In this document: positions 1 to 64,000 of the stretch, piece after piece
Layout of the letters: the number at the start of each line of letters is the position of its first letter
How positions within the stretch are numbered: the stretch's first letter is position 1
Assembly: GCA_030390025.1 (NCBI GenBank)
Contig: CM059432.1
Coordinates: 144,212,001-144,276,000, forward strand
Direction: 5' to 3'
Source of the DNA: Squalus acanthias
Taxonomy: Eukaryota
Length of the DNA stretch: 64,000 bases
Notes under the pieces: generated by a model
Database searches by the model: none
Seen by the model: the letters and a program-made list of their open reading frames with translations, nothing else
What the model was told of the DNA's origin: nothing
Translations under genes and position numbers: made by a program

Positions 1-1312
1 GATACATAAAAACAGATTCTAAAAGCTTCTATAGGTATATAAAAAGGAAAAGATTAGCGAAAGTAAATGTGGGTCCCTTACAGGCTGAGACAGGAGAAAT
101 TATAATGGGGAATAAGGAAATGGCAGAGAAATTAAACAAATACTTTGTGTCTGTCTTCACAGAAGAAGACGCAAAAAACTTCCCAGAAATATTGGAGAGC
201 CATGGGTCTAGCGAGAATGAGGAACTGAAAGAAATTAGTATTAATAATAAAATAGTACTGGAGAAATTAAGGGGACTGAAAGCTGATAAATCCCTTGGAC
301 CTGATGGCCTACATCCTAGGGTTTTGAAAGAAGTGGCTATAGAGATAGTGGATGTATTGGTTGTCATCTTCCAAAATTCCATAGATTCCAGAACAGTTCC
401 CACGGATTGGAAAGTAGCAAATGTAACCCCACTATTTAAGAAAGGAGGGAGAGAGAAAACGGGGAACTACAGACCAGTTAGCCTGACATCAGTAGTAGGG
501 AAAATGCTAGAATCTATTATTAAAGATGTGGTAACAGGGCACTTAGAAAATAATAATAGGATTGGGCAGAGTCAACATGGATTTATGAAAGGGAAATCAT
601 GTTTGACAAATCTGTTAGATTTTTTGAGGTTGTAGCTAGCAGAATAGATAAGGGGGAACCAGTGGATGTGGTGTATTTGGATTTTCAGAAGGCATTCAAT
701 AAGGTGCCACACAAGAGGTTATTAAACAAAATTAGGGCTCATGGGATTGGGGGTAATATACTAGCATGGATTGAGGATTGGTTAATGGACAGAAAACAGA
801 GAGTAGGAATAAACGGGTCATTTTCGGGTTGGCAGGCTGTAACTAGTGGGTTACCGCAAGGATCAGTGCTTGGGCCTCAGCTATTCACAATCTATATCAA
901 TGATTTGGACGAGGGGACCAAATGTAATATATCCAAGTTTGCTGATGATACAAAGCTAGGTGGGAGTGTAAGTTGTAAGAAGGATGCAAAGAGGCTTCAA
1001 GGGGATATAGACAGGCTAAGTGAGTGGGCAAGAACATGGCAAATGGAATATAATGTGGAGAAATGTGAAGTTATCCACTTTGGTAGGAAAAATAGAAAAG
1101 CAGAGTATTTTTTAAATGGTGAGAGATTGGGAAATGTTGGTGTTCAGAGGGACCTGGGTGTCCTTGTACACGAATCACTGGAAGTTAACATGCAGGTACA
1201 GCAAGCAATTAGGAAAACAAATGGTACATTGGCCTTTATTACAAGAGGGTTTGAGTATAAGAGTAAAGACGTCTTACTGCTATTATATAGGGCCCTGGTG
1301 AGACCACACCTG
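1..1312 (+). mobile_element. CR1 LINE, ORF2 reverse-transcriptase region (frameshift near 620); interrupted at 1313 by a Harbinger
   Basis: ORFs 69-635 and 599-1477 carry CR1 RT motifs GPDGLHPRVLKE, NYRPVSLTS, QHGFMKGKSCLTNL, YLDFQKAF, PQGSVLGP, KFADDTK. Confidence 0.95.
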
Positions 1313-1667
1313 GGGGGAAAAATTCGGCATCGACCATTTTGGGGCGCTAACATTGGCCCGCCGCAAACTTTAGCACCCAGCGCAAATTCGCGCCAGCGAC
1401 CGCGAAATTCGTCTCCAGTGCCCCGGGAAGTGATTGGAGCGCTAAATCAAGCACTAACACTTCTCTTAGTGCGCTAGCGTCGGGGAACGGGGCGCTACCT
1501 CAGAGTGCTACTCAAGCTCAGGCACTGTCAGTTACCTAGTACTCAGACAGACTGGCGCCTTCCAGTTCTTAAAGGGAAGGTTCAATAATGCTGCACAGCC
1601 TCACCCTGATCATTGCTGCTTGTGACCTGGGCCTGCAAGGAGCTGCAATTCTTCAACCAGGAATCTC

Positions 1668-3500
1668 CTGGCTGCTCAGAGACCCAGGGAGAGAGCTCGC
1701 CGGTTCAGCGACCAGGCTTTGGCGGCTCTGGTTGTGGCTGTGGAACGCCGAAGGGCAGTGCTGTTCCCAGACACTGGCAGGAGGCCATTGCCCCCGGAGT
1801 TCACAAGGATGTGGAGGGAGGTGGCCCAGTACATCTTGTCCAGAAGAGTGGTCCAAAGGACTCACACCCAGTGCCGCAAGAAGTTCAACGACCTCACTCA
1901 GGTGGTCAGGGTGAGTAGATGCTTGAAATACCTCTACATCCCACCATCTCAACCTCACTCTGTGCACAGACGGTATAAACTGCCAAATCCCCAACACTCA
2001 CCCACCAACTATGCCCATCTACTAAAAGTCACATCCGCATCTCACACCTTGCAGACATTAACGGCTATTCAACTAGGGTAGGCACATCTGCCAAACACAT
2101 GGCTGCACACTCACTCACACGCTGTCCTTTTTCTTGCAGGCCAAGCTTGCTCATAACAGGAGGGATCCGCTACGCACAGGAGGAGATCAGACGGAGCTGC
2201 ACCCCTTTACACAGCTGGAGGAGCGAGTGCACAGAATCATCGCGAGCCATGTCGTGGGCGCTGTGGCAGTTGGAGAGGTCGACCCCCTTGGGGACAGCAA
2301 CAGTATGTTCATCACCTCTCCCTCCTCTCTCATTCCACTACCCCTCACAACACGAGTCCTTCCCACTTTCCATCTAAGTATACTGTCTCCATTCCTTGCT
2401 CCCTTCCTGCCCCCCTCCCCTCATGTTAAACCCACTCTTGTACCTTCCTGCTTTCAGATCGTGAGCCACCATCTGAACAGCGTGTCCCTCAGCCTCCCAG
2501 TGGCAGTAACACGCCTCCCGAGGGTGAGACATCCGATACTGGGGCCACGCGGTCACTGGAGGGGAGCAGAGGAATTGGCTCTGATGTGGGTGAAGCTCCG
2601 GGACCCAGCACGCTGCAGCAACGCCATGGGGGAAGGGAGGCTCGGGGGCCATCTCCGTGGAGGGTGAGTGCGCGCACGAGTTCTGCTGCACAGGACTCGG
2701 ATGAGGACTTCAATGTCGAGGCGATGACCACACAGGTGATGAGCATGCATACTGAGCTCATGGATACAATGGCAAGGGTGCCCGAGAGCATGGGTGCACT
2801 GGCCAGGAGCGTGGAGGAGTCCGCCGCCAGCACTGCTGCCATCTGTGCGCAAACCCTCGAGCCCATCCTTGCCACTTTGCAGAGGATGGTTGACTTGCAG
2901 GGAGACCGTGGGGACCCAGACCCCATGCCGCTTGTAATGGGTGAGGTGGCAGCATCTATTGCAGCCCAGGCCGAGGCAACGCAATGGCTTAGTGCTGTAA
3001 TTGAGTCATTGGTTGGTGCCATCCAGTCTCAGACTGCTCTCATGCAATCTCAGATTGATGCCACACAAGCGCTGACTGCTGCCATCCTCGCTGGGTTACC
3101 CACAGTCCACCGAGGATCTCACAGTGCTGCAGCAGGCCAGCAATCTGTGCTCGAGCAGATTGCTCCGGATGCTGAGGCTCTGCCCCGGGGGAGTGGCAGT
3201 GTGTCGGTCGAGCAGGAAGGTGCTGTCCTCTCTCAGGATGACAACACACCACTCTCAGCACTGCCACTCCGCCATTGCACTTGTCGCAGCCTGTAACCAG
3301 GCCATCCCAGACTGCTGCCGCCCATGCAGAGTTGGTGCAGTCTGCGGCCGGGCCCTCCAGGCCCAGAGCTGGTCGAGGGCATCCTGCAAGGCCATCTGCA
3401 GTCTCTGGCTCCCAGACTCAGCAGCCTTCCACCAGCCTTGCTGCAGCCACTGGGGCCACATTACGGAGGAGCAGTAGGATTGGGAGTGGGGGAAGTGCAA
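1668..3500 (+). pseudogene. Harbinger Myb/SANT (trihelix) DNA-binding protein; exons 1668-1910, 2140-2302, 2458-~3500
   Basis: RERARRFSDQAL..W.EVA..RTHTQCRKKFNDL. GT-AG introns keep the frame into ORF 2586-3296. CTG sits where copy 2 has ATG, and there is a late frameshift near 3250. Confidence 0.8.
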
Positions 3501-3836
3501 TGAGCAGGGAGATCATTGAGGAAGGCCCAGTAAATAACATTTTTAGAGCAAATGCGGGGAGTGTGTGTACCAAAGTTGGATGTGTTCGTAAATATATTGT
3601 TCAGTTTGGTAAGAAGTATTTCCGTGTGCTAAGAACCAGTTCTGTTTGTTCATAAATTGTTGTGTTTGTTTGTTATTGGTTGTGTTTAATAAGAGAGAGT
3701 TATGCAGAATAATAAATGTTTATTTCAACGTGACGAATTTGGTCCTGTTTCTCATTGGAACTTTGGCCGGTCATAGGGTCTGCGAGCTGGCTGTAATGAT
3801 GTGGTTGTTGATCCCAAATGCCATCTGCTCTCTCAT

Positions 3837-4046
3837 TCATCGGAAGCGCTGTGTAATGAGGCGTTCACGAACGGCCCTTGCTGAAGCAACATTGAGCGGC
3901 TCCCTCCTACGTTGCTGCTGCTCCTCCTCCTCTTCATCCTCCTCCTCCGCCTCTTGCCCCGCCTCCTGAGGTGGTCCGCCAATCCCTGGTGGCAATGGCT
4001 GGGTCCTCAGAATGGCGAGGTTGTGCAGCATGCAGCACACAATGAT
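3837..4046 (-). pseudogene. Harbinger transposase C-terminal fragment
   Basis: VCCMLHNLAILRTQPLP plus acidic tail and RERLITQRF; homologous to 39470-39670. Confidence 0.85.
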
Positions 4047-4392
4047 GAAAACGGATGCAGGGAGGATGTTTCCCCTGGCTGGGGAGTCTAGAACCAGGGG
4101 TCACAGTCTCAGAATAAGGGGTCGGCCATTTAGGACTGAGATGAGGAGAAATTTCTTCACTCAGAGGGTGGTGAATCTTTGGAATTCTCTACCCCAGAGG
4201 GCTGTGGAGGCTCAGTCATTGATTATATTCAAGACAGAGATCGATGGATTTTTGAATATTAAGGGAATCAAGGGATATGGGGATAGTTCAGGAAAGTGGA
4301 GATGAGGTAGAAGATCAGCCATGATCTTATTGAATGGCGGAGCAGGCTCGAGGGGCTGAATGGCCTACTCCTGCTCCTATTTCTTGTGTTCT
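4047..4392 (+). mobile_element. CR1 LINE 3' end (likely continuation of 1-1312)
   Basis: RMFPLAGESRTRGHSLRIRGRPFRTEMRRNFFTQRVVNLWNSLP followed by the CR1 3' UTR. Confidence 0.9.
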
Positions 4393-4394
4393 TA

Positions 4395-6035
4395 TTATCA
4401 CCCCTGAATGGCCTGGCTCTAATTATAAGGTTATGCCCCCTTGTTCTGGACTCCCCCACCAGAGGAAATAGTTTCTCTCCATCTACCCTATTGAATCCTT
4501 TAATCATCATAAACATCTCAATCAGACCACCCCTTAATCTTCTATACTCAAGAGAGCAGTTCATAATTCTGAGAATTGATAAGGTAGATCACAAGCTACT
4601 TATGGATGAGGGAGGTCATTTGGCCCCTCTTAATTCATCCATCGAGGATAACCCTACAATCCCTTTATTGCTGCAACTAGTTGTTTCTTAAAGGATTGCA
4701 GAGTTTTCCCCGTTGTCCATTCCAAGTGAAGAAAACCTCCTGATATCAGTCCTAATGGTGTATTTTACTAGTTTGAACCTGTTTCCCCTTGTCTTAATCT
4801 CACAAATTTAATTGAAAGTAGTATTCCAGATTAACCATTTACTATTTTAGATCTTCTATAAGATCACTTTACAGAGGCCTCCTTCGTAGACCCTGGTTTC
4901 CCTCAGACTTGCTGCCACTGAGTTACCGTAACTTCAACAGGAGTGTGGTGGAACTCTCTCTGTACGCGTGTAAATGGGGTTTCTGCCATACTTGCAGCAA
5001 TGTTACATTAGCGCGAAACTAGAAAGCCCGAGGAAATTCATGGCCCAAATTCTCTCCAGTCTTTCTCCGTAACTCAGACCCTGACCCTCATGGCTCCTCT
5101 CTACACTGCCTCCAGTGACTGAGTGTCTCTCTTGTGTCTCAGCGACTTGACCTGGGCACAGTGTTCCAGGTGTGGTCTGACCAGACCTGACGTAATGTTC
5201 AAGATTCTGTCGGACCAGAGCCCTGTACAGTTTGATCATGACTTCCTGTGACTTATTTAGCACTATTTTGGCTATTGTAGGAACATAGGAACAGGAGGAG
5301 GCCATTCAGCCTCTCGAGCTTGTTCTGCCGTTCAGTTAGATCATAGCTGATCTGTATCTTAACTCTATTTACCTGCCTTGGTTCTGTAACCCTAAATACC
5401 CTTACCCAACAAAAATCTATCAATCTCAGTTTTCAATTTTCAACAGCTTTTTTGGGGCAGAGAGTTCCAGATTTCCATTACCCTTTGTGTGAAGAAGTGG
5501 TTTCTGACATCAACCCTGAATGACCTGGCTCTAATTTTAAGGTTATGCCCCTTTGTTCTAGTCTCCCCCCCCATAGAGAAAATAGTTTCTCTCTATCTAC
5601 CATATCAAATCCTTTAACCATCTTAAACACCTCAAATAGATCACCCCTTAATCTTCTATATATCATATAATATATAGTTCAACATCCTGTTAGTTTGGTT
5701 GATTGATGCTCTGCGTTGGTTGAACATGTTTAGCGTTGAGTTTACTGAGACTCCTGGGTCCCTCGCTGCTTCATTCCTGGCTATTTCATGGAGTATGCTT
5801 GTTGCCTACTTTCCCTTCCTATGTGTAATACACTACACTTGTCAGCGTTAAATTTTATCTGCCATTCTCCAGCGCACTCATTCTGTAATTTCTGGGCGGC
5901 TTCCTGTGACTCGATCGACCCTCCGTGGATCATCCGCAAATCCGCCCACTTTGCATTGCATTCCTGAGTCCAAGTGATTGTTGTGAATTACAAACAGACA
6001 ATATCGCAACACTGAGGCCTGGGACTCCCGCTCAC
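4395..6035 (-). mobile_element. Cluster of antisense CR1 fragments (4395-4556, 5277-5660 and older degenerate sequence)
   Basis: Minus-strand ORFs RRLRGDL.EVFKM.KGFD.VDREKLF and IKLYRALVR. Confidence 0.75.
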
Positions 6036-6044
6036 CCCACCCCC

Positions 6045-9000
6045 CTCACATTAAACCCGCCACCCTCACATCACCCCCCCCCACATTAACCCCTCCCCCT
6101 CACATCACCCCCCCTCACATTAACCCGCCCCCCCTCACATTAACCCCTCCCCCTCACATTAACCCCTCACATTAACCCCTCCCCCCTCGCATTAACCCCT
6201 CCCCCTCACATTAACCCCTCCCCCTTGCATTAACCCCTCCCCCTCACATTAACCCTCCTCACATTAACCCCTCCCCCCTCACATTAACCCCTCCCCCTCA
6301 CATTAACCCCTCCCCCTCACATTAACCCCTCCCCCTCACATTAACCCCCCTCACATTAACCCCTCCCCCCTCACATTAACCCCTCCCCCCTCGCATTAAC
6401 CCCTCCCCCCTCACATTAACCCCTCCCCCTCACATTAACCCCTCCCCCTCACATTAACCCCCCTCACATTAACCCCTCCCCCTCACATTAACCCCTCCCT
6501 CGCATTAACCCCTCCCCCTCGCATTAACCCCTCCCCCTCACATTAACCCCTCCCCCTCACATCACACCCCCTCACATTAACCCCTCCCCCTCATATTAAC
6601 CCCTCCCTCGCATTAACCCCTCCCCCTCACATTAACCACTCCCCCTTGCATTAACCCCTCCCCCTCACATTAACCCCTCCCACTCACATTAACCCCTCCC
6701 CCTCACATTAACCCCGCCCCCTCATATTAACCCCTCCCTCACATTAACCACTCCCTCTCACATTAACCCCTCCCCCCTCATATTAACCCCTCCCTCACAT
6801 TAACCCCTCCCTCGCATTAACCCCTCCCCCTCGCATTAACCCCTCCCCCTCGCATTAACCCCTCCCCCTCACATTAACCCCTCCCCCTCACATCACCCCC
6901 CTCACATTAACCCCTCCCCCTCACATTAACCCCTCCCCCTCACATTAACCCCTCCCCCTCACATCACCCCCCCTCACATTAACCCCTCCCCCCTCACATT
7001 AACCCCTCCCCCTCACAGTAACCCCTCCCCCTCACATTAACCCCTCCCCCTCACATTAACCCCCCCTCACATTAACCCCTCCCCCTCACATTAACCCCTC
7101 CCCCTCGCATTAACCCCTCCCCCTCACATTAACCCCTCCCCCTCACATTAACCCCTCCCCCTCGCATTAACCCCTCCTCCCTCACATTAACCCCTCCCCC
7201 TCGCATTAACCCCTCCCCCTCACATTAACCCCTCCCCCTCACATTAACCCCTCCCCCTCACATCACCCCCCTCACATTAACCCCTCCCCCTCACATTAAC
7301 CCCTCCCCCCTCACATTAACCCCTCCCCCTCACATCACCCCCCTCACATTAACCCCTCCCCCTCACATTAACCCCTCCCCCCTCGCATTAAGCCCTCCCC
7401 CTCACATCACCCCCTCACATTAACCACTCCCTCTCACATTAACCCCTCCCCCCTCATATTAACCCCTCCCTCACATTAACCCCTCCCTCGCATTAACCCC
7501 TCCCCCTCACATTAACTCCTCCCCCTCGCATTAACCCCTCCCCCTCGCATTAACCCCTCCCCCTCACATCACCCCCCCTCACATTAACCCCTCCCCCTCA
7601 CATTAACCCCTCCCCCTCACATTAACCCCTCCCCCTCACATCACCCCCCCTCACATTAACCCTTCCCCCCTCACATTAACCCCTCCCCCTCACAGTAACC
7701 CCTCCCCCTCACATTAACCCCTCCCCCTCACATTAACCCCCCCTCACATTAACCCCTCCCCCTCACATTAACCCCTCCCCCTCGCATTAACCCCTCCCCC
7801 TCACATTAACCCCTCCCCCACACATTAACCCCTCCCCCTCGCATTAACCCCTCCTCCCTCACATTAACCCCTCCCCCTCGCATTAACCCCTCCCCCTCAC
7901 ATTAACCCCTCCCCTCACATTAACCCCTCCCCCTCACATCACCCCCCTCACATTAACCCCTCCCCCTCACATTAACCCCTCCCCCCTCGCATTAACCCCT
8001 CCCCCTCACATTAACCCCTCCCCCTCACATTAACCCCTCCCCCTCACATCACCCCCTCACATTAACTCCTCCCCCTCGCATTAACCCCCCCCTCACATTA
8101 ACCCCTCCCCCTCACATTAACCCCTCCCCCTCACATTAACCCCTCCCCCTCACATTAACCCCTCCCCCCTCACATTAACCCCTCCCTCACATTAACCCCT
8201 CCCCCTCACATTAACCCCTCCCTCGCATTAACCCCTCCCCCTCACATTAACCCCTCCCCCTCACATTAACCCCTCCCCCTCACATTAACCCTCCCCCCCT
8301 CACATTAACCCCTCCCTCACATCACCCCCCCTCACATTAACCCCTCCCCCTCACATTAACCCCTCCCCCTCACATTAACCCCTCCCCCCTCACATTAACC
8401 CCTCCCCCTCGGATTAACCCCTCCCCCTCGCATTAACCCCTCCCCCTCACATTAACCTTCCCCCCTCACATCACCCCCCTCACATTAACCCCTCCCCCTC
8501 ACATTAACCCCTCCCCCCTCACATTAACCCCTCCCCCCTCACATTAACCCCGCCCCCTCACATTAACCCCTCCCCCCTCACATTAACCCCTCCCCTCACA
8601 TTAACCCCCTCACATTAACCCCTCCCCCTCACATTAACCCCTCCCCCCTCACATTAACCCCTCCCCCTCACATTAACCCCTCCCCCTCACATTAACCCCT
8701 CCCCCCTCACATTAACCCCTCCCCCCTCACATTAACCCCTCCCCCCTCACATTAACCCCTCCCCCTCACATTAACCCCTCCCCCTCACATTAACCCCTCC
8801 CCCCTCACATTAACCCCTCCCCCCTCACATTAACCCCTCACCCCTCACATTAACCCCTCCCCCCTCACATTAACCCCTCCCCCTCACATTAACCCCTCCC
8901 CTCACATTAACCCCTCCCCCTCGGATTAACCCCTCCCCCTCACATTAACCCCTCCCCCTCACATTAACCCCTCCCCCTCACATTAACCCCCCTCACATTA

Positions 9001-11705
9001 ACCCCTCCCCCTCACATTAACCCCTCCCTCGCATTAACCCCTCCCCTCGCATTAACCCCTCCCCCTCACATTAACCCCTCCCCCTCACATCACACCCCCT
9101 CAACATTAACCCCTCCCCCCTCATATTAACCCCTCCCTCGCATTAACCCCTCCCCCTCACATTAACCACTCCCCCTTGCATTAACCCCTCCCCCTCACAT
9201 TAACCCCTCCCACTCACATTAACCCCTCCCCCTCACATTAACCCCGCCCCCTCATATTAACCCCTCCCTCACATTAACCACTCCCTCTCACATTAACCCC
9301 TCCCCCCTCATATTAACCCCTCCCTCACATTAACCCCTCCCTCGCATTAACCCCTCCCCCTCGCATTAACCCCTCCCCCTCCGCATTAACCCCTCCCCCT
9401 CGCATTAACCCTCCCCCTCACATCACCCCCCCTCACATTAACCCCCTCCCCCTCACATAACCCCTCCCCCTCACATTAACCCCTCCCCTCACATCACCCC
9501 CCCTCACATTAACCCCTCCCCCCTCACATTAACCCCTCCCCCTCACAGTAACCCCTCCCCCTCACATTAACCCCTCCCCCTCACATTAACCCCCCCTCAC
9601 ATTAACCCCTCCCCCTCACATTAACCCCTCCCCCTCGCATTAACCCCTCCCCCTCACATTAACCCCTCCCCCTCACATTAACCCCTCCCCCTCGCATTAA
9701 CCCCTCCTCCCTCACATTAACCCCTCCCCCTCGCATTAACCCCTCCCCCTCACATTAACCCCTCCCCCTCACATTAACCCCTCCCCCTCACATCACCCCC
9801 CTCACATTAACCCCTCCCCCTCACATTAACCCCTCTCCCCTCGCATTAACCCCTCCCCCTCACATTAACCCCTCCCCCTCACATTAACCCCTCCCCCTCA
9901 CATCACCCCCTCACATTAACTCCTCCCCCTCGCATTAACCCCTCCCCCTCACATTAACCCCTCCCCCTCACATTAACCCCTCCCCCTCACATTAACCCCT
10001 CCCCCTCACATTAACCCCTCCCCCCTCACATTAACCCCTCCCTCACATTAACCCCTCCCCCTCACATTAACCCCTCCCTCGCATTAACCCCTCCCCCTCA
10101 CATTAACCCCTCCCCCTCACATTAACCCCTCCCCCTCACATTAACCCCTCCCCCCCTCACATTAACCCCTCCCTCACATCACCCCCCCTCACATTAACCC
10201 CTCCCCCTCACATTAACCCCTCCCCCTCACATTAACCCCTCCCCCCTCACATTAACCCCTCCCCCTCGGATTAACCCCTCCCCCTCGCATTAACCCCTCC
10301 CCCTCACATTAACCTTCCCCCCTCACATCACCCCCCCTCACATTAACCCCTCCCCCTCACATTAACCCCTCCCCCCTCACATTAACCCCTCCCCCCTCAC
10401 ATTAACCCCGCCCCCTCACATTAACCCCTCCCCCCTCACATTAACCCCTCCCCTCACATTAACCCCCTCACATTAACCCCTCCCCCTCACATTAACCCCT
10501 CCCCCTCACATTAACCCCTCCCCCTCACATTAACCCCTCCCCCTCACATTAACCCCTCCCCCCTCACATTAACCCCTCCCCCCTCACATTAACCCCTCCC
10601 CCTCACATTAACCCCTCCCCCTCACATTAACCCCTCCCCCCTCACATTAACCCCTCCCCCCTCACATTAACCCCTCACCCCTCACATTAACCCCTCCTCC
10701 TCCCCCTCACATTAACCCCTCCCCCTCACATTAACCCCTCCCCTCACATTAACCCCTCCCCCTCGGATTAACCCCTCCCCCTCGCATTAACCCCTCCCCC
10801 TCACATTAACCTTCCCCCCTCACATCACCCCCCCTCACATTAACCCCTCCCCCTCACATTAACCCCTCCCCCCTCACATTAACCCCTCCCCCCTCACATT
10901 AACCCCTCCCCCTCACATTAACCCCTCCCCCCTCACATTAACCCCTCCCCTCACATTAACCCCCTCACATTAACCCCTCCCCCTCACATTAACCCCTCCC
11001 CCCTCACATTAACCCCTCCCCCTCACATTAACCCCTCCCCCTCACATTAACCCCTCCCCCCTCACATTAACCCCTCCCCCCTCACATTAACCCCTCCCCC
11101 CTCACATTAACCCCTCCCCCTCACATTAACCCCTCCCCCTCACATTAACCCCTCCCCCGCACATCACCCCCCTCACATTAACCCCCCCCCCTCACATTAA
11201 CCCCTCCCCCTTACATTAACCCCTCCCCCTCACATTAACCCCTCCCCCTCACATTAACCCCTCCCTCGCATTAACCCCTCCCCCTCACATTAACCCCTCC
11301 CCCTCACATTAACCCCTCCCCCTCACATCACCCCCCCTCACATTAACCCCTCCCCCTCACATCACACCCCCTCACATTAACCCCTCCCCCTCACATTAAC
11401 CCCTCCCCCTCGCATTAACCCCTCCCCTCACATTAACCCCTCCCCCTCGCATTAACCCCTCCCCCTCACATTAACCCCTCCCCCTCACATTAACCCCTCC
11501 CCCTCACATTAACCCCTCCCTCACATTAACCCCTCCCCCTCACATTAACCCCTCCCCCTCACATCACCCCCTCACATTAACCCCTCCCCCTCACATCACA
11601 CCCCCTCACATTAACCCCTCCCCCCTCACATTAACCCTCCCCCCTCAGATTAACCCCCCTCACATTAACCCCCACTCACATTACCCCCCCCCAACCCTCA
11701 CATCA
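6045..11705. repeat. ~5.6-kb C-rich minisatellite, ~19-bp unit TCACATTAACCCCTCCCCC
   Basis: Direct tandem repetition with variable C-run lengths and kb-scale duplicated blocks of variant units. Confidence 0.98.
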
Positions 11706-11889
11706 CCCCTCTACCCAGTACCGTTTTTCTACCCTTCAGCCAGTTTCTTATCAATACCCAGGTTTTACTCTGAACCCCCACAGCTTGAGTTAATTAGTAA
11801 TCTTTCCTACGGCAGTTTATCTAATGCCATTTTCAAGTTTCATTCTATAACATCTACCACAGTCAACTTGGATTGTTACTCCTTCAAAG

Positions 11890-12455
11890 AAATAGGGGAA
11901 GAAAATTCATGTCCACCACGAGAGTTGAAGAAGAAGAAGAAGAAGAAACACCATCACTCAATTTCACATTCCCAGCCACCAGCTCCTCAAGGTCGACTAG
12001 CAAGGCCATCTACAGTGTCCCCTACTGAAAGTCAGCAGCCTTCCACCAGCCATGCTGCAGCCACTGGGGTAGCACTGCATGATATCAGTAGAATAGGCAA
12101 AGGCACACACAAGACAGTCACTAAGAGAATGCATACAGATGATGAGTTGATTTCTTGATGTCATATTGGATGGATAGATGTATAAAGTTGGATTGGAAAG
12201 TTTGCTTTGTGGTAGCTTTTATTTCAGCATTATGGCCAAGAGGACTCTGCGATGGTCAGTAACAGAGGGAAGGTAAGGTGTGGGACTAATGCTGAAAGGG
12301 GAATTGGGGTTGTGGTAACTGGAACCACAGGCGATGATTCCATCCCGGATATCCTGGCCAGAAAGGGGCTGTCTGGGTTGCATCCTTCCTTCTGCTTCCT
12401 CCTCTTCTGCTTCCTCCTCTTCAGCTTCTTCCTCTTCTGCGTCTTCCTCTTCCCT
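11890..12455. mobile_element. Harbinger remnant: convergent 3' ends of the Myb gene (+) and the transposase (-)
   Basis: ARPSTVSPTESQQPSTSHAAATG matches the Myb C-termini of copies 1 and 2; acidic transposase tail on -. Confidence 0.7.
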
Positions 12456-12459
12456 CTGT

Positions 12460-12535
12460 AAACAGATGCTGGAAATCTGAAATGACAGCATAAAATGCTG
12501 GAAATACTCAGCAGGTCAGGCAGCATCTTGACCTG
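12460..12535 (-). mobile_element. Fragment of PLE-type terminus family B (ribozyme part absent)
   Basis: CAGATGCTGGAAATCTGAAA..AATGCTGGAAATACTCAGCAGGTCAGGCAGCATC, also present at 63355-63420. Confidence 0.6.
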
Positions 12536-12546
12536 AGACCTGAGCC

Positions 12547-14220
12547 TAATCCCACTTTCCAGCTCTTGGTCCATAACCTTGTAGGTTACGGCACTTCAAG
12601 TGCATATCCAAGTACTTTTTAAATGTTTCTGCCTCTACCACCCTTTCAGGCAGTGAGTTCCAGACCCTCACCACCCTCTGGGTGAAAAAGGTTCTCCTCA
12701 ACGCCCCTCTATTCCTTCTACCAATTACTTTAAATCTATGCCCCCTGGTTATTGACCTCTCTGCTAAGGGAAATAGGTTCTTCCTATCCACTCTATCTAG
12801 GCCCCTCATAATTTTATACACCTCAATTAAGTCTCCCCTCAGCCTCCATTGTTCCAAAGAAAATAACTCCAGCCAACCAATCTTTCTCATAGCTAAAATT
12901 CTCCAGTCCTGGCAACATCCTCGTAAATCTTCTCTGTACCCTCTCTAGTGCTATTACATCTTTCCTGTAATGTAGTGACCAGAACTGTACACAGCACTCT
13001 AGCTGTGGCTTAACTAGTGTTTTATACAGCTCAAGCATAACCTCCCTGCTCTTATATTCTATGCCTCGGCTAATAAAGGAAAGTATCCTGTATGCCTTCT
13101 TAACTGCCTTATCTACCTGTCCTGCTATCTTCAGGGATCTGTGGACATGCACTCCAAGGTCTCTCTGTTCCTCTACACTTCTCAGTATCCTACCATTTAT
13201 CGTGTATTCCCTTGCCTTCTTAGCCCTCCCCAAATGCATTACCTCACACTTCTCCAGATTGAATTCCATTTGCCACTTTTCTGCCCACCTGACCAATCCA
13301 TTGATATCTTCCTATAGTCTACAGCTTTCTTTCATGCCCCCTACATTGAAGTCTAAATCATTGACATATACCACAAAAAGCAAGGATCTAGTATTGAGCC
13401 CTGCGGAACCCCACTGAAACAGCTTTCCAGTCACAAAAACACCGTCAGCCATTACCCTTTACTTCCTGCCACTGAGCCAATTTTGGATCCAACTTGCCAC
13501 TTTCCCTTGGATCCCATGGACTTTTACTTTTCTGACCAGTCTGCTATGTGGGACCTTGTCAAAAGCCTTGCAAAAATCCATGTAGACTACATCAAACGCG
13601 CTACCCTCGTCGACCCTCCTTGTTACCTCCTCAAAAAGTTTAATCAAGTTAGTCAGACACGACCCTCCCTTAACAAATCCATGCTGACTGCCCTTGATTA
13701 ATCTGTGCCTTTCTAAATGACTATTAATACTGTCCCTCAGAATTTTTTCCAATAATTTGCCCACCACAGAGGGTAGGTTGATTCTCCCTTTTTAAACAAT
13801 GGTACAATGTTAGCAGTCCTCCAATCCTCCAGCACCACACCTGTAGCCAGAGAGGATTGGAAAATGATGGTCAAAACCTCCGCTATTTCCTTCCTTGCTT
13901 CTCTTAACAACCTGTGATACATTTCATCCAGGCCTAGAGATTTATCTACTTTCAAAGATGCTAAACTTCTTAATACTTCCTCTCTCACTATGTTTATCTC
14001 ATCTAATATTTCACACTCCTCCTCCTTAATTACAACGTATGCATCGTACCTCTCTTTTGTGAAGATAGACGCAAAGTATTCATTAAGAACCATACCCATG
14101 TCTTCCACCTCCACGCACAGGTTACCTTTTTGGTATCTAATAGGCCCTACTCTTTCTTTAGTTATCCTCTTGCTCTTTACGTATTCATAAAACAATCTTT
14201 GGGTTTCCCTTGATGTTACT
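12547..14220 (-). mobile_element. CR1 LINE, degenerate ORF2 plus 3' end
   Basis: Overlapping minus-strand ORFs with CR1 RT and C-terminal motifs (QHGFVKGGSCLTNL, WQMEFN.EKCEVMH, RRLRGDLIEVYK). Confidence 0.95.
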
Positions 14221-14221
14221 T

Positions 14222-14512
14222 GAGTCTGCTTGCACGCTGGGTTTACTGGCGTGCTTAGGACCCAGCGCTGAACTCAGCGCAAAGGTCCAAGGTCGCCGTG
14301 GTGACGTTAAGTCAGTGTTGCACGCCGACTGATGTCACCACTACCTCATTTAAATCTGCAGGGCGATACATCTTAACGGCAGTGCTGATGGGCCTGGGAA
14401 AATGGAGGACGCCATGGGACCCACCACCAGCTGGCGAAAGAGTGGCGGCTGCCCTCTTTTCGCCACTTTTTACCGTAATGGGTTTCGCAAAGTCCCCCCA
14501 ATTTTTTAGCCT
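14222..14512. mobile_element. Probable Harbinger-type subterminal/terminal fragment
   Basis: GC-rich segment ending CAATTTTTTAGCC, resembling the other TIR ends; may be the far end of the 11890 remnant. Confidence 0.4.
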
Positions 14513-14630
14513 AAAGGAGATTGGTCAGGTCGGATCTTCACTGTCTAAAGCTGTGTTGACTGCTATTTATTAGGTTGTTGTTGTATCGATAATCCTCAAG
14601 TTTACCCCTGATAAACGACTGCCTTATTGT

Positions 14631-15095
14631 GTCAGCTGTGGCTCAGTGGGTAGCACACTTGCCTCTGCGTCAGAAGGTTGTGGGTTCAAGTCCCACTCCA
14701 GGGACTTCAGCACATAAATCTAGGCCGACAGTGCAGTGCTGAGGGAGTGCCGCACTGTCGGAGGTGCCGTCTTTCGGATGAGACGTTAAACCGAGGCCCC
14801 GTCTGCTCTCTCAGGTGGGCGTAAAAGATCCCATGGCACTATTTCAAAGAAGAGCAGGGGAGTTATCCCTGGTGTCCTGGCCAATATTTATCCCTCAATC
14901 AACACAACAAAAACAGATTATCTGGTCATTATCACGTTGCTGTTTGTGGGAGCTTGCTGTGCGCAAATTGGCTGCAGCGTTTCCTACATTACAACAGTGA
15001 CTACACTCCAAAAAAGTACTTCATTGGCTGTAAATCACTTTGAGACGTCCGGTGGTCGTGAAAGGCGCTATGGAAATGCAAGTCTTTCTTTCTTT
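14631..15095 (+). mobile_element. Full-length tRNA-derived DeuSINE (SacSINE1-like)
   Basis: A box TGGCTCAGTGG (~14639), B box GGTTCAAGTCCC (~14683), central domain, and L2-like tail AAAGGCGCTAT..AAATGCAAGTCTTTC. Partial copies near 25150, 25580, 27330, 29470, 42200, 44205, 46105(-), 52285(-), 56480(-), 59785 and 61420(-). Confidence 0.85.
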
Positions 15096-15100
15096 TACCA

Positions 15101-15189
15101 AAATGAGAAGTCGCACAACACCAGGTTATAGTCCAATAGTTTTATTTAAAATTACGAGCTTTCGGAGCTGCTGCTCCTTCATCAGGTAG
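15101..15189 (-). mobile_element. Short PLE 3'-terminal fragment (family A) with hammerhead motif
   Basis: Near-identical to 18711-18795 in reverse orientation. Confidence 0.85.
15152..15189 (-). ncRNA. Minimal type-I hammerhead ribozyme motif
   Basis: TAC-CTGATGA-A-GGAGC-AGCA-GCTCC-GAAA-GC-TC-GTA. Confidence 0.75.
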
Positions 15190-17020
15190 AGGTCTTTTAT
15201 CTGGGATTGAAGTAAGACTGGTGGGTCCCTGGTGCCTGTGTCTGTTTAGTTCCTCCTTCCTGAATATAGGCATCACATTAGTCCGTGGAAGCAAGTTTGA
15301 ACTGTCAGCACAAAACAAAGGACATAAATATAAAATTTAAAAAAGCCTGATGCAAAATTTAAAATTTAAAGGATTTTTTTCCCCTGGAGGTGTGGGTCTG
15401 GAACAAAGAACTCTCAGATGAAACAGTTAAAGTGTTGTGTCGACTAACATCTTCATAAAAGAGCTGGATAAAGCTCAGGTGATGATTGGGAGTAACTGAT
15501 ACATACAGAGCAGGAGGTGTTAGCTCAGACTGTGTGGACATAATGGTGCAATAATTGGCTTCACCAGATTAGGGAGGTGACAATTGACTTGGACTCGATC
15601 TACCCTAATCCCATTTCCCTGCCCTTTCCCCGTAGCCATTTATATTTTTCCTTTCAAGTCTTTATTCAATTCCCTTTTAAATGTCCTAGTTTCTGCCTCA
15701 ATAGCGACTTCAGGTAAAGATTCCACGTTCTCACAGTTCCCTGAGTGAAAACATTACGTTATTTGAGTGATAATCCCCAGTCTAAACCCCCTTCATAACC
15801 AGTGGGAACAATCTTTCACTGTTTACCCCCTCGCACCTTTTACAAGTTTAAAACCCTCTCATCAGTTGTCAGTTGCTGTTGTTTGTTGATGTTTGTACCT
15901 CCGTGTAAAGAGATTACAGTTTCTCTGCTGGCAAACTAATGGCTCCTGATGTCTGCGCAGCCTCCAAACTAATGGTGATTCTCCAATTGCACTCCCTGTG
16001 TTTAGTAATTACTCCTGGCACAGAGCAAGGCATTTTGGACAAGAGATAGGACAGGTGCAGTGCTGGGTCTGCTTCGAGATCTTTCTGTCTGATCAGTGGA
16101 TGAAAGACATGATCTTCTTTGGATAGAAGACCAGGACTGTTTATAAAAATGGCCCTTCCCAACCATTAGTTACTAATTAAATTCATTGTACCAAATATTA
16201 TTAGGTTATGGGAGAAGCTAAAGGGAAGCTATTTAACTTTCAACAACCTCAGATCAATCAAATGTTTAGCGCAAAACAGGTTTGTCAGAAAAGCAGGAAT
16301 CCTTCAAAACAAAACAAAATTTAGAATAACAGGATCCTGAAAATAGACTAATCGGATTATATCAGATTTGCAGATTCTGTACGTAGAGCTGACTGACTGA
16401 ATTAGTTCTTTCTGTCGATCTTCATATGGCTTTTACTGAAACATGTTTCCAGATCTATAATTGCTTGGTAGTCCTGCAGAGAATATAAATTTCTAATTTG
16501 CATATTTGTTCCTATTTAGTTTGTAATATTTAAAATATGTTGCACCACAAGTATGCTAAAATTAAATCTTGAATCTCCCACTGGGAACTCTAAAATCGAT
16601 CTTCTGTAACCCTTAATCATAGAATCATAGAATAGTACAGCACAGAAGGAGGCTATTCGGCCCATCGAGTCTGCGCTGGCTCTCGAAGAGCAATCCAGTT
16701 AGTCCCACTCCCCCGCTCTTTCCCAATATCCCAGCAATTTTTTTCTCCTTCAAGTATTTATCCAATTCCCTTTTAATGGCGACTATTGAATCTATATCCA
16801 CCACCCTATCAGGCAGTGCATTCCAAATCCTAACCACTCGTTGTGTAAAAAAGATTTTCCTCATGTCGACTCTGGTTCTTTTGCCAATCACCTTAAATCT
16901 GTGGCCTCTCGTTATCGGCCCCTTCAGCCATTGAAAACAATTTCTCCTTGTTTACTCTATCTAAACCTTTCATGAGAAGTCGCACAACACCAGGTTATAG
17001 TCCAACAGATTTATTTAATT

Positions 17021-17058
17021 TTACAAGCTTTCGGAGCTGTCGCTCCTTCCTCAGGTAA
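17021..17058 (-). ncRNA. Hammerhead motif in the inverted PLE arm
   Basis: Reverse complement of 18711-18748. Confidence 0.75.
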
Positions 17059-17664
17059 GTTAGCAGTGAGAGAATCTCCCAGAATTCACAATTTAAACAC
17101 AGACAAAATCTATTCAAATATTTCCCTACATCAAAGACACACTAAGAGCACAGCCAAGACAATGAGATGTGTCCCAGGGGGTCCAACGTGTCAAACCACC
17201 TGCTGGCTGCATATCCTGTCAATTTGTGTTGGTTGTGTTAGTCTTTTTAAAAAAAAAACCACCTGGGAAGACCGGCCATGATGTCAAGTCACGTTCTGTA
17301 TCGTGACATGAACCCGATATCGCGATTGAGGCCATCCTCATGAGTGCGGAACTTGGCTATCAGTTTCTGCTCTATGATTTTGCGCTGTCGTGTATCCCGA
17401 AGGCCGCCCTGGAGAACGCTTACCCGCAGATCCGAGGCTGAATGCCCCTGGCTGCTGAAGTGTTCCCCAACTGGAAGGGAACCCTCCTGCCTGGCGATTG
17501 TTGCGCGGTGTCCGTTCATACGTTGTCTCAGTGTCTGCATGGTCTCGCCGATGTACCATGCTCTGGAGCATCCTTTACTGCAACGTATCAGGTAGACAAC
17601 GTTGGCCGAGTCACATGAGTATGTACCGTGTACCTGGTGGGTAGTGTCCTCACGTGTGATGATG

Positions 17665-18477
17665 GTACACAGGATCTGCTCAGACGAGGAGGAACGCGAT
17701 GGACACCTACGGACACTGAAAGACGCCCTCGTAAGAACAGGATATGACGCTCGACTCGTCGATCGACAGTTCCGACGGGCCACAGCGAAAAACCGCATAG
17801 ACCTCCTCAGAAGACGAACACGGGACACAACCAACAGAGTACCCTACGTCGTCCAGTACTACCCCGGAGCGGAAAAACTACGCCATGTTCTTCGCAGCCT
17901 TCAACATGTCATCGATGACGACGAACACCTTGCTAAGGCCATCCCCACGCCTCCACTACTCGCCTTCAAGCAGCCGCCTAACCTCAAAAGTACCATCGTT
18001 CGCAGCAGATTACCCATCTTTCAGGAGAACAGCAACCAAGACACCACACAACCCTGCCACGGCAACCTCTGCAAGACATGCCAAATCATGGACACAGATA
18101 CCATCATCACACGTGAGGACACTACGCACCAGGTACACGGTACATACTCATGTGACTCGGCCAACGTTGTCTACCTGATACGTTGCAGTAAAGGATGCTC
18201 CAGAGCATGGTACATTGGCGAGACCATGCAGACACTGAGACAACGTATGAACGGACACCGCGCAACAATCACCAGGCAGGAGGGTTCCCTCCCAGTCGGG
18301 GAACACTTCAGCAGCCAGGGGCATTCAGCCTCGGATCTGCGGGTAAGCGTTCTCCAGGGCGGCCTTCGGGATACACGACAGCGCAAAATCATAGAGCAGA
18401 AACTGATAGCCAAGTTCCGCACTCATGAGGATGGCCTCAATCGCGATATCGGGTTCATGTCACGATACAGAACGTGA
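17665..18477 (+). CDS. PLE ORF C-terminal part: RT thumb/linker, Cys-rich linker, GIY-YIG endonuclease (5'-truncated)
   Basis: RICS..L...GY, FKQPPNLKSTIVRS, PCHGNLCKTC, NVVYLIRC..C...YIGET..LRQRMNGH, EHF, EQKLI..F.T...GLNRD. Confidence 0.9.
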   Translation, partial: VHRICSDEEERDGHLRTLKDALVRTGYDARLVDRQFRRATAKNRIDLLRRRTRDTTNRVPYVVQYYPGAEKLRHVLRSLQHVIDDDEHLAKAIPTPPLLAFKQPPNLKSTIVRSRLPIFQENSNQDTTQPCHGNLCKTCQIMDTDTIITREDTTHQVHGTYSCDSANVVYLIRCSKGCSRAWYIGETMQTLRQRMNGHRATITRQEGSLPVGEHFSSQGHSASDLRVSVLQGGLRDTRQRKIIEQKLIAKFRTHEDGLNRDIGFMSRYRT

Positions 18478-18710
18478 CTTGACATCATGGCCGGTCTTCC
18501 CAGGTGGTTTTTTTTTTTTTAAAAAGACTAACACAACCAACACAAATTGACAGGATATGCAGCCAGCAGGTGGTTTGACACGTTGGACCCCCTGGGACAC
18601 ATCTCATTGTCTTGGCTGTGCTCTTAGTGTGTCTTTGATGTAGGGAAATATTTGAATAGATTTTGTCTGTGTTTAAATTGTGAATTCTGGGAGATTCTCT
18701 CACTGCTAAC

Positions 18711-18748
18711 TTACCTGAGGAAGGAGCGACAGCTCCGAAAGCTTGTAA
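18711..18748 (+). ncRNA. Minimal type-I hammerhead ribozyme motif in the PLE 3' UTR
   Basis: TTAC-CTGAGGA-A-GGAGC-GACA-GCTCC-GAAA-GC-TT^GTAA; stem I TTAC/GTAA, stem II GGAGC/GCTCC, palindromic stem III AAGCTT. Confidence 0.8.
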
Positions 18749-19111
18749 AATTAAATAAATCTGTTGGACTATAACCTGGTGTGCGACTTCTCATTTTTGT
18801 CCACCCCAGTCCAACGCCGGCATCTCCACATCATAAACCTTTCATGATTTTGAACACCTCTATCAAATCTCGTCTTAGCCTTCTCTGCTCCAAGAAGAAC
18901 AACCCCAGCTTCTCTAGTCTATTCACGTAACTGCATTCCCTATCCCTGGAACCATTCTAGTAAATCTCTTCTGTATCCTCTCCAAAGCCTTCATGTCCTT
19001 CCTAAAGTGCGGTGCCCAGAATTGGACTCAATACTCCATCTGGGGCCAAATTAATGTTTTATATAGGTTTAGCATAACTTGCTGGCTTTTGTACTCTATG
19101 CCTCTATTTAT

Positions 19112-19332
19112 AAAAATGAGAAGTCGCACAACACCAGGTTATAGTCCAACAGATTTATTTAATTTTACAAGCTTTCGGAGCTGTTCGCTCCTTCTTCAGA
19201 CCCTACCTGAAGAAGGAGCGAACAGCTCCGAAAGCTTGTAAAATTAAATAAATCTGTTGGACTATAACCTGGTGTTGTGCGACTTCTCATTTTTGTCCAC
19301 CCCAGTCCAACGCCGGCATATCCACATCATGA
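19112..19332. mobile_element. Non-coding palindromic PLE mini-element with two back-to-back hammerhead cores
   Basis: 88-bp arms 19112-19199 and 19207-19294, 7-nt spacer, then the same tail; CCTCTATTTATAAA duplicated at 19101-19114 and 19333-19346. Confidence 0.9.
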
Positions 19333-19345
19333 CCTCTATTTATAA

Positions 19346-19780
19346 ATGCGGAGATGCCGGTGTTGGACTGGGGTGGACAAAATTGTTATAGTCCAACAGT
19401 TTTATTTTAAATCACAAGCTTTCGGAGTTACAACTCCTTCGTCGGGTGAAGTGAGGAGATACAGAATCGTCAAAGCATATATAGGTAGAGAACAATGCAT
19501 GTATAACTTACAATTGCAGACAACTGAATTCAATCATCCTGACTGTTTATCTGCCGAGGTGTGATAAAGTTAATCAGGTCAGCCAGGAAGGTACCACATC
19601 AAAGACATAGCAAGATACAACTGAGACAATTAGGTGGAATCGCATGGGGTCTAACGTGTCAAAAGCTGCCGTCTGTATGTAAAACGATTAACTTTAAAAT
19701 TTTTACTTTTTTACTGGGAATCACATCTGTGAACAAGCCAACGACGACTCGAGTCCGGATTTATTTATTTATTTATTTAT
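19346..19780 (-). mobile_element. Third PLE 3' fragment (diverged subfamily) with a hammerhead variant at 19412-19449
   Basis: Tail, then TCAC-CCGACGA-A-GGAGT-TGTA-ACTCC-GAAA-GC-TT-GTGA, then ~330 bp of putative UTR and (TTTA)n; TATTTATAAA repeated at 19781-19790. Confidence 0.8.
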
Positions 19781-20419
19781 TATTTATAAAGCCCAGGATC
19801 CCATATGCTTTATTAACTGCTTTCTTAACCTGTCCTGCCAAGTTCAAAGGTTTGTGCAGAAGCACCCCCAGGTCTTTCTGTTCTTGCACCCACTTTAAAA
19901 TTGTGCCATTTAGTGTGTACGGTCTCTCCTCATTCTTCCTACCCAAATGTATCTCTTCACACTTCTCTGTGTTGAATTTCATCTGCTATGTGTCCGCCCA
20001 TTCCACCAGCTTGTCTATGTCTTCTTGAAGTCAATACTAGCTTCCTCACTGTTTACTACACTTCCGTGTCATCTGCAAATTTCGAAATTGTGAAATCTCC
20101 GATACTACAAAATATTAGAGGTGATCTGGGGCTCACTGGGGAAACAGTGACCAAGGAAATGTATCTCAGGAACTGGGTGCAAAGCCTGTGATTTTCTCTC
20201 GAGGTAATCTCTCTGTGAGTGCCCGACTGTGGAATTACCCCAGGGTCCGTGTGTAGTAAAGAACCGACAACAAGCGCCCTCACTATGACACCTCATCACT
20301 GAAACACACCTTTATGTAAGGTTCCCAGATATAGTGCAATATCCACTGTACCAAACTATTTATCAAAGTGTGTCTGCTTCGAGGATTAACTAAATGCTCA
20401 TTAAATTGAATAACATAAT

Positions 20420-21179
20420 GGCCCAGAAATTCGGCTCCCTGGCTTCCCGCGGGTGCAAGGATCGCGCGCGCACCTACCTACCGCGCCTGCCGCTGACCTC
20501 TGGGCCCACGGGGACTTCAGCTCCTGGGCCTCCTGCAGCTGCCGGCGCGCAGTGCTTGTGTATCCCAGGGGCGTAGTTAGTGCGATGCGTCCCCTGGGAT
20601 CACGTGGGCCATGGAGAGCCAATGGCAGCAGACCATCTTTCATTCACAGATTTGACAGGAAGACGTCAAATCTATGAATTGAAATCGGCTCCAAAACAAC
20701 ACCTAAACTTCAAATAAATTTTTTTTAAAACCATCACATTTTTAAAATAACTATGGTTAAATAAATTAACTACTTTAAACAAAAATTTAAATTTTGGAAA
20801 AATTTAAATGCTTTTTAACAGTGCTAAAAATAAACTTACCTTTCTTTAAAGTATCTAAAAAAGATAAACCTGTTGAAAAATTTTTTAATTGTAATTAATT
20901 AACCACTTACCTTGTTAAAAACAGGTCTTGCGCCTCCTTTTTAAAAGCGCAGCTTCTTCATACTTACCCTCCCAGAGAAACCTGAAAAAAACCCGAAGCT
21001 CGCTGCGTGCGCGCAGCCTCTCCCGCGCACGCGGTTCACCTATGAACCGCCCCCTTCACCAGACCGGAAGTTCCGGTTTCCCGCGCATGCGCAGTGCATG
21101 CAGGAAACCGGCACTTCAGGTGGCCTTACGGGTGAGTACACAGCGCGTACTCACCCGGCAAGTGCCGAATTTTTGGCCC
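20420..21179. mobile_element. Non-autonomous Harbinger-type MITE
   Basis: TIRs GGCCCAGAAATTCGGC / GCCGAATTTTTGGCCC (14/16 match), flanks AAT/ATT, CpG-rich ends around an AT-rich core. Confidence 0.8.
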
Positions 21180-21669
21180 ATTACTGCAGAAATCTGAAAC
21201 GAAGAACAGAAAATGCTGGAAACACTCAGCAGATCAGACAATGTCTGTACCAGAAAGGAAAATTGTTGTAGTTTCAAGCAGACCCTTCACCAGTTCTGCT
21301 GCTGCCTGACTTGGTGTTTCCAGCACCTTTTGCTTTTGACCACCGCACACTACTAGCTTAGATAAACCACTTGGGGAAATATGCTCCACTTCTGGAAAGG
21401 AAGGTGTTAATCTCCTTTTACATTGTAGAACTAAACATTGACAACTTGAAGTGGATTTCTCCTCTGTTTCCCACTGTGTGTTGTAAAATGTTTATCTGCA
21501 TGTATAATCAGCACCAAATCCCAGCCTCCCACGTGCTCTTGTAATGATGCTCATTTCTCATTTCTCAAATGCCTCGACACTTGAAGTTGTATAAACAAGT
21601 GGCACAGACAGAGATACAGATACAGTCAGTGATGCCCTGTATCTTGGGGAAATGAGCAGTAAGGTAAAA

Positions 21670-21765
21670 TTAAAATAAAAACAGGAATTGCTGGAAATAC
21701 TCAGCATCTGTGGAGAGAGAAACAGAGTTCACGTTTCAGGTCAATGACCTTTGATCAGAACTGGT
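21670..21765 (-). mobile_element. PLE-type terminus family B with decayed hammerhead; an older copy lies at ~21185-21335
   Basis: AGTT-CTGATCA-A-AGGTC-ATT-GACCT-GAAA-CG-TG-AACT (G8 and H17 mutated). Confidence 0.65.
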
Positions 21766-22435
21766 AAAGCTGTAACTGCTGCTATTGCTGGTTGCTTTGC
21801 GTAGTATTCTGTGCTGTCCCCTTGTAGATACCAGGAATCACCTCAGCCATAAACGTTAAGGGCAGTGGTGCCCATCTCTGCCCCTGGGAGCGCCCCTATA
21901 GGTCTTGTGTACCAGATGGCATCACTCATTCGCAGTGTTACTCATCATTCACCGCTCCTCTGTGAGGTTCAGTAGCTGACTCTGTTCTCTTTTGCTTTTG
22001 GGTAGTTTTTGCTCTCAGTGGATAGTCTTCTGTGCAATCGACGCTTCTCGATCCACCTCTCTTGCCATATCAATACTATGATGTATCCAACAAACTTCCC
22101 TACACCTATTCTATGAAGCTCAAAGGATTGTTCCGTCAAAATCTTCCATCAATATAATAACTCCAGCTCTGTGTGTCAGTTAGAACTCCATAGTCCTTTA
22201 GATTCTACTCATCATACTATTTTTCACGATAGGTCATTAACAAAACTTTAATAAGCCGTAACCAGCAATTATTTGTTTACCAAAGACAACACGTATTTTT
22301 GAGAAATCTGCATAATAAAAGAAATGGCCGTAACATCTTAAAAAACAGGTTCCTACTTCTTTTAACACACAAAGAGGGAAAATATATCCCACAGTGATCA
22401 GTTTCTTGATCGAAAAACCAATGGTTGATTGACTC

Positions 22436-23020
22436 AGTTTCTCCAATGTCCAGTAATGTCTCTCCAATGTCCAGTGATGTCTCTCCAATGCCCAGTGATG
22501 TCTCTCCAATGTCCAGTGATGTCTCTCCAATGTCCAGTGATGTCTCTCCAATGTCCAGTGATGTCTCTCCAATGTCCAGTGATGTCTCTCCAATGTCCAG
22601 TGATGTCTCTCCAATGCCCAGTGATGTCTCTCCAATGTCCAGTGATGTCTCTCCAATGTCCAGTGATGTCTCTCCAATGTCCAGTGATGTCTCTCCAACG
22701 TCCAGTGATGTCTCTCCAATGTCCAGTGATGTCTCTCCAATGTCCAGTGATGTCTCTCCAATGTCCAGTGATGTCTCTCCAATGTCCAGTGATGTCTCTC
22801 CAATGTCCAGTGATGTCTCTCCAATGTCTAGTGATGTCTCTCCAATGCCCAGTGCTATTTCTCCAATGCCCAGTGATGTCTCTCCAATGTCCATTGATGT
22901 CTCTCCAATGTCCAGTGATGTCTCTCCAATGTCCAGTAATGTCTCTCCAATGTTCAGTGATGTTGTCTCTCTAATGTCCAGTGCTATTTCTCCATTGTCC
23001 AGTGATGTTGTCTCTCCAAG
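22436..23020. repeat. 21-bp minisatellite TCTCCAATGTCCAGTGATGTC, ~27 copies
   Basis: Direct tandem repeats. Confidence 0.97.
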
Positions 23021-23555
23021 GTCCAACGGCAATAGGTTTACTGGAGGACCTGAAGACTCCTCTACTGAGTTGTCTTCCAGAATTTTGATCATCATATTGC
23101 AGAACAGAAACCACTGTTGGATACAATTCCAAAAACTTCCATCAGTCATCTGTAATCATGAACATTCTAAGGATTTTTTTTCTCATGCAAAGAAATCAGT
23201 CATTTGTTTTGTGAGAAAACAAATTCTCTCAGTGTGGTCACAAGCTGAGCTAACAAGAGAAACAGTTCCGTCTGTTTCAATCCCACAGCTGATGAGCAAT
23301 TTCTCTTTGTATTGTATTTAGTTAAAGTCTGTAACTGTGAAGCAGTCTTCTGCCCAGAGTGCACCCGCGTGCCTGCTGTAAGGAAGTGGTGTTGAAAGCC
23401 AGACATTTACTTAAAAGGAGCCATGATTATTTTAGGATTAAACATTGGCTGCCAAAATCTGAACTGTATGTATGAAAGAAATATTTTAAAAGCGTATTAA
23501 ACATCAGGAATCCTCGGTGGAATTGACATTTAACAGAAGAATATACTGCACATAC

Positions 23556-23905
23556 CATGAGGGGTTTTGATAGAGTAGATAGGGAAAAACCGTTTCCAGT
23601 GGAGGGAGGGTGGGTAACCAGAATACACAGATTTAAGATAAATGGCAAAAAAGCCAAGGGGGAGATGAGGAGCAATTTTTTTATGCAGCGAGTTGTTGTG
23701 ATCTGGAATGCACTGCCTGAAAGGGTGGTGGAAACAAATTCAATAGTAACTTTCAAAAGGGAATTGGCTATATACTTGAAAAGGAAAGATTTGCAGGGCT
23801 CCGAGAAAGAGCAGGGGGTAGTGGGGCTAATTGGAGAGCTCTACCAAAGAGCCGGCATAGGCACTAAGGGGCAAATAGCCTTATGTGCTGTATCATTCTA
23901 TATTG
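23556..23905 (+). mobile_element. CR1 3' fragment
   Basis: MRGFDRVDREK.FP..NFFMQRVVVIWNALPERVV. Confidence 0.9.
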
Positions 23906-24004
23906 TATGGGAGGAAGTCAGTTTTTAAGCGATGTTCTTGACACATTTGTTTGTCATGGTCTGAACGACACCACATTACGGCCCTTCTTGTTGTTGCTTG
24001 TCAT

Positions 24005-25096
24005 CGCACCAATGCAGGTGAGGCTGTGGATTGCACCAACGCAGGTGAGGCTGTGCATGGCACCAATGCAGGTGAGGCTGTGAATTGCACCAACACAGGT
24101 GAGGTTATGCATCACACCAATGCAGGTGTGGCTGTGCATTGCACCAATGCAGGTATGGCTGTGCATGGCACCAATGCAGGTGATGTTGTGCATTGCACCA
24201 ACACAGGTGAGGCTGTGCTTTGCACCAATGCAGGTGTGGCTGTGCATTACACCAACGCAGGTGAGTCTGTGAATTGCACCAATGCAGGTGAAGCTGTGTA
24301 TTGCACAAATGCAGGTGTGGCTGTGAATTGCACCAATACAGGTGTGGCTGTGAATTGCACCAATGCAGGTGTGGCTGTGCATTGCACCAATACAGGTGTG
24401 GCTGTGAATTGCACCAATGCAGGTGTGGCTGTGCATTGCACAAATGCAGGTGTGGCTGTGAATTGCATCAATACAGGTGTGGCTGTGAATTGCACCAATG
24501 CAGGTGTGGCTGTGCATTGCACCAATACAGGTGTGGCTGTGAATTGCACCAATGCAGGTGAGGCTGTGCATTGCACCAATACAGGTGTGGCTGTGAATTG
24601 CACCAATGCAGGTGAGGCTGTGCATTGCACCAATACAGGTGTGGCTGTGAATTGCACCAATGCAGGTGAGGCTGTGCATTGCACCAATACAGGTGTGGCT
24701 GTGAATTGCACCAATGCAGGTGTGGCTGTGCATTGAACCAATACAGGTGTGGCTGTGAATTGCACCAATGCAGGTGTGGCTGTGCATTGAACCAATACAG
24801 GTGTGGCTGTGAATTGCACCAATGCAGGTGAGGCTGTGCATTGCACCAATACAGGTGTGGCTGTGAATTGCACCAATGCAGGTGTGGCTGTGCATTGAAC
24901 CAATACAGGTGTGGCTGTGAATTGCACCAATGCAGGTGTGGCTGTGCATTGCACCAATGCAGGTGAGTCTGTGAATTGCACCAACGCAGGTGTGGCTGTG
25001 AATTGCACCAACGCAGGTGTGGCTGTGAATTGCACCAACGCAGGTGTGGCTGTGAATTGCACCAACGCAGGTGTGGCTGTGCATTGCACCAACGCA
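24005..25096. repeat. 27-bp minisatellite TGCACCAATGCAGGTGTGGCTGTG(A/C)AT, ~40 copies, with a 54-bp dimer structure
   Basis: Direct tandem repeats with alternating variants. Confidence 0.97.
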
Positions 25097-26289
25097 ACCC
25101 CATTTTTTGCTATGAGGATTACTTTGTTTTTTCTCATCTACCTTCTTCTGGCTAATATTTATCCCTTAAGCAACATCACTGAAACAGATTATCTGGTCAT
25201 TTGTCGCATTGCTGTTTGTGGGAGTTTGCTGTGCGCATATTGACATTTCCTACATTACATTGGGCTGTTGTCATCCAGGGAATATACTGCTAGTCGATCA
25301 GCTTGCCACTCAATTCTTTGTTTAAGGATTTGACTGTAACCCAGTAATCCAATCTGCTCAGACACTGATACACTATTTATCTGAAACGGAATGTGTCCCC
25401 CTACTGATCAGTTCACTGGATGTAGTGGGACACCTCTGAGGTGAACCTGGATACAGTAAAACCTTCAAACACAGGTGAGGCTGTGCATTGCACCAACACA
25501 GGTGAGGCTGTGCATTGTACCAACACGGCTCCAATTTTTGCTACGAGGTTCACTTTGTTTATTCTCATCTACCTCCTTCTGGCCAATATTTATCCCTTAA
25601 GCAACATCACTGAAACAGATTATCTGGTCATTTGTCTCATTGCTGTTCATGGGCGCTTGCTGTGCGCAAATTGGCTGCTGCGTTTCCTACATTACAACAG
25701 TGACTACACTCCAAAAGTACTTTATTGGTTGTAAAGCACTTTGGGACGTCCTGAGGCTGTGAAAGGCGCTGTATAAATGCGAATTCTTTCTTTCTACCCC
25801 AATGAAGATAATTGTTGAGGAGCAGCCTCGGTCCCAGTCACAGTGGTTTACTCCCCAGAAAACGACTGCATTGAGGGTTCAGAATGTTCCTTTGATCTCC
25901 CAGTAGACATCTGGCATTGGAAGATCAAAGGCGGCGTTGTAATCTACCCAGCTCTGGTGCTGCTGCTAGAGTCATTCCTGCTGCTGCTCAGAGATCACAG
26001 CACCTATACTCCCCAATCTGCTTCTTCCATCTTTTGAATTTGCTTGGTTTTAAAAAAATAGATGGAAATGCCGACTATTTCCACATATCTGCCTCTCTGC
26101 TGCTTTAATTCCAATTCACGGTTTTCATTTTATCTCTCTGCTTTTATTCTGCTCACGTGTTATTATCTATTGCTCAGATTATGAGCTAGTTTCTCGTTTT
26201 GCTGTTTCCATCTCCTGCCTCCGTTCCGCCTCCCCTTCCTCCTGCTCCCTGTTTTATCGCAACCTTGGTGTCATATGTGACCCTGAAAT

Positions 26290-26930
26290 GAGCTTCCGAC
26301 CACATATCCGCAGCATAACTAAGACCGCCTACTTCCACCTCCGTAACATCGCCCCGTCTCCGCCCCTGCCTCAGCTCATCCGCTGCTGAAACCCTCATCC
26401 ATGCCTTTGTTACCTCTAGACATGACTATTCCAATGCACTCCTGGCTGGCCTCCCACGTTTCACCCTACGTAAACTTGAGGTCATCCAAAACTCGGCTGC
26501 CCGTGTCCTAACTCGCACCAAGTCCCTTTCACCCATCCTTGTTTTCAAATCCCTCCATGGCCTCACCCCTCCCTATCTCTGTAATCTCCTTCAGCCCCAC
26601 AACCCCCCGAGATATCTGCGCTCCTCTAATTCTGCCCTCTTGGTGATCCCTGATTATAATCGCTCAACCTTTGGCGGCCGTGCCTTCAGATGCCTGGGCC
26701 CTAAGCTCTGGAATTCCCTGCCTAAACCTCTCTGCCTCGCTACCTCTCTTTCCTCCTTTAAGACGCTCCTTAAAACCTACCTCTTTGACCAAGCTTTCGA
26801 TCACCTGTCATAATTTCTTCTTATGTGGATCGATGTCAAATTTTTTGTCTTATAATATTCCTGTGAAGCGCCTTGGGACGTTTTACTACGTTAAAGGCGC
26901 TATATAAATACAAATTGTTGTTGTTGTTAT
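26290..26930 (+). mobile_element. L2-clade LINE 3' fragment
   Basis: HIRSITKTAYFHLRNIA..ETLIHAFVTSR.DYSNALLAGLP..L.VIQNSAARVL; ends AAAGGCGCTATATAAATACAAA(TTG)n. Confidence 0.88.
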
Positions 26931-27329
26931 CTTTGCACCATTTCTTTTCTGGAATTGGGTTTTGGGATGATTCTTTTGTTGCAATCTGTCCCAATTTTGG
27001 TTGGTCAATAATTTTCTTTCTCCCGCACACTAGCTGAATCAGCCAAATTAACAAATGATTGGGGGAGAAATCAGCCTCGTCTTCAACCAGGAAAAAGGTC
27101 TTCCATCTTATTTGGATTTTAAATCCAGTCAGACTAGTTTTAAATCTGGAGCACAGCTGATCAGAAAATACTTGTTCCTGAAAAATCAAATGTTACATTT
27201 ATTTAATGAATAACCATTCAATGACACGAATCCCCATTACAACTATTGTTATCCATTTAAACCAATGGCTCTGGTCTGGATGACATTTCAAATGCCTGAA
27301 ATGTTAATATATTGCATTAGCTGGAAAGA

Positions 27330-27780
27330 TCTCGCCTCTGAGTCAGAAGGTCGTGGGTTCAAGCCCCACTCCAGAGACTTGATCCCATAAACCAGGCTGG
27401 CACTCCAAAGCAATACTCAGGTAATGCTGCACTGTCGGAGGTGCCGTCTTTTAGGTGAGATGTTAAACTGAGGCCCTGTCTGCCTGCTGAGATGGATGTT
27501 AAAGATCCCGTGGTTCTGTTTGATCCGGTGACACCTGGTCATTTGAGGACTGGCACCCAAAAAAATGACCATGAAGGCGGCCGGATTGTTATAAAAACCC
27601 AACTGGGTCACTCATGTCCTTCGGTGAAGGGAACCTGCTGCCCTGACCCTGTCTGGCCTACACGTGACTCCAGTCCCCACACTATGCGGTTGACTCTATG
27701 TGCCCTGTGAAGTGGCCCAGCACGCAACTTTGCTGAACAAGAATGTTCATCACAGCTTCTCAGGGCAACAAGGAGATGGT
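27330..27780 (+). mobile_element. DeuSINE 5' part joined to a second SINE-like element
   Basis: B box GGTTCAAGCCCC, then sequence matching the antisense element at 30306-30927. Confidence 0.6.
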
Positions 27781-27789
27781 GGAAGTGAG

Positions 27790-28600
27790 ACTGCAGGTGT
27801 ACCAGAGGAGGATTTGGAACTGATAGAGCTAACTGGAGACAAGGAACTAATTCTGGAAAATAAAAATCAGAATTCAAGGTGGATCAGTCACTGGCTCTGA
27901 TGGCGGTATCCTGGGCTGTTGAAGGTAGGCGGAGAGGAGACAGCAGAGGCTCTGGCCACAGTTTTTCAATTATCCTTAAATTTACAAATTGTGCTGCGGG
28001 GCTGGAGATTAACCAATGTAACACCCTTGTTCAAGAAGGGAGGGGAGGATAAACCAGGTAACTATCAACCATCTAACTGTCTAACGTCAGTTGTGAGCAA
28101 CCTCCTACACTCCATAATTTCAGGTAAAATTAATGAGAATTTAGAAATGCACGGGTTAATCAAGGGCAGCAAGCATGGATTTGTTAAAGGCAAGTCATGC
28201 TTGACAAATTTAAGTTTGTTTTTTTGAAATGACCAGTTAGATAGATAAAGGGAAGGCAGTAGATGAGCTTCTATACCCATTTTCAGAAGGCATTCGATAA
28301 GCTGTCCCACAAGAGGCTTGTTATTAAAGTTTAGGTGTATGGTATCAGAGGAAATGTAGCAGAGCGGATAGAAAGTTGGTTGACAGACAGAAAACGAAGG
28401 GCTAGAGTAAATGGGTGTTGGGATTGGGGTTTAAGTGGCAGTGGTATACCCCATGGTCAGTACTGGGCCATCTTTTGTTCTCAGTATATTGATGATTTAG
28501 ACTTGGACGTAGGGAACGCAATCTCAAAATTTGCTGATGACACAAAAGTGGAAGGTTCAGTAAACAATGAGGAGGGGTGTGGAAGACAAGCTGATGTGTC
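27790..28600 (+). mobile_element. Degenerate CR1 RT fragment
   Basis: NVTPLFKKGG..KPGNY, HGFVKGKSCLTNL, ISKFADDTK. Confidence 0.85.
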
Positions 28601-29469
28601 ATTTCACACCTGTGCCTTTTAGTGTGATAGTGGAGTAAACGCAACGAGTTAGTTAGCACTCCTGGCAGATTTCGGGAAACCAGGTACAGGATTTGTGACC
28701 CACAGGAATTTCTGCCCCTTGAAATGAATAACCTATTTCCTGCACTGCCCGCCAAAATCCCGATAGGCGCTCCTGTTGCTCGGAGCTCTGTGCTAGGAGT
28801 ACTAAGTTGTAAAATTTAGTCCAGCGTCCATATAGCGGGAAGCTTTTCCACCGTGATCGCCCTTTACAGTAAAATAATGTCATTCATTTCCTCAGCACAG
28901 CCTTCTCCCAATTTTTACCCACCCTCTCTGAATCACTCGCTAACGCCTAACTCTGAGATGGCACTGAATTGAATTGGGGACACTGTTGTCTCTCTTGCAG
29001 ACTGTACAACTCTTGGAAGAGGTGAGAAGCAGCTTTGAAGGGCTGGCTGGTTGTTTCAGCCACCTTGACGCCTCGGCTATCTAATTCTGTCATCAGCTCC
29101 CTGGTTGTAAGTACAGTAGCTCTTGCAGCAATCGTTTGTTTCTTTAACTCCCCTTTTCATAGACAGTGGCTTAGAGAGGCCTTATCCAACTATTATTTCG
29201 GCCACCCAACTTGAACAAAGTGTGAATGGATGATGAAGCGGAGATAGTCTCTGAGCTCGGTGGCATTTACGCAGCTACAGATTCTATCAATGGCCCTTTT
29301 CTCAATTTTCTATTTCTGCCTTTTCATGTGTTCATCATTTCATCCAGTTCGTCACCTTCTTTTCCCTTGTTATTAAAAAAAAGACACGTGTTTTTACAGC
29401 GCCTTTCACAATCTCAGAAAGTCCCAAAGTGCTTTACTGCCAAAGAAGTACTTTTGAAGTGTCGTCACT

Positions 29470-29820
29470 GCCTCTGAGTCAGAAGGTCGTGGGTTCAAGT
29501 CCCACTCCAGAGACTTGAGCACATACTCCAGGCTGACACTCCCAGGGCAGTACTGAGGGAGTGCTGCACTGTCGGAGGTGCCGTCTTACGAATGAGACGT
29601 TAAACCGATGCCCTGTCTGCCCTCTCAGGTGGACGTAAAAGATCCCACAGCCACTATTTCAAAGAGCAGGGGGAGTCTTAGGGCCAATGTTTATCACTCA
29701 AACGACAGAACAAAAACAGATGATCTGGTCATTATCACATTGCTATTTGTGGGATCTTGCTGTGCACAAAAGTGACTGCCGCGTTTCCTACATTACAACA
29801 GCGACTACGTTTCAAAGGTA
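29470..29820 (+). mobile_element. DeuSINE copy
   Basis: Collinear with 14660-15020. Confidence 0.85.
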
Positions 29821-30305
29821 CTAGCATTACTAACTCTCCCCGCCCAGCAGAAACCGGGCAAGGGGGGTCAGTTAAAACGGAGTGGGGTCTTTACGCACTG
29901 GCCTCTACAGGAGCCGCCTGAAGCCGGTGGGGTCCTTATTTAAATACACGGATCAGGACCCGGGGGGCCAGAGGAGGCCCAGAATGGTGAGCTTCTCTGT
30001 TGGCCAGGAGTTTTCCACCGGGCTCCACGAAGAAACCTTGGGCCTCCCCCTGAGCCGGGCTTCGATCCCCCTTAGCCCCCGCCCAACCTTAGCGCCTGTG
30101 ACCGTTCAATGGGGTCGCTGGCACGGGGCCTCCGCCCCTGACGCTGCTCTCCCAACCGGGTATGCACAGGCGACTGATGTGCAGATGAGGCCCTGGAGAT
30201 TTAAATCTCCCAGGGTCTCACCCTTGCGGAGTCAGGCTGCTTCCTACCCGCCTCACCCTCTTCCCCACCCCGATCCCACCATTCCTTAAAATCACCCCCC
30301 TACTA

Positions 30306-30927
30306 TTCATTCTCAGGTTGTGGGCGTCACTGGCAAGGCCAGCACTTATTGCCCATCCCTAGTCGCCCTCAGAGGGTGGTGATGAGCCTTCTTCTCGAAC
30401 CGCTGGTAGCAGTTTTAATATAACAGAGGGACTTGATAGGCCACTTCAGAGGGCAGTTAAGAGTCAACCACAGAGCCTCGATTTTAAAATTCTCATCCTT
30501 CTTTTCAAATCCCTCCATGGCCTCGCCCCCTCCCTATCTCGGTACCTCCTCCAGCCCTACAACCCTCCGAGATCTCGGCGCTCCTCCAATTGTGGTCTTT
30601 TGCGCATCCCTGATTTCCATCGCTCCACCATTGGCGGCCGTGCCTTCAGCTGCCTGGGCCCCAAGCTCTGGAATTCCCTCCCTAAACCTCTCCGCCTCTC
30701 TCTCCTCCTTTAAGACGCTCCTTAAAAACCTACCTCTTTCCTAATATCTCTTTATGTGGCTCGGTGTCAAATTTTGTTTGCTAACGCTCCTGTGAAGCGC
30801 CTTGGGAAGTTTTACTACGTTAAAGGCGCTGTATAAAAACAAATTGTTGTTGTTGTTGTGTGGGACTGGAGTCACATATAGGCCCAGACCAGGTAAGGAT
30901 GGCAGGCTTCCTTCCCTAAAGGACATT
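30306..30927 (-). mobile_element. SINE-like element interrupted by an L2 3' fragment (+, 30471-30860)
   Basis: The L2 piece matches 26540-26930; the two flanks join into sequence matching 27600-27780. Confidence 0.7.
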
Positions 30928-32654
30928 GCGTCTCCCTAGTTTTGCTCTGTGTACTCTCACCAATGGAGTTTGGATGTTATCAGAGTGTCGGAATAGTTTC
31001 CTAGTCCCAGTGCATTAGTACACACTGTTGTTGCTGAATTATTGCCATGTTAATGACTGTATCTGTACTAATGTTAATACAGCTGTTTCACAGTTGAACT
31101 CTACAATTCCTTCCAGCCACTGCCCCTGATAATGTCGTTTGCCGCTCACTGTCTAGATGGGAAACATTAAAGAAACATTGTCCCTGTCTAAACATTGCAC
31201 GGCCAATGGTTTTCCCGTTTCTCCATCAAACCTCCGATACTGGTGGCGTTGATCGAATCGACATGTGGCAGAGAGCCAGACACGGACAGCCTTCTTCAAA
31301 GAGATTTGCCGTGAATATTATCACATAGGTAATGTGGCCACGAGATTCCACTGGAGCCCCTCAACATGGACCCCCACCTGGGTCTGCGAGGTCAGTGGTG
31401 GGGGGGACGGACCTCATTTGCATGGGGCGGGCGGATAAAAGTGACATTTTGGTGCCTGCCGCAAGGCAGCAGAGTCTTCTCCTGCTGCCCCCCACCATGG
31501 ATGTGGTTGCCAACCACCCTTCCCCACCCTCAACCCCCACCAATGTTTCAATTAGCCCCCCCCAACCAGACATGGGGAACACACTGGTGGGGCACAACCA
31601 AACGCCTCTTCTGACTTGGCTAAGGAAGTCCCCAAACCTGCCCCTACATCTGTTGCTAACCCTAGCCCCATAGTTCACCCCGACCCCTGGCCCCAACCCT
31701 GGACCCATCCTCTGGTCCTGACCCCTGGCCCCACCATCCTTGACCCATGGCCCCACCCCTGACCTCATCCTTGACCTCTGATGCCCCCATCTGAATAAAT
31801 ATCTCCAGCCTTTAGAACAGAACATCATCTTACTTGGCCACGTAATATTTTTCAGCCGTTTTTAATACACTGTTATTTTTAAGACAACATTAATGATGTT
31901 GAAATAATTTATTCGGCAAGGTTTCACTGCGAGCTACATATACCAAGGCCTATAGAAGGCTTTGATTTACAGCCAGCCTCTAGGTGCGTGATGTCATTAT
32001 TGGACGAGTTTCCTGGAAAATATAGTGAAATGTCACGAGATTAAATAACCGGTGTCATAGCAACACAGGAGCTGAGTAGCCAGCCAGGGAGAGACTGTGT
32101 CACAGTAACAGAGAAAAAAAAATAAACATGGGGCAACACTGCAAATGTTGACAAGGTTACAATCTCCTGTAACTGCTGTGTTTGAATCACTGGCCATGGG
32201 CATTTTGCTATTTTATCTGACGTGTTTTGAAGGGGTTCTGATTCCTTCACAATGCAAACTGTTTTTCTACCACAGCTTTGGGTTCTTTGGGCTCCAGGGT
32301 TGGAAACCACGAGGCCGCACTAATCTGGAATGGCCAGTGCGTGAATGGCTCCCGACCTGCAAATTCAACCGTTGTTGACAAATTACTCGATTCAGATCTA
32401 GGGACCAAAAAACGGCTGCATCGACTGACACCACTATCCCCGGCCAGAATGATGATTGGGTAATTCCCCCGTCAATTACGACTGGAGACCTCACTGCTGT
32501 AAGTGTCTGGGATTGATTTTACACACATCTTTCGTATTATGTAACTATCCTCCACTCACTGCATTTTGCTGGAGAAATCACCCTGCTTTTATTGAGAGAC
32601 TTTGCTGTAGTTTCGGTCACGAGTTCTGATTGCTGTATTTCGTAGAAAATCTTT

Positions 32655-32800
32655 TTAAATAGACTCTGTAGACTGTTTGCTGTAGTGCACTGTTTCAATA
32701 GACTCTGTTTGATGCTTAAATAGACTCTGTTTGCTGTTTAAGTAGACTCTGTTTGCTGTTTAAATAGACCCTGTTTGCTGTTTAAATAGGCTCTGATTGA
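32655..32800. repeat. Short tandem repeat, ~22-bp unit AAATAGACTCTGTTTGCTGTTT
   Basis: 5-6 degenerate copies. Confidence 0.8.
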
Positions 32801-32928
32801 GTCCTGCTGTAAGTCCTACCCGCATTCAACTCATTGGCTGACACAGTGGTGTTGCTCGACACTCTGCAAAAAACAGCCTCTGTATTCAGTTCCGCTCGAA
32901 CAGAGAGTCATATCATCAAGGTCCCATT

Positions 32929-35191
32929 TTAGAGGGGAACTTGGAGGTAGTGGTGTTCCCATGCGCCTGCTGCCCTTGTCCTTCTAGGTGGTAGAGGTAA
33001 CGGGTTTGGAAGGTGCTGCCGAAGAAGCCTTGGCGAGTTGCTGCAGTGCATCTTGTAGATGGTACACACTGCAGCCACAGTACGCCAATAGTGGAGGGAG
33101 TGAATGTTTAAGGTGGTGGATGGGGTGCCAATCAAGCGGGCTGCTTTGTCCTGGATGGTGTCAAGCTTCTTGAGTGCTGTTGGAGCTGCACTCATCCAGG
33201 CAAGTGGAGGGTATTCCATCACACTCCTTACTTGTGCCTTGTAGATGGTGGAAAGGCTTTGGGGAGTCATGAGGTGAGACACTCGCTGCAGAATACCTGC
33301 TCTTGTTGCCACAGTATTTATGTGGCTGGTGCAGTTAAGTTTCTGGTCAATGGTGACCCCAGGATGTTGACGGTGGGGGATTCAGCGATGGTAATGCTGT
33401 TGAATGTCAAGGGGCAGTGGTTAGACTCTCGCTTGTTGGAGATAGTAATTGCCTGGCACTTTTGTGGCACGAATGTTACTTGCCACTTATCAGCCCAAGA
33501 CTGAATGTCATCCACGTCTTGCTGCATGCGGGCATGGACTGCCTCATTATCTGAGGAGTTGCGAATGGAACTGAACACTGTGCAATTATCAGCGAACATC
33601 CCCACTTCTGATCTTATGATGGAGGGAAGGTCATTGATGAAGCAGCTGAAGATGGTTGTGCCCAGGACACTGCCCTGCGGAACTCCTGCAACGATGTCCT
33701 GGGGCTGTGATGATTGTCCTCCAACAACTACAACCATCTTCCTTTGTGCTAGGTATGACTCCAGCCAGTGGAGAGTTTTCCGCCTGATTCCTATTGACTT
33801 CAATTTTACTTGGGCTCCTTGATGCCACACTCTGTCAAATGCTGTCTTGATGTCAAGGGCAGTCACTCTCACCTCACCTCTGGAATTCAGCTCTTTTGAC
33901 CATGTTTGAACCAAGGCTGTAATGAGTCTGGAGCTGAGTGGTCCTGGCGGAACCCAAACTGAGCATTGGTGAGCAGGTTATTGGTGAGTAAGTGCCACTT
34001 GATAGCACTGTCAACAACACCTTCCACCACTTTGCTGATGATTGAGAGTAGATTGATGGGCCGGTAATTGGTCAGATTGGATTTGACCTGCTTTTTGTGG
34101 ACAGGACATACCTGGGCAGTTTTCCACATTGTCGGGTAGATGCCAGTGTTGTAGCTGTACTGGAACAGCTTGGCTAGAGGCGCGGCTGGTTCTGGACCAC
34201 AAGTCTTCAGCACGATAGCCGGGATGTTGTCGGGGCCCATAGCCTTTGCTGTATCCAGTGCGCTCAGCCGTTTCTTGATAACACGTGGAGTGAATCGAAT
34301 TGGCTGAAGACTGGCTTCCGTGATGGTGGGGACCTGAGGAGGAGGCTGATATGGATCATCCACTCGGCACTTCTGGCTGAAGATGGTTGCAAATGCTTCA
34401 GCCTTGTCTTTTGCACTCACGTGCTGGGCTCCGTCATCATTGAGGATGGGGATATTCATGGAGCAGCCTCCTCCTGTTAGTTGTTTAATTGTCCACCACC
34501 ATTCACGACTGGATGTGGTAGGACTGCAGAGCTTTGATCTGATCCATTGATTGTGGGATCACTTAACTCTGTCTATAGCATGCTACTTCCGCTGTTTAGC
34601 ATGCATGTAGTCCAGCTTCCCCAGGTTGGCACCTCATTTTTAGGTACGCCTGGTGTTGCTCCTGGCATGCTCTTCTGCACTCCTCATTGAACCAGGGTTG
34701 ATCCCTTGGCTTGATGGTAATGGTAGAGTGAGGGATATGCCCAGTTTTGAGCTGCTAGATCTGTACTGAATATATCCCATTTAGCATGGTGGTAGTGCCA
34801 CACATGATGGAGAGTGTCCTCAGTGTGAAGCCGGGATTTCGTCTCCACAAGGACTGTGCGGTGGTCACTGCTACCAATACTGTCATGGACAGAGGCATCT
34901 GTGACAGGTAGACTGGCGAGGACGAGGTCAAGTAGTGTATTCCCTCGTGTTGGTTCTCTCACCACCTGCCGCAGTCCTAGTCTGGCAGCTATGTCCTTCA
35001 GGACTCGGCCAGCTCGGTCTGTAGTGGTGCTACCGAGCCACTCTTGGTGATGGACATTGAAGTCCCCCACCCAGAGTACATTCTGTGCCCTTGCTACCCT
35101 CAGTGCTTCTTCCAAGTGGTGTTCAACATGGAGGAGTACTGATTCATCAGCTGAGGGAGGGCGGTAGGTGGTAATCAGCAGGAGGTTTCCT
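32929..35191 (-). mobile_element. Degenerate CR1-group LINE (second family), APE plus RT
   Basis: WVGDFNVHH, LLDLVL, GSSDH (APE); GPDNIP, NYRPINLLSIISK, QFGFR, ALDIKTAFDRVWH, GVPQGSVLG, MFADN (RT). Confidence 0.92.
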
Positions 35192-35449
35192 TGATATTAT
35201 CGGGAGCAAGTGGCCGGGTGGGGATACGGAGCCCACGTGACTGAGTTAATGTCAGTAGAGTCAGTGGTGGAGTGGAGCGTGTGGTGAAGGATGTTCAATC
35301 ATTAGGTTATTTAACTGTGAATGTGAATTTCAGCTTCTCACACACCAGGCACACAAACCCTTCCATACAGCTCCCTGGTGACATTCCTTTATTTGTAGCC
35401 AAACTGGCGAGATTCAAACAGCTCGCCCCCTAACTTCAACAGATTTCAC

Positions 35450-35920
35450 CACTCCCTCCCCTCTCACTCCTCCCTCCCCCCCCTTCCCCTCCACCAGCTT
35501 CAGTCTCCTCTCTCCTCTCCTCCACTCCCTCTCTTCCCTCCCCTCCCAAGAGATCCAGGACTGTAGGAGGGAGGCACAGCTCACCAACCCCTTCTCACTG
35601 AGAGTTCACCTCCCTCCTTCCCTCTGCTGAGCCCCTCCCCTCTCTTCCTCTGCTCCCTTCCTCCCCTCCCCTCAACCCTCCTCCATCCCCTCCTCGCCCT
35701 TCCCTCCACCTCTCCTCTTCCTCCCCTCCTCCCCCTCCGCTCCTCCCCTCCTTCTCTCCCTCCTACCCTCCCCTCCCACCTCTCCTCTCAACCCTCCTCC
35801 CTTGCCCTTCCCTCCACCTCTCCTCTTCCTCCCCTCCCCCGCATTCTCCCCTTCCTGCATTCTCTCCTCCCCCCACGTTCTCCCTTTTTCATGTTCTCCC
35901 CTTGCCCCCCCCCGCCCCCG
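35450..35920. repeat. Pyrimidine-rich (CT) low-complexity tract
   Basis: Almost exclusively C/T, with short internal duplications. Confidence 0.8.
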
Positions 35921-36619
35921 CCACACACTTACCCCTGCTTAGGTCCAATTTGCCCTCTGTAATTCGGTTTCATCTGAATATTACGCTTGTCTTCACTCTT
36001 CATGTGCAAAGTCGTGGAACATCAACTAGTACAAAGAATATGAGAAAGCCCTCACTTTGGCAACATGTCACTCAACATGTTTGTTATTTCAGTAATCTTG
36101 CTTCACCCTTAGCTGGTTTGTTTAAAAACGAGGAACTGTCATGATGTCACCAGAAAGCTGTCATTCCTTCATCCAAGTCAAACAAATGAGATCATTCCCA
36201 GTTCTCCTGTTCTTCAGATCCCATCAGCAGTGTCTGCGTATGATGCCAGGGCGCTGGTTCCCAATACGAAGCTGCAACCACTTCTCCTGAGCTCAATGCC
36301 AGTTATCCAGCACTGACGAGGTTCGTACTGCTGTCCTGCTGACTGAAGATGCGGTGCTGTGTGTTAGGGAACTGTGGGCGGGTGAAGGCCGGGCAAGAGC
36401 CAGGAGCCACCCGCTTGGTAGGGTCTGTGCCACAGAGAGGCCAGCTATCCATTCCAGCAATTGCAAGCTGCAACCCCTGGCTGCGGCATCAGGTCTTTTA
36501 ATTGTCTTCTCTTGGTTTGTCTCACAACTAAAGCGAAGACAAATGCAGCTGTCACTCCAGATGTTGGATTGCGAGCTAACGTCACCGGACTGTCACTTCA
36601 CCATCCCCTCTGTGTGTAA

Positions 36620-36780
36620 CTACGGCAACACTTCACCACGGCGACACTTCACCGTGGCGACATTTGCCACGGCGGCACCGCACCACGGCGACACCTCACT
36701 ACGGCGACACTGCTCCACGGCAATGCATCGCCACGGCAACACATCACCAAGGCGACACTGCGCCACGGCGACACTGCCGC
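36620..36780. repeat. CpG-rich ~16-bp tandem repeat (CACCACGGCGACACTN), ~10 copies
   Basis: Degenerate direct repeats. Confidence 0.8.
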
Positions 36781-37466
36781 GTTCAATGATCTGAACATTG
36801 TTCAACAAACTGATCCCAAAAAACGAGAGAAACAATAAGTGAATGCAGTTTACCCAGTGCTGACAGTTTCATTGACTAACTCTGCACAGATGCATGTTTT
36901 CACAAAAAAAATATGTAAAGCAATGAAAAAAAAACACAGACGAGGGAGGAAAAGATTCTTTTGATAGCTTTTGCTGGAGCAAAGACACGTAAAACATGAT
37001 AGCTAAACAACGGCATTTACTTGCCTTCTCTGCCATCTAGTGATTATATTTCGAAACTGAGGAGTACTGAGGAGGGGAGAAATGAGCAGGGCTATGGGGA
37101 AAGAGCAGGAGATGGCACTAATTGGAGAGCTCTTTCAAAGAGCTGGCACAGGCATGATGGGCCGAATGGCCTCCTTCTGTGCTGTATGATTCTATGATCC
37201 TATTGGTTAATGATCTCATTTGAAAGCACTGATCATTTTGAACTTAAAACACAAGTTAAAATGGCAGTCAATAATATCATGATTAATTGTTATAGTTGCT
37301 TTCTGACTGGCTTAACGAGCTTTATTCTCTCATAAGAAGTAGGATATAATCAGAAGGTTTTGATGCATATTTCCACACCCCCACTGACTCCCAAAACAAT
37401 CCCCACCTGCTGCATAAGACTCCAAAGTGACAAAACTCAATGGCCTAGAAATTGGAGATGTTAGTG

Positions 37467-38134
37467 AATCATAGAAATTTACAGCACAGAAGGAGGCCAT
37501 TTGGCCCATCTTGTCCATGCCGGCTGACAAAGAGCTATCCACCCTAATCCCACTTTCCAGCACTTGGTCCGTATCCTTGCAGGTTACGGCACTTCAAGTG
37601 CATATCCAAGTACTTTTTAAATGTGTTGAGGGTTTCTGCCTCTACCACCCTTTCAGGCAGTGAGTTCCAGACCCCCACCACCCTCTGAGTGAAAAATGTT
37701 CTCCTCAACTCCCCTCTAATCCTTCTACCAATTACTTTAAATCTATGCCCCCTGGTTATCGACCCCTCTGCTAAGGGAAATAGGTCCTTCCTATCCACTC
37801 TATCTAGGCCCCTCATAATTTTATACACCTCAATTAGGTCTCCCCTCAGCCTCCTCTGTTCCAAAGAAAACAACCCCAGCCTATCCAATCTTTTCTCATA
37901 GCTAAAATTCTCCAGTCCACGCAACATCCTCGTAAATCTCCTCTGTACCCTCTCTAGTGCAATCACATCCTTCCTGTAATGTGGTGACCAGAACTGCATG
38001 CGGTATTCTAGCTGCGGCCTAACTAGTGTTTTATACAGTTCAAGCGTAACCTCCCTGCTCTTATATTCTATGCCTCGGCTAATAAAGGCAAGTATCCCGG
38101 ATGCCTTCTTAACCACCTGATCTACCTGTCCTGC
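37467..38134 (-). mobile_element. CR1 3' fragment inserted in the Harbinger left end
   Basis: 190-aa intact CR1 C-terminal ORF 37544-38116; TAGTG on both flanks. Confidence 0.93.
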
Positions 38135-38629
38135 TAGTGCTGGCTGTTAAGGCCCGTTTTGGTAAGAAAAAATGGCAGCCGCCTCACTTCCGCCGGGTCC
38201 CGTGGCGGCCGCCACTTTTGGCTGGTCGGCAGCGCTGCCGATGTCTGTACTTGCTGGAGATATGTACATTATGCAGACCGTAACGTCAGTGAGTGTGCAA
38301 TGCTCACCTGATGCCCGATCTGCCATTTTCACGTTTGCCGCTCCACTTACCGGCCTGTGTTAATTACAACCAGCTGAGCAAACGTTGACAAGCGGGAAGG
38401 AACCTCCAGCAGCGATATTTAAAGGGATCATCAGCAACAACTTGCAGCTGACACGTTTCTTCAGTTTGACCGGCTCTGTGCAACTTTCTGCAACTCTTGC
38501 CGCTTTCTAAACTTGTTTCAAGTTCCTGAGGTGACCGGGAGTGTTGGTGGAAGTGGAGAACGCCTTCATTCTCATTTAAAGGCTTCTGTTCACAACACTG
38601 GAGAGGGCGCAGAGGCAGCAAAGAAGACG

Positions 38630-39670
38630 AGAAGATGCTCGCAGAGGGAGGAGGAGGAGGGGCAGGAGGGTTCTCAACAGGAGGACTTACCCACCGAGGG
38701 TCTTCAGAGAGCACTTCTCTTATATCCACTTAAGCCAGGAGCAGTGCATTAGGAGGCTCTGCTTCACCAAGGAGGTGGTCACAGAACTCTGCCACCTCCT
38801 GCAACCAGACCTGCAGCCTCAGAACAAGGCGACCACAGCTCTCCCAGTGGCCCTCAAGATCACCGTGGCCCTCAATTTCTTCGCCAGCGGCTCCTTCCAG
38901 TCTGCAGCAGGAGACATAGCTAACACCTCCCCATTCATTGTCCATTGCATCCGGGAGGCTCTCTACTCCAGGAGAAAGAGCTACGAGAAGCAGGAGGAGT
39001 GCACATGTGGCTTTGCCAGGCTAGCGGGCTTCCCCATGGTGCAGGGCACCATCGACTGCACCCATGTGGCTTTGCGGGCGCCGTATACCAATCCTGAGAT
39101 CTTCCGTAACCGCAAAGACTGCCACTCACTCAATGTGCAGTTGTTGTGCGACCACGCCCAGCGCATCATGATGGTCAATGCCCGCTATCCTGCCATCATC
39201 CTGTGCCAGTCCGCTGTGCCAGCAATCTTCCAGGAAACCACGTCAAACCCGAGGGTGGCTGCTCGGAGACAAGGGCTATCTGCGCTGCACCTGGCTGATG
39301 ACTCCCCTCTGCAACCCCACCACTCCTGCCCAGCACTCATATAATGACAGCCATGCTGGCACCAGGAACATCATCGAGCAGACCATCGGCATGCTCAAGC
39401 AACGGTTCCGTGGCCTTGACCGCTCGGGAGGAGCCCTCCAGTACTCGCTGGAGCAGGTGTCCCATTTTATGGTGGTCTGCTGCATGCTTCACAACTTGGC
39501 CATCATGAGGGCGCAGCCATTGCCAGCAGCGATTGCGGGACCACCTCAGGAGGACGAGGAGGAGGAGGAGGAGGAGAAGGAGAAGGAGGAGGAGGAAGAA
39601 AAAGTGGAAGAGGAGGATGATGAGGAGGTGGGATGTCTGTGAGCGCCTCATCAGACTCCGGTTCCAATGA
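38630..39670 (+). pseudogene. Harbinger (HARBI1-family DDE) transposase, frameshifted with deletions
   Basis: LNFFASGSFQ, GFPMVQGTIDCTHV, FRNRK..HSLNVQLLCD, WLLGDKGY, RNIIEQTIGMLKQRFR.LD, CCMLHNLAI. Confidence 0.92.
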
Positions 39671-39842
39671 ATGAAACCCCAGATCCCCGTTGCTCACCAC
39701 ATCCCCATCATACCATCCCCCTCTGTCACAGAACATCACAGCATCCTCCTGGGCACAAAGCTGAAATGAGAGCCACCACAAAACAAACATGCCAAACAAA
39801 ATTAATAAATTTATAAGTATTCAATCAACAGTACAATATCAA

Positions 39843-41722
39843 CTAATCACCCTTGTGCAATCCCTTAGTGCCTGGCGTTCGGGTGCCCTGTCCTACTCTA
39901 GTGCGCCTACACAGTGCTCCCCCAGTGGCTGCAGCACGGCTGGTTGAAGGCTGCTGAGTTTCCATGGGGGAGATTACAGATGGCCTTGCAGGACGGCCTC
40001 GAACAGCTCTGGACCGAGAAGGCCTGGCTGTAGACCGCACCACCTTGGCATGGGCAGCAGCAGTCTGGGCTGGCTGGCTGACAGGCAGCAGCAAGGGCAA
40101 TGGCGGAGCGGCAGTGGTGGGAGTAGGAATGCTGTCATCCTGAGAGAAGACAGCAGGTTCCTGCTCCACAGACCCACTGCCAGTCCTCTGGGATGGCGCC
40201 TCAGCATTCTTAGCAATCTGTTGGAGGACAGATTGTTGGCCTGCTGCGACACCCTGCAAGCCCCTTTCGAGACTCAAAAACCCAATGACGATGGCAGCAG
40301 TCTGAGCTTCCACTGCAGCACTGTGACGTTGGGCGGCTTCCACCTCTGCTGCAATGGAAGCCATGACATCGTCCATCACACGCAGCATCATGGCTTGGTC
40401 CACAAGGTCTCTCCTGGAGTTGTTCATCATTTCCAGCCTGGAAATCATGGGCTCCAAACTCTGCGCAAAGCCCCGTCCAATATTGGGGCCAGACTTCTCT
40501 ATGCTCCTTGACATTGACAAGAGGCTCTCTGGCAGGCTTGCCATTGCACCAAGCATTTCCGTGTGCATGCTCATCACTCTTCATCTGAAGGCCGCCACAT
40601 CGAGGTCTTCATCTGAGTCCAGTGGAGCAGAACTCGTGCACGAACTCGCCCTCTGGGGAGCTGGGACTTGAGCTACCCTTTCCCCCTGACCTAGCTGCAG
40701 CCCACTTGTGCCCGGTGACTCACCATGTGCAGATCCCACCTCTATAACACCCTCTACATTCCACGTAGTGCCAGTTTCTGAGCTGGTGTCTGCAAGTGTC
40801 AGACGCAGTGGCGGTGTGTCTTCTTCTTCATCTCCATTCTCCTCCATGACTTAAGGGACAGGCTGCGCTGGTGGCAGTTCTTGGTTATCTGAAAGCAGAA
40901 AGGTACAACAGTCGAGTTGTGGTGAAGGGAGGGGTGGCAAAAGCAAGACATCCATGCACACACCATCAGCAGCTTGTAAGTGAGAAGAGATTGTGGGATG
41001 AGGGGGAGGTGGGATGCGAGAAGAAGGATTAGGAATGACCATACCGTTGTTGTCCCCAAGGGCTTCAACTTCGCCCGTTGCCATGGCCCCGGTGACTTTC
41101 CCTCCAATGATGTCGAGCACCGTCTCCTCCAGTCGGCTCAAGGTGTCTAAAGCGGCTTGGCTGCCTCCCGTCTGCTGCTGATCCCTCCTGTTCTGTGACA
41201 CCTTGGCCTGAAAGAGAAAGGGAAGTGTGTCAGTGAGTGTGGTGCAATGTGTTTGGGTGATGTGCCTGCCATAGTTGAATAGCTGCCAGTGTGTGCAAGG
41301 TCTGAGATGTGGGTGTGAGTGTTGCAGCAGTGGTAAGGTTGTGAGGGTGAAGTGAAGCTATGATTGTGAGGTCTGAGCGGTGATAGGCAGAGATTGTTGG
41401 TAGGTGAGTGATGGGGGTGTGGTGCATTGAGCAGTGTGTGAGGCTTTGTGGTGCAGATGGTGGGATATGGCATTTACTGAAGTCCTCACTCACCTTGACC
41501 TGCCGTGTGAGGTCATTAAACTTCTTTCGGCACTGGATCTAGGTCTGTCGTTCAACGCTGTTGGCCATGACGTACGTAGCTATCTCTTGCCAGAGCTTTC
41601 TGCAAGTGGCCTTTGATGGCTTCCTACTACCCTACCCGCCTTCTCTCCACTGCCACTACCAATGCCTTGAGAGCTGCATCCGAGAAACTTCTGGCTCGTT
41701 CTCTGTGTTGCTGCTCAGCCAT
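39843..41722 (-). pseudogene. Harbinger Myb/SANT gene; exons 41722-41494, 41207-41045, 40888-39843
   Basis: MAEQQHRERARSFSDAALKALVVAVERRR..QCRKKFNDL; same intron positions and 163-nt exon 2 as copy 1; in-frame stops. Confidence 0.82.
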
Positions 41723-41749
41723 GTCTTCAAACTCCAATGCAGTCAAAGG

Positions 41750-42362
41750 GTACTACTGAGGGAGAGCTACACTGTTGGAGGGGCAATACTGAGGGAGCTT
41801 TGCACTGCGGATATGCAGAACAGAGGGAGCACTGCACTGTCAGAGGGGTAGTACTGAGGGAGCACTGCACAGTCGGAGGGGCAGTGCTGAGGGAGCACTG
41901 CACAGTCGGAGGGGCAGTGCTGAGGGAGCACTGCACAGTCGGAGGGGCAGTGCTAAGGGAGCGCTGCACTTTCGGAGGGGCAGTACTGAAGGAGTGCTGC
42001 ACTGTTGCAGGGGAAGTACTGAGGAGCTGCTGCACTGCTGGAGGGGCTGCACTGTTGGAGAGGCAGTGCTGAGGAAGCGCCGCACTGTCGAAGGGGTTGT
42101 CTGAGGGAGAGTTGCACTGTCAGAGGGGTAGTACTGAGGGAGCGCTGTACTGTCGGACTGCCAGTGCTGAGGTATTGCTGCACTGTCGGACTGGCAGTGC
42201 TGAGGTATTGCTGCACTGTTGGAGGGGCCCTCTTTTGGACGAGACGTTAAACTAAGGCCCCGTCTGACCTCTCGGGTGGACGTAGAGGATACCACGACCA
42301 CTATTGGAAGAAGAGCAGGGGAGTTCTCCCCAGTGTCCTGGGGCCAATATTTATCCCTCAGC
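41750..42362 (+). repeat. 33-bp tandem array amplified from a DeuSINE segment, running into the SINE body
   Basis: Unit CAGTGCTGAGGGAGCACTGCACAGTCGGAGGGG matches SINE 14734-14766. Confidence 0.85.
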
Positions 42363-42540
42363 CAGTTCCTTGACCTCATTGTGGGATATTGTCAGGATGA
42401 AGTTCATGTTTGCCTCCTGAAAACCTATCATCGCACTGCAAAGTGATTCATCAGGAGTTAGGTGTTTTGAGTTAGTATGGAGAGAAATGGAGCCATAAAA
42501 AAACTTTCTTTTAATCAGTATCCATGTTTATTTTTGATGA

Positions 42541-43240
42541 TCAGAGAGACCTGGGGGTATATGTGCATAAAGCGTTGAAGGTGGCAGGGCTGGTTGAGAA
42601 AGCAGTTAAAGAAGCATACAGGATCCTGGGCTTCATAAATAGAGGCATAGAGTACAAAAGCAAGGAAGTTATGATGAACCTTTATAAAACACTGGCTCGG
42701 CCTCAACTGGAGTATTGTGTCCAATTCTGGGCACCGCACTTTAGGAAGGATGTGAAGGTCTAAGAGAGGGTGCAGAAAAGATTTACAGGAATGGTTCCAG
42801 GGATGAGGGACTTCAGTTACGTGGATCGACTAGAGAGGCTGTAGTTGTTCTCCTTAGAGAAGGTTGAGAGGAGATTTGATAGAGGTGTTCAAAATCATGA
42901 GGCGTCTAGACAGAGTAGATAGAGAGAAACTGTTCCCATTGGCAGAAGGGTGGAGAACCAGAGGACACAGATTTAAGGTGATTGGCAGAAGAACCAAAGG
43001 TGACATGAGGAAAAACTTTTTTACGCAGCGAGTGGTTAGGATCTGGAATGCACTGCCTGAAAGGGTGGTGGAGGCAGATTCAATCGTGGCTTTCAAAAGG
43101 GAATTGGACAAGTACCTGAAGCAAAAAATTTGCAGGGCTACGGGGACAGAGCTGGGGAGTGGGACTAGCTGAGGTGCTCTTGCAGAGAGCCAACGCGGGC
43201 TCGACGGGCCAAATGGCCTCCTTCTGTGCTGTAACCATTG
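42541..43240 (+). mobile_element. CR1 3' fragment nested in Harbinger copy 2
   Basis: QRDLGVYVH..LEYCVQFWAPH; RGDLIEVFKIM..NFFTQRVVRIWNALP. Confidence 0.93.
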
Positions 43241-43545
43241 TAATGACAATGAGGTGCTGGTGCATCAAAGCACCTCCCCTTTAAGTAGTGGAGAGAGACT
43301 AGGCCAAATATTACTGGCCATTAGACTGCACCCAATATTGGCCCACCTCGAGTGCTAAGCTAACCAGCAGCGTGTTTAGCGCTGAGATCAGCACTCCAAT
43401 CATGTAAACGAGCAGGCAGCATGAATTTTGCGATCTGCCTGCACCACTGTGAATGGGCGCAGCCAAATAGCACTGGTCCATGACACCACCAGTTTTTGGG
43501 CCATATCAAATTTCTAGGCCTATATCTTTAAAATATCTCACGGGC

Positions 43546-43910
43546 TTTAAAATTATGAAGGGGTTTGATAGGGTAGACATAGAGAATATATTTCCACATT
43601 GTGGGGGAGTCCAAAACTACGGGCCATGAATATAAGATAGTTACTAAGGAATCCAGTAAGGAATTCAGGAGAAACTTCTTTACCAAGAGAGTGGTGAGAA
43701 TGTGGAACTCGCTACCACATGGAGTAGTTGAGGCGAATAGCATAGATGCATTTAAGCTGAAGCTAGATAAATACATGAGGGAGAAAGGAATAGAAGGATA
43801 TGCTGATAAGGTGAGATGAAGTAGGGTGGGAGAAGGCTCGAGTGGAGCATAAACACCGGCATGGACCTGTTGGGCCGAATGGCCTGTTTTATGCCATAAA
43901 TTCCATGTAA
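43546..43910 (+). mobile_element. CR1 3' fragment
   Basis: EFRRNFFTKRVVRMWNSLP followed by the 3' UTR. Confidence 0.88.
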
Positions 43911-45279
43911 TTTTCTGGGGGGGAAAGGGTGAACATGTCTTTCAGACCCATCTAGGAAATATATCACGTATATGAGCTACAGTTATAAAATTGGCACTAC
44001 ATCATTACACCGCGTCCTCAAAGGGGATGGTTGAAGACCATCTGTACAACCACCACTGTCTACCACTCCTCTCTCCATCACCTCCACATCCTAATGTTCA
44101 CAAACCATATGGAGGCGACTCCTACATCCTTTCACACTGGTACACAGGAGATTTACAAGGATTGCACACACAAAGATTTCAGATGGTAAAACTTCAACAT
44201 AATTTCAGTGCAGTTACTGAGGGAGTGCTGCACTGTCAGAGGTGCTGCCTTTCGGATGAGACGTTAAACCAAGACCCTTTCCGCTCTCTCAGGTGGACAT
44301 AAAAGATCCCACAGCACTATTTTGAAGAAGAGCAGGAGAGTTCTCCCCGCTGTCCTGGCCAATATTTATCCCTCAATCAACAGCTCCAAATAAATGATCG
44401 GGTTGTTATCCCATTGTTGTTTGTGGGATCTTGCTGTGCACAAATTGGCTGCCGCGTGTGCACTTCAAAAGTACTTCATTGGATGCAAAGCTCATTAGGA
44501 CGTCCTGAGGATGTGAAAGGCGCTATAGAAATGCAAGCTCTTTCTTTTATTTCTTCTTTATATAGCATCCCTCATGCCGATGAATAGCTCAGATTTTCCA
44601 GTTTTTGCATTCACAGCTTCTTTTGACTATATTTTGGCAACTAAAATTCCTGTCTTCATCACCCCGTCCTACCATTAACATGCCATCTGCAGATCCCACC
44701 CTGTACACATCAACACACCACCTCACCAAAGGCACATCAAACCTTGCCACGAACAATGTCTGCACTCACAACTTAATCATTTTAATCACAACCCATATTT
44801 TGTGCGTGTGTGTGCGTGCGAGTGTGGGTGTGAGAGTGTGCGCGCGCATGTCAGTGTGTGTGTGCGCATGTCAGTGTGTGTGTGTGTGCCTAGTGTTTCT
44901 TAGCACTGAGCTACCTCTTGGTGCTGAAGTGTGACCTAGTACCCTAATCTCGTGCTCCTCCTAGGTGTCAGGTGAGTGTCAGGTGCATGCCAGGTGGCTG
45001 TTGTCACTATGATCCCCGTGCAGCCGGCCCTTGCTCTGCAGCGTCTAAACCCCGCGATGGACCTTCTGCAGGATGTCCCTCTAATGCTGCTGCTCAGGCA
45101 GCCTGGCCCTGTGTCCTTTGACCCTCATGGGCCCGGCATTCCTCTTGGCAGCCTGGGTTATGTTCAATTCCCGGGTGCTGCAGAGAGGAGACCTGTTGCA
45201 TCAAGTTTCTGCCACCTTTACACTACCCTGGTATCCCTGGGACGTGTGAGCTCATCCATTATGGACCTAAGAAAGATAG

Positions 45280-46780
45280 AGCAGAGTATTTCCTAAATGG
45301 CGAGAAGCTCAGAAATGTGGAGGAGCAGAGAGATTCAAGTACAGAAATCACTTAAAGTTAGTGGACAGGTACAAAAAATAATTTAAAAGTCTAATGGAAT
45401 GTTGGTCTTTTTGTCAAGGGGGCTGGAATACAAAGGGGAGTAAGTTATGCTTCAGTTGAAGAGCTCTGGTTAGACCCCATCTGGAGTACTGCATCCAGTT
45501 CTGGGCACCACACCTCAGGAATGATGTATTAGCATTGGAGGGGTACAGTGCAAATTTACCAAAATGATACCGGAGCGAAAAGGGTTGAATTATGAGGACG
45601 AGGTTGCATAAACTAGAATTCACCTGGTGCGGAGCGGTCTGGCCAGGTCGGAGGACCTCCTTGTACGACTGTTCCTGGGCCAGGCCAAGGTGGCCATCCA
45701 CAGGTCCCGGCAGCGCGCAGTCGAGGGGGGGCGGGGGGGCTCGCTCGGCCTGACTGCCTGCCTCTCTTCCGCGGCTATGTTCGCACCCGAGTGTCCCTGG
45801 AGAGGGAGCACGCAGTGTCCACCGGCACGCTTGAGGCCTTCTGCGACCGGAGGGACTGGAGTGCTTCATCACTCCCCCGGCACCAAATTTTGATCTGATT
45901 TGATAAGTATCATTTAAAAAAATTTGGTTAATTTACAGTTTATTGGTCGAGCTCCTTCAAGAAGTGGGCACTTATTACCTCTTAATGATGATGACATCAG
46001 TCAATAGTCACCGAATTTAACATAGAAGAGGTTGCATAGACTAGACTTGTATTGACTTGAGTATAGAAAATTAAGGGGTGATCTAATTGAGGAGTTTAAG
46101 TTGAAAAAAAGACTTGCAATTATATAGCGCCTTTCACGACCACCGGATGTCCCAAAGCACTTTACAGCCAATTATGTACTTTTTGAAGTGTAGTCACTGT
46201 CATAATATAGGAAACGTGGCAGCCAATTTTTACACTGCAAGCTCCCACAAACAGCAATGTGATAACGACCAGATAATCTGTTTTAGTGATGTTGATTGAG
46301 GGATAAGCATTGGCCAGGACACTAGGGATAACTGCCCTGCTCTTCTTCGAAATAGTACCATGGGATCTTTTACGTCCACCTGAGGGAGCAGACGGGGCCT
46401 CATCTGAAAGACGAGATGATTAAAGGAGTCGATAGGGTGGATAGAGAAAAACTATATCCTCTGGTGGGAGAGTCCAGAACACAGGGGCATAACCTTAAAA
46501 TTAGAGCGAGGCCATTCAGGGGTGATCTCAGGAAGCACTTCTTCACACAAAGGGTAGTGGAAATCTGGAACTCTTTCCCCCCAAAAAGGCTGTTGAGGCT
46601 GGGAGTCAACTGAAAATTTAAAAACTGAGACTGATAGATTTTTGTTAGGTAAGGGTATTAAGGGTTACAGAACCAAGGCGGATAAATGGAGTTAAGATAC
46701 AGATCAGCCATAATCTAATTGAATGGTGGAACAGGCTCGAGGAGCTGAATGGCCTCCTCCTGATCCAATGTTCCTATTCC
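45280..46780 (+). mobile_element. CR1 3' region interrupted by a Tx1/L1 fragment and an antisense DeuSINE (46105-46410)
   Basis: CR1 pieces at 45280-45620, 46020-46100 and 46415-46780 are collinear. Confidence 0.75.
45621..45970 (+). mobile_element. Tx1/L1-clade LINE 3' fragment
   Basis: EDLLVRLFLGQAKVAIHRSRQRAVEG resembles the Tx1-type ORF2 C-terminus. Confidence 0.6.
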
Positions 46781-47119
46781 TGGTGCTTTTCCAAATAGGC
46801 AGAGCAGGGCCTGTGCTTTCAATGTTAATGAGGTAGAAAGATGTTCCCAACCCTCACACCACTCGTACTGCAACCAAGAGATGTCCATTTCCAGTGGCAC
46901 CCGCCTGAAAGCTGGCCCTCGGCTTTACACTGGACCTTCGACTGGAGTGCATCATCACCCCCAGCAACCAAATTTTAATTGAATTTATTAAGTTTCATTT
47001 AATGTTTTAAGTTTAGTTACAGTCTATTTGTTTATGGGTTGCTCAAAAAAGTACACTGGACCTTCCTTAGATCAGACGGTCTGACAGGGTCAGGCAGCAA
47101 TGCAAAGCTTGAAGACTGG

Positions 47120-48250
47120 CTGGCTGGGTTGCTAGGGATGGGAGGGAGGAGGCTGGGTTGCTAGGGGTGGGAGGGAGGAGGCTGGGTTGCTAGGGATGGG
47201 AGGGAGGAGGCTGGGTTGCTAGGGATGGGAGGGAGGAGGCTGGGTTGCTAGGGATGGGAGGGAGGAGGCTGGGTTGCTAGGGGTGGGAGTCTGGCTGGGT
47301 TGCTAGGGATGGGAGGGAGGAGGCTGGGTTGCTAGGGATGGGAGGGAGGAGGCTGGGTTGCTAGGGATGGGAGGGAGGAGGCTGGGTTGCTAGGGATGGG
47401 AGGGAGGAGGCTGGGTTGCTAGGGGTGGGAGTCTGGCTGGGTTGCTAGGGATGGGAGGGAGGAGGCTGGGTTGCTAGGGGTGGGAGGGAGGAGGCTGGGT
47501 TGCTGGGGGTGGGAGGGAGGAGGCTGGGTTGCTGGGGGTGGGAGGGAGGAGGCTGGGTTGCTGGGGGTGGGAGGGAGGAGGCTGGGTTGCTGGGAGTGGG
47601 AGGGAGGAGGCTGGGTTGCTGGGGGTGGGAGGGAGGAGGCTGGGTTGCTGGGGGTGGGAGGGAGGAGGCTGGGTTGCTGGGAGTGGGAGGGAGGAGGCTG
47701 GGTTGCTAGGGGTGGGAGGGAGGAGGCTGGGTTGCTAGGGGTGGGAGGGAGGAGGCTGGGTTGCTGGGGGTGGGAGGGAGGAGGCTGGGTTGCTGGGAGT
47801 GGGAGGGAGGAGGCTGGGTTGCTGGGGGTGGGAGGGAGGAGGCTGGGTTGCTGGGGGTGGGAGGGAGGAGGCTGGGTTGCTGGGAGTGGGAGGGAGGAGG
47901 CTGGGTTGCTGGGAGTGGGAGGGAGGAGGCTGGGTTGCTGGGAGTGGGAGGGAGGAGGCTGGGTTGCTAGGGGTGGGAGGGAGGAGGCTGGGTTGCTAGG
48001 GGTGGGAGGGAGGAGGCTGGGTTGCTAGGGGTGGGAGGGAGGAGGCTGGGTTGCTGGGAGTGGGAGGGAGGAGGCTGGGTTGCTGGGAGTGGGAGGGAGG
48101 AGGCTGGGTTGCTAGGGGTGGGAGGGAGGAGGCTGGGTTGCTAGGGGTGGGAGGGAGGAGGCTGGGTTGCTGGGGGTGGGAGGGAGGAGGCTGGGTTGCT
48201 GGGGGTGGGAGGGAGGAGGCTGGGTTGCTGGGGGTGGGTGGGAGTCTGGC
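47120..48250. repeat. 29-bp G-rich VNTR GGCTGGGTTGCT(A/G)GGG(G/A)TGGGAGGGAGGA, ~39 copies
   Basis: Direct tandem repeats with four G-runs per unit. Confidence 0.97.
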
Positions 48251-48259
48251 TGACCTGGT

Positions 48260-48720
48260 GTCTCTGTGCTCGGAGTCGCTTCTTGTCCAGGCTGTGGTCT
48301 CCTTGGTGTTGATGATGTTGCCCTGGTGACGGCGGCTGTTCCTTGCCCGAGTGCGAGAGCGAAGCCCCGGCCCCGCCCGCCACGCACACCCCGAGGCTCA
48401 GGCTCGGGCCTAGGCCCGCCCTGGGGAGCAGGAGGAGGAGGCAGACGGGTGTGAGCGCGGCCTAACATGGCGGTGAAGACCCGGAGTTGGACCAGGAACA
48501 GCCGAGCGCCGCCCGAGGACAGGGAGCGCTGCCCGCCCCCGGGCACTAGGGCCGCGCTGAAGGCGGCCAGCCCGCGGCGGGAGAGGCGCAAGGAGTGCAC
48601 GACCCAGAAGACCAAGCCCTACGTGGTGGGCCACTCCGGCAAATGGGTGACCAGCATCCGCGGCCCGCTCGGCCTCACCGACTCGGCGCTCAGCAGGCTG
48701 GGGACCACCATCCTACTCGG
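48260..48720 (+). promoter_or_regulatory. CpG island / probable promoter and 5' UTR of DPY19L1
   Basis: High CpG density, GC boxes (CCCCGCCC), Kozak-like AACATGG at 48467. Confidence 0.7.
48467..48719 (+). CDS. DPY19L1: DPY19L1 exon 1 (MAVKTRS..LGTTILL)
   Basis: ATG in the CpG island, donor GTGAGA; phase 1 joins exon 2 in frame. Confidence 0.75.
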
Positions 48721-48724
48721 TGAG

Positions 48725-50420
48725 AGGGAAGGAGGAGGAGGAGGAGGAGGGAATGGAGGGAGGGGAGGAGGAGGGAATGGAGGGAGGGGAGGAGGAGGGA
48801 ACGGAGGGAGGGGAGGAGGAGGGAGGGGAGGAGGAGGGAATGGAGGGAGGGGAGGAGGAGGGAATGGAGGGAGGGGGAGGAGGGAATGGAGGGAGGGGAG
48901 GAGGAGGAGGGAATGGAGGGGGAGGAGGAGGGAATGGAGGGAGGGGAGGAGGAGGAGGGAATGGAGGGAGGGGAGGAGGAGGAGGAGGGAATGGAGGAGG
49001 AGGAGGAGGGAATGGAGGGAGGGGAGGAGGAGGAGGGAATGGAGGGAGGGGAGGAGGAGGAGGAGGGAATGGAGGGAGGGGAGGAGGAGGAGGGAATGGA
49101 GGGAGAGGAGGAGGGAATGGAGGGAGAGGAGGAGGGGAATGGAGGGAGGGGAGGAGAGGGAATGGAGGGAGGGGAGGAGGGGAATGGAGGGAGGGGAGGA
49201 GAGGGAATGGAGGGAGGAGAGGGAATGGAGGGAGGGGAGGAGAGGGAATGGAGGGAGGGAATGAGGGGAATGGAGGGAAGGAGGAGGGGAGGATGAGGGA
49301 AGGGGGAGAGGGAGATGGAAGGAGGGAGAGGAGNNNNNNNNNNNNNNNNNNNNNNNNNNNNNNNNNNNNNNNNNNNNNNNNNNNNNNNNNNNNNNNNNNN
49401 NNNNNNNNNNNNNNNNNNNNNNNNNNNNNNNNNNNNNNNNNNNNNNNNNNNNNNNNNNNNNNNNNNNNNNNNNNNNNNNNNNNNNNNNNNNNNNNNNNNN
49501 NNNNNNNNNNNNNNNNNNNNNNNNNNNNNNNNNNNNNNNNNNNNNNNNNNNNNNNNNNNNNNNNNNNNNNNNNNNNNNNNNNNNNNNNNNNNNNNNNNNN
49601 NNNNNNNNNNGGGATGGAATGGAGGTGGAGGGGAGGGAGGGAGGATGGATGGAGAGAGGGAGGGAGGATGGATGGAGGGGGGGGAGGGAGGGAGGAGGAT
49701 GGATGGAGGGGGGGGAGGGAGGGGAGGGAGGGGAGGGAGGGGGGGAGGGAGGGAGGGGAGGGAGGGGGGGAGGGATGGAGGGGGGGAGGGAGGGGGGGAG
49801 GGGGGAATGGAGGCAGGAATGGAGGGGGGGGAATGGAGGCAGGAATGGAGGGGAGGGAGGAATGGAGGGGGGAGGAATGGAGGGGGGAGGAATGGAGGGG
49901 GGGAGGGGAGGAATGGATGGGGGAGAGGGGAGGAATGGAGGGGGGAGGATGGAGGAAGGAATGGAGGGAGGGAGAGGGAGGAGGAGGGAGGGAGGAGGAG
50001 GGAGGGAGGGGGAGGAAGGAGGGAGGGGGGGAGGAATGGGGGGAGGAGGGAGGAATGGGGGAGGGAGGAGGAATGGAGGGGGGAGGGGAGGGAGGTGGGG
50101 AAGGAATGGAGGGGGGGAGGAATGGAGGGGAGGAGGGAATGTAGGGGGAAAAGGGATGGGAATGGGGGAAGGAAGGGGGATTGGGGAGGAGGAGGGAGGG
50201 AAGGTGGAGGGGGAAGAAAGGGAGGAATGTAGGAGGGGGAAGGAGAGTGGGAATGGGGGAGAGGGGGAGAAGGAGCTGGGGGAAATGAGGGGGCAAGGGA
50301 GAAAGGATGAGGGGAAGGAGGGAGAAGAGGTGGGGAAAGAAGATGGTGGAAAAGAGGGGCTAAGAGGAAAGGAAGGGAGGAGGAGTAAACGGGGAGAGGG
50401 AACAAGGAGAGATGGGGAGG
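48725..50420. repeat. Purine-rich (GGA/GGGAAT) low-complexity tract in intron 1, containing the assembly gap 49334-49610
   Basis: Almost pure G/A sequence; 277 N. Confidence 0.95.
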
Positions 50421-50599
50421 GGTTTCTGTAAATTGCATAGCTAGTTGCATTCTTACTGCTCCTAAGTGCATTTGTACAGCTTTTAACGATTATATATATC
50501 TGCTGGAAAATACAGGGTCTGAAGCTTTTGTAAACAGTTTTAAGAAGTAAGTTGAGTTTTAATCTATTACTGATTTGTTCTGTTCCTTTTCTTTTACAG

Positions 50600-50624
50600 C
50601 TATCATAGCAGGAATTTTACATTG
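50600..50624 (+). CDS. DPY19L1: DPY19L1 exon 2, 25-nt microexon (AIIAGILHW)
   Basis: TTTTCTTTTACAG acceptor, GTAAGT donor; resembles AVFAAVLHW recalled for human DPY19L1. Confidence 0.85.
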
Positions 50625-51059
50625 GTAAGTGTTAACTGATTCTTTTCCAAATGTGTATTTGGAATTGGTTTGTTAAGGTGGTCAAACCTGTTGTGTAGGT
50701 ACAGAATCCAGTGCCTTCCAGTGAGTTATGATTTTTAGTCCCATAAACCTGTCTGATTGAATAATTGAAAGTGACAAAATGAAGAGCAGTTTATAGCCAC
50801 CCTTGTGAGTGAAAATTAAAAGTTACTTCATGGAGAGGCACCGAATATTCTGTTTCCTTGGGGTTATGCAAACTTTCACTTTTATAAACTGGGCAAGTGT
50901 CAAATACTATCGCATACTATTTAATAACTGGGCAGTTTGGTATGATTATGGAAATGCAGACAGTATTTCTGCAATAGCTGACTATAGCATGCTGCTTCTG
51001 CTTTTTAGCATGCATGTAGACAGGGCTAAGCGATTCCACAATCAACGGATCAGATCATC

Positions 51060-51190
51060 GTCGCTGGGTCAAAATCCTGGAACTCCTTTCCTAACAGCAC
51101 TGTGGGAGTACCTTCACCACACGGACTGCAGCGGTTCAAGAAGGCGGCTCACCACCACCTGCTCAAGGGCAATTAGGGATGGGCAATAAT
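51060..51190 (+). mobile_element. 3' end of the CR1-group LINE family
   Basis: WNSFLTALW-like sequence and the GGGCAATTAGGGATGGGCAATAA terminus. Confidence 0.6.
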
Positions 51191-53099
51191 AATTTTAAAA
51201 AGCCAAGAGATGGCCATAAATTTCTATGATTCTATGGAGAAGAGTGCGGATATAATAAACGATTGGCTTTATTACTGGAATATCTTTCCTTGCAGCACCA
51301 GCTGATGGGGGGGAAAAGCACCGATTGATTGGATATCCAGTCAAGAGTTCACTTACTTTTCGGGGAGAAGTGGGGAAGCAGGATCAGGATATATAAATCT
51401 GATCTAAATAGATACTCAAATTTTCCCACAGCCGTTACTAGGTTAATTTATTACAGCTTCTAGTTAAATGCATTAGTGCTAATATTTGCTCTCTTTCCCC
51501 ATGGCTGGTTGTGTTACATTTTATTAGGAGATGTCAATTAAAAAAAAAATAAAAGCTTTTCCCTTTGTATTTTGCTGAGATATATTCTGTCCAATTAATC
51601 ACAGGTCGGAGTCTTACTAACAGGAACTTAAAAGGAAGATTAGGGAAAATGTTTCTTTTGTACAAAGTTTGGACGGAGAAGGGAGGGTGACCATTGGGAG
51701 AAGTACAAAATTATACCAAAGCAGGTCAAAAAAGAGATTGGGTTGCCAAGAGAGAACTGGATACTGTAACAGCAAGAGGGGTGGGTTGGGAAGAAGTCTA
51801 AACCCTCAGGGACCCATATGGAGGATGAGTAAAACAGTGAAGAGGAAATGGTTAACGTGCTAAAATAAGTGCTGTTTGGGGGATTTTATCAGAGAGAAAA
51901 GTAACACGGTACCGTCCCACTTCAAACACGTGTCCTGTGTGATCTATGGCTTTAGTGGTGAAGCAGAAATGCCAGCTGGGTGAAGGGGCTGAAAGCTAAT
52001 CAATCCCCCCAAGGGTGCTTGAACTATCAGTGTACCTAGAGACAAGGGAAGAGAGTTGTGATAGTCATTGTGAGGGAGTTAGTAAACACTGGAGACCTTT
52101 CAGTGTAACTCCTTTGTTCAAGAGTGTTTGGAGGATAAGCCGGGTGACTACAGAGCAGTTAGTCTGATGTCACTTGTGGGCAAACTCTTAGAATCCTAAT
52201 TCAGGATGAGATTAGCAAGCATTTAGAAATGTGTGGGTTAGTCAAGGAGAGCCAGCACAAATTTGGTAAACGCAAGTCGTGTTTTCTATAGCGCCTTTCA
52301 CAACCTCAGGACATCCCAAAGCGCTTTACAGCCAATGAAGTACTTTTGAAGTGTGGTCACTTGTAATGTAGGAAATGTGGCAGCCAATTTGCGCACTACA
52401 AGGTCCCACAAAGAGCAATGTGCTAACGACCAGGTAATCAGTTTTTAGTATTGTTGGTTGAGGGATAAATATTGGCCCCAGGACACTGTGGAGAACTCCT
52501 CTACTCTTCTTCGAAATAGTGCCATGGGATCTTTTAAGTACTGGAGCTTTTTTTGAAGACGTGACTGATTCAATTTTCAAAATGTATCTCAAATGTATAG
52601 AAGATACTTAATAGGACAGCGAAAGTAAATGTTACTTTTTAAGTAGACAAGAGAGCAAGAGAAAGGCGCACATGAAATGAAAGCCAAATTTAGGACAGAG
52701 GTCAGGAGGACTTTCTTTACACATTGCGTGATCAACAGGTTGCCAGGAGTGGTAGATGAGGTCAGAGCACTGGATCCGTTTAAAAGAACAGGAAGATGCT
52801 AAGTTTTTACTCTGAAAGGATGAGATCAAGTGGCTGACGGGCATTCTTCATCTGAGCCTGTTTTGTCTGTGTTGTGTTCCTGGGGGGAAAAAAGTCCATT
52901 AGTTTAAGCAAGTTCTCCCACCAGACATTTCCCCAGGGTCTGATGTGTATATCAGGTCTGCAGTTCTTACTGCTATTAATTTGCTTGCTTTCTTGCTCCT
53001 TGTAATTGTTCTTTCACCAGTGGAAGATTGAATAGATTAAAGGCATTAATACATTATTTGAAAGCTATTACCCAGTTAAGTATACAATTCTTGGAGGGC

Positions 53100-53430
53100 T
53101 TCACAGGGTAGATGCTTAGAGGCTGTTTCTCCTGGCTGGAGAGCCTAGAACTAGGGGTCATAATCTCAGGATAAGGGGTTGTCCATTTAGGACTGAGATG
53201 AGGAGGGTTGCGAATCTTTGGAATTCTCTACCCCAGAGGACTGTGGATGCTTAGTCGTTGAGTATATTCAGGACTGAGATCGAAGATTTTCATGCACTAA
53301 GTGAATCAAGGGATGTGAGGATGGGGCAGGAAAGTGCAGTTGATGTGGAAGTTCAGCCATGATCTTATTGAATGGCGGAGCAGGCTTGAGGGGCTGTATG
53401 GCCTCCTCCTGCTCCTCTTTATGTTCTTCT
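53100..53430 (+). mobile_element. CR1 3' fragment
   Basis: Collinear with 4050-4390. Confidence 0.85.
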
Positions 53431-53557
53431 ATTGTTAACCACTGTTCACAGTGATAGGATTGCATGTGCCTGCTAAATCAGCAGCTATTTCATGGGTCTT
53501 TTCTCAGCTGTGGAAGCAATGTTTAAAAATTTTCAATTTTGCTCTAATTTACCTTAG

Positions 53558-53645
53558 GTACCATATATCTAGTCTTTTTGAAAATAATCGACATTTCTCT
53601 CACCTCTCAACACTAGAAAGAGAAATGGCTTTTCGCACTGAAATG
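53558..53645 (+). CDS. DPY19L1: DPY19L1 exon 3 ([29 protein letters not shown])
   Basis: Hallmark DPY19 motif; AG/GT boundaries in phase. Confidence 0.95.
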
Positions 53646-55668
53646 GTAAGCATTTGATTTATATCAGTGTTAACTGTGATTAGCCTCTGAGTCCCCCGGT
53701 ATAGCTAGCTCACCTGACTTCACCTAGCCAGGTGAGACAGCTAAATGGCAGCCAAGCAGTAGGTTACCAATAGCTGGTTTCCTGAATCAGAAATTGGTAT
53801 TCACTGATACCATTTCTACTCCCCGTTGGCCTGCAGCTTTCACTCTGCTAAATTGCACTGGGTTTCTGCAACGGGAGCTGCCCTGCCAGTCCAAAATCAG
53901 TGGGGTGACAAAATCCCCCTGCATTTCACACCTTGTACACTACAGATGCAGGTGAATTGTGCAAGGTGTGAAATACAGGAATCCCTCCCCAACCGCAGGG
54001 GGATACGTCCCTGAAAACCCCCGTGGTTAGTAAAACCGCCGTTGGCAAATACAGTATAAATGTTCAAATAACACAATAAAAAAGAATATAAAAGTAATAA
54101 AATCATGTTATTTACCTTAATCCTAAATTAAAAACCGGGTATATGCAAAATTCACTGCCGCGGTTGGCAAAAGTTGTGGCAGAGAGGAAACCGTGTATAC
54201 TTGAAATCCGCGTATGGCAAAACCACGGTTGGGGCGGGATTCCTGTACGTGGGATTAAGAACAATAGTTTTGCATTCATAAAGAAGGTTGGATATCGAAG
54301 GAGATTAGAAGATTGGTGTGACCTGATATTGGTTACAGTTATAATGGGGGAAACCAGTTTATGGGAGGAAAACAAAGGGGAGAAATTCTGCAGTGAGCGC
54401 TAAATTCTGTTCCCAGAGAATTCGAGCACTAGAGGCCTTTACAGGCTGTTGCATTGTTAAGGGGGCGCTCATCTTCTTTGAACACAAACACAGCTGTTAG
54501 AAAATATCAGTGGTACTTTTTTCCCCCCCAAAATAACTTGTTTCCATTTTCCTTGTGACTCAATATGGTGCCCCGGCACTGTGTGAAACCAGTGTCTGTG
54601 AGACTGATGACGGGAACTCCACCTACATTTCTGCTGTCCCTTTCCCTTAATGTGTTCTGCATCTGCCCATGACAGCGGGGCTGAATTGAGTACCATTATG
54701 GGCACAAATCCTCGTAACACGTCCAGCCTATTGTGGATCCAATGCACCGTGCTGCTGATCACTGCTTTCCACACTGGAACTCGCTGGGTTCTCCCCCTGA
54801 CCCCCCCCCCCCCCCCCCTTTCTAGTCCAGTAAAACGGAGTCAGTTTTGCCTTAATGTTACACCCCCTCTCCCCCCCCCCCCCCCCCCCCCCCCCCAACA
54901 AACCCCGGGTTGAAATAGGTAACACAGCAAAGATCAGGGATGGAACTGGGCCCAACAGGAGCTTGCTTTTGGCATTTCTAATAGTCAGCTGGTTACTTAT
55001 TATGGTGTTAAAATTGATTTCCCTTCCCACCAGACGCCATGGGAAGAATGTGTTAGAAAACATTAACCAGGGAAGGTTAGCGTATAGAGACACGGGTGAA
55101 GCTAGAAAAGTTTAAGAACATTAAACGGTTACCGATCTGTGTGGGCAAAGGTAGAAGAACCAAAGGCAATAAAACCCAGCTGGGTGTCCTGTGATGTGGA
55201 ACTAGCAGGCAGACTGTAATGAGCAGACATCTATTGCAGCGGGCAGGGGTGATAGCACAGATGTGATGGCAGTTGGTAGGGATGTGTGCAATGTATGTTT
55301 ATATAACCTTCCTGTACGGTGGTCACTGTCAGTTGATTTAGTAATAAAATCTGTTCATATTGAAAAACACCTAATGAAATTGTGATTTAAAAAAAAATAA
55401 AATCAGATTGACATTTTACAATCCCTCGGCTTCCAAAGCAATGGAAATGTCAGAAGTTGCCATGCAGAAAGGGAGGACTGTTACACAGTACTGTCGTAGG
55501 AAATTATTACAGAATTGAAAATGTCATAGTGTTGCAGGAAGTATTCTTTCCATAGAATTGTGGTGAATTAGCTGGAATTCAGTCTGCTTTCTTGGCATTT
55601 CATGTTTGGAAAAGTCTGCCTTCGTCATGTTTAGTTATAATGTTTCTAAACAAATTTTCTGGTTTTAG

Positions 55669-55806
55669 GGCTTGTATTATTCTTTCTTTAAGACCATCAT
55701 CGAAGCACCTTCATACTGTGAAGGTTTAAGTTATATAATGAATGATCGCCTGACTGAATATCCTTTGGTTATCAACACCTTGAAGCGGTTCAATCTTTAT
55801 CCAGAG
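55669..55806 (+). CDS. DPY19L1: DPY19L1 exon 4 ([37 protein letters not shown])
   Basis: Conserved DPY19 sequence, 138 nt, phase 0/0. Confidence 0.95.
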
Positions 55807-56014
55807 GTTGGTTATCTTCATGAAATATTGGATTCTCTATTTATATGAGATCTAGTTTCAAACCAGGGCTAACATTACATTTAGCTCCTGTTTATTTAGC
55901 AGGATAAGGGATAAAATGGGCAAAGTGATGACCAAACGGTGAGGGAATTCCGGCATTCTTTAACATTTTCCTGTGCTGTCCTCTTTCCCTGCTCTCCTCA
56001 GCCTCAACAATTCC

Positions 56015-56115
56015 ACTGTACACAAACTCTAACTCATTTAGAACTCCACAGTACACAAAGTCTAACTCATTCACGCCTCCACTGTACACAAACTCTAACT
56101 CATTCAGAACTACAG
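56015..56115. repeat. Three ~33-bp tandem copies CCACTGTACACAAACTCTAACTCATT
   Basis: Direct repeats. Confidence 0.75.
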
Positions 56116-57207
56116 TGCCCACATCATGTCTTGTGCAAAGCCCTGCACACCCATCACTCTCGTCCTCACTGATCTCCCGTGGCTCTCTGTCTTCAATACA
56201 TTGATTCCAAATCTCTTGTCTTCATTTAGAAATCCCTCCCTGGTCTTCCACCCTACCTCTGCAACCTCGTTCAGCCTATTGTCCCATCTTGTGTCCTTCA
56301 TTCTTGCATCTCTGGTTTCCTGTGTGTCTCCCCTTCTCCTGCTCGGGAACTTAGCTTTCCCTCCTTGTCTTCAAAAGCCTCTTCAGGGCCACATTTTCAG
56401 TCGGCTCCTCTCGCCTCTTTTGGTTGGTCTCTGAAATATGTTGGGACATTTCACTATTCAAAACAACCTCACATTTATATGACGTCTTATCATGTGTCTC
56501 TGATACATTTCAAATTGCTTCATATAGAATGAATTACTTTGCGAAGTGCATCGACTGCTGTTAGGTAGGCTAATGTGGCAGTCGTTTTGCAACCGATCGC
56601 ACAAACAGCAATGAGACGAATGACCAGTTGATTTTTTGGGGGGGTGGTTAGGGGTAATAGTTGAGGGAGAAACATTGGCCAAAACACTTTTGGGAGTCAC
56701 TGCCCTTCAAATAGTGCCACCAGATCTGTAATATTCAACTGAACCAGCAGCAGGGTAGGCGAGACCTCAGTTTAATATCTTACCCAAAGCAAGGAGCCTC
56801 CAACAACATAGCACTCTCTCGGTACTGCAGTGTCAGGCTAGCTTCTGTGCTCGGATTCTGGAGAGCGGCGCAAACCCACGATCTTCTGACACTGAGCTGG
56901 GATTGCTACAAACGGTCATACTTTTCATTGTGATTGTGTAAAAACAAAAAATTGTAGAGATGTTGCTGACAACTGTAATTACTGCCTCGTCAGCAAACTT
57001 GTGTGATTGTAACCAAATGTCAACAGGAATTCTATTTAATGCCTGGGTGATGAGCCCCATAATCGGGACTTTATTAGTTAAAGTTCTAGTGTTTGTTTAA
57101 GACGTTATTTCCAGATTTGATTTGCAATGGTAGCAACATGAAGTGCAGCGTTCAGTTTAAAATTGCAACTTGTATAATGGGGAAAACCTGTCCTCGTCTC
57201 TCGGTAG

Positions 57208-57328
57208 GTAGTACTGGGCAGCTGGTACCGCACTTACATCGCTGTTGCAGACTTCCTTGGCATTTCAACCAAAATATGCTGGCGTGTGGACCGAGGGCAG
57301 GGCTTCAGCCCTGTGGAGAGTTGTGAAG
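57208..57328 (+). CDS. DPY19L1: DPY19L1 exon 5 (VVLGSWYR..TKICWRVDRGQGFSPVESCE)
   Basis: Conserved DPY19L1 sequence; ends at a GC donor (AAG/GCAAGT). Confidence 0.93.
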
Positions 57329-57422
57329 GCAAGTTCTTAATGTTTTGTGCATATTTTTATTCCCTGCTTTTTAAATATTTATGCAGGTGGTGAACTGAAA
57401 TCTGTTTTTATTTGTTTGACAG

Positions 57423-57516
57423 GAATGGGAGACCCTGCCTACTTTTATGTAACATTTGTTTTTATTTTAAATGGGCTCATGATGTCGCTATTTTTCCTCT
57501 ATGGGACGTACTTGAG
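57423..57516 (+). CDS. DPY19L1: DPY19L1 exon 6 (GMGDPAYFYVTFVFILNGLMMSLFFLYGTYLS)
   Basis: Conserved transmembrane segment; AG/GTAAGA boundaries. Confidence 0.95.
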
Positions 57517-57999
57517 GTAAGAGGATATTACAGTGCCATTAACAAATGAACATACTGCAAGTTGGCTTGGAGGAGGGATTGAAATGTTGTTTTTGTGCTG
57601 GAGTCCATCACTTGCGCTGCCAGGCTAGTGTGGGGCGGGTCATTTAGCAATGAACCAGTAGCTATGGGAACGTGGTGGGCCCAGTGGACCAGTGACTGCA
57701 TTTTGAGACGGGTTCTTATTGATATGTCTCTGTTGTGCAAGGTTTTTAGAAATTCTTGTTAATAAATACCTGTGTGCATTTAAGGTACAATGAATATATT
57801 AGACGCCTTTTGTAAATTGTGTGTTGGGAGGTTGCATTAGTTTGAATCTTGGTAAAGTCTCACTTCCTTGCAATATATGTGGTGTTAGCGAGTCTGAGGG
57901 CTGCAGACTTGAGTGCAATTGGTGAACAACTAGTCTTGTTATCTACTGTGAAATTTGTTTGGATTGTGACTAGTATTCCTGTACTTCCCTCCCCTTGGT

Positions 58000-58650
58000 C
58001 AAATCCACCTGTCATTCCAGGATCATTCCAGAGAGTGAGAACAACCCATGACTCCATTTTCTCCTTGATAGATGCCTCCTTGGAACCCTCTCCCTTGCAC
58101 CTTCCGTTCTCACCTCTTAACATCAGAGGAGCTCATGGATTTCTTTGTCTCAAAGACTGCATCTCCATTAGATGCTACCTCCCCCTTCCCTGCCCTCCTG
58201 TTGTTGACCACATCCTTATCACAACTCCCCTGTCATTTTGCAGCTTCTCTCCCACCTTCCTTCCACTGCCCACTTGGATCTCATAATAGAAATGAGCTTC
58301 ATCTTCTGTCTCTTTGATCCTCTCCCTACCCAACTCATAGCTACTCAACTACCTTTCGTGGTCCCAATGCTAGCTGACATTGTTATTGGCTCCCTCTGTT
58401 TAGGCACTGTCCCACTCCCTTTCAAAACTTTCATGATCACAGCCTCTTCAAAAACCTCACCCTTGACCCCCGTATTGGGCAATCACCAATCTTCCCTCCT
58501 TGTCTTAGGTCCTTGAACATATCGTCACCTCCAAGTGGCATGTTCAGCTCTCTCACAACAATCCATTTGAGTCCCTTTAGTCTGGTTTCCACTCTGACCA
58601 CAGCAATGGAACTGTACTAGTCAGTCACCAACCATATACTCTATGATTGT
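58000..58650 (+). mobile_element. Old degenerate L2-like fragment
   Basis: DPLPTQL..LPFVVPMLADIV..SL..GTVP..FK and SGF...HS remnants. Confidence 0.6.
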
Positions 58651-58654
58651 GGCA

Positions 58655-59290
58655 CTTGTATTCAGCCCTTTGGGAACTCTTTGAAAGAGCTATCCAATTA
58701 GTCCCACTCCCCTGCTCTTTCCTCGTAGCCATGCAAATCTTTCCTTTTCAAGTCAATAGCCAATTCCCTTTTGAAAGTTACTATTGAATCTGCTTCCACC
58801 GCCCTTTCAGGCAGTGCATTCTGACATGAAGCTTGTCATTCATGTGGAAATGACTTATGAAATAATACTGGGCGGCCTGCTGGTGGCACTGTCCAGGGAG
58901 AGTATAAATACTCGGGCATGGGCCCAGCTTGCTCAGGCTATTCTTTAACAGGAACTAGTGAAGGACACAACTAGATCTCCATGTTGAAAAACAGTTGATT
59001 AAAGCTTTGTTTAACGCTTAGACCAAGTGCCTAGTAGTTTTCTTACATCACATTCCAGATCATAACAACTTGCTGCATAAAAAAAGTCTTCTCATCTCCC
59101 ATCTGGTTCTTTTGCCAATCATCTTAAATCTGTGTCCTCTGGTTGCCAACCCACCTGCCAGTGGAAACAGTTTCACCTTATTTACTCTATTAAAACCCCT
59201 CAATTTTGAACACCTCTATTAAATCTCCCCTTAACCTTCTCTACTCTAAGGAGAACAAGCCCAGCTTTCCTAGTCTCTCAGATAATGAAG
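58655..59290 (-). mobile_element. CR1 3' fragment split by a ~230-bp insert
   Basis: Matches 16680-16975; CATTC repeated at the junctions. Confidence 0.7.
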
Positions 59291-59519
59291 CCGTCTACGC
59301 GCACAAAGGAAACATTTTTGAATTTAGAAATTAAGCTTGTTTGAACAAATTACATAGATGAGATAGGAATGGATTACATTTCAAAGCTTACTTGTGCCTC
59401 CTTCACTTGTTTTCCACATTCACTTCTTCCTGATTTTTATCTCCTATCGATATAATTTAGAAATGAATCTGTAGTAGTAAATTACGGGAGTAAGATGTTA
59501 AATTTACTGTTAGTGCCCC

Positions 59520-59780
59520 AGTGAGAAGCTGAGCCATATAAATCAGAGCATCCCACCTTTGCTGCCTGGTTTGTGCTAAGTTAGCTGATGTCAGCCAGGG
59601 CAATGGTAAGGGTGCTGCAATTGGTCTCAGTTTCTCTGCTAGAGGGGGAAATCAGCCATGGTTCCTGTTCCTGATTGCTACCCAGTGACCCCCGTTGGAA
59701 GTGTGTGTGTGTGTTTGGTGCGGATAGCGTTGAGCCTGGCTGTGTTTCTCTGTACCACTGAATGCTTGCACTCATCACCA
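59520..59780 (+). mobile_element. Probable degenerate SINE (different family)
   Basis: Decayed tRNA-like head and (GT)n; recalled similarity only. Confidence 0.4.
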
Positions 59781-60394
59781 TGGTGACCTACATTACAACA
59801 GTGACTACACTTCAAAAGTACTTCATTGGGTTATAAAGTGCTTTGGAACATCCTGAGGTCGTGAAAGGCGCTATTTAAATGCAAGTCTTTCTTGAATAAT
59901 GCAAGGTACTGGAGGACACTTATAGAACAGTACCTCAGCGAGGAGTGCCTTCGAGGGAGAGAAAAATAAATGTACTCTTGCTTGATGTGGATTAACCTCT
60001 CCAAATGTTATATATTTGGTAAGATCTTCAGTGAGTGTACTAAATGGCACAAGCCTAATGCTGACCGGTTTAATCAGTTTGCACACTGAACCTTATGTGT
60101 TCATAATGGCAATAACCTCCCTTTTGTTTGTGTATTTCCAGCTCCACATTTTTAATCAATAAAATGTAAAGTCCACGTGGAGATCTATAATGCATTTAAT
60201 TTGGCAGATGTACTTCACCTTCCTAATGTGTTCAGTAAGAAAAGTTTAATGACTAGAATTTAAAACTTTGAGAACTTTCAGCAACTGCAAGGAACCAATA
60301 AAGTTGTTTAATTTACAAAAAAAACCTCTCACACTTGTTTCACACATCGTAATCAAAAGTAAAACTAGGAGTTTTAAAATTATAGGTAGTGCCT

Positions 60395-60630
60395 AGAAGT
60401 CATAGAATGATGCAGCACAGAAGGAAGCCATTCGGCCCATCGTGCCTGTGCCGGCTCCTTGAAAGAGCGATCCAATTAGTCTCACTCCGCCTGCTCTTTC
60501 TCCATAGCCCTGCAAATTTTTCCCTTTCAAGTATTTATCCAATTCCCTTTTGAAAGTTACTATTGAATCTGCTTCCACCGCCCTTTCAGGCAGTGCATTC
60601 CAGGTCACAACAACTCGCTGAGTTTAAAAA
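60395..60630 (-). mobile_element. CR1 3' end
   Basis: WNALPERAVEADSIVTFKRELDKYL. Confidence 0.88.
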
Positions 60631-62189
60631 AAAAATCATTTTTGATATTTAAAGTTCTCTTTCCATTGAGCTGCTTTCAATCAGGTTGTTTTATTTTACT
60701 TTCAAAAGTGTTTAAGCCTGTTAAATGTTGAGTAATCCACAGAGCTGGAGAGGGAAAACCTGCAGGATTTTTATTACCTGCTGACAGTTAACTCCCTCTC
60801 AATGGCTCTGGACCCGGATCTTTGCCTCGCTACTTCCTGTATTGCTAATCTGCTTTGCGGATTGGATTTGCTGCTTGCATTTCACAGATTTTTAATACCC
60901 TGATGTAGTAGTATATCTATTGTACACATCCAACGTATTTAAAGAGGAACTCCTGGAAGATTACCAGTCGGAGGGGAAGCAACACCACTGAAACTCGCCT
61001 CTAATCCAGTGTGAAATGACAGTTGACAAATATAATGTGGAAAATTAACCATGTGATGGAAACAGCTATTACAAAATTATTAGTGTTTTAAGTGTCATTT
61101 AATAGCCCCTTCCCTCTATCCTTCCCCTACTCCCCAGCCCCAGTGAAAGAGGAGGTGCCAGGCCATTATCAGTCTGTTAAGAATAGGGCAGAATGCATAG
61201 ACTTTAACTTCACATTTTATGAATAGAATCATCCTTTGTGATGAGGCACAATACCTGATGCACAAAAAATGTGCGTTTGGAAAGGTCCACAGTGACTTGA
61301 TATATCATAAAATCTGAATACCTTTAAATAGTTCATATTTACATCACGACTTCATATCTGCAACACAAGTGCTGCCTATCTATCAATTGTACCCTTAACT
61401 AAGAAAAGAAACAACTTCAAGACGTCCCAAAGCTTTTTACAGCCAATGAAGTGCTTTTGAAGTGTAGTCACTGTTGTAATGTAGGAACAGCGGCGGCTAA
61501 TTTGCACACAGCAAGCTCCCATAAACAGCAGTGTTGTAAATGGTCAGATAATCTGTTTTTGGCGGTGTTGGTCGATGGATAAATATTGGTCTGGAAACTG
61601 GGGAGAACTCCCCTGCTCTTCTTTCAGATAGTGCCATGGAATCTTTTACATCCACCTGAACAGGAGGATGGTTACTTGAAGTGTTAGTGTGGACTGTAGG
61701 ATAATGTTTGGGTAGAGGCTGTCGGATGGGTTATAGGAGATGAGATTCAGTCTGTGCAGGATGTTAATCAGTGCAAAGAGGAAACATTTCCTGGCCACGA
61801 GGTGAATGCAGGGAGGACTGTACAAAATAAATAGACTCTGTTTTTCTTTAATGGGGCTTATGCTTTAGTCCTGGTGAGTCTCGTGTGACAAGAAGAGTAT
61901 TTCTTGACATTGATATTGTAATTAACCTGTTTCTCTGTTTAAATTGTGTCCGGTGATATAATGTGCAGCAAAATGTGGAGTGAATTGAATCCTTTCATGG
62001 GTTGGATAGCAGCAAGGGCAGATGTGCTTAACTCCACCAGAGGGCACTCCTGTTGGACAAACCCAGCATCGTAGCATCTACTGATACCTGGTTTTTTTCG
62101 ATCATTGTGTTTTTAGAGTTAATTGAAAGCAGCTTTTTCCCCTTTTAAGCTGGATGTTGTGTTTTGTGCACTCTATTCAATTCCATGGC

Positions 62190-62765
62190 GGTGGGGGTCT
62201 GGAACTCGCTGCCTGAAAGGGTGGTAGAGGCAGAACCCTCATCGCATTCAAAAAGTACCTGTACTTGGATATGCACTTGAAGTGCCGTAACCTGCAAGGC
62301 TACAGACCAAGAGCTGGAAAGTGGGATTAGGCTGGAGAGCTCTTTTTCAAACGGCGCAGGCACGATGAGCCGAATGGCCTCCTTCTGTGCCGTAAATTTC
62401 TAGGATTCTATGATTTGATCTTCTCTAGCCTGTTGATAGGTGTATTACACCCTCAACTTGCTCATATCTGTTTAGATTCACAAGGAGACATAGATACAAG
62501 ATTAAATGTAAGAGATTTAGGGCAGCGACCAGGAGAAACTTTTTTGTACAGAGGGTTGTGAGGCTGTGGAATCACTACTGGAGTTAGTGATTGAAGCAGA
62601 GACTATTTAAGAACAGGTTCGATAAGTGATTGAAGGAAAGGGGAATAAAGGGATATGGGAGCAGCAGGTACGTGGGATTAGGACACTGCTCCTGTGGAGA
62701 ATAAACACCAGCACGGACTGGTTGGGCCGAACAGCCTGTTTCCTTATTGTAATTTCTATGTAATT
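62190..62765 (+). mobile_element. Two CR1 3' fragments
   Basis: WNSLPERVVEAE.. and NFFVQRVVRLWN.. each with a CR1 3' UTR. Confidence 0.8.
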
Positions 62766-63338
62766 AATTTGTGTACTTATACTTATTTGCCTGTTACCCG
62801 TCTGATGTCCTCTCTTTGCCAATTTATCTAGTTTACTAGCTGTATATTTAATGGTCTCTCTTATCTGGGTGATCTGCTTAGCCTCTTCCCAAATTTATTT
62901 TCAAATTGTAGACATAACCTCCAACTTGAAGGGGAGCTCCACAGAATGGATCAGTTGAAAACGTCACAGTATTTCTGGTTTTGAAAACAGGATCCTTGCG
63001 GGTTTCAGTAAAGCTAAACTTCACAGGGTCTATTTTATGAAGACAGATTGAATTTCTATTGGTTTCTAAACAGGCTAACTATAGAACAAACAGTGGCAGT
63101 TACTGGATGCTCTCTGACAGCCTCACCATATTACCTGAAACCAACAGAGTAGGCTGGCTTTAAGTATTGGATGAAATGGCTTTATAAAAATATTCTAATC
63201 TAGTTGAGATAGCCAGATCACCAAATATTTGATCATGTTTTCCTCCCAAAGAACTGGTCAGTTTAAATTCTATAGCTCTTTGGTCAGGCTTACTGTGTAT
63301 TTCCAGCATTTTATTTTAGCCCTAGTATATATTTATTA

Positions 63339-63514
63339 CAAAAGCAAAATACTGCAGATGCTGGAAATCTGAAATAAAAACAGAGAATGCTGGAAATACT
63401 CAGCAGGTCAGGCAGCATCTGTGGAGAGAGAAACAGAGTTAACGTTTCAGGTCGATGACCCTGCGTCAGAACTGACGAAAGGTCATTGACCTGAAACGTT
63501 AACTCTGTTTCTCT
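63339..63514. mobile_element. Family B PLE-type palindromic mini-element with two hammerhead cores, in DPY19L1 intron 6
   Basis: 43-bp arms 63427-63469 and 63472-63514. Plus core CTGACGA-A-AGGTC-ATT-GACCT-GAAA-CG-TT-AACT; minus core AGTT-CTGACGC..GAAACGTT-AACT. Confidence 0.75.
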
Positions 63515-63622
63515 GACATCCCTATGGCTTATCAACCTATGAAACTTCAAAATAAATTAAAATTGTATGCTCAGAATAGAGGAATGAAATTGTAAATTAT
63601 GTCATTGTCTTTTCTTTTCCAG

Positions 63623-63680
63623 CGGGAGCAGGTTTGGCGGAGTGATCACTGTAGTTTGCTTTTTTTTTAACCACGGTGAG
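63623..63680 (+). CDS. DPY19L1: DPY19L1 exon 7 (SGSRFGGVITVVCFFFNHGE); gene continues beyond the window
   Basis: Conserved motif; TTTTCCAG acceptor, GTAAGT donor. Confidence 0.95.
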
Positions 63681-64000
63681 GTAAGTGTAAAAGTTACTTT
63701 TTTTCAAATTCCTTAAATCTTCCCGTGTTTATTTCAGCATCACTCTGAGGTCTTGAACATTTCCCCTTTGGACGAGGAAATTTTAGGGATGTTGTTCAGG
63801 TCTTGTTATAGGCTGGAAATCTAGCTCTCTCTTCCTGTGTCCTCGACCCCTACCAGTTCTCCCCCTCCCCTCCCCTCCCCTCCTGAAGCTCCTTGTTGGG
63901 GAATGATTCCAGAGGAGCCAGTCACCCTCTGATACCTCATTATTGGAGGAGTTGCGTATCAAACTGAATGCTTCACTCTTGACCTTACGGTGGTCATCAC

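Follow-up and report, generated by a model that had tools for sequence, protein, structure and literature searches.

Short Penelope-like copies in the window

The window analysed here is a 64,000-nucleotide stretch of the Squalus acanthias genome (GCA_030390025.1, contig CM059432.1, positions 144,212,001 to 144,276,000, forward strand), which carries copies of two families, A and B, of Penelope-like elements (PLEs). Positions within an element are numbered from the C of CUGA in the hammerhead core (0), with negative numbers upstream. The following copies were mapped:

12465..12528, minus strand: fragment of family B that begins at +49, downstream of the hammerhead: a counter-example
15100..15193, minus strand: family A (A3-type) solitary tail-less arm, -8 to +84, 95% to L179
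16972..17667, minus strand: family A1 inverted tail-less arm, -605 to +83, hammerhead read through, core start at 17054
17668..18834, plus strand: family A1 main arm with 5'-truncated ORF end, 3' UTR, hammerhead (CUGA at 18715) and tail
19112..19199, minus strand: family A1b inverted tail-less arm, 0 to +86, 99% to L171
19200..19333, plus strand: family A1b main arm with tail, starting at -7 (19200), CUGA at 19207
19346..19760, minus strand: older family A (A2-like) copy crossing the hammerhead to at least -324 (counter-example)
21189..21290, minus strand: old, diverged family B copy
21673..21764, minus strand: family B solitary tail-less arm, about -6 to +97
63339..63474, minus strand: family B main arm with tail, -5 to +130, 98% to L158
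63472..63514, plus strand: family B short inverted arm, 0 to +42, joined to its partner arm by a 3-nt overlap

Four of the eight insertions in the window break at the hammerhead edge, each ending at the front of a motif predicted to be a minimal type I hammerhead, with CUGANGA and GAAA boxes, helix II, a helix I of 3-4 bp and a palindromic helix III stub. An Rfam scan of the window found no hammerhead family; its mir-1597 match is the 19112-19294 palindrome. The preliminary description had placed these four copies correctly at the front edge, although several end positions and a spacer needed correcting. The 15100..15193 arm, thought to end about 3 nt beyond the core, ends at -8 when compared with its own subfamily; its next upstream base is a G, which also lies within a 7-bp flanking duplication (15091 and 15193). 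The arms of 19112-19294 do meet at their cores, but the 7 nt at 19200-19206 taken for a spacer are templated element sequence, -7 to -1 of the main arm, as in L171. A G just before this main arm is common to the inverted arm, and a 14-bp target duplication is found at 19101 and 19333. The arm given as 21670-21765 maps to 21673-21764 and ends at about -6. The arms reported at 63427-63514 meet across 2 nt as described, but the tailed main arm lies on the minus strand and extends beyond the limits first given (63339-63474). Since the 2-nt gap of this 63472-63474 junction sits in a CAG-TT-CTG mini-palindrome, the arm ends of the 63339-63514 insertion are fixed only within -5 to 0.

Copies counted as not breaking at the edge (16972-18834, 19346-19760, 12465-12528 and the old copy at 21189) had been omitted from the evidence as first presented. 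Both arms of the 16972-18834 insertion cross the hammerhead, reaching -605 and about -1047. The insertion has a 14-bp target duplication (16962 and 18834). Its main arm retains an ORF remnant comprising the linker and endonuclease region, with a stop at 18477.

[quoted passage not shown] RVT_1 was matched in the 858-aa family A frame of L284 (E 2e-8) and GIY-YIG in family B (E 2e-4, just under the cut-off); the Pfam search gave no GIY-YIG match in family A. A C-x4-C-x2-C in the RT-endonuclease linker of both families fits the CX2-5CxxC motif of the Neptune (or Nematis) clade. The two families had been called unrelated: their pLTR DNA is indeed not alignable, but across 202 aa at the C-terminus their proteins share 33% identity. 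The family A ATG lies at the tail end, about +117; the family B copies recovered included none of full length. In 47/67 A and 24/70 B copies an inverted arm lies alongside, its end falling about 35 nt short of that of the tailed arm, and a direct upstream pLTR (partial tandem; A1 only) was present in 19 of 30 A1 loci picked at the ORF N-terminus.

No new kind of element is revealed. Known endonuclease-positive PLEs (PMC8557442, PMC2377424) likewise have an ORF with RT and C-terminal GIY-YIG, partial tandems, a tail-less inverted arm, target duplications and heavy 5' truncation, the known type having a 30-40 bp tail; they differ in that the parts of these reports used here call truncation variable and report neither a hammerhead-edge peak nor an extra G. 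Similarly, the minimal type I hammerheads of metazoan PLEs, as covered in the sections of PMC4209133 used here, share the conserved boxes, the extra base after A9, the palindromic 15.2-16.2 and the short helix I, and occur mostly as single copies with some opposite-strand pairs. Those sections propose cleavage and circles and hold no breakpoint mapping; in the shark, the ends sit upstream of the core, away from the cut site. In the main texts of the mostly open-access literature searched, we found no mapping of PLE 5' ends on the hammerhead.

Genome-wide distribution of 5' ends

We counted 5' ends in copies picked solely by their 3' tail (67 of family A, 70 of family B), each subfamily being mapped on its own reference; mapping all A copies on a single reference creates a false peak at -6, because the subfamilies differ between -246 and -6. 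Ends at -9 to +1 were found in 19/67 family A copies (2.1 expected) and 17/70 family B copies (1.9 expected), about nine times the frequency in either flank for both families. Per nucleotide at -9 to +1, the hazard came to 0.041-0.042 in main arms and 0.065-0.092 in inverted ones; most of the neighbouring bins lay at about 0.002-0.008. The claims that breaks cluster at the ribozyme edge, and that they lie upstream of the core rather than at the cleavage site, were thus confirmed genome-wide. Starts at the predicted cleavage site itself numbered 2-3/67 in A main arms and 0/70 in B, and the slight signal in A would be at most a weak hint of self-cleavage. Stubs, the shortest copies, are present in every subfamily, and two fixed 3' ends were seen, at about +85/+118 in A and +97/+133 in B.

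The shape of the peak differed between subfamilies. Family A main arms ended exactly at -7 in 11/67 cases, at -8 in one and at -9 to -16 in none. In the main subfamily of A, A2, there is a one-base wall of ends at A-7 within TCACTTC, 3 nt outside the 4-bp helix I. Exact genome-wide A2 matches with a non-element base upstream numbered 2147 for a start at -6, 3332 at -7 and 535 at -8, where about 27 of the first 100 listed at -7 are continuing copies with a SNP rather than ends and some rows of such listings are the two strands of one junction. Of the A2 arms reaching -7, 64/87 continue upstream, and a second A2 cluster lies at -59 to -73, at a small hairpin-capable sequence. Among 100 rows listed and inspected by eye, A1b/A1c/A3 ends were spread over about -4 to -15 with no single-base peak or fixed G, and the predicted G+A at -7/-8 was not seen. 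The family B peak (-5 to +1) coincides with the 5' edge of helix I (-4), starts at -3 being as common as at -4 (51 vs 47 rows), and 9/17 of the B edge ends have no inverted arm.

Copies bearing ORF sequence rarely begin at the edge: 1/35 overall, 0/19 of the A1 copies with an upstream pLTR and 1/16 of the A2 copies with 985 nt or more of ORF. It follows that RNAs, or template switches, extending farther upstream are common. In 13/30 loci of an independent set, picked at the tail-ORF junction, the ORF start gives way to a second unit, which begins at -7 to -9 in 7 of the 13. A long-pLTR search gave the best 40 long copies, a set unsuitable for breakpoints, and 80 evenly spaced 10-kb genome stretches held few copies and were used mainly as background.

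A predicted RNA start upstream of the hammerhead

At the A2 junctions the base preceding A-7 is not an element base. It was G in 52/73 junction rows (by eye, among the first 100 matches listed), a set that includes cases with both arms reaching -7 and each bearing the extra base; a scripted recount of the first 30 rows gave 18/30. The background G frequency is 0.28-0.31, and p is 7e-8 even at 0.40. Before starts at -6, G was found in only 17 of the 100 A2 rows listed, while in loci picked independently of the -7 site it preceded A-7 in 14/23. In family B, G before A-4 was seen in 28/47 rows (by eye; background 0.39, p 0.003), which is weaker than in A2. We call this G selected, not proven untemplated, because a target duplication or the partner arm often supplies it. 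A reading of the G as a copied cap is also weakened because an RT can add C wherever a template ends. In A2 and in B alike, the peak base is the A of what we take to be an initiator match (YYANWYY), TCACTTC in A2 and CCAGTTC in B.

We consider it probable that these ends mark the predicted capped start of the element RNA, with RT running off its front rather than being blocked by the ribozyme. The short copies would be ordinary target-primed insertions of two endonuclease-bearing PLEs with a predicted RNA start 4-8 nt upstream of the CUGA of the hammerhead. PLE RT is described as starting internally, at two sites bounding the 'tail', and extending both nicked strands (PMC11167929), and the Penelope pLTR as containing an internal initiator-type promoter (PMC2377424). 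If RT starts about 125 nt (90-135 nt) from the RNA 5' end, copying would yield a run-off cDNA of 90-135 nt with a cap-derived C at its end. A single cDNA of this kind, once joined to the target, would leave a stub; two, one per nick, joined end to end would make the small palindromes; and trimming or microhomology at joining would spread the ends into the motif. Fold-back is not required, since half or so of the B edge ends (the 9/17 above) stand alone, and the second units at -7 to -9 after an ORF-start switch are expected if RT jumps on reaching the RNA end. The ribozyme would then lie near the break by virtue of its place at the RNA start, not as its cause.

This reading draws on two precedents. 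An untemplated 5'-junction G is taken as the mark of a copied cap in L1 and SVA (PMC4859970), where, as here, an extra G stands at a fixed 5' position; there it is described on full-length copies primed at the RNA 3' end, whereas here it is on the shortest copies, as priming would be internal and close to the 5' end. In PAc (Poseidon of Anolis carolinensis, PMC11167929), two RT start sites also bound the tail and both strands are extended, and a shorter RNA 5' end gave a shorter product; the PAc ORF differs in starting inside the hammerhead, and the parts of that study used here map 3' ends rather than genomic 5' ends or the site where transcription starts. Against run-off, the D. virilis Penelope start is placed about 120 nt upstream of the hammerhead (371 vs intron end 491; PMC2377424, PMC4209133). 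The diffuse A1b/A1c/A3 ends, the B peak at the helix I edge and the rarity of ORF-bearing starts were also counted against it, and RNA contigs, the form taken by all 22 RNA runs, showed no start site.

A fixed run-off point would bear on how PLEs make tandem and inverted insertions and on what the hammerhead does. It would connect the internal start of RT, shown recently, with the product most common in the genome, would mean that an inverted insertion's two arms are separate cDNAs with a common end point, and would put the ribozyme at the very front of the RNA. It would also allow nucleotide-level prediction of transcript starts for vertebrate PLEs from DNA alone, and the thousands of short dead copies would amount to a genomic fossil map of the PLE RNA start.

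A further, speculative step is that each end of a PLE transcript carries the stretch from start site through hammerhead to tail, in the manner of a retroviral R region, and that stubs are integrated strong-stop cDNAs; we regard this as rather unlikely. If it held, homology-guided transfer of the cDNA to the 3' copy would let RT run on upstream, partial tandems and pLTR regeneration would be explained without circular RNA, as would the rarity of ORF-bearing copies beginning at the start site, and the hammerhead's conserved position would be the first few transcript bases. A hint against it is that continuing A2 copies with a non-C at -8 had G there in 0/27.

Alternative origins of the edge

That the folded ribozyme itself arrests RT, as the preliminary description proposed, is not favoured, and we think it improbable. 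The stop would come from cDNA snap-back or release after the 5' strand of helix I is copied, or from a protein-bound ribozyme blocking RT. Such a stop would suit the B peak at -4, the second A2 cluster at a hairpin-capable sequence, and the same edge in two families whose pLTRs have only this motif in common. RT, however, moves 3' to 5' on RNA, so a fold should stop it near +30, at the 3' strand of helix I where it first meets the structure, and not after the whole motif has been copied. Within the motif the hazard does rise moderately, to 0.008 per nt at +2 to +30 vs 0.002 at +31 to +60 (about four to five times that just downstream), which leaves structure a minor role. The A2 wall lies 3 nt outside helix I and carries the G excess, in A, as in several of the predicted folds, helix I has just 3-4 bp, most A2 arms reaching the wall (64/87) continue, and catalytic hammerhead mutants are reported to leave PAc insertion products unchanged in vitro (PMC11167929), hammerhead activity not being needed.

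It is less likely still that the cluster arises at joining, with short palindromes or repeats at the edge favouring fold-back or annealing of randomly ended cDNAs. Candidate sequences exist (B has CAG-TT-CTG, A3 has GTAC and A2 a CTTC repeat), the 63472-63474 junction uses one, and recurrent microhomology junctions are frequent in the A2 -7 and -6 and the A1b/A1c/A3 listings. Microhomology, however, moves ends by a few bases and would not make a nine-fold peak with a sharp upstream wall; moreover, the extra G/C is not element sequence, many B edge ends have no inverted arm to fold back, and tandem jumps from the ORF also land at -7 to -9.

It is very improbable that the ends reflect 3' splicing at the 5' end of helix I, where the D. 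virilis Penelope intron end maps (PMC4209133). A branch-point-like CTAAC, a run of pyrimidines and a CAG ending at -3 are indeed present in family B. However, an AG is lacking at the family A edge, the B ends at -4/-3 fall inside the CAG with target duplications abutting directly and no upstream exon, and no GT..AG joint was found among the joints listed from RNA contigs.

Equally hard to sustain is the proposal that the stubs constitute a non-autonomous mini-element, retrozyme- or SINE-like, that propagates itself and has a fixed 5' end of its own. Animal retrozymes do derive from PLE pLTRs (bioRxiv 10.64898/2026.07.22.740005), tandem mini-dimers exist, and one junction type recurs in 4/100 rows of the A2 -7 matches listed. 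The idea nevertheless fails both the nearest-neighbour and the shared-junction test: short copies were each other's nearest neighbours at chance (8/19 vs 7.1, p 0.43; 5/17 vs 5.9, p 0.55), and junctions were mostly distinct (29/34 and 17/20). The short copies form no lineage of their own. Their occurrence in every subfamily points the same way, as do their 5' ends, which lie upstream of the core, whereas a retrozyme monomer is defined by the cleavage site. The non-LTR retrozymes of that preprint, as its text describes them, are likewise non-coding, pLTR-derived and equipped with a type I hammerhead, but they form tandem arrays with a hammerhead per unit; no array beyond dimers was met among the 140 tail-anchored loci, and the copies in the window are single or head-to-head.

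Two Penelope-like element families in the window

Two families of Penelope-like elements (PLEs) have copies in the window: family A includes a long member (16972-18834), and family B is present as short pieces only. Exact tail words matched the genome 15,478 times for family A and 16,138 times for family B. As read from sequence, the ORFs of both families have a GIY-YIG-type domain at the end and a C-x4-C-x2-C linker, an architecture indicative of the Neptune group (PMC8557442). Their proteins are 33% identical over 202 aa, and the families, which the preliminary description had called unrelated, are therefore distant relatives. These insertions belong to an established type of element, the endonuclease-positive PLEs with minimal hammerheads described in PMC4209133 and PMC8557442, and do not qualify as non-LTR retrozymes as these are defined in bioRxiv 10.64898/2026.07.22.740005. 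The 3′ UTR of the A2 subfamily carries, at about -300 to -250, a 45-nt piece ~89% like the family B repeat unit, or pLTR (L194, L279, L108; counterpart at 63388-63432), which by its sequence suggests an old chimera between the families.

The four short copies first reported to break at the 5′ edge of the hammerhead do so when mapped against their own subfamilies. Positions are counted from the C of CUGA (0, minus being upstream); the inverted arm is the tail-less one on the opposite strand.

Copies in the window ending at the hammerhead edge
15100-15193, family A copy, spanning -8 to +84
19112-19333, family A palindrome, inverted arm 0 to +86 and tailed arm from -7, 14-bp target duplication
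21673-21764, family B copy, 5′ start at about -6
63339-63514, family B palindrome, tailed arm from -5 and 43-nt inverted arm, 3-nt overlap

Overall, edge breaks were found in 4 of 8 insertions: of the four others, which were not cited at first, two read through the motif, one begins at +49 and one is too old to map. Three family A insertions lie within 2.8 kb (16962-19340), two of them in the same CR1-type LINE fragment. A further PLE palindrome is nested within a PLE 3′ UTR (L192/L193).

The peak of 5′ ends at the hammerhead edge

We mapped 5′ ends for the first 70 exact tail matches per family on one contig, a selection blind to upstream sequence and biased to younger copies in which the tail word is intact. 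The references were long copies from several subfamilies, because mapping on a single one yielded a false boundary at -6. Three A loci were excluded (two duplicates, one nested), leaving 67 A and 70 B copies, and expected counts were taken from the pooled rate over +2 to +60 and -60 to -10. Main-arm (tailed) ends fell at -9 to +1 in 19/67 A copies (2.1 expected) and 17/70 B copies (1.9 expected), and inverted-arm ends in 21/47 (2.1 expected) and 10/24 (0.8 expected), respectively. With Poisson p < 1e-7 in all four sets, for a bin set after the data were seen though following the earlier claim, the proposed peak at the motif is real genome-wide. A literature search found no paper in which 5′ ends of PLEs are mapped to this site.

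The fine structure comprises a wall and an extra G. Eleven A main arms start exactly at -7. Whole-genome A2 patterns with a non-element base directly upstream gave 2147 matches for starts at -6, 3332 at -7 (of whose first 100 rows about 27 are continuing copies with a SNP) and 535 at -8 (some of them -7 starts preceded by C by chance). The A2 element base at -8 is C; junction rows had G there in 52/73 by eye, and a scripted check of the first 30 -7 rows found G in 18. Before starts at -6, G occurred in 17/100 rows (background near 0.3). A2 loci picked independently of the -7 site gave G 14, C 5, A 3 and T 1, while 64 continue. Some palindromic junctions have both arms reaching -7 with an extra base on each. 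In family B, G preceded A-4 in 28/47 rows (background 0.39, p 0.003), and 51 rows start at -3. The peak base in both families is the A of an initiator-like YYANWYY, the initiator consensus.

Origin of the edge ends

We consider it probable, if well short of assured, that these stub ends arise by run-off at a predicted capped RNA start just before the hammerhead. This reading combines three precedents. The RT of PAc, the Poseidon element of Anolis carolinensis, starts internally at two sites bounding the tail and extends both nicked strands in vitro, with 5′-shortened RNA giving shorter products and hammerhead activity dispensable (PMC11167929); in D. virilis, transcription of Penelope is driven by an initiator-type promoter inside the pLTR (PMC2377424); and in L1 and SVA a copied cap leaves an untemplated G as its trace (PMC4859970). 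Element RNA would begin just before the hammerhead and RT would start 90-135 nt from that 5′ end, yielding run-off cDNAs that terminate in a C derived from the cap. A single such cDNA would give a stub, two would form a small palindrome, and a switch to another template would produce a mini-tandem.

Several observations count against run-off. No transcript 5′ end emerged from the RNA sequences compared, all of them contigs. ORF-bearing copies start at the peak in 0/19 cases for A1 and 1/16 for A2, where 4/16 start at -59 to -67. Ends of A1b/A1c/A3, the subfamilies of the window's two family A edge copies, spread over about -4 to -15 without a fixed G, although both of these copies have G at -8 and A at -7. 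The B peak coincides with the helix I edge, and the G often belongs to the target duplication or partner arm. In D. virilis Penelope, moreover, the start described lies ~120 nt upstream of the hammerhead rather than at its edge (PMC2377424, PMC4209133).

Arrest of RT by the folded ribozyme, as originally suggested, would fit the four- to five-fold raised end rate within the motif; we regard it as unlikely, since it predicts stops on the 3′ side of the fold and explains neither wall nor G. A joining bias by mini-palindromes, which do shape exact junctions, is more doubtful still, as 9/17 B edge ends lack an inverted arm. The other earlier proposal, non-autonomous ribozyme mini-elements, drew no support from the nearest-neighbour or junction tests, and their self-propagation is very improbable. 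A splice acceptor at the edge is hardly credible, the acceptor sequence being present in B only.

The family B pLTR (63339-63474, minus strand; also long copies such as L146) contains pyrimidine-AG sites resembling splice acceptors at three places, about -2, +50 (where an ATG follows) and +100. A start at +49 is shared by several fragments (12465-12528, L078, L101). A few family A copies (L241, L273, L343) begin exactly at the predicted self-cleavage site, possibly a trace of in vivo cleavage; none of the family B copies mapped starts there.

Mini-tandems and other features

Of 30 A2 loci selected by their tail-ORF junction (L361-L390), 13 exit the ORF after 73-173 nt into a second unit, which starts at -7 to -9 in seven and at -62 to -73 in four. 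These mini-tandems, consisting of a pLTR, 73-173 nt of ORF (within the first 200 nt after the ATG) and a second short unit, resemble products of template jumping and might indicate an additional RT start or RNA 3′ end. A second cluster of A2 5′ ends lies at -59 to -80, at a short hairpin-capable sequence (L370, L372, L374, L377, L384, L387, L388, L390, L182, L184), and could be an upstream start serving ORF-bearing RNAs.

Elsewhere in the window, 38580-39642, 1626-3296 and 39843-41357 hold what we take, by motif recognition, to be Harbinger-type transposase and Myb/SANT-like partner fragments. Large minisatellites occupy 6023-11563, 22311-23089, 23884-25100 and 46977-48400, with unit lengths of 19-20, 21, 27 and 29 nt.

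Follow-up and report, generated by a model that had tools for sequence, protein, structure and literature searches.

A minimal hammerhead motif in the pseudo-LTR of a Neptune-type Penelope-like element from the shark Squalus acanthias

The window analysed here, a 64,000-nt stretch of Squalus acanthias DNA, contains six copies of a minimal hammerhead motif (15152-, 17021-, 18711+, 19165-, 19204+ and 19412-), which are distributed over four insertions of a single Neptune-type Penelope-like element (PLE). The motif, situated in the element's pseudo-LTR, is probably a minimal type-I hammerhead; the four insertions are 5'-truncated. The hammerhead is putatively a slow ribozyme that acts as a dimer or with protein assistance. 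This reading builds on the layout of the motif, its placement between the 3' UTR and the tail, and a structure-neutral divergence between subfamilies, which can be read directly from the DNA. As such, the motifs are unexceptional members of an already described class, the PLE minimal hammerheads of many animals.

Motif copies and the insertions that carry them

All six copies were recovered by a covariance model at E<=1.8e-9, with the next of the 16 matches in the 64-kb window at E 0.62; the model had been trained on four of the six. A separate descriptor scan gave five matches, against 0.01 on average in each of 100 dinucleotide shuffles, which rules out a chance origin of the motifs. No further copies were detected in the window by either scan. 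The positions given in a preliminary description, which had proposed searches of the Infernal or RNAMotif type, are thereby borne out within the scope of the 64-kb window.

18711..18748, + strand: hammerhead A+, TTAC-CTGAGGA-A-GGAGC-GACA-GCTCC-GAA-AGCT-T-GTAA; predicted cut 18744/18745; complete layout
17021..17058, - strand: hammerhead A-, same sequence as A+; H17 at 17025
19204..19240, + strand: hammerhead B+, core CTGAAGA; stem I 3 bp; loop GAACA; H17 at 19237
19165..19199, - strand: incomplete motif B-, starting at C3 with the stem I 5' strand missing; 38 bits versus 58-61
19412..19449, - strand: hammerhead C, TCAC-CCGACGA-A-GGAGT-TGTA-ACTCC-GAA-AGCT-T-GTGA; U4C core
15152..15189, - strand: hammerhead D, core CTGATGA; stem I 3 bp; loop AGCA; H17 = C at 15156

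The core C3-U4-G5-A6-N7-G8-A9 with G12-A13-A14-A15.1...U16.1-H17 is present in five of the six copies. The exception is 19412-, which reads CCGACGA (U4C) where a CUGANGA core had been described throughout. Three features occur in every copy: a 5-bp helix II opening with G10.1-C11.1, an unpaired extra A after A9, as noted previously, and the palindrome AGCT without a loop 3. Loop II (GACA, GAACA, AGCA, TGTA) and N7 (G, A, T, C) vary, also as reported. In contrast, the uniform layout attributed to all six copies is fully matched only by 18711+ and 17021-, the identical arms of one insertion. Helix I has 4 bp in three copies and 3 bp in two (15152- and 19204+), where CTAC/GTAA leaves an uncompensated C.A in a stem that had been taken as intact. 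It is absent from 19165-, which carries GGGT in place of the 5' strand because this arm stops at C3 at the inversion junction. H17 is U in five of the six copies, a point counted against a cleaving ribozyme; U17 is published for PLE minimal hammerheads in the available text of PMC4209133. The predicted cut after 18744 agrees with the position of H17 in 18711+. The features of canonical Rfam-type hammerheads (a looped stem III, loop 1/loop 2 contacts, an Rfam match) are absent: no hammerhead family was among the 11 Rfam matches at E<=5 across the whole window, and the descriptor scan found no intramolecular stem III. Folds of five stretches did not extend helix I beyond 4 bp, with z only -0.9 to -1.9 relative to shuffles. 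Two scans of a bacterial and archaeal genome collection gave zero matches to the motif and zero to the box downstream of it.

16972..18833, no strand assigned: insertion A, a 5'-truncated PLE with head-to-head arms inside the 3' end of a CR1-like LINE
16972..17667, - strand: inverted arm of A, a copy of 18099-18794 without tail
17668..18477, + strand: ORF fragment with no internal stops; RT thumb, C-X4-C-X2-C linker, GIY-YIG-like endonuclease (VVY..YIG) and CCHH residues; Neptune-type layout
18754..18775, + strand: conserved box on the 3' side of the motif, with AATAAA followed by GTTGGACT (18763-18770), complementary to the tail (alignment and fold)
18795..18833, + strand: PLE tail, 39 nt, containing AGTCCAAC (18808-18815)
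19114..19332, no strand assigned: insertion B, a head-to-head pair of pseudo-LTR arms with no difference across 85 bp, spacer 7 nt
19346..19759, - strand: insertion C, a diverged subfamily with 3' UTR, pseudo-LTR lacking about 20 nt (internal deletion) and tail
15098..15192, - strand: insertion D, a solo pseudo-LTR without tail at the 3' end of a dispersed SINE-like repeat

The motif lies 234 nt 3' of the endonuclease (EN) stop, and the tail starts about 50 nt downstream of the motif; this is the position of a PLE pseudo-LTR. Together, motif layout and element anatomy support the earlier assignment to minimal type-I hammerheads of Penelope pseudo-LTRs. The six copies had been treated as separate, whereas two motif pairs are mirror arms, which leaves four insertions in a region that measured about 2 kb before they arrived. 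The arms of insertion A differ by 5 substitutions over 693 aligned bases and those of B by none over 85. Target duplications flank A (TAAACCTTTC(ATGA) at 16962 and 18834) and B (CCTCTATTTATAA at 19101 and 19333); C has ATTTATAA on either side and an (ATTT)n run at 19759-19787, and D has a candidate 7-bp duplication, TCTTTTA, at 15091 and 15193. The 39-nt tail, a concept taken for PLEs from the parts of PMC8557442 and PMC11167929 consulted, is present on A+, B+ and C and missing from A-, B- and D. No arm (0/6) starts at the predicted cut site, and all six cDNAs span the uncleaved junction. The copies are solo or head-to-head, with no retrozyme-like head-to-tail tandem units bearing a complete motif.

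The ORF is homologous to RT-EN proteins of sharks, and its endonuclease fragment is 91% identical to that of the sevengill shark Heptranchias perlo (P0001). RVT_1 is found in relatives, this one included; the ORF in the window is itself truncated upstream and comprises the thumb-EN part. In the RT-EN alignment C130, C135, C138, C173, C177 and H197 are invariant and the second His is present in four of five rows. The GIY-YIG and CCHH motif names follow the available text of PMC8557442, and the assignment of residues to them is our own reading. No Pfam family, and hence no EN family, matches the fragment. Based on the predicted layout of its C-terminal EN, the element is assigned to the Neptune type; a reduced linker also exists in Nematis. 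In a catshark, the reading frame of gene model P0008 continues through a homologous pseudo-LTR, and the resulting peptide would allow the same stems. Among nine candidate homologues of this read-through peptide only the peptide itself was found, and in none of the 41 proteins compared is the pseudo-LTR joined to an N-terminus. The tail end of insertion B reads ...CACATCATG, and the ATG of the ORF is possibly located at the tail end; no ATG occurs inside the motif here.

Divergence between insertions A and C

The stem covariation previously described among the copies does exist as two compensated pairs. However, both come from 19412- alone: 2/9 pairs are compensated, from one of four sequences, and 30/500 shuffles reach the same score. 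Support for selection instead comes from one informative sequence comparison, insertion A against C, in which eight of the nine substitutions in the motif fall in loop II, N7 or the compensated pairs. Depending on the model, 1 to 267 of 100,000 random placements are as structure-neutral (p 1e-5 to 3e-3). Ten of 11 catalytic-core positions are kept, whereas four of five free positions are changed. The motif is less conserved overall (29/38) than the downstream box (24/25) and the tail (34/37), which is counted against the ribozyme reading. Because the differences are structure-neutral, this comparison supports past selection on the structure in master elements, as opposed to the local inserts. 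The claim of selection on the RNA structure is thus supported, although by a route other than six covarying copies.

The compensated pairs could also have arisen without selection at the RNA level, through template-switch correction of a DNA hairpin or through coincidental double transitions within a single old copy. Consistent with this, both pairs are double transitions confined to a single copy with a score that shuffles can match, and the probability that four stem changes form two partner pairs by chance is 0.012. Such an origin is nevertheless improbable, as the stem I strands are merely 4 bp long and separated by 30 nt, and the substitutions spare the single-stranded core as well. In addition, TCAC/GTGA is probably not private to 19412-, because the catshark peptide fits that stem I.

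Stem III, cleavage and alternative roles

Using standard numbering, the productive stem III would be AGCU (A15.1-G-C-U16.1), and the AAGCUU 6-mer, in which A14 pairs with U17, would be a competing fold. This revises the previous stem III (AAGCTT/AGCT), for which pairing between two copies, and only between two, is upheld. A single copy is unable to close stem III because A15.1-G-C-U16.1 has no loop. In the five copies with a stem I, the double hammerhead folds at -16.7 to -18.7 kcal/mol, 7-10 above the dimer MFE in secondary-structure terms, which is counted against cleavage; for the B copies the AAGCUU fold is the dimer MFE. In the proposed mechanism, two copies in a tandem transcript would pair via the AGCU palindrome and exchange stem I strands to form a double hammerhead. 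This structure may cut slowly after H17, probably aided by the element's own protein, and cleavage would reduce readthrough or multimeric RNA to unit-length molecules, possibly for circularisation. Because monomers would cleave only weakly, the template would keep its 3' motif intact. Reverse transcription would then begin 50-90 nt downstream, at the tail end or 39 nt inside, and pass through the site, which would account for the junction being present in all six cDNAs. Likewise, priming from both target strands is proposed to be the cause of the head-to-head arms, of which only one has a tail. The local copies themselves are most likely inert, because in A and B each copy is trapped in a long hairpin formed with the mirror arm, C has U4C and D is solo. 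According to the available text of PMC3088659, U4C "considerably decreases activity in vitro".

The three short arms (B-, B+ and D) all end at the 5' edge of the motif, 0-7 nt before C3. An upstream AGACC(T)CTAC is common to B+ and D and missing from A; downstream, B is nearly identical to A. Conceivably, though doubtfully, the hammerhead edge is a programmed end of short cDNAs, set by a defined RNA 5' end such as a start site or a spliced leader directly before helix I. A comparable arrangement is that of Penelope in Drosophila virilis. The result would be a non-autonomous ribozyme-plus-tail mini-element of 90-130 nt, and its copying from both target strands could give perfect head-to-head hairpins. 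If so, the motif would act equally as a limit to reverse transcription and as a nuclease. Splicing was considered as the source of the B and D 5' ends; against it, A lacks an AG immediately before helix I.

These arm ends, the uncut site in all six cDNAs and the U4C change in C also speak for a conserved fold that serves mainly for something other than cleavage, as a protein-binding, RT-pause or template-switch element or as a passenger, with cutting marginal in vivo. Core mutants of an anole element insert normally (PMC11167929, in the part available), and hammerheads as PLE parasites are an idea raised in the accessible text of PMC8557442. Such a role is credible yet unlikely: catalytic-core positions are retained between A and C while free ones change, and the anole motif shows C3/G8 cleavage loss and rescue (PMC11167929, same part). 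A local host function is very improbable, whether as a double hammerhead of A+ and B+ or with the B hairpin as a microRNA precursor. A+ and B+ are on the same strand, 492 nt apart, with compatible stems, and the four insertions are clustered, but the forced heterodimer costs 79 kcal/mol because B+ is locked with B- in a ~90-bp hairpin and A+ is paired with A-; the folding energy rules out this pairing at the locus. The Rfam mir-1597 match at 19160-19246 (E 8e-8) scores 52 bits against a 93-bit cut-off, equally on both strands, and was rejected as a generic perfect inverted repeat. A putative slow ribozyme in a PLE pseudo-LTR remains the preferred reading.

Relation to known elements

The features presented as noteworthy in the preliminary description are already defining ones of PLE minimal hammerheads in the available part of Cervera & de la Pena 2014 (PMC4209133): an extra nucleotide 9/10.1, a palindromic 15.2-16.2 and compensatory changes within a genome. 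The motifs fit the consensus in its Fig. S3 text (NNN-CUGANGAH-GNNNNN..NNNNNC-GAAAN-palindrome-NU-H-NNN). Shared with the hammerheads described there are the CUGANGA core, G10.1-C11.1, a 3-5 bp helix I, the lack of a loop 3, H17 = U/C, an AU-rich 3' flank and pseudo-LTR siting that includes opposite-strand pairs. The Chrysemys (turtle) row has a 4-bp stem I, CUGAAGAA, a 5-bp stem II and the AGCU-U junction seen here, and the Petromyzon row has UCAC/GUGA, as in copy C. In contrast, the G15.2-C16.2 order of the shark copies is less common there, U4C sets one shark copy apart, and the rows of Fig. S3 covered contain no cartilaginous fish. The same source reports thousands of such motifs per genome in the PLEs of fish, coelacanth and frog, and weak, dimer-only cleavage by the Schistosoma minimal motif.

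A functional parallel in the consulted part of Frangieh et al. 2024 (PMC11167929) is Poseidon_Ac (PAc) of Anolis, in which cleavage is protein-assisted, two RT start sites define the tail and unprocessed RNA is the template. Counted against the ribozyme reading are that core mutations in this element do not affect insertion and that no RNA-seq reads end at the cut site. Like the shark element, it has a hammerhead upstream of two RT starts, a 30-40 nt tail, AT-rich targets and an uncut site in genomic copies. Unlike it, it belongs to the Poseidon clade, which lacks the cysteine linker, its ORF begins within stem II and its activity was seen in vitro, whereas the shark motif is known from sequence alone. 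Neptune PLEs, as described in the available text of Craig et al. 2021 (PMC8557442), share a C-terminal GIY-YIG-type EN, a CX2-5CxxC linker, CCHH, 5' truncation, an inverted 5' copy and a one-ended tail, and differ in that the shark window holds the thumb-EN part only; Naiad PLEs in that text thrive without hammerheads, a further point against the ribozyme reading. Non-LTR retrozymes (PMC7229834; bioRxiv 10.64898/2026.07.22.740005, in the parts consulted) are likewise short non-coding type-I elements of proposed PLE pseudo-LTR origin, reported in one sampled chondrichthyan. They form head-to-tail arrays of mostly canonical motifs, unlike the minimal, solo or head-to-head shark copies.

No description of a cartilaginous-fish Neptune family was found in the literature searched, and the supplements of PMC4209133 or of the bioRxiv report could list a shark family. 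At most, the present motifs add one such family, which alone has little significance. What PLE hammerheads do in vivo is a genuine question, which these truncated, self-paired copies make no more testable than existing systems do. The youth of this family, with arms 99-100% identical and the EN frame open, may nevertheless make the positions of cDNA ends relative to the motif informative genome-wide.

Insertions that carry the motifs

The six motif copies, named by start and strand, are distributed over four insertions of one Penelope-like element (PLE), each comprising one or more copies (arms) of its terminal repeat, the pseudo-LTR.

PLE insertions and their motif copies (window coordinates)
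A (18711+, A+; 17021-, A-), 16972-18833: 5'-truncated element with ORF fragment (17668-18477), 3' UTR, motif, AATAAA box and 39-nt tail
B (19204+, B+; 19165-, B-), 19114-19332: two head-to-head pseudo-LTR arms, 85 bp identical, tail on one arm, 13-bp duplication
C (19412-), 19346-19759, minus strand: diverged subfamily
D (15152-), 15098-15192: solo arm without tail, candidate 7-bp duplication

The last 696 bases of A are repeated upstream as an inverted, tail-less copy (5 substitutions in 693), with a 10-14 bp duplication on both sides. The standard PLE arrangement combines inverted copies on the 5' side with a tail of 30-40 nt at a single end and duplications of 8-10 bp. By paralogue comparison, A, B and C all lie in the 3' end of one LINE. 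B and C share a target site (19101-19113, 19333-19345), and B thus inserted precisely at the tail end of C, whose subfamily is diverged and older. The LINE is presumably CR1-like. At the other junction of C, an (ATTT)n microsatellite (19759-19789) is present that is absent at the empty paralogous site (42649). D is located at the (CTTT)n 3' end of a dispersed SINE-like repeat (14630-15097, about nine paralogues). All four insertions of the 64-kb window fall in ~2.1 kb of pre-insertion sequence (15098-19759 today; p ~1.6e-4 under uniform placement, a raw value uncorrected for window choice). Any transcript of the near-perfect inverted repeats at 19114-19292 (85 bp) and 16972-18794 (~696 bp) would fold into long double-stranded RNA; the shorter repeat gives rise to a spurious Rfam mir-1597 match.

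Elsewhere, the window contains Harbinger-like transposon remnants with Myb/SANT and DDE_Tnp_4 domains (1626-2081, 38580-39642, 39843-41357; inverted homology between ~2-3.5 kb and 39.5-41.3 kb), LINE fragments (560-1477, 12546-14273, 33318-35196, 37544-38146; RVT_1 or APE-type endonuclease matches in pieces scanned at 560, 33321 and 34687), long minisatellites of extreme strand skew (6000-12000, 22311-23089, 23884-25200, 46977-48400, 48686-50400; units of ~19, 21, 27, 29 and 9-12 nt) and an assembly gap at ~49.3-49.6 kb.

A search with the ORF fragment returned 15 matching proteins among 1,459 candidates (472-2000 residues), led by an uncharacterised Heptranchias perlo protein (91% identity, 54-member cluster) and followed by other shark proteins; full-length relatives contain RVT_1. 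In the alignment, a C-X4-C-X2-C linker precedes a VVY..YIG endonuclease (EN) motif with CCHH residues, the order of the Neptune/Nematis layout in passages of PMC8557442. A Pfam scan of the fragment gave no match, and the putative Neptune-type label is based on motifs rather than on a Pfam match or tree. Shark gene models annotated as septin 5a, NOXP20-like, XRCC5, PPP1R12A-like, IFIT5-like and DIPK2Ab (P0006, P0008, P0009, P0011, P0013, P0023) contain parts of the PLE ORF, through exonisation or else annotation artefacts.

Motif integrity and probable selection on pairing

The six motifs of the preliminary description were all found in the window. A descriptor was run over both strands that required stem I of at least 2 bp, C[U/C]GANGA, stem II of at least 4 bp, GAAA, a stem III either palindromic or paired, and UH, and that allowed an extra base ahead of stem II. 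It matched five times in all, versus 0.01 times per shuffle (100 dinucleotide shuffles). A covariance model trained on four copies recovered all six at 38-61 bits, with all other matches at or below 12 bits (16 matches in total); together these results exclude a chance origin. The common layout claimed for them is complete in 18711+ and 17021-, which are identical, but is not uniform in the remainder: in 19204+ and 15152-, stem I is 3 bp plus a terminal C.A; 19165- begins at C3 and lacks the stem I 5' strand; and 19412- has the core CCGACGA (U4C), in passages of PMC3088659 a known natural variant that weakens activity. No hammerhead family was among the Rfam matches in the window, a negative result, though perhaps an expected one for a motif without stem III.

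The compensated stem changes described previously do exist, but C is their only source. Across four independent sequences, all from the window, 34 of 36 cells are paired and two of nine pairs changed on both sides; 30 of 500 shuffles scored as high or higher, and the covariation score on its own is weak. The placement of changes is a stronger test of selection. Of the 38 positions, nine distinguish A from C: N7, U4, three positions of loop II and the four that make up the two compensated pairs. When changes were placed at random, 1 to 267 of 100,000 trials had no more than one that was disruptive, the count varying with the transition bias and the tolerance of G-U pairs; the D result is marginal (570 to 5,857 of 100,000). 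Site classes followed hammerhead numbering, but were assigned post hoc with the sequences known.

In the catshark (Scyliorhinus), gene model P0008 translates through the homologous EN, UTR and pseudo-LTR. Back-translation of 13 residues yields 256 of 14,155,776 sequences that fit the layout, with wobble bases free and pairing hence unproven; all 256 have TCAC/GTGA, GGAGC/GCTCC and G12 changed to A. This peptide suggests that the motif may be common to different sharks.

Predicted cleavage

Because A15.1-G-C-U16.1 is unable to fold back, stem III has to form in trans. In the secondary-structure model, a double hammerhead is possible, yet lies 7-10 kcal/mol above the dimer MFE, which in the B copies is built on a 6-bp AAGCUU duplex that would bury A14 and U17. 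This unfavourable fold agrees with reports that a Schistosoma minimal motif is inactive as a monomer and of low activity as a dimer (PMC4209133), and that the anole PLE hammerhead cleaves only with protein (PMC11167929). The motif is probably a slow, gated ribozyme that works between consecutive pseudo-LTRs in tandem transcripts. The junction is intact in 6/6 arms and none (0/6) starts at N1.1, which argues that templates were uncut or religated, as described for the anole element (PMC11167929). That element, in which RT starts at two sites and both strands are nicked, also fits the tail/no-tail arm pairs. At the present locus, the motifs are probably dead, since in the modelled folds B+ is trapped in a ~90-bp hairpin, A+ pairs with A- over its whole length, and a forced A+/B+ dimer costs 79 kcal/mol.

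Motif edges and standing of the family

Downstream of the predicted cut site, GTTGGACT (18763-18770) is complementary to AGTCCAAC (18808-18815) in the tail, and the same boxes occur in B+ and C. The MFE folds for A and C, unlike that for B+, include their pairing, within which the internal RT start site would be enclosed; because the boxes are invariant, the pairing is without covariation support. Antisense to the motif 5' edge (17050-17060, +), A has CAGGTAAGT, a consensus-like splice donor, and D has CAGGTAG.

The short arms D, B- and B+ have 5' ends (15192, 19199 and 19200, respectively) 0-7 nt upstream of C3 in three of three cases; the upstream AGACC(T)CTAC is common to B+ and D and differs in A. 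These ends at the motif 5' edge are the sole loose end deserving genome-wide attention.

In the alignment of PMC4209133, a turtle row has the same AGCU-U junction, and many helices I are 3 bp. In the non-subscription hammerhead literature on shark, elasmobranch or Callorhinchus, no description of the PLE family was found; a 2026 preprint (bioRxiv 10.64898/2026.07.22.740005) does describe tandem retrozymes in one chondrichthyan. The preliminary description is confirmed in part, its interpretation overstated though broadly right in outline, and the shark hammerhead copies are a genuine instance of an already known kind.
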